The notes beneath the pieces are model-generated. The model had not been told where the DNA came from, did not search any database, and saw only the letters and a list, made by a program, of their open reading frames with translations. A stretch of 64,000 nt of DNA from Eledone cirrhosa (lineage: Eukaryota). The DNA lies in contig OZ024753.1 of NCBI GenBank assembly GCA_964016885.1, positions 35,650,001 to 35,714,000 of the forward strand, in the 5' to 3' direction. This document shows positions 1-64,000 of this stretch, one piece after another (the stretch's first letter is position 1; every line of letters begins with the position of its first letter). A program made the translations under genes and the position numbers.

Positions 1-37409: not shown

Positions 37410-37474
37410 TATTTCATTATACATATTTCAAGGACACCAATGCAAATTATGGTGCGCTTTCATCAGATAAAATA
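37410..37474 (-). ncRNA. Minimal type I hammerhead ribozyme (family A, AUA cleavage triplet)
   Basis: Minus strand: TATTTTAT-CTGATGA-AAGCGCACCA taatttgcat TGGTGTCCTT-GAAA-T atgt ATA-ATGAAATA. Core intact, 8-bp stem I, stem II with one C.C mismatch. Confidence 0.8.
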
Positions 37475-37911
37475 TAATATAGATCAGTTTTATAAACAAA
37501 TATTGACATACCCTTAAAGAATGCGACCATATCGGTTGGAGGCTCCCGGATAGTGGGGTTACTAATTTTATTATTGGTCTATTATGCAAATTAGTGTCGG
37601 AGAGGTTTAAATCCCAGTACATTTAAATTAAGCCGTTGGAATAGGGAATATATATATATATGTGGTCACAAATACACTGATATGCTTGCCCTCATATATT
37701 TACTTATGCACACATTTTTTCACTATACACATGCATTTGTACATACACACATATGTACATTTGTGAGTGAATATACACACATTTATACACATACCCTAAC
37801 TATATTTCGTTATTTTTTTTATATATCTCTTGCATTACTTTTATTTATATATTGTTTTGCCCGTTAAACTTTTGCCTTTCTTGAGGAAATTTTTCAAATA
37901 TTTCAGTTTTA

Positions 37912-37989
37912 AATTACCTTGTCTGATGAACGAATGAGGACGTTTTTTGTATTCGTCTTATTCGGGAAACCTCTGGTAATGAGGTAATT
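37912..37989 (+). ncRNA. Type I hammerhead ribozyme (family B, GUA triplet)
   Basis: AATTACCTTGT-CTGATGA-aCGAATGAGGACG..CGTCTTATTCGg-GAAA-CC tct GG-TA-ATGAGGTAATT. 11-bp stem I with 2 G.U pairs; A.G mismatch at the base of stem II. Confidence 0.75.
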
Positions 37990-38912
37990 ATATTGTATTG
38001 TTTATTATACATTATATATATATATATATATATTTTACAGACTTTTGTGTCAAATCATCATCCAGATAGATGTCGAAACGGCAAGAGCTCTCTCTCTCTC
38101 TCTCTCTCTCTTTATATATATATATATATATATTTATACATAATAATATAGATGAGGTGTCAAATTTTCATTATATTTATTGATGTGGGATGTGCGTTTC
38201 GCGATTCATCAGCTTTGCCTTTTATCCTTATGGGTCGATGAAATAAAGCACCAGTAATGCACTGGGCTTCATTTATTCAACTTACCCCTCCCTCGACATT
38301 GTTATTAAATCCACCGACAATCTACATAATCTTCTGGTTCACGGTTCCTTCATTTCTCATTCAGCCTGGATCCTTTGCTAACTCCTGTTTCTGCTGCAAC
38401 ACTTGTCCCTTCACCCACAAAATTACAACCCTACATAAACCTGACTAATTCTTTCAGGTCACTGGCTGATTCATTTATACTTCCAAGAACATCATCACCA
38501 TCACAACCATCATCATCCTCATTTTTATGTCCACTTTTCCATGCTTGTATGGGTTGGACAGGTCCTTTGTAAAGCACACCCTCGCTCCATCATTTCCACT
38601 GTGTGATTTTCAGCATTTTGAGACCAGCTCTAACTACTTCTGCTCAGGTTTTTCTCAGTCTGTCTGTATTACAGCTTCCTCTCACTGACATCTCCTGGCA
38701 CTTCTATATTTATCTGCTGCATAAAATACCAACTCAGCAGCTTATTGTAAAAGTGGTTGTCAAGTGGCTGATATCTGACTGACCCAACAACAATGAATCA
38801 CTGAGGCCTTATAGATCCTCCATTCAATTTTCTAAGCTGTATCTTGCTATTAGCAACTTTACACATCACCATGGATTTTTTTGTCTCCTACTTACATCAT
38901 GAACAACAATTG

Positions 38913-39035
38913 CTGTATATACTTGAATATAAGTCAACCTCCCATCTTTTTTTATGTCTGAGAAATGAGCAAAAAGTCAAACCCTGTTTATAAGCCAAGG
39001 CAGTTAATCAACACATTGTTTAGATGGTGTATATA

Positions 39036-39074
<39 letters not shown>

Positions 39075-39141
39075 CGCTATATTTTACCATCAATTTTTTT
39101 TTTTGTCACATATTCCTTGGCTTATATTCAAGTATATATGG
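38913..39141. mobile_element. Tc2/pogo-like MITE
   Basis: TIRs CTGTATATACTTGAATATAAGTCAA / TTGGCTTATATTCAAGTATATATGG followed by TA. Confidence 0.65.
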
Positions 39142-41141
39142 TAATTTTCCAGTTAAATGCAGATAACTCAGCCTTCTGCTAAAAACACTGCTTAGTACCC
39201 TCATACATTTTTATTTGTGTATTAATACAAAATGATGGGGGACAAATTTTCCATTTCAAATGTTCCTTAATTCTGTCAAATTCTGTTTGTTTGTTTTTTT
39301 CATTTTATTGTATTTCATGGAGAAACTGCAATAAATGTTGGCCTTAGTTATTTCTCATTATTATGTTGGTGTTTGGTGGATTGGCAGTATCGGTAGAGGG
39401 TCGGACGCCATGCTTTCCAGCATAGTTACGTCCCTTTACGATCTGAGTTCAAATCCCACCGAGGTTGACTTTGCCTTTCATCCCTATGGGGTCGATAAAA
39501 TAAAGTACCAGTAATGAACTGGATATGTGTTGGCCTTGTGCCTAAAGTAGAAACAATTATGTTGGTGTTTGGAAAATAGGTTAAATATAAAATTGAGCAG
39601 GTTATATATGTTAAATCATTGATCCACTCTGTGTGTGAGTCTGTGAAACATAGACATATACACCAGGTCCAAACACAAAGGAACCAAACTCTCACTGCCT
39701 CTGTCTCTCATGCTCTCCCCCTCTCTCACAACTATGAGCAAATGGGGGCTCACATGCTGGCCATTCTGTGGCCTCAGAAAATATTAGTCTCGAAAATTGT
39801 TCTGCAGTGGGCCATGAAAAAGTAGTTTGTGGGCCATATTCATCTCATAAGCTGCATGTTTGAAATACCTACCTTAAAGAGTATACTACAATATGGCTGC
39901 ATCAAGACAAAAGATAAAAACCAAACAAAAAAAATCCCTCAAAATGTCAAGCAGTCTTCAGTTGCTATATAACACTTCATTCTTTCCATCTCCCTTAACC
40001 TTTTAATGACCTGTTATTATCCTACTATAAATAAGTATCTCCCATAGCTCCCATTCATGACTGGCTGCAGGCTTTGTCTTCTTCTCCTACTATGATCCAT
40101 TTACTCACTGGAGTAATGAATGGATGTTGTTACTGTCATGTCATGTCATGTTGTTTGATCTTTCCATCTGTAGCCTAATGCTCCACTGACATTTTTGCTT
40201 TAGTTGACATATCCTCAATCTATCCTTCTGTACTAAATAATTGTTTCTACTTTTTGCATTTTATATTTATTGGGCCCCTTAAGGATGAATGGCAAAGTAA
40301 TGCTAACCTCAGCAAGATTTAAACTCAGAACATAAATGGCTGTAACTATATGCTGGAAAGCATGTTGTCCGAAGCTCTACTAATATTGCCAATCCATCCA
40401 TATAAGCACAGTTTTCCAAAAATTCCAATTAACTAATTTTATTAGTGTTATCTCCCTTGTTTGTTTGTTTTATTTTACATATTCAACATTCTTAGCGGGA
40501 GTTTTTGTCTACTAACTGCTAAATCTGTGAAAGTTTTGAAAGGGAAAATTATCACATGGTTTTTACAATCAATACAAAGGGGTAGTAAAGGGTAGACTAT
40601 TGGCGTGTAACAGAGTTGCTAGAAGAAGCAGTCTATTTCAGCCTAATTTTTTACTCAACCATAAAGGAGTTAGGACAAATTATAGAAAGTACATATACAT
40701 ATTGATACATAAGTATAAACACATATTCTTCTTTTTGTAGACTTTGTATATAGGTGGAACATCATAATCTTTTAAGTGCTTACAAAGGGCCTCAAAAGGA
40801 CACAACCTGGCCTTGCTTCCATCCTATCAGTCATGATATCTTTGAAAAGGATCAGGGACACAGCGCTTCCATTTCTAACTAAACAGTCAGTAAAAAAAGA
40901 AAAAAAACATATGTCTGAAACATAATCTTGTGAAAATTTGTTCATACTCTTGTCAAAACTATGTATATCAGGGCATCTGGGTTTCTGGGTCATTTGTCTA
41001 ACTCTATTCTCATGATTTCATTTACATCTACTTATGCTTCTCATGAATATTACAAAATATTACATAAACACTACTTGACTGTTTACTTAATTGAATCTAC
41101 TTCAAAAGGATAAAATGCAAAGATGACTGACCGAGGTGAGG

Positions 41142-41648
41142 TTAACCCTTTAAACATTTAAACCAGATGTATCTGGCCAGAATTCTTTCACCTCTTTCTG
41201 TTCAAACTAACCATAACTGACCCCTCATACTGACTTTAACCCTTTAGCATTTACATTACTCTCTATTTACTTTTGTATTTTCATGGTAAAGACTTTACCT
41301 CACATAATTATCTTACACAATATCGAATCTATGAGAATTTGGTATTTATTTTGATAACAATACCTTAAGTATGAGTGGCTGGTTACAGCTGGTTTGAACA
41401 GAAAAAGGTGAAAAAATTCTGGCCGGCTATGCCCGGTTTAAATGCTAAAGGGCTAAACCATCCATATCTGGCTAGAATTCTCTCACCTCTTTCTGTTCAA
41501 ACCAGCTGTAACTGGCCACTCATACTGATGTTAAGGTATTGTTCTCAAAATAACTAATATCAAAATCTCGTAGATTTGATATTATATGAGATATTTATGT
41601 GAGGTAAAGCCTTTACCATGAAAATATAATAGTATATATAGAGTAATC
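41142..41648. mobile_element. Nested piggyBac-type MITEs (inverted copy 41240-41452 between two partial forward pieces)
   Basis: Same body as the 12729 and 29090 copies, present in both orientations. Confidence 0.75.
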
Positions 41649-41965
41649 ATCATCATCATCATCATTTCATTTTACGTCCACTTTTCCCTGCTTGCAAGGG
41701 TGGGACGGGAACTGATTCTGGCTTGATTTCTACAGCTGGATGCCCTTCCTAACACCAACCTCATTTACAGTGAGTGGTGGGTGCTTTTTTGGCGTGGCAC
41801 CTCCACGACCATTTTGCAGTGGTCATTTCTACAGCAGAGTAAACTGGAGCAATGTGAAATAAAGTGTCTTGTTCAAGGAAACAACACATCATCAGGTCTG
41901 AGAATTGAACTCACAACCTTTCGCTTGCAACGCCAATGCTCTAATCACTAAGCCATGTGCCTCCA
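41648..41965 (-). mobile_element. tRNA-derived SINE
   Basis: Reverse complement of the 62975 family, with an internal deletion. Confidence 0.85.
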
Positions 41966-42002
<37 letters not shown>

Positions 42003-42204
42003 AGTGAGTGTGTGTGTGGGGGGGGGGGGGGGGTAAGCATAAGCAAAAGGAAAATAATCTAGATTTTAGTGTCTGGAATGTTGTGCAACTTTACACATGG
42101 CACATTCACTTTATGTTATCTTAATGACCCAAATATAAACTAAAATTCTTACAATGACAAAAAGACTTCTAGTACAGGAGGTACGTCTGTTATAGAAGTG
42201 ATGT

Positions 42205-42710
42205 ATACATGCAAAAGCGACTGAAAAATTCATAGACTGAGAAGTTCATAGGCTGACACTCTCATGGAATGACCAAATGAGGTTTATTTTTCAACATAAT
42301 CACTGGAAAGAAAAATGTAGTTATTAATAAGAAGAGTTGAAATTAATGCATGCAAGATTTCACAGCTCTAACATCGCTCCTTCATAGGCTAACCAAGATA
42401 CTCTCATGGAATGACCAAATGAGGTTTATTTTTCAACATAGACCTTGGAAACAAACAATGCAGTTATTTATAAGAAGAGTTGAAATTAATGCATGCAAGA
42501 TTTCACAGCTCTAGCATCATTTATTTATAGTCAGTCTATGACGAAGATACTCTCATGGAATGATCAAATGAGGTTTATTTTTCAACATAGTCCCTGGAAA
42601 GAAACAAGGCAGTTATTAATAAGAAGAGTTGAAATTAATGCATACAAGATTTCATAGCTCTAGCATCACTCCTTCATAGTCAGCCTATGAAATGTTCAGC
42701 CTACCCTCAT
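42205..42710. mobile_element. Mariner-type MITE with three tandem internal ~160-bp units (single-unit copy at 57752-57950)
   Basis: TIR-like AAGTTCATAGGCTGAC / GTCAGCCTATGAA..TTCAGCCTACCCTCATA; body ACTCTCATGGAATGAYCAAATGAG repeated 3x. Confidence 0.75.
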
Positions 42711-43478
42711 ATATAAACAATTGTAAGTAGATATGTGTGTGTGCCTGTGTGTGTGTATGTGTATGTGAGTATGTGTGTGTCTGTGTGTATGTATTCACTC
42801 TAGAAGGTGGTAATGCTGGAGTCACAATAGAATAAACCCAGTACACTCTGTAAAATGTGTTGGCATTAACAATGAGTAGCCAGCCTTAGAGACCAATCCT
42901 GTAAAAATTAGTTGTGAACGTGCAAGATATGGTCACATGACATATCTCAATGCAGTACGTGACAATCTCTTTAAATCATGCAAGTATGGGAAATAAATGT
43001 TATACAATGGTGGTGGTGTTGTTGTTGTTCTTGTGGTGGTGGTGTTGTTGTGGTGGTGGTGGTGATGATGGTGTTGACGATGATGATGATGATTTTTTAT
43101 ATCAGAGAACCAGGGGAATCTTTGGATGTGTTGATATCAAAAGAGTTAAGAAAACAGTTTTTTTTTTCATGTTTAGGGGCTCATTAAGCTGACCCTTACC
43201 CAGTTTCATGTAGCGTTAAATGACTGAGAATACAAGAACCCCTCTCCCTCTAGGACAGTCCTTCACAAAATACTATTGGTATTCCTATTTTCAGCTAACT
43301 TGACTGGAGCAATGTGAAATGAAATACCTTGCTCAAGGAGGAGATAGTATGCCACCACCCATTTATTGAAATTCTGTTCGGTCTATGTTAGCTATGCTTG
43401 TGTGTTTACTGTATATATTATCATCATATATATCTATATATATCTATATCTCTCTCTCTCTATATATATATATATATA

Positions 43479-43555
43479 CAGGGTGTCCCCCCAAAAAATA
43501 TATACACTTTGATTAGAATGTTGTTGAAGTGTGTATACATTTTTGGGACACCCTG
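43479..43555. mobile_element. 77-bp Tc1-type mini-MITE (copies at ~56096-56187 and ~57987-58067)
   Basis: TA|CAGGGTGTCCC...GGGACACCCTG|TA. Confidence 0.8.
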
Positions 43556-43574
43556 TATATATATATACATATAA

Positions 43575-43687
43575 AGGAACAAGTATGACCCTGACGGCAG
43601 AGCTCAAGCCGTTTCGACGGCTAATTCTGGACTAGAATTAACCATCGAAATGGCTTGAGCTCTGCTGTCGGGGTCATACTTATTCCT
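43575..43687. repeat. Near-perfect palindrome, ~54-bp arms
   Basis: AGGAACAAGTATGACCCTGACGGCAGAGCTCAAGCC...GGCTTGAGCTCTGCTGTCGGGGTCATACTTATTCCT. Confidence 0.92.
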
Positions 43688-43880
43688 ATTACCCACTCTA
43701 CTACCCTAAGTATTGAGTACTTTGGTGCGTTATGGTCCATCTGGTTCCTTACCACATTTCCTTTGTATAAACACACACAGACACATATATATATATACAC
43801 ACAAACACATATATATACATATATCTAGAGTGGGTAAAATTCCCAAAGATATATATGTATATATGTATATGTATATATAT

Positions 43881-43957
43881 AATTCCATTTACCAAAGGTT
43901 TCATGAAGACAGACAAGCTCGACACAGACGTCTGAAATCACTCATCAGAATGAAATT
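43881..43957 (-). ncRNA. Type I hammerhead ribozyme (family B, GUA triplet)
   Basis: Minus strand: AATTTCATT-CTGATGA-GTGA tttc AGAC..GTCT gtct TCAT-GAAA-CC ttt GG-TA-AATGGAATT. Confidence 0.78.
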
Positions 43958-44527
43958 TAATAAAATTTCATGTTGTTTATTACATAACTAAATAGCTCTG
44001 TAGCTTACACAGAGCACTCTCCTTTCCTACGGAAACACTTAATATATATATGTATCATCATCATCATCATCATCATCGTTTAACATCCGTGTTCCACGCT
44101 TGCATGAGTTTGGACGGGGGTTTTCCCACTTGAGGCAAGAGTGGTTGTCTTGCTCACATAGGACTGTCTGGCGGGTTTTCTACAGCTGGATGCCCTTCCT
44201 AACACCAACCACATTTACAGTGTGGGGCTGGGAGGTTTTTACCGTGTTGCCTACACGGCCACATTTACAGCGTGGACTGTGTGTTTTTTTGTCGTATATA
44301 TATATATATACACACACATATATATATATACACGCACACATATATATATATATACACGCATACATATATATATATATACACGCACACACACATATATATA
44401 TATATATACATGCACACATGTATATATAACTATATATAATAGAATTGTTATCAGACGTGGCATGAAATATTCAACATTTTAAGATCTACGTGACAGAATT
44501 GGTAGATCATCTGGCAAATTGCTTTAA

Positions 44528-44731
44528 CCCCTAGTATTTAAACCGGCCGAATCTGGCCAGAATTCTCTCACCTCTTTCTATTCAAACCTGTTGTTGCTGG
44601 CTGTTCATACTGACATTAAGTTATTGTTCCCAAACTAAATATCAAAACCTCTTAGATTCAATATTATGTGAGATAAAGCCTTTTCTGTGAAAATATAATA
44701 GTAAATATAGAGTAATGTAAATGCTAAAGGG
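44528..44731. mobile_element. piggyBac-type MITE copy
   Basis: TTAA|CCCCTAGTATTTA...TAAATGCTAAAGGG|TTAA. Confidence 0.8.
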
Positions 44732-46494
44732 TTAACAGAATTTATTCTGGTTGTTTATGTTCTGAGTTCAAATCCTGCTAAGGTCAACCTTGCCTTTCAT
44801 CCTTCTAAGATTGATAAATTAATGTACCAGTAAAGTACTGGTGTCAATTCAAATTACTTCTCCCTCTTCTCTGCAAATCGATGGACTGTATTGTCTAAAG
44901 TGTCCTTTTCTAAGATAATGGTTTCTGATTTAGGCACAAGACCAACAATTCTTTGGGTGTGGGGTGAGGAGAAAGTCGATTAAATCGACCCAGTGCATTA
45001 GCGGTGCTTTATTTTATGTGGTTTAAGACTTCATTGGGGAGTTGAGTCCAAGTGTGGGGAACCTTGGGCATGTGTCCTCAACTAAAACCAATAATCAAAT
45101 GTCCTCAACTAAAACTGTGAATCAAGTGTCCTCAACTTTAGCCTTGGATCAAATGTCCTCAACTAAAACTGTGAATCAAGTGTCCTCAACTTTAGCCTTG
45201 GATCAAATGTCCTCAACTATAGCCACAAATCAAATGTCCTTAACTACAGCCTCAGATAAATTGTTCTCAAACTATAGCCATGGATCAATCAATGCCTTGT
45301 GAGTGAAATTTGGAAGTCACACCATTAAATATTGGGTCAAGGTGTACTATAAATGTTTTTAACGTAAGATAATAAGTTGAAACATATCAATTTGAGATAA
45401 AAGCAAGAATTAATGATATTACATACAGTTTTAACATTACCTGTGAACTACATGTTTTTGATTATGTATAATCTTAACTGTGACTTAGGATTAATTAAGT
45501 CAAGAGACTTGATTTTTTCCTATTTTTATCTTTATTTTATTTCTACATTTTTGTAATGGTAACACAGCAGTCTGGCATACGGTAGGTGTGAGTTCAAATC
45601 CCACTAGTGACATTGTCCCCCTTTTTTCCCTCTCTAGAGGTTTATATGCTCACCATCTTCGACTATTTTTCACACTCAAAAACCTACATTGAAGCAATTA
45701 GCTCTTAAGATTAAGGCTGTAATCTGGTCCATCCAGCCGCAGAAACTAAGCCAAAGTACAGATCCATATAAGCAAGAAATGGTCACCTGACCTGTCTGCC
45801 TACATAATGTGGCGAGCATTTAAACTGGCCATATCCGGCTAGAATTCTCTCACCTCTTTCTGACCAAACTGGCTGTAACTGGTCACTCATATTGATGTTA
45901 AGGTATTGTTCTCAAAATAAATATTATCAAAATCTCATAGATTCTATATTATGTGAGATAATTATGTAAGATAAAGCCAACAACAACAACAACAACTGAT
46001 TTTATAATATGAAACCCAAGTTTCATATTATAGAATCAGGGACAATTTCAGGCAATTTGAAATGAAAATAGGTTGACTAGCCCCACCTTACATATTTTCT
46101 TGAGGACCTATAACTATTTTCTCACTGGTGAAACTGTCACAGCTTTGCCATAACATTTCAACTGTTTTTGGTATTTTTTTTATTATTTTACATTCCATTT
46201 TTTCATACAAGGGAAGAGGAATATCATTCTTTTTCTTCTTTTGTCTTCTTCTTCTTCTTTGTCCTCATTGTTGTGGGTGTCGTTATCAATGATGGTGGCG
46301 GCGGTGGTGGCGGCGGCGGTGGTGGTGGTGGTGGTGTTGGTGTTGGCAGTAGTGGTAGTGTCAATGTGGTGGTACTGTTGTTGGTAGTGGTTGTGATGTT
46401 GGTAATGTTGTTGTTAGTGTGAAGCTCCTGTTGGTAATGGTGGATGGTGGTGGTCGTGGTTGTGATGGTAGTGGTGGTGTTAGTGTGATGATGA

Positions 46495-46528
<34 letters not shown>

Positions 46529-46884
46529 GGTGATGTTACAACCAGTGGTGTTAATAATAGTTTCTTACATATTTTTTGTTAGTTTGAAGCACATGGAAAG
46601 AGAAGGAGGAGGAAGAGAGGAGGGGGGAGGAGGAGGCGGAAGAGAAGGAGGGATGTAATCCTTCATGACTTATTAAAAGAAGCATTTATTTTTATTGTTT
46701 ATTTTATTGTTACTTTATTTTAAAAGGGCGATTACCCCCCCCCCCCCCCTCTTACCACCACCAGAGAGTAGTTCCATTATCTTCTTCATTACAGCTGCTA
46801 ACACTTGTTTAGTTTAAACTAACTCAGCATTGGTGTAGTAGGAGTGGGGCAAATGTGGGAACAGTTGATAAAGTTTCAGTAAAA

Positions 46885-47360
46885 CCATGTGGCAGGTCAA
46901 GACTTTGAGGTCAACACATCAAGGTCAACACATCAAGGTGAGCAATACCATGTGGCTGGTTAAGACATTGAGGTCAACAATACCAAGGTAAGCATTACAA
47001 AGTGGCTGGTCAACAACACCATGACAGGTCAAGACATTGAGGTCAACAACACCAAGAGGCAGGTCAACACACTGAGGTCAAACATCAAGGTCAGCAATAC
47101 CATGTGGCTGGTCAACACACTGAGGTCAACAACAAGAGGTAGGTCAACACACCAAGGTCAACAACACCAAGAGGTAGGTCAACACACCAAGGTCAGCAAT
47201 ACCATGTGGTTGGTCAACATACTGAGGTCAACACATCAAGGTCAGCAATACCAAGAAGATGATCAGCAACATCAAGAGGCTGGTCAAGACATCAAGGTGA
47301 AAGTGGCAGTCAGCAATACCAAGGTCAGCCAAACCAATAAGCTGGTCAACACACCAAGTA
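46885..47360. repeat. Degenerate tandem repeat built on GGTCAACAC / GGTCAGCAATACC
   Basis: More than 20 irregularly spaced GGTCAA/GGTCAG motifs. Confidence 0.75.
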
Positions 47361-47689
47361 AATCCAACCTTACATGAGTTAGTTCAGAGGGTAACATGCT
47401 GTACTGAACAGCTGAGGGAACTGAAGACCAACACGAAATAAAATGTTTTACTGAAGGACACAATACATCATCTAGTCTAGGAACTGAAGCCACAATTCTC
47501 TAACTATTAAGCTACACACCTCTACTTTATGTATGCTGCCAAGTGGTTTAGGCTTGTGTAACAACCCAAAACTGGTTGCCACAGCTGGGATTTAACACAT
47601 CTATCTACCCACTCTACATCTTGCTGTGTATCGAGTACTCACTTGATTATTGGTCTCCTCGGTCTCAGCACTGCAGACTCTATCTATAT

Positions 47690-47968
47690 ACATATATATA
47701 AATGCATATATATATATATATAAGTACATATATCATATATACATATACATATATATATATATATAAGTACATATATCATATATACATATACATATATATA
47801 TAAGTACATATATCATATATACATATACATATATATATATATATATATAAGTACATATATCATATATACATATACATATATATATAAGTACATATATCAT
47901 ATATACATATACATATATATATATATATATATAAGTACATATATCATATATACATATATATATATATA
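47690..47968. repeat. AT-rich minisatellite (TA)nAGTACATATATCATATATACATATACA
   Basis: Six tandem units. Confidence 0.9.
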
Positions 47969-48189
47969 TTTAGAAGTCCAACGAGCTTTTGATTCCAGAT
48001 CAATACAGATCGAACCTTGAGCTGATCAATCGCGAAATGCACATCACTAGTCAATAAACCTAATGAAGACCTAACAAATCATCCTTTTTATTATTAATAT
48101 ATATATATATATCATCATCATCAACATCATTATTGTTTAGCATCCATTTTCCATGCTAGCATGAATTATGTGTGTATATATATACATTT

Positions 48190-48492
48190 TTTCATTTCAT
48201 TTTACGTCCACTTTTCCCTGCTTGCAAGGGTGGGATGGGAACTGATTCTGGCTTGATTTCTACAGCTGGATGCCCTTCCTAACACCAACCTCATTTACAG
48301 TGAGTGCTGGGTGCTTTTTTGCCGTGGCACCTCCACGACTACTTTGCAGTGGAATGATAGGGACCCCAGTCCCTATCATCTCATTTCTACAGCTGAGTAA
48401 ACTGGAGCAATGTGAAATAAAGTGCCTTGCTCAAGGAAACAACACATCACCCGGTCTGAGAATTGAACTCACAACCTTTCGATTGCAAGGCC
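48190..48492 (-). mobile_element. tRNA-derived SINE, 5'-truncated
   Basis: Near-identical to the 60222-60561 and 62975-63316 copies. Confidence 0.85.
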
Positions 48493-49669
48493 ATATATAT
48501 ATATATAACAGAATTCAATAACATGAAAACATAATTCTAATTTAACCAGCCAGTTGTCTATAACAATGGAATGTCAAGACAGCATCACATGACTTTAACA
48601 ACATAAAGACTGGTGAGAACAATAAATATTTAATAAAGAAAATATTGTAAAATTTACTCCATAAACACAATAGAATATAATACTATATATATTACTTGTT
48701 TTTCAAAAGGTTTGGGAATTTAGTTTGAAATTCAACACCATTTGTAGTTACATCCAGTGAATTGGTAGAGTCATTAGAATATCACATAGAATGCTTTGTG
48801 GTATTTGTTTCAGTTTTCTGCACTCCTATTGAAGACGCTTAACCCTCAAGGATGCATCCCATGACAACCAAAACTTGAAAAAACAATAATAAAATTGTGA
48901 AGTTTGAAAGTCACTACAATGTGGTTGTGGTGAAAATATCCAGGTAACAAGATCGACAAGTAATTCTGTTTTATGTGGTGAATAAAAACAAGAAAAAACC
49001 AGAGATGATGTTACCTTCGAATTTATTGTACCTATATTTCAAACATTTCGTCTTTCATCAGGGTTTATAGCAAAGAAACTCTGGTGTAGATGATTGTTAG
49101 ACCAGCGTTGCTGAGGTCAACTTTGCTTTTCATCCATTCGGGGTCGATATAAAAAGTACCAGTTTAATGGTGGGGTTCATTCTTCTTTTATATCTCTTTC
49201 TCACTTCCATTCTCTCACTTTCTTTATATTTCTCTGGAAGAAATCTGCTGAATTTAGATTTGGAATGTGAGGAGATGGGCTCTGCCAGGTTTTAAAAAAA
49301 ATGTCTTAGAAATGCTGTATATCAATGTGGCGCCCCCTACGATTCCCTCAGGATTTATGGGTCCATATATTCAGTAATTCAGTAGTGCCTTCAACATAAG
49401 ACTGCTTGGCAGAAAGTCTCTCTCATGTACTTTAAGGGTAAAGAAGGGTTCATACATTCTGAACATGTTGAGAAGATATTCAGCTTCCTAGATTTAGGGC
49501 AGTAGATATATGATAGACTGGGAATTTCTCACGAAATGAGGGGTATGAGTGGGGTACAAGTGGGGGTAGGGCACCACCAGAAGAATTCCATCTAAAAAAA
49601 TTACTGTGAAAACCAACTGTTCATTATTTACATATTACCACCCTGCAAGGCAGTAATACTGTTGACTCA

Positions 49670-50612
49670 ATAAAAAGCACCCAGTCCACCCTGTGAGGTG
49701 GTATGTAGTGTTGGTGCCATGATAAAAACCACCCAGTCCACCCTGTGAGGTGGTAGGTAGTGATAGTGCCATGATAAAAAGCACCCAGTCCACCCTGTAA
49801 GGTGGTAGGTAGCATTGGTGCCATGATAAAAAGCACCCAGTCCACCCTGTAAGGTGGTAGGTAGTGTTGGTGCCATGATAAAAAGTACCCAGTCCACCCT
49901 GTGAGGTGGTAGGTAGTGTTGGTGCCATAATAAAAAGTACCCAGTCCACCTTGTGAGGTCGTAGGTAGTGTTGGTGCCATGATAAAAAGTACCCAGTCCA
50001 CCCTGTGAGGTGGTAGGTAGTGTTGGTGCCATAATAAAAAGTACCCAGTCCACCTTGTGAGGTCGTAGGTAGCGTTGGTGCCATGATAAAAAGCATCCAG
50101 TCCACCTTGTGAGGTGGTAGGTAGTGTTGGTGCCATAATAAAAAGTACCCAGTCCACCTTGTGAGGTCGTAGGTAGTGTTGGTGCCATGATAAAAAGCAC
50201 CCAGTCCACCCTGTAAGGTGGTAGGTAGTGTTGGTGCCATGATAAAAAGTACCCAGTCCACCTTGTGAGGTGGTAGGTAGTGTTGGTGCCATGATAAAAA
50301 GCACCCAGTCCACCCTGTAAGGTGGTAGGTAGTGTTGGTGCCATGATAAAAAGTACCCAGTCCACCTTGTGAGGTGGTAGGTAGTGTTGGTGCCATGATA
50401 AAAAGTACCCAGTCCACCCTGTAAGGTGGTATGTAGTGTTGGTGCCATGATAAAAAGTACCCAGTCCACCCTGTGAGGTGGTAGGTAGTGTTGGTGCCAT
50501 GATAAAAAGTACCCAGTCCACCCTGTGAGGTGGTAGGTAGTGTTGGTGCCATGATAAAAAGTACCCAGTCCACCCTGTGAGGTGGTTGTGCTGGTGCTAT
50601 GATAAAAAGCAT
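49670..50612. repeat. 52-bp minisatellite (~18 units) inside a SINE
   Basis: Unit GTAGGTAGTGTTGGTGCCATGATAAAAAGTACCCAGTCCACCCTGTGAGGTG, followed by the SINE 3' part. Confidence 0.95.
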
Positions 50613-51563
50613 CCAGAACGTGCTGTAAAGTGGTGGGTGTTAGGAAGGGCATCCAGCCATAGAAACCATACCAGGAATGGAACATATGAGCAAGATATGG
50701 TCATCGGCCTAGTCTAGCTGTAGTACGTGACAATGTGACAAATAGACATTAGACATGGTGGTGGTGGTGGTGGTGATAATCATGATGATGATGATGGCGA
50801 TGTTGATGATCATAATGATTAGACCTACTGAACTATGACAACCAAAGACCTGCTAATTACTAACAGAAATTCTAATTATCTGTATATAATTGTTTCTACT
50901 TTAGGCACAAGGCCGGCAATTACTCAGTGCATTACTGGTACTTTATTTTATCGACCCCCGTAAGGATGAAAGGCAAAGTCAACCTCGGCGGGATTATCTG
51001 TATATAATCCGTCTGTATTTGGTTTAGAATAGGTACACCATACACCAGCCTGCTGTAAGAAGCAACTAAAAGGGTTGGTGTCAGGAAGAACATCTAACTG
51101 TAAAACATTGCCTCAAAAAGTTCCATCCAACCCATGCCAGAATGGGAAATTCAATGTAAAATCATTGGTGATGATGCCGATGATGATAATGGTGACAATG
51201 ATGGCAACGATGATGATGAATCATTAAAAAATAGCTAGTAATGAGCATTAGTAAAAACAAAACATGCAAAATTCCCACCATTTGAAATATAATTAATTGT
51301 GCTACATATAATCAATTATAAGCGGCAATAATGTAAAATAGCTGGAATATATACCAGAACAAAACTGTGAAAATGATGAGCTTCAAGCAAGCTTTCTTGT
51401 AGTCGTTCGATCTGCTAGAAATAGCAGCCAAATTTTCTTCAGATCACACCATGGTATGGAATGGTCCCATAACTCTTGATGGATTCGTAGGGCTGCCGTA
51501 TTAACATACAGCGTTTCTTTGACATTTTAAGCCTGGAGGATCCCATCCCTCTCCAGGCCTGAG

Positions 51564-52220
51564 TGGCATACGTCAAGACGGGCGGTCAGGAAAGTGAAAG
51601 TAATTTTTGACACTGTGAATTTTTTTTGAATTTTTTTTTTTACAACAGGTCTCAATAGTGAAAGTTACGATACACACGCAATTGTATGGATTTCTTAATA
51701 TATATATATATGTGTGGGTGTGTATATGTGTGTCTGTATGTATATATATATATATGTGTGTTTGTATATATATGTGTTTGTGTCATCATCATCGTTTAAC
51801 GTCTATCTTCCACGCAAGCATGGGTTTCTGACCCAAATCCCTTATCATTCTCTGTCCTTCTTATGACCCGACCTTAATTTCTTTGGGGACAGAGAGTTGG
51901 TGCAAACAAGTTTGGCGAGATGTACAAACACATATATACACACAAACATATATATACGTCTAAACCCATGCTTGCGTGGAAGATAGACGTTAAACGATGA
52001 TGATGACACAAACACATATATATATATACAAACACACATATATATATATACATACAGACACACATATACACACCCACATATATATATATATTAAGAAATC
52101 CATACAATTGCGTGTGTATCGTAACTTTCACTATTGAGACCTGTTGTGAAAAAAAAAAAAAAAAAATTCAGTGTCAAAAATTACTTTCACTTTCCTGACC
52201 GCCCGTCTTGACGTATGCCA
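51564..52220. repeat. Inverted repeat, ~260-bp arms (51564-51827, 51962-52220) with 134-bp spacer
   Basis: TGGCATACGTCAAGACGGGC...CAAGCATGGGTTT is mirrored by AAACCCATGCTTG...GCCCGTCTTGACGTATGCCA. Confidence 0.95.
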
Positions 52221-52298
52221 TATATATATATAGTAATAGTTGTAAATCGAAGTTTTAGCTGTTACTCTGGAGTTTCGTCGGATGACCTATAAAGTCAC

Positions 52299-52558
52299 TG
52301 AGCTTTAAAATGTTACTTGCTTTTATTTGGTTGTATTATCAACACATTTAAAATCTTATTTATATATATATTCATTTATATTAAGGTTAAAAAGTGAGTC
52401 TTGCTACTCTAGAGCTTCGCCTGTTCTGATAAACAGGCGAAGCTCTAGAGTAACAAGACTCACTTTTTAACCTTAATATAAATGAATATATATATAAATA
52501 AGATTTTAAATGTGTCGATAATACAACCAAATAAAAGCAAGTAACATTTTAAAGCTCA
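52299..52558. repeat. Near-perfect palindrome, 127-bp arms, 6-nt loop
   Basis: Centre ..CTCTAGAGCTTCGCCTGTT ctgata AACAGGCGAAGCTCTAGAG.. Confidence 0.95.
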
Positions 52559-53276
52559 ATGTGATTCTATAGTGCCCAGCAAGAAACGGCAAATTCAAGA
52601 GAGGCAATAAAGATATAATAAAACTAGAGGTTATCTCCCTTGTATTAATTGTCTAATCTTTGTTATCATTCTCAATATTTTGATACTAAGCAAGTTTAAT
52701 GGAACAATAAAACGATGTTAAACCATGATACACACAATATTTTTGTAAACTCTCGTAATTTAATGAAAATGTAGCGCTGTCTAGTATAGTGTAAATGTTA
52801 TATTTGTACGGGTTCTCAATATATTCAGGCTTTAAATCGACGTTAAGTTTATGCTTAAAGGCTAACAATATAATCTGATATTTGGTCTTAATTTTCAGAT
52901 TTAAGCACCACATGGTGCTATATAAACCTTACAAGAGAGAATAACTAACGGGTGGATTTATCTATTAAATATTATTGTTTTTAAGTATTAAGTTCTGACG
53001 AGGGTTAGGCTCCGCCAGGTTCAAAATGTCAATGATACGCTGTGTCGGGGTTCCATACATCAATTAAATATTATTGTTTAGCATGACATCAGCTCCTATC
53101 GAGTAGACCTACCAATACTAACTTTCCAGTCATGACCACCACGTGTTATTCATATATCAGCGACTACATTATTCAATGTATTACTTCAGTATTTAAACCG
53201 GTCTCGTATATAATTTGAGGGGAGATTTTGGCTACTATTTCTACTAAGTCGAGTAACTAGGTAGATGCTGTTTTCC

Positions 53277-53310
<34 letters not shown>

Positions 53311-54128
53311 ATAAAAGTTATATCTGTATATATACGACATAGAGGCAATCGAGACTTCGTAAATGTGAATATAAATTTACACATTTTTATATAGACATAT
53401 AAACATACCAAACATTCATATTTCCTTGCTACGTATATTTGGCATGTATATATATCTATATCTATAGATATAGATATATATATACTAAAAATGTGTAAAT
53501 TTGTATACACATTTGCGTAGTTTCGGTTACCTCCATACAGTATATACTACATATATATATAGTTATAATTTTAACGTATACTACGGTTGCTTAGCACACA
53601 ACTTAATATATACAGTATATATCGATATATATAATATGTATCGACAACACGCTCTGATTCCTTTTGATGAATGACTCATTATAACTGACAATTATTTAAC
53701 ATCCTTTATTATTTATTCATGTCTTTTTAAAAAATCCTCTACCTATATAAGCAGTAGATGACATCACTGTAGAGATGCTTGACAACGGGAAATTTTTTTT
53801 TTTTTTTGTCTTAATATTCTGGTTCTACCTGACACACGCCATATTGAATTCATATAGCACCGCCAAACACACACACGTGTGTGTGTGTGTTTATATATAT
53901 GTATGTGTGTTGTGTATTCATGTATATGTATGTAAATATTATATATATATATATATCATAAATCATGTCTTTAGAATTATTAGATAAAATATATACCATT
54001 TCCTCTCTCTAATATATATATTAATATATATATATATATATATATTAATATATATATATATATATATTGCACGCACACATATACATGCATATGTAGTGTA
54101 GATTTTCTATTCATTTTATATCTATCTA

Positions 54129-54184
<56 letters not shown>

Positions 54185-54260
54185 ACTCATGCCGCCAATA
54201 ATAACAATAGTGTTGAATGTATTTAATTTTTTGGGTCCAGTATTTGTATGCTATTTGTGC

Positions 54261-54319
<59 letters not shown>

Positions 54320-54449
54320 AAGGTTAAACAAGGTTCAATGAATAAAGTTTTACAATAGATTAGAAGCACTCCACAGTGATTGGTTTTACGGAGTTATTAA
54401 TATTAATTCAAAATATTAACAAATATAGACATTCGTGTGATCAAGTATA

Positions 54450-54512
54450 TTTTATTATACATATTTCAGAGGTACTGAGCTATCTTCAACAGTACGTCCT
54501 CATCAGATAAAA
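54450..54512 (-). ncRNA. Minimal type I hammerhead ribozyme (family A)
   Basis: Minus strand: TTTTAT-CTGATGA-GGACGTACTG ttgaagatagct CAGTACCTCT-GAAA-T atgt ATA-ATAAAA. Confidence 0.8.
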
Positions 54513-54844
54513 TAAGATGATGCATGACATACCTTGACTAAGTAGATGGTTAAAATTCAGTCATGGCAGTGAATAAGATAGGACAAAACTCAATATTTAT
54601 ATACCTTAAGATTGAGACATGAAAAATTACATATAATACAGAGGGTGCGTGTGAGAAAGCTTATAAAGATACATAATAATAAACAACTACTAATATAATA
54701 TAAACCTACATAACTGTTAGAAATTTAAATTATTGAAGAAAGGGGAAGTGAAAGACAGAGAGAGAAACAGATGAGGAAAAAGAGAGTGACTATATATATA
54801 TATATATATATATATAAAGCCACATGATTGATGTATATCGATCT

Positions 54845-54879
<35 letters not shown>

Positions 54880-56248
54880 GGCACGCACCCACAACACATA
54901 TATGAAAATGTGAATGTGACCTGACCCGTTCATACTCCCTCTGTCACTGCTACCTTGTTAATTCTCATCATCATCCCCACTCAAAAAATGTAGGAGAGGG
55001 CTGTACAGTTGAGAATTACCCATAACCTCATTGGTATTAGAGATACGATAAAATGCACTCAGTGCACTCTGTAAAGTTGTTGGTGTTAGGAAGGGCATTT
55101 AGCCGCCGTAGACAGCATGCCAAGAACATTTCAGTCACGTTGTGGGCATAACAGCCTCACTAGTGCAGATGCTACGAAAAATGCACCTGGTACACCTTAT
55201 GAAGTGGCTGGTGTTAGGAAAAGCATCCAGCCGTAGAAAACTTACCAAATAAAGGGTTGACAGGACCGTGTTAAGGGCACCACAACCTCCCTAGTGATGA
55301 CGCCACAATAGATTGCACCCTATACACTCTGTAAAGTGGTTGGCGTTAGGAAGGACATCCAGCCGTATAAAACTGGCACACAGACGGTAGAGAGAATTCT
55401 TCAATTGTGCTAAAGACATCGTTTTTGTATATCTAACATCGTTTTTTTTTTGTTTTTTGGGTTTTTTTTGGCATTGAAAACAGAAGTTACTACTACTTAA
55501 GCAAGCAAGGAAAGTGAGGACAGATAGCTAAATGTTACAATTCTTCGCCGCCAAATTAATTTTTTTTTTACGTGTACACACACGTATATATTCACACGTA
55601 TATATGCAGACATACACACACAGATAGACACGCGCATGCGCTCCCTACATACACATACACACACGCACGTGTATGAGTTTATATATAGAACTGTTTAAAC
55701 AGATGAATACTTAATTATTTGGGACACGCAGATATATATATAATACAAATATACATATATAATACAAATATATATATATGTTTAGAAGACGGCGAGCGGA
55801 ATTTGAAATTTGAATTGGCTTTCGCCGTATTTTTGACAACAGAAAAAGTCTAATTCCGTTCAGAGGCTTATTCAATTTTCATATATATATATATATATAT
55901 TTGAAATGTAGTCATCCCAACGTAAATGATCATAACAATGGATCGATCACTCACTATTAATAATAGTTGAGAAAATCGGGTTAAGTACCCATGGAGACGA
56001 GAAGTGAACTGAGGGAGGCGCCTGCAATGAGACGGACCCCCTCCACATTCCGGATGTTCATTTACATACATATATATATGTGTGTGTGTGTGTGTACGGT
56101 GTCCCCCCCCCCCCACCCCCCAAAAAAATGTATACACACTTTAACAGCATTCAAATCAAAGTATGTATACATTTTGGGGGGACACGCTATATATATATAT
56201 GTATATATGTATATATATATATATATGTGTGTGTGTGTAAAGTTCTAT

Positions 56249-56292
<44 letters not shown>

Positions 56293-56386
56293 GGAGGTGA
56301 GTTTTATTGTAGTACAATAAAGCAATGCAGATATCGGATAAGAAGCACTCTACAGTTTGTAGGACTGGAGTATACATAATATTGTT

Positions 56387-56441
<55 letters not shown>

Positions 56442-57372
56442 ATTATTTTCGTTTTAGCTATGACAACTCAGGCCATGCTGGATCCTTATGCGTGTGCACG
56501 CGCCTGTATTGATGTATCAATAGCACTCACTCATAACGTGTGGTTTGTCTGTTTTTCTAAATAGAAAGACAAATAGAGAGGATGGGGAAGAAATAGATCG
56601 GATGAAGAAATAAATAGAAAGAGAGAGGGTGAGAGAAAGAGTAAGATAGAGATGTGAATTAGTTGCTGAAAATATGTTTAATAGCAGTTACATTTAGTGA
56701 ACAAGATCAGCTTGTTATTCAAACAACCAAACCACAAACAAAAATAGATATATTGTGAAGGAAAGATAAAGATAAATAGTGCGAGGAAACACTTTTTTTT
56801 CAAAATAAATACTACTAATACTAATAATATTATCGGAAACATGAGATTGATTGCTAGTAAATATTGTTAGCTTTGTCTTCTTCATTCATGCCAGCCACGT
56901 TTTAACATCAGTAGGCAGACATTTAATAAGATAAGACAATATTGATATTTATTATATATTATTATTACATTAAAGCAGAGCTGACAACATTTCTCGTCTT
57001 TTTTAACCCTTATTTATCTGTCAGTGGATGTAAATAAACAATCGCTTTTGTCTTGGTTTTTTTTTTTTCTTGTTTATTTTTAGAAGCACTGGACGAATTA
57101 CGGATTATGAATTATGAAAATATAATATATAGCTTGAAGTTAGCTGCTTCAACGTAGATTTTTTTATTGGGTTTATTTTATTATTATTTTTTTTTTTTAC
57201 TATGAAAAATAGTGGAACAAGTTTCTGTATACGACTCCACCAGAGACGGGGGAAAAGTAAATGTTGTCCATATATATTATAGTATATTAATTTGTGTGTG
57301 GCCAGAAAAAAAAAATGAAATATAGATGAGCAAGAGAGGGAGAATGGAGGAAAGAAAACTATAGAATGGGAA

Positions 57373-57429
<57 letters not shown>

Positions 57430-57452
57430 CGAGCTATTAGTAATTATATGTG

Positions 57453-57482
<30 letters not shown>

Positions 57483-57488
<6 letters not shown>

Positions 57489-57685
57489 CAATACTTCCTT
57501 GAATATATATACACACTCAGTGAAGAAAAAAAAAAATATATCAATGAAATACACAGTAGCTAAGGTTGGTTACACACGAAGTTCTTGTCAGTTGTCACCT
57601 GAGCTGCTAAGTGACAATTAACCAATACACACCCTTACCACAAGTCGATCTTAAACACATGTCTATGTATATGTGTGTGTATGTG

Positions 57686-57716
<31 letters not shown>

Positions 57717-57957
57717 TCTCTCTCAATTAAAATATATATATATATATATATATGAAGGATGAAAAGTTCATAGGCTGACCAAGATACTCTCATGGAATGA
57801 CCAAATGAGCTTTATTGTTTAACAGACTCTGGAAAGAAACAATGCAGTTATTAATTAATAAGAAGAGTTGAAATTAATGCATGCAAGATTTCACAGCTCT
57901 AGCATCACTCCTTCATAGTCAGTCTATGAACTTTTCAGCTTACTCTCGTGTACACAC

Positions 57958-57988
<31 letters not shown>

Positions 57989-58061
57989 GGGCTGTCCCCG
58001 CCAAAAATGTTTACACACTTCAACAGCATTCTAATGAATATGTGTATACATTTTTGGAGGA

Positions 58062-58133
<72 letters not shown>

Positions 58134-58312
58134 ATATATACATGCGTTTAAGATCGACTTGTGGTAAGGGTGTGTGTCAGTTAATTGTCACTTACCAGCT
58201 CAGGTGACAACTGACAAGAACTTCGTATGTAACCTACACTAGCTTACTGTGTATTTCATTGATATTTTTCCTCGACACTGTGTGTATATATTCGAGGAGA
58301 GGTATTAAATAT
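57483..58312. repeat. Diverged inverted repeat (~180-bp arms) enclosing two MITEs and (TA)n tracts
   Basis: CGAAGTTCTTGTCAGTTGTCACCTGAGCTG..CCCTTACCACAAGTCGATCTTAAAC is mirrored at 58145-58230. Confidence 0.88.
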
Positions 58313-59339
58313 ATACAGTATATATATATATATATATAAAATTACTGTGATAGCTTTGTTTAGTTAAAGCATCAGTTAAAATAGCCATACAAATTTATGC
58401 TAATTCTTTCTTTGTCTTCCGCGTCAGAAATATTTATAAATTGGTTTCAAGGCCAACTTTTATAACAGGGAGGAGTTTAAATGAAATAAATCGATATCTT
58501 TGTATCTTTACTTCTTTCCTCCTTTTATTGATTCCGGAAGGATGGATGGTAGACATGACCACGCCGAGATTTGAACTCAGGAAGAAAACAAAACAATTTA
58601 TAAATAGCTAAAAATAATTAAATTGTTAAGATAAAGAAAGCAGAAAACACCCCCTCCGTAAAAATATTTATAAAATCGAACGAATTAAGAAGCTGTCTAA
58701 TCAACGTTTGACTTGTTCGATGTAGCTGTGAAATCTCCATCAACAAACTGCTACTCCGTTTAAACTTAAGATAGCATAGTATGTTCCATAATAAAGTCGG
58801 GATGGATGGCCATTATTGGAAGCATTCATCAGATTCATCGTTCGATCAATTAACTCTCTGACCTAAAGGTCTGCTGCTTAAATAGATATACCCCCCCCCC
58901 CCCCAAAAAAAAACATTATTTAAAAATCGATGTTATTTGAAGAATGTATAAAATTATATGATATACACATTTATTTTTATATAGTAAATTGTGAACAATA
59001 GCGTCGTAGGTATGAAGTTTCCATCATCTAATAATTAATTCAATATATTTTTAACAGCGAGGGAGTATTTAACTTGATTCAAAGAAGTTTATTTATGTGT
59101 GTTGAACAATGAAAATAAAAAAAAGTCGAAGATAGATTCTTAATTAGCTCATTGTTTTACGATCGTTTCAGAGGGTTGGTTGATCATGGTAAATCTATAT
59201 ATTGACTAACAGGTAGTGGTTATATCACTACCTATATCTCTCACAGCCTTATCTCATTGTAACCAAGGCAGCATTGAGTTCTAACAATGTTATCAGCCCC
59301 ACCATAAAAAGGTAGACACCAATATGTGTGTGTGTATAT

Positions 59340-59496
59340 GGCCTCAGCCGGATGGCTGGAACCGGTAAAAGATTATAACCCTGCGATGGACTGGCGTCTT
59401 GTCCCAGGGGGGAGTCTTGCACTCTCAGTCGCTTCACGCCATGAAACCGAGATAACCACTGGCCTAATGAGCCTTCTGGCTTAAGACAGACTTTAG
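59340..59496 (+). mobile_element. SINE 3'/central-domain fragment
   Basis: AACCCTGCGATGGACTGGCGTCTTGTCCCAGGGGG..GTCGCTTCACGCCATGAAACCG resembles conserved domains of widespread metazoan SINEs. Family not determined. Confidence 0.55.
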
Positions 59497-59542
59497 ACAT
59501 ATATATAAATATATATATATATATATAAATATATATAAATAT

Positions 59543-59575
<33 letters not shown>

Positions 59576-59718
59576 ATGATAATAATAAATTTGAAGACTA
59601 AAATCCAAAGAGGTCTCGATAAGGATAAATATATATCAAATATATAAGAACCATCGATTCTTTGCTTAAACTTTAATCTGTTATTGTCAATTTTTATTTA
59701 TAAAACTGATCTATGTTA

Positions 59719-59783
59719 TATTTTATCTGATGAAAGCACACCATAATTTAACTTGGTGTCCTTGAAATATGTATAATGAAATA
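59719..59783 (+). ncRNA. Minimal type I hammerhead ribozyme (family A)
   Basis: TATTTTAT-CTGATGA-AAGCACACCA taatttaact TGGTGTCCTT-GAAA-T atgt ATA-ATGAAATA. Near-identical to the 37410 copy, including flanks. Confidence 0.82.
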
Positions 59784-60003
59784 AATATGGTTGTATAAAT
59801 ATAGTTTCCATTTGTTAATATCGTATATATATATATATATATACGGGATAACAGATTATCGTTATAGGCAGTCCACTTAGATGTAGTCCAGTTAGAGTAC
59901 TCCGTGTAATGAATAGTATTAATGTGTGGCTTAGTTTGACTCAACCAGACATTTCCATAGCGAGTTCGCGGTGATTTCTATGTAGTTTACACTTGGAGTA
60001 ATA

Positions 60004-60213
60004 ATAATTCAAGAAAGAAGAGTGACTTGGTTTGCTATACAATAAGGGCTTTATTCACATTGCTGACAATTGTTTCTTTGATCTGGCAGGTCTAGAGTTT
60101 GCTATCTGCCTGTAGTGAACTCTAGACCTGCCAGATCAAAGAAACAATTGTCAGCAATGTGAATAAAGCCCTTATTGTATAGCGAACCATGTCACTCTTC
60201 TTTCTTGAATTAT
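60004..60213. repeat. Near-perfect palindrome, ~96-bp arms
   Basis: ..GATCTGGCAGGTCTAGAGTT tgctatctgcctgtagtg AACTCTAGACCTGCCAGATC.. Confidence 0.95.
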
Positions 60214-60221
60214 ATATATAT

Positions 60222-60561
60222 ATCATCATCATCATCATTTTACGTCCGCTTTTCCCTGTTTGCAAGGGTGGGACGGGAACTGATTCTGACATGATTTCTA
60301 CAGCAGGATGCCCTTCCTAACACCAACCTCATTTACAGTGAGTGCTGGGTGCTTTTTTGCCGTGGCACCTCCACGACCACTTTACAGTGGAATGATAGGG
60401 ACCCCACTCCCTATCATCTCATTTCTACAGCTGAGTAAACTGGAGCAATGTGAAATAAAGTGTCTTGCTCAAGGAAACAACACATCACCCGGTCTGAGAA
60501 TTGAACTCACAACCTTTCGATTGCAAGGCCAATGCTCTAACCCCTAAGCCATGTGCCTCCA
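60222..60561 (-). mobile_element. tRNA-derived SINE, full length
   Basis: Head, core and (GAT)n tail all present on the minus strand. Confidence 0.88.
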
Positions 60562-60796
60562 TATATATATGTGTATGTGTGTCCGTGTATATATATATAT
60601 ATACTATTAGATATTTTCTAAATTATCATCTAACCAATTCTTTTATTTACCTAAAGCCTTTTTTTCATTTGACATGACCTGCTTGCTCATCGATTTAATA
60701 AAAATAATCAAATCCATTGTTTCTGAGGATTGACAGCAGAATAGATATAATTTTTAAGGCTCTAACCACTAAGCCATGCGCCTCCATATATATATA

Positions 60797-61528
60797 TGCA
60801 AAGTATGGGTGCATAAAAGATGTAGTGGGATCATAGGTAAGCTAAGAACATAGATTTTACATGTGGCCGGTGCTCTGGTGCAATAAGTAGCAGCAAGTGC
60901 CCACAAAATACTAGCTCTTTCAATTGCGCAGAGGGTTCTATAGAAATAGTGGACAGCTTCCGTTACCTGGGTGACAAAATCAGCAGTGGGGGAGGGTGCT
61001 CTGAAAGTACAGTAGCCAGAGTCAGAACTGGATGGAAAAAGTTCAGAGAGCTTATACCACTATTAGCCGCTAAAGGGTTCTCCCTAAAAATGAAAGGCAG
61101 GCTGTATGATGCCTGCATACGAACAGCAATGTTGCATGGCAGTGAGACCTGGGCATTGTGTGCAGAGGATATACGCAGACTAGAGAGTAACGTAGCTTGC
61201 ATGCTCCGCTGGGTGTGTAATAGTAATATACGCGAACAGCAAAGCATAAACGAACTAAGGGAAAAATTAAAAATAAGAGGGATCAGATGTTGTTTACTCG
61301 AGAGAAGGCTACATTGGTATGGTCACGTGATGCGCATGAAAGACGACAGCTGTATAAAAAAGTGCAGGGCAATAAAGATAGACGGTAGCCATGGAGTAGG
61401 CAGACCCAGAAAAACCTAGGACGACCTGATAAACTCCGACCTCACACACTTACACCTCTCCAAGACAATGTCACTGGACCGAGATCTTTGGCGGCACTCA
61501 GTAATAGAGAAGACCCGCCTTACCTAAA
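60797..61528 (+). mobile_element. RTE-X-like LINE 3' fragment
   Basis: ORF 60949-61419: DSFRYLGDKISSGGGC..LYDACIRTAMLHGSETW..RRLHWYGHVMRM..GRPRKT. Confidence 0.88.
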
Positions 61529-61654
61529 TACAAAGTAAAACCTACTACAGTCAGTAGGCATCTCTAACAAAATACACCCCCGTCCCATCCACACCGCCTC
61601 TTTCAATGTAAAGTTATGTTGGTGCCACAACATCCAGGCCGAAACAAATGAGAT

Positions 61655-61997
<343 letters not shown>

Positions 61998-62150
61998 AGA
62001 TAACAAGGACGATTGGTTACTCCTTCATTACGTTTATTTGTTGGCGACGCGTATTGCGCCACTGGCCAGCTCAAGGTTCGATCTGTATCAATCTGACCTG
62101 ACTCTGTAATCTGCAGCTCGTCAGACCCCTTGTAATGTTAATCTCCCTGG

Positions 62151-62192
<42 letters not shown>

Positions 62193-62425
62193 AATATTCG
62201 AATCGCAGTGCCAGGTGGCTTCAGCTCTCTGCTGAGGTCGGGATATTTTATTTCCCCATGCATTGAGTTCTTGAGTACTCCCATAATTAGTGGTCTCTTC
62301 ACTTTCAGCACTGCAGATTCTCTCTCTCTCTCTTTATATATATCTGTTAAAGCCAATAAATTTCTACTCTTTCCTCTTGCTGAAGTCTATATTTTTCTTG
62401 GTGCAAAATTTGCTTATATTACTTG

Positions 62426-62467
<42 letters not shown>

Positions 62468-62974
62468 ATATATATATTGGTCTTCTTGTAGTAGTTTATT
62501 TTCTACAAGCAGGGCCGCCACTACATTTATTCCAACTTGGGAACAGCGCTAAGAGCTGTGCATTACTGAATTTTAAAGTACCACAATTTTATAGAAATTT
62601 GTATAATTAAATTAAATATATAATTTCTTGTGATCAATACATCACTAACCTCATCTCATGGTAAATAAATAAATGTTGGAGAGAATTTGTTTGCTGTACT
62701 GTCAGAATCCAGCTACATTGAGTGTATGTAATGTATATATATGTGTATATATGTATGTACATATGTATGTATGTATGTCATCATCGCCGTTGTGATGTGT
62801 GCATACATATAGCTGTTCTCCATATGCATCTTTAGTCTTTTGCTTCCAGGTCTGAAATTTCTTCTCTTATTCAGTTTTAAACTCTCCCATTATAGCCTGC
62901 AGGACAATAATAAACAGGAGAGGGCTAAGAACAGAGCCCTGCTGGAACCCAACTTGCATGTTAAATTCTTCACT

Positions 62975-63316
62975 GTGGAGGCACATGGCTTAGTGGTTAG
63001 AGCATTGGCCTTGCAATCGAAAGGTTGTGAGTTCAATTCTCAGACCGGGTGATGTGTTGTTTCCTTGAGCAAGACACTTTATTTCACATTGCTCCAGTTT
63101 ACTCAGCTGTAGAAATGAGATGATAGGGACTGGGGTCCCTATCATTCCACTGCAAAGTGGTCGTGGGGGTGCCACGGCAAAAAAGCACCCAGCACTCACT
63201 GTAAATGAGGTTGGTGTTGGGAAGGGCATCCAGCTGTAGAAATCAAGCCAGAATCAGTTCCCATCCCACTCTTGCAGGCAGGGAAAAGCGGACGTAAAAT
63301 GAAATGATGATGATGA
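62975..63316 (+). mobile_element. tRNA-derived SINE, full length
   Basis: Box A and B, core, and tail CCCATCCCACTCTTGCAGGCAGGGAAAAGCGGACGTAAAATG. Confidence 0.9.
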
Positions 63317-63324
63317 AAAAATGA

Positions 63325-63718
63325 TGATGAATCATTGTTAATTCTAACATTGCTGACTGTTCTTCTGTACATGGCTTGTACTACCCTTACAAGCCAGTCA
63401 TCTACTCCTATTTTTCTAAGAGCCCACCAGATTATATAACAGGAGACTCTGACATATGCTTTCTCCAGGTTATCAAATTCCAAATAGAGGGGCTTACTTT
63501 TAGCTAGGTACTTCTCCAGCAGTTGTTTCACAAGGAAGAAAGCATCACTGATCCTTTTATCTGGCACAAATGTGAACCACATCTCATCTAGGTTAATTCT
63601 ATCCCTAATCAACTGTGCGATAAATCTTTCTGTTATTTTCATGATCTGATCTATCAACTTGATGCCTCTATAGCTTCCTCTGTCTTGTACACCCCCTTTA
63701 CCCTTGTAGCAGTCGGCA
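63325..63718 (-). mobile_element. RTE-X-like reverse transcriptase fragment
   Basis: CYKGKG..YRGIKLIDQIMKITER..DAFFLVKQLLEKYLAK..LEKAY..WWALRKIGVDDWLVRVVQAMY. Confidence 0.88.
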
Positions 63719-64000
63719 CCATTTTGTATTACTTTATGTATGTACATATCTATATATCTATCTATGATGTATGTATGTGTGTATGCATGTGTGTATGTAT
63801 GTATGTAGGTTTCTTGGTGAGGAGGGTGCCTTTGGACATCCTGCAGGACTAAAGACAAAACCTGTCAAAGGGCAAAGGAGCTCTTAAGAGTCAATGGCCA
63901 TCCAAAATCACCGGGAGAGATGACCCCTTAGCCTTTGTCAAGGCAGAATTCTAGGAGAAGGAAAACTCTGATATAATACCTGCAACCCTGAAGGTATCCA

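Follow-up and report, generated by a model that had tools for sequence, protein, structure and literature searches.

Hammerhead-bearing ends of Penelope-like elements (PLEs) lying in TA repeats have already been described, and the five motifs reported here, whose self-cutting is putative, are likely additional members of this arrangement. PLEs of the Hydra clade, including Hydra-1_Obim of Octopus bimaculoides, combine a (TA)n preference with a 3' hammerhead (Craig et al. 2021, PMC8557442, files S1 and S2). In the Hydra table of that work (TA)n is given for 26 of 27 entries, a U precedes GAA in 18 of 26 rows, the helix III spacer is 7 nt long in 20 of 26, helix II measures at most 26 nt in all 26, and one entry carries an inverted truncated 5' copy. 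According to section 6 of that work, PLE insertions can be truncated at the 5' end, may include inverted truncated copies and have tails that are optional; the function of the ribozyme is called unclear. Naiad elements of Octopus share the (TA)n preference, but are without canonical hammerheads (PMC8557442). In the O. vulgaris genome PLEs account for 6.83%, in 190 families.

Solo genomic hammerheads, molluscan examples among them, have been interpreted as truncated PLEs (Cervera and de la Pena 2014, PMC4209133). They resemble ours in several respects: thousands of mostly single motifs per genome falling into variable families, a long helix II, small palindromic variants of helix III, and pairs on opposite strands 100-700 bp apart, as are our H1 and H2 (about 440 bp). 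The min-HHR of metazoan PLEs is defined by the lack of helix III, an extra base after position 9 and a G10.1-C11.1 pair; our five keep helix III, lack that pair and, H2 possibly excepted, lack the extra base. For the Poseidon element PAc of Anolis, internal starts of reverse transcription and cleavage of AT-rich DNA were observed in vitro; its hammerhead requires protein for cutting and is dispensable for insertion in vitro (Frangieh et al. 2024, PMC11167929). PAc provides a mechanism for optional tails and AT-rich targets, although its ORF begins inside the ribozyme, whereas the translated tails at our loci contain stop codons. Non-LTR retrozymes (PMC7229834; bioRxiv 10.64898/2026.07.22.740005) are likewise of type I, non-coding, a few hundred bp long and PLE-related, and occur as monomers too, but are defined by tandem repeats and circular RNA, whereas our comparison concerns DNA alone.

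Hammerhead motifs and their two families

The window analysed is a 64,000-nt stretch of the Eledone cirrhosa assembly GCA_964016885.1 (contig OZ024753.1, 35,650,001 to 35,714,000). A structure descriptor applied to both strands of these 64 kb returned exactly the following five motifs and nothing else:

37410-37474, minus strand: H1 of family A, with base 17 at position 37418; its helix II has 3 bp, a C-C mismatch and 6 bp
37912-37989, plus strand: H2 of family B, with base 17 at position 37978; the first pair of its helix II is an A-G mismatch
43881-43957, minus strand: H3 of family B, with base 17 at position 43890
54448-54514, minus strand: H4, a divergent member of family A, with base 17 at position 54456
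59719-59783, plus strand: H5 of family A, with base 17 at position 59775

All have the type I order CUGAUGA, helix II, GAAA, helix III, UA, helix I, with a helix I of 8, 11, 9, 8 and 8 bp from H1 to H5 and a helix II of 30-39 nt. In block-wise dinucleotide shuffles, run as four sets of 200, the mean count was 0.005-0.035 and the maximum 2, against the five observed. The original prediction of five full-core type I hammerheads with pairable stems, in two families, is borne out at all five loci; at H4 helix I reaches 2 bp further on each side than had been given. Helices I, II and III can pair beside the core in H1, H3, H4 and H5. To call the motifs intact is justified by five complete cores, but is weaker for H2 owing to its A-G mismatch at 10.1-11.1 and to the usual G10.1-C11.1 pair being found in none of the five. 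They are not minimal hammerheads as the literature defines these, since helix III is present throughout, helix II is long and that pair is missing.

Family A (H1, H4 and H5) has an AUA triplet, a 6-nt spacer and a helix III of 2 bp closed by a near-palindromic tetraloop; family B (H2 and H3) has a GUA triplet, a 7-nt spacer and a helix III of 3 bp with a triloop. In many genomic relatives of H2, core positions 4 and 7 are occupied by C; the former, a U4C change, differs from published cases. The covariation anticipated across copies is seen in helix II of family A, where six of nine pairs change on both sides among three sequences, two of them close relatives, a score equalled in 1 of 500 shuffles; in this set none of the pairs of helices I and III changes on both sides. 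A third helix II of family A, in our reading of it from loose ends, keeps both its pairing and the C-C mismatch.

No motif is clearly more stable than its shuffles (z-scores of -0.8 to -1.8), and the hammerhead is the minimum-energy fold in H2 only. Rfam scans yielded no hammerhead family, among 150 of the 232 matches of one scan and in three complete rescans, H5 not having been rescanned alone; the matches returned were microsatellite-driven or weak and unrelated. A sequence-only model made from the five motifs retrieved those five alone. A relaxed core scan of the window returned H3 alone and, being tighter on helix II than the descriptor, is no census.

Modules, tails and TA tracts

The motifs lie within short modules, which are accompanied by further tail fragments:

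37157-37258, plus strand: family B 3' tail without a ribozyme core, starting at a GUA triplet
37280-37648, minus strand: H1 module between TA tracts; 139-nt 3' tail; high-depth part about 37295-37555
37662-38013, plus strand: H2 module, facing H1 head to head with a TA tract in between; tail of 35 nt
43953-44040, plus strand: inverted copy of a family B 3' tail, fused to the 5' side of H3 and ending at a TA tract
54317-54790, minus strand: H4 module, flanked by TA tracts and with a tail of 141 nt; matches H1 at 68% over 110 nt
59576-59826, plus strand: H5 module; 49-nt tail joined to (TA)n; 92.7% to H1 over 59685-59821 only

The ribozyme is thus found 9-141 nt from a 3' end that abuts TA, with tails of 9 (H3, ending at its TA tract), 35, 49, about 100, 139 and 141 nt. 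These 3' ends vary and the 5' sides are unshared: H1 and H5 have only 42 nt in common upstream of the core. The H2 tail is homologous to the one at 37157 (82% over 34 nt), as is the inverted copy at H3 (83% over 77 nt to 37159-37235). The stub at 37157-37258 had been overlooked; other copies run on upstream, where they contain the 3' half of a hammerhead of family B, and loose ends before 37157 number 93 X1, 3 X5 and 2 X6 records. At 37379, the loose ends of 5756 reads have a consensus identical to the junction between the H5 tail and (TA)n.

The proposal that each module is bounded by TA repeats holds for tracts of at least four units: on the 3' side these are 9-141 nt away from the cleavage site, and on the 5' side the distance to the motif is 83-279 nt. 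But with at least six units the 3' tract of H1 is lost, the nearest lying 1318 nt away. Over the five loci, P for adjacency is 0.002-0.003 raw and 0.04-0.07 AT-matched at four or more units, 0.001 and 0.015-0.028 at five, and 0.04-0.14 and 0.19-0.34 at six. An association with (TA)n is seen at these loci but is modest; TA also lies beside the end in four of six copies of a different repeat family of the window.

Both families are very abundant. The 921 nt compared match 6488 of 16.3 million contigs in X1 and 32,677 of 12.5 million reads in X10, where a single copy would give about 2.5-5 reads assuming a genome of 2.4-5 Gb, in agreement with the high copy number predicted. Contigs from two other organisms match as well, making three in total. 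Depth is greatest over ribozyme and tail and declines towards the 5' side; in X1 and X10 alike it drops some 15-fold around 37545-37575, in the space of one or two 31-nt bins.

Origin of the modules

What kind of element leaves such modules? We consider it rather probable, from the anatomy of the loci, that the five hammerhead folds belong to 3' ends of endonuclease-bearing PLEs, each a pseudo-LTR with its tail, truncated on the 5' side. The PLE-type features found are a hammerhead near the 3' end, 5' truncation, a variable tail and one clear inversion, at H3. By analogy with other PLEs studied, a full-length element elsewhere would supply the GIY-YIG endonuclease that nicks AT-rich DNA, and its reverse transcriptase would start within the RNA, 10-140 nt beyond the ribozyme, and stop early. 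The outcome would be a stub of 150-450 bp in a (TA)n tract, at times with an inverted truncated copy. Among 15 of the 21 joints found, seven change strand, although library or assembly artefacts can give the same.

The loci share with the Hydra clade a type I hammerhead near the 3' end, a U before GAA in four of five motifs and, in family B, the 7-nt spacer, and their modest TA adjacency may reflect a (TA)n preference like that of the clade; the three helix III pairs of Hydra-1_Obim are identical to those of family B. Judged by ribozyme architecture alone, the parent elements of family B were probably Hydra-like. The differences are the 6-nt spacer and AUA triplet of family A, the lack of an ORF at the five loci and a helix II longer than in any of the 26 Hydra rows, which speaks against an origin from PLE ends. 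Identity with Hydra-1_Obim is rejected by eye, its printed ribozyme and flanks matching neither family; the same holds for Naiad_Obim and Naiad_Ovul, whose 3' ends as printed are unlike both. Motif searches of the PMC8557442 supplement, where line breaks can hide matches, gave no match to either family and three unrelated short ones.

As had been noted, no RT or GIY-YIG sequence is tied to any of the five loci in their flanks. Among 168 of 216 ORFs scanned in 33-64 kb there is no GIY-YIG match and a single RT match, 3.4 kb from H5. Since no such gene is linked, we infer PLE membership from how well the anatomy fits PLE 3' ends, and the absence of a linked ORF, which counts against this membership, is nonetheless what truncated ends lead one to expect. 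Short peptides upstream of H1 and H5 resemble PLE endonuclease ends, but searches with read-through peptides, which are weak tests, matched 0 of 17 and 0 of 12 candidates, and the resemblance is given no weight.

It is possible, but on balance unlikely, that the modules are instead discrete short non-autonomous elements (about 260 nt in family A) derived from PLE ends, self-transcribed and copied in trans by PLE proteins, a view close to the original prediction. The sharp depth edges near 37295 and 37545-37575 also fit such an element and weigh against the PLE-end reading; the very high abundance, the lack of coding remnants in the flanks and the dispersed monomers related to PLE ends (bioRxiv 10.64898/2026.07.22.740005) point the same way. 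H1 and H5, despite their similarity, nevertheless diverge 42 nt upstream of the core, H1 is still multi-copy further upstream (2-3.6 times the lowest bin), sequence upstream of H2 continues in contigs up to 822 nt, and the 3' ends vary. A self-standing system is not needed to account for the short shared upstream sequence, the variable ends or the inverted tail at H3, all of which are known for ordinary PLE insertions.

Shedding of monomers by tandem non-LTR retrozyme arrays, with circular RNA formed by double self-cleavage, would suit the type I topology, low GC and 250-450-bp size, the 6-bp self-pairing of the family A helix III segment (-2.2 kcal/mol) and the occurrence of retrozymes in a mussel (PMC7229834). 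We regard it, and with it the suggestion of dimeric retrozymes, as very unlikely, given that no tandem copy occurs among the five loci or elsewhere in the 64-kb window, no unit-length 'goes back' joint is found among 15 of the 21 joints, and copies differ in extent on both sides. The window contains LINE-type RT remnants and several fold-back structures, and none of the five loci has a linked PLE protein, so that the hammerheads might belong to the ends of a LINE, a SINE or a fold-back DNA element; masked self-BLAST finds no sequence common to these remnants and the hammerhead modules, ribozyme position and architecture agree with the PLE table, and such an origin is highly improbable. Chance motifs in AT-rich DNA, for which the missing Rfam call and weak fold z-scores might speak, are largely refuted and can be virtually dismissed in view of five motifs against at most 0.035 expected, the compensatory changes in family A helix II and repeat families present in three organisms.

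Predicted ribozyme cleavage and genomic setting

What would the ribozyme do in truncated PLE ends? It is predicted to cut the multimeric RNA of the parent element, family A probably as a dimer or with protein help and family B possibly as a monomer, while single genomic stubs would mostly be passive copies. The start of the stub 37157-37258 at its GUA triplet is what reverse transcription of a 3' cleavage product would give, which raises the doubtful idea that the families are copied from ribozyme-cut RNA in vivo. If so, 5' ends accumulating at the cut site across the genome would be direct fossil evidence that PLE hammerheads cleave in vivo and fix the template for insertion, a point left open in the literature compared; the case would be one of long-helix-II hammerheads with a fixed C-C mismatch, missed by Rfam. 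The families would gain in importance if copy ends showed such cleavage, and with thousands of copies computation could decide. Cephalopod repeat annotation meanwhile gains two abundant hammerhead families invisible to Rfam, a hint that motifs of this kind are undercounted when a descriptor allows only a short helix II.

In viral contigs, six matches to the family A pattern lack helix I by eye and are taken as chance, and the family B pattern has none; metagenome patterns for A and B gave 0 and 0 matches, and the sequencing-run search listed no RNA run as containing the families. A position inside the peroxiredoxin gene is ruled out: the CCAAT/TATA-like boxes and start codon at 36.2-36.4 kb place the hammerhead cluster upstream of that gene. 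A Naiad-type remnant lies at 2.9-8.0 kb of the window.

Hammerhead motifs and their two families

A descriptor combining the core, the three helices and the NUH triplet in type I order was scanned over both strands of the whole window, and it matched the five hammerhead loci originally predicted and no others. In block-wise dinucleotide shuffles (four sets of 200) the mean was only 0.005–0.035 matches, which bears out the claim of five type I hammerheads with core and helices.

Hammerhead loci in the window
37410–37474, minus strand: H1, hammerhead of family A
37912–37989, plus strand: H2, hammerhead of family B
43881–43957, minus strand: H3, hammerhead of family B
54448–54514, minus strand: H4, hammerhead of family A
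59719–59783, plus strand: H5, hammerhead of family A

The predicted division into two families is confirmed by the triplet and the form of helix III. In family A the triplet is AUA, and helix III has 2 bp and a loop that is almost palindromic, a segment that is self-pairing over 6 bp; family B has a GUA triplet and a helix III of 3 bp plus a triloop. Helix II measures 30–39 nt across the five loci. In family A, two-sided changes affect 6 of 9 helix II pairs between H4 and H1/H5, 57 of 57 cells pair, and a C–C mismatch is retained at the fourth position; covariation as high was reached in 1 of 500 shuffles, on the basis of three sequences, two of them closely related. By our own reading of the loose ends, the parts of aligned records running on beyond the match, a third family A helix II is present, with pairing and C–C mismatch both retained.

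On the weaker side, the fold z-scores of the five motifs lie between -0.8 and -1.8, and Rfam hammerhead models were absent from the matches listed for the window scans. Core positions follow standard hammerhead numbering. Among relatives of H2, C occupies positions 4 and 7 in about 73% and 70% of the depth in sequencing run X1, and in 115/256 and 186/262 reads in run X10. The U4C change reduces activity in vitro, and an A–G mismatch like the one adjoining the core of H2 is a rejection criterion (PMC3088659). The textbook core of H2 could be the product of CpG decay of a U4C variant.

Abundance and anatomy of the copies

Four runs were aligned to 37140–38060 at 80% likeness. Matches were found for 6488 of 16,285,364 contigs in X1 and 32,677 of 12,467,656 RAD reads in X10, and, in two other organisms, for 92 of 8,254,286 (X5) and 32 of 13,709,327 records (X6). 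A single copy is expected to yield about 2.5–5 reads, assuming a 2.4–5 Gb genome and even sampling. Since RAD reads sample a genome unevenly and depth cannot be equated with copy number, our sole conclusion on abundance is ‘very many copies’, in agreement with the high copy number proposed earlier. Depth is maximal over the tail of H1 (the sequence from the cleavage site to the element 3′ end), at 414 times the lowest scored bin, and declines toward the 5′ side, with a fall of about 15-fold near 37545–37575.

The original prediction had missed several features of this anatomy, among them two pieces. The first, at 37157–37258 on the plus strand, is a family B tail without ribozyme core, whose window copy begins with the GUA triplet; 93 X1, 3 X5 and 2 X6 records run on upstream of 37157, where they show a family B hammerhead in its 3′ half. 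The second is an inverted copy of this tail (83% over 77 nt) 5′ of H3, so that H3 represents two truncated pieces arranged head to head, each with TA at its end. Tails are 49, 139 and 141 nt long in family A, whereas those of family B measure 9, 35 and about 100 nt. The junction of H5 with (TA)n is the loose-end consensus of 5756 reads, possibly from few loci. H1 matches H5 at 92.7% over 137 nt, a likeness that ends 42 nt upstream of the core. A splice-donor-like motif lies 30–50 nt upstream of the core in H1 (37505–37515, minus strand) and H4 (54525–54535, minus strand) and is lacking in H5; introns of Penelope-like elements (PLEs) can occur near the ribozyme.

How close is the tie to TA? The 33–64 kb interval contains 102 (TA) tracts of 4 or more units, and such a tract lies at most 141 nt downstream of the cleavage site in all five hammerheads (P = 0.002–0.003 against all positions, 0.04–0.07 against AT-matched ones). 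The corresponding values are 0.001 and 0.015–0.028 for tracts of 5 units, and 0.04–0.14 and 0.19–0.34 for 6 units. For control motifs taken from three further repeats, a tract lay that close downstream in 0/12, 1/12 and 4/6 copies. The proposed association with TA appears genuine yet modest, and it is not confined to families A and B.

Origin of the loci

We interpret the five loci as probable 5′-truncated 3′ ends of endonuclease-bearing PLEs. Their likeness to the published architecture of Hydra-clade PLEs suggests that they would work like PLE 3′ ends, and membership of the PLEs is likely. According to PMC8557442, PLE insertions are often strongly truncated at the 5′ end, may include inverted truncated copies and have tails that are optional; its supplement tabulates hammerheads and a (TA)n preference in 26/27 Hydra-clade entries. 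By our own count of that supplement, U precedes GAA in 18/26 rows, compared with 4/5 loci here, and 20/26 rows share with family B a 7-nt spacer in helix III. Hydra-1_Obim of O. bimaculoides has three helix III pairs identical to those of family B, and its 3′ end lies about 35 nt beyond its own cut site. Families A and B differ in sequence and have a helix II longer than that of every tabulated row (at most 26 nt). PMC11167929 describes AT-rich cleavage, internal reverse transcription starts that account for tails, and a hammerhead that requires protein and without which insertion in vitro still proceeds; the tails seen here may likewise arise from RT starts at internal RNA positions. In PMC4209133, hammerheads numbering thousands per genome, most of them single, are interpreted as truncated PLEs. 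A bolder reading, in which RNA already cut by the ribozyme served as the template for insertion, is doubtful; its basis is one stub, and the TA letters there could be target-derived.

The main rival, in which the loci are discrete non-autonomous elements about 260 nt long, is possible though distinctly less probable; the abrupt edge in depth and the failure to find coding remnants speak in its favour. Pfam scans of ORFs of at least 45 aa (168 of 216 in 33–64 kb, 127 of 149 in 1–33 kb) detected no GIY-YIG domain and an RT domain only at 1291–2133 and 63199–63864, in line with the observation that neither kind of ORF adjoins the hammerheads. Tandem retrozymes, non-autonomous ribozyme-bearing retroelements defined by tandem units, are improbable: the window holds no tandem copy, and among 15 of 21 joints (breaks between aligned pieces) listed, 7 are strand changes, 7 skips, and 1 goes back 14 nt. 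The loci fail the tandem-retrozyme definition as tested. The retrozyme or dimer reading of the original prediction is not supported; nor is the term ‘minimal’, since the definition of the minimal hammerhead of metazoan PLEs also failed as tested. Truncated ends, discrete elements and retrozymes are all PLE-related readings. Another element class is marginally less credible still, and chance motifs are very improbable.

The combination of type I hammerhead, PLE 3′ end, (TA)n target and octopus host is already published. In the O. vulgaris genome, PLEs make up 6.83% of the sequence and fall into 190 families. Literature and supplement motif searches returned no description of families A and B, which may be held in Repbase, Dfam, the O. 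vulgaris repeat library or the supplements of bioRxiv 10.64898/2026.07.22.740005.

Other repeats and genomic setting

Four RT remnants (1291–2480, 10066–10380, 60841–61416 and 63199–63864), which we take to be LINE-type, are not linked to ribozymes; Pfam RVT_1 was found only in the first and last of them. A repeat of about 2.1 kb at 2900–9700 carries the broken remnant of a Naiad-type PLE RT, with its DKA motif at 2979, 4386, 6469 and 7959, together with a half core that lacks GAAA (3440, 5527 and 7619). At 43575–43687, a 113-nt fold-back (z -17) has arms of GAAAC, stem and GUC that resemble a long-helix-III hammerhead in its 3′ half, possibly a third family; a similar half site occurs at 38075. 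Two copies at 38135–38214 (minus strand) and 48020–48112 (plus strand) are 77% alike, with only 5 nt between core halves and the core altered in one copy. Near-perfect long inverted repeats lie near TA tracts at 60004–60213, 52296–52561, 51623–52166 and 57558–58244, and a (TA)n-flanked palindromic element of about 100 nt, MITE-like in appearance, is present in three copies (43470–43565, 56116–56207 and 57969–58086).

The window is 34% G+C and microsatellite-rich, and the ribozyme cluster lies upstream of a gene:

12500–36400, minus strand: peroxiredoxin-6 gene, exons near 36140–36230, 26650–26810, 14800–14960 and 12560–12640

It starts near 36230, and promoter-like boxes lie near 36360–36375. 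Among 13 matches to an exon, the best named came from Octopus bimaculoides, at 88%, and O. sinensis, at 85%, which makes an octopod the likely host. One intron contains a 10-kb (TA/CA) microsatellite at 14986–25320.
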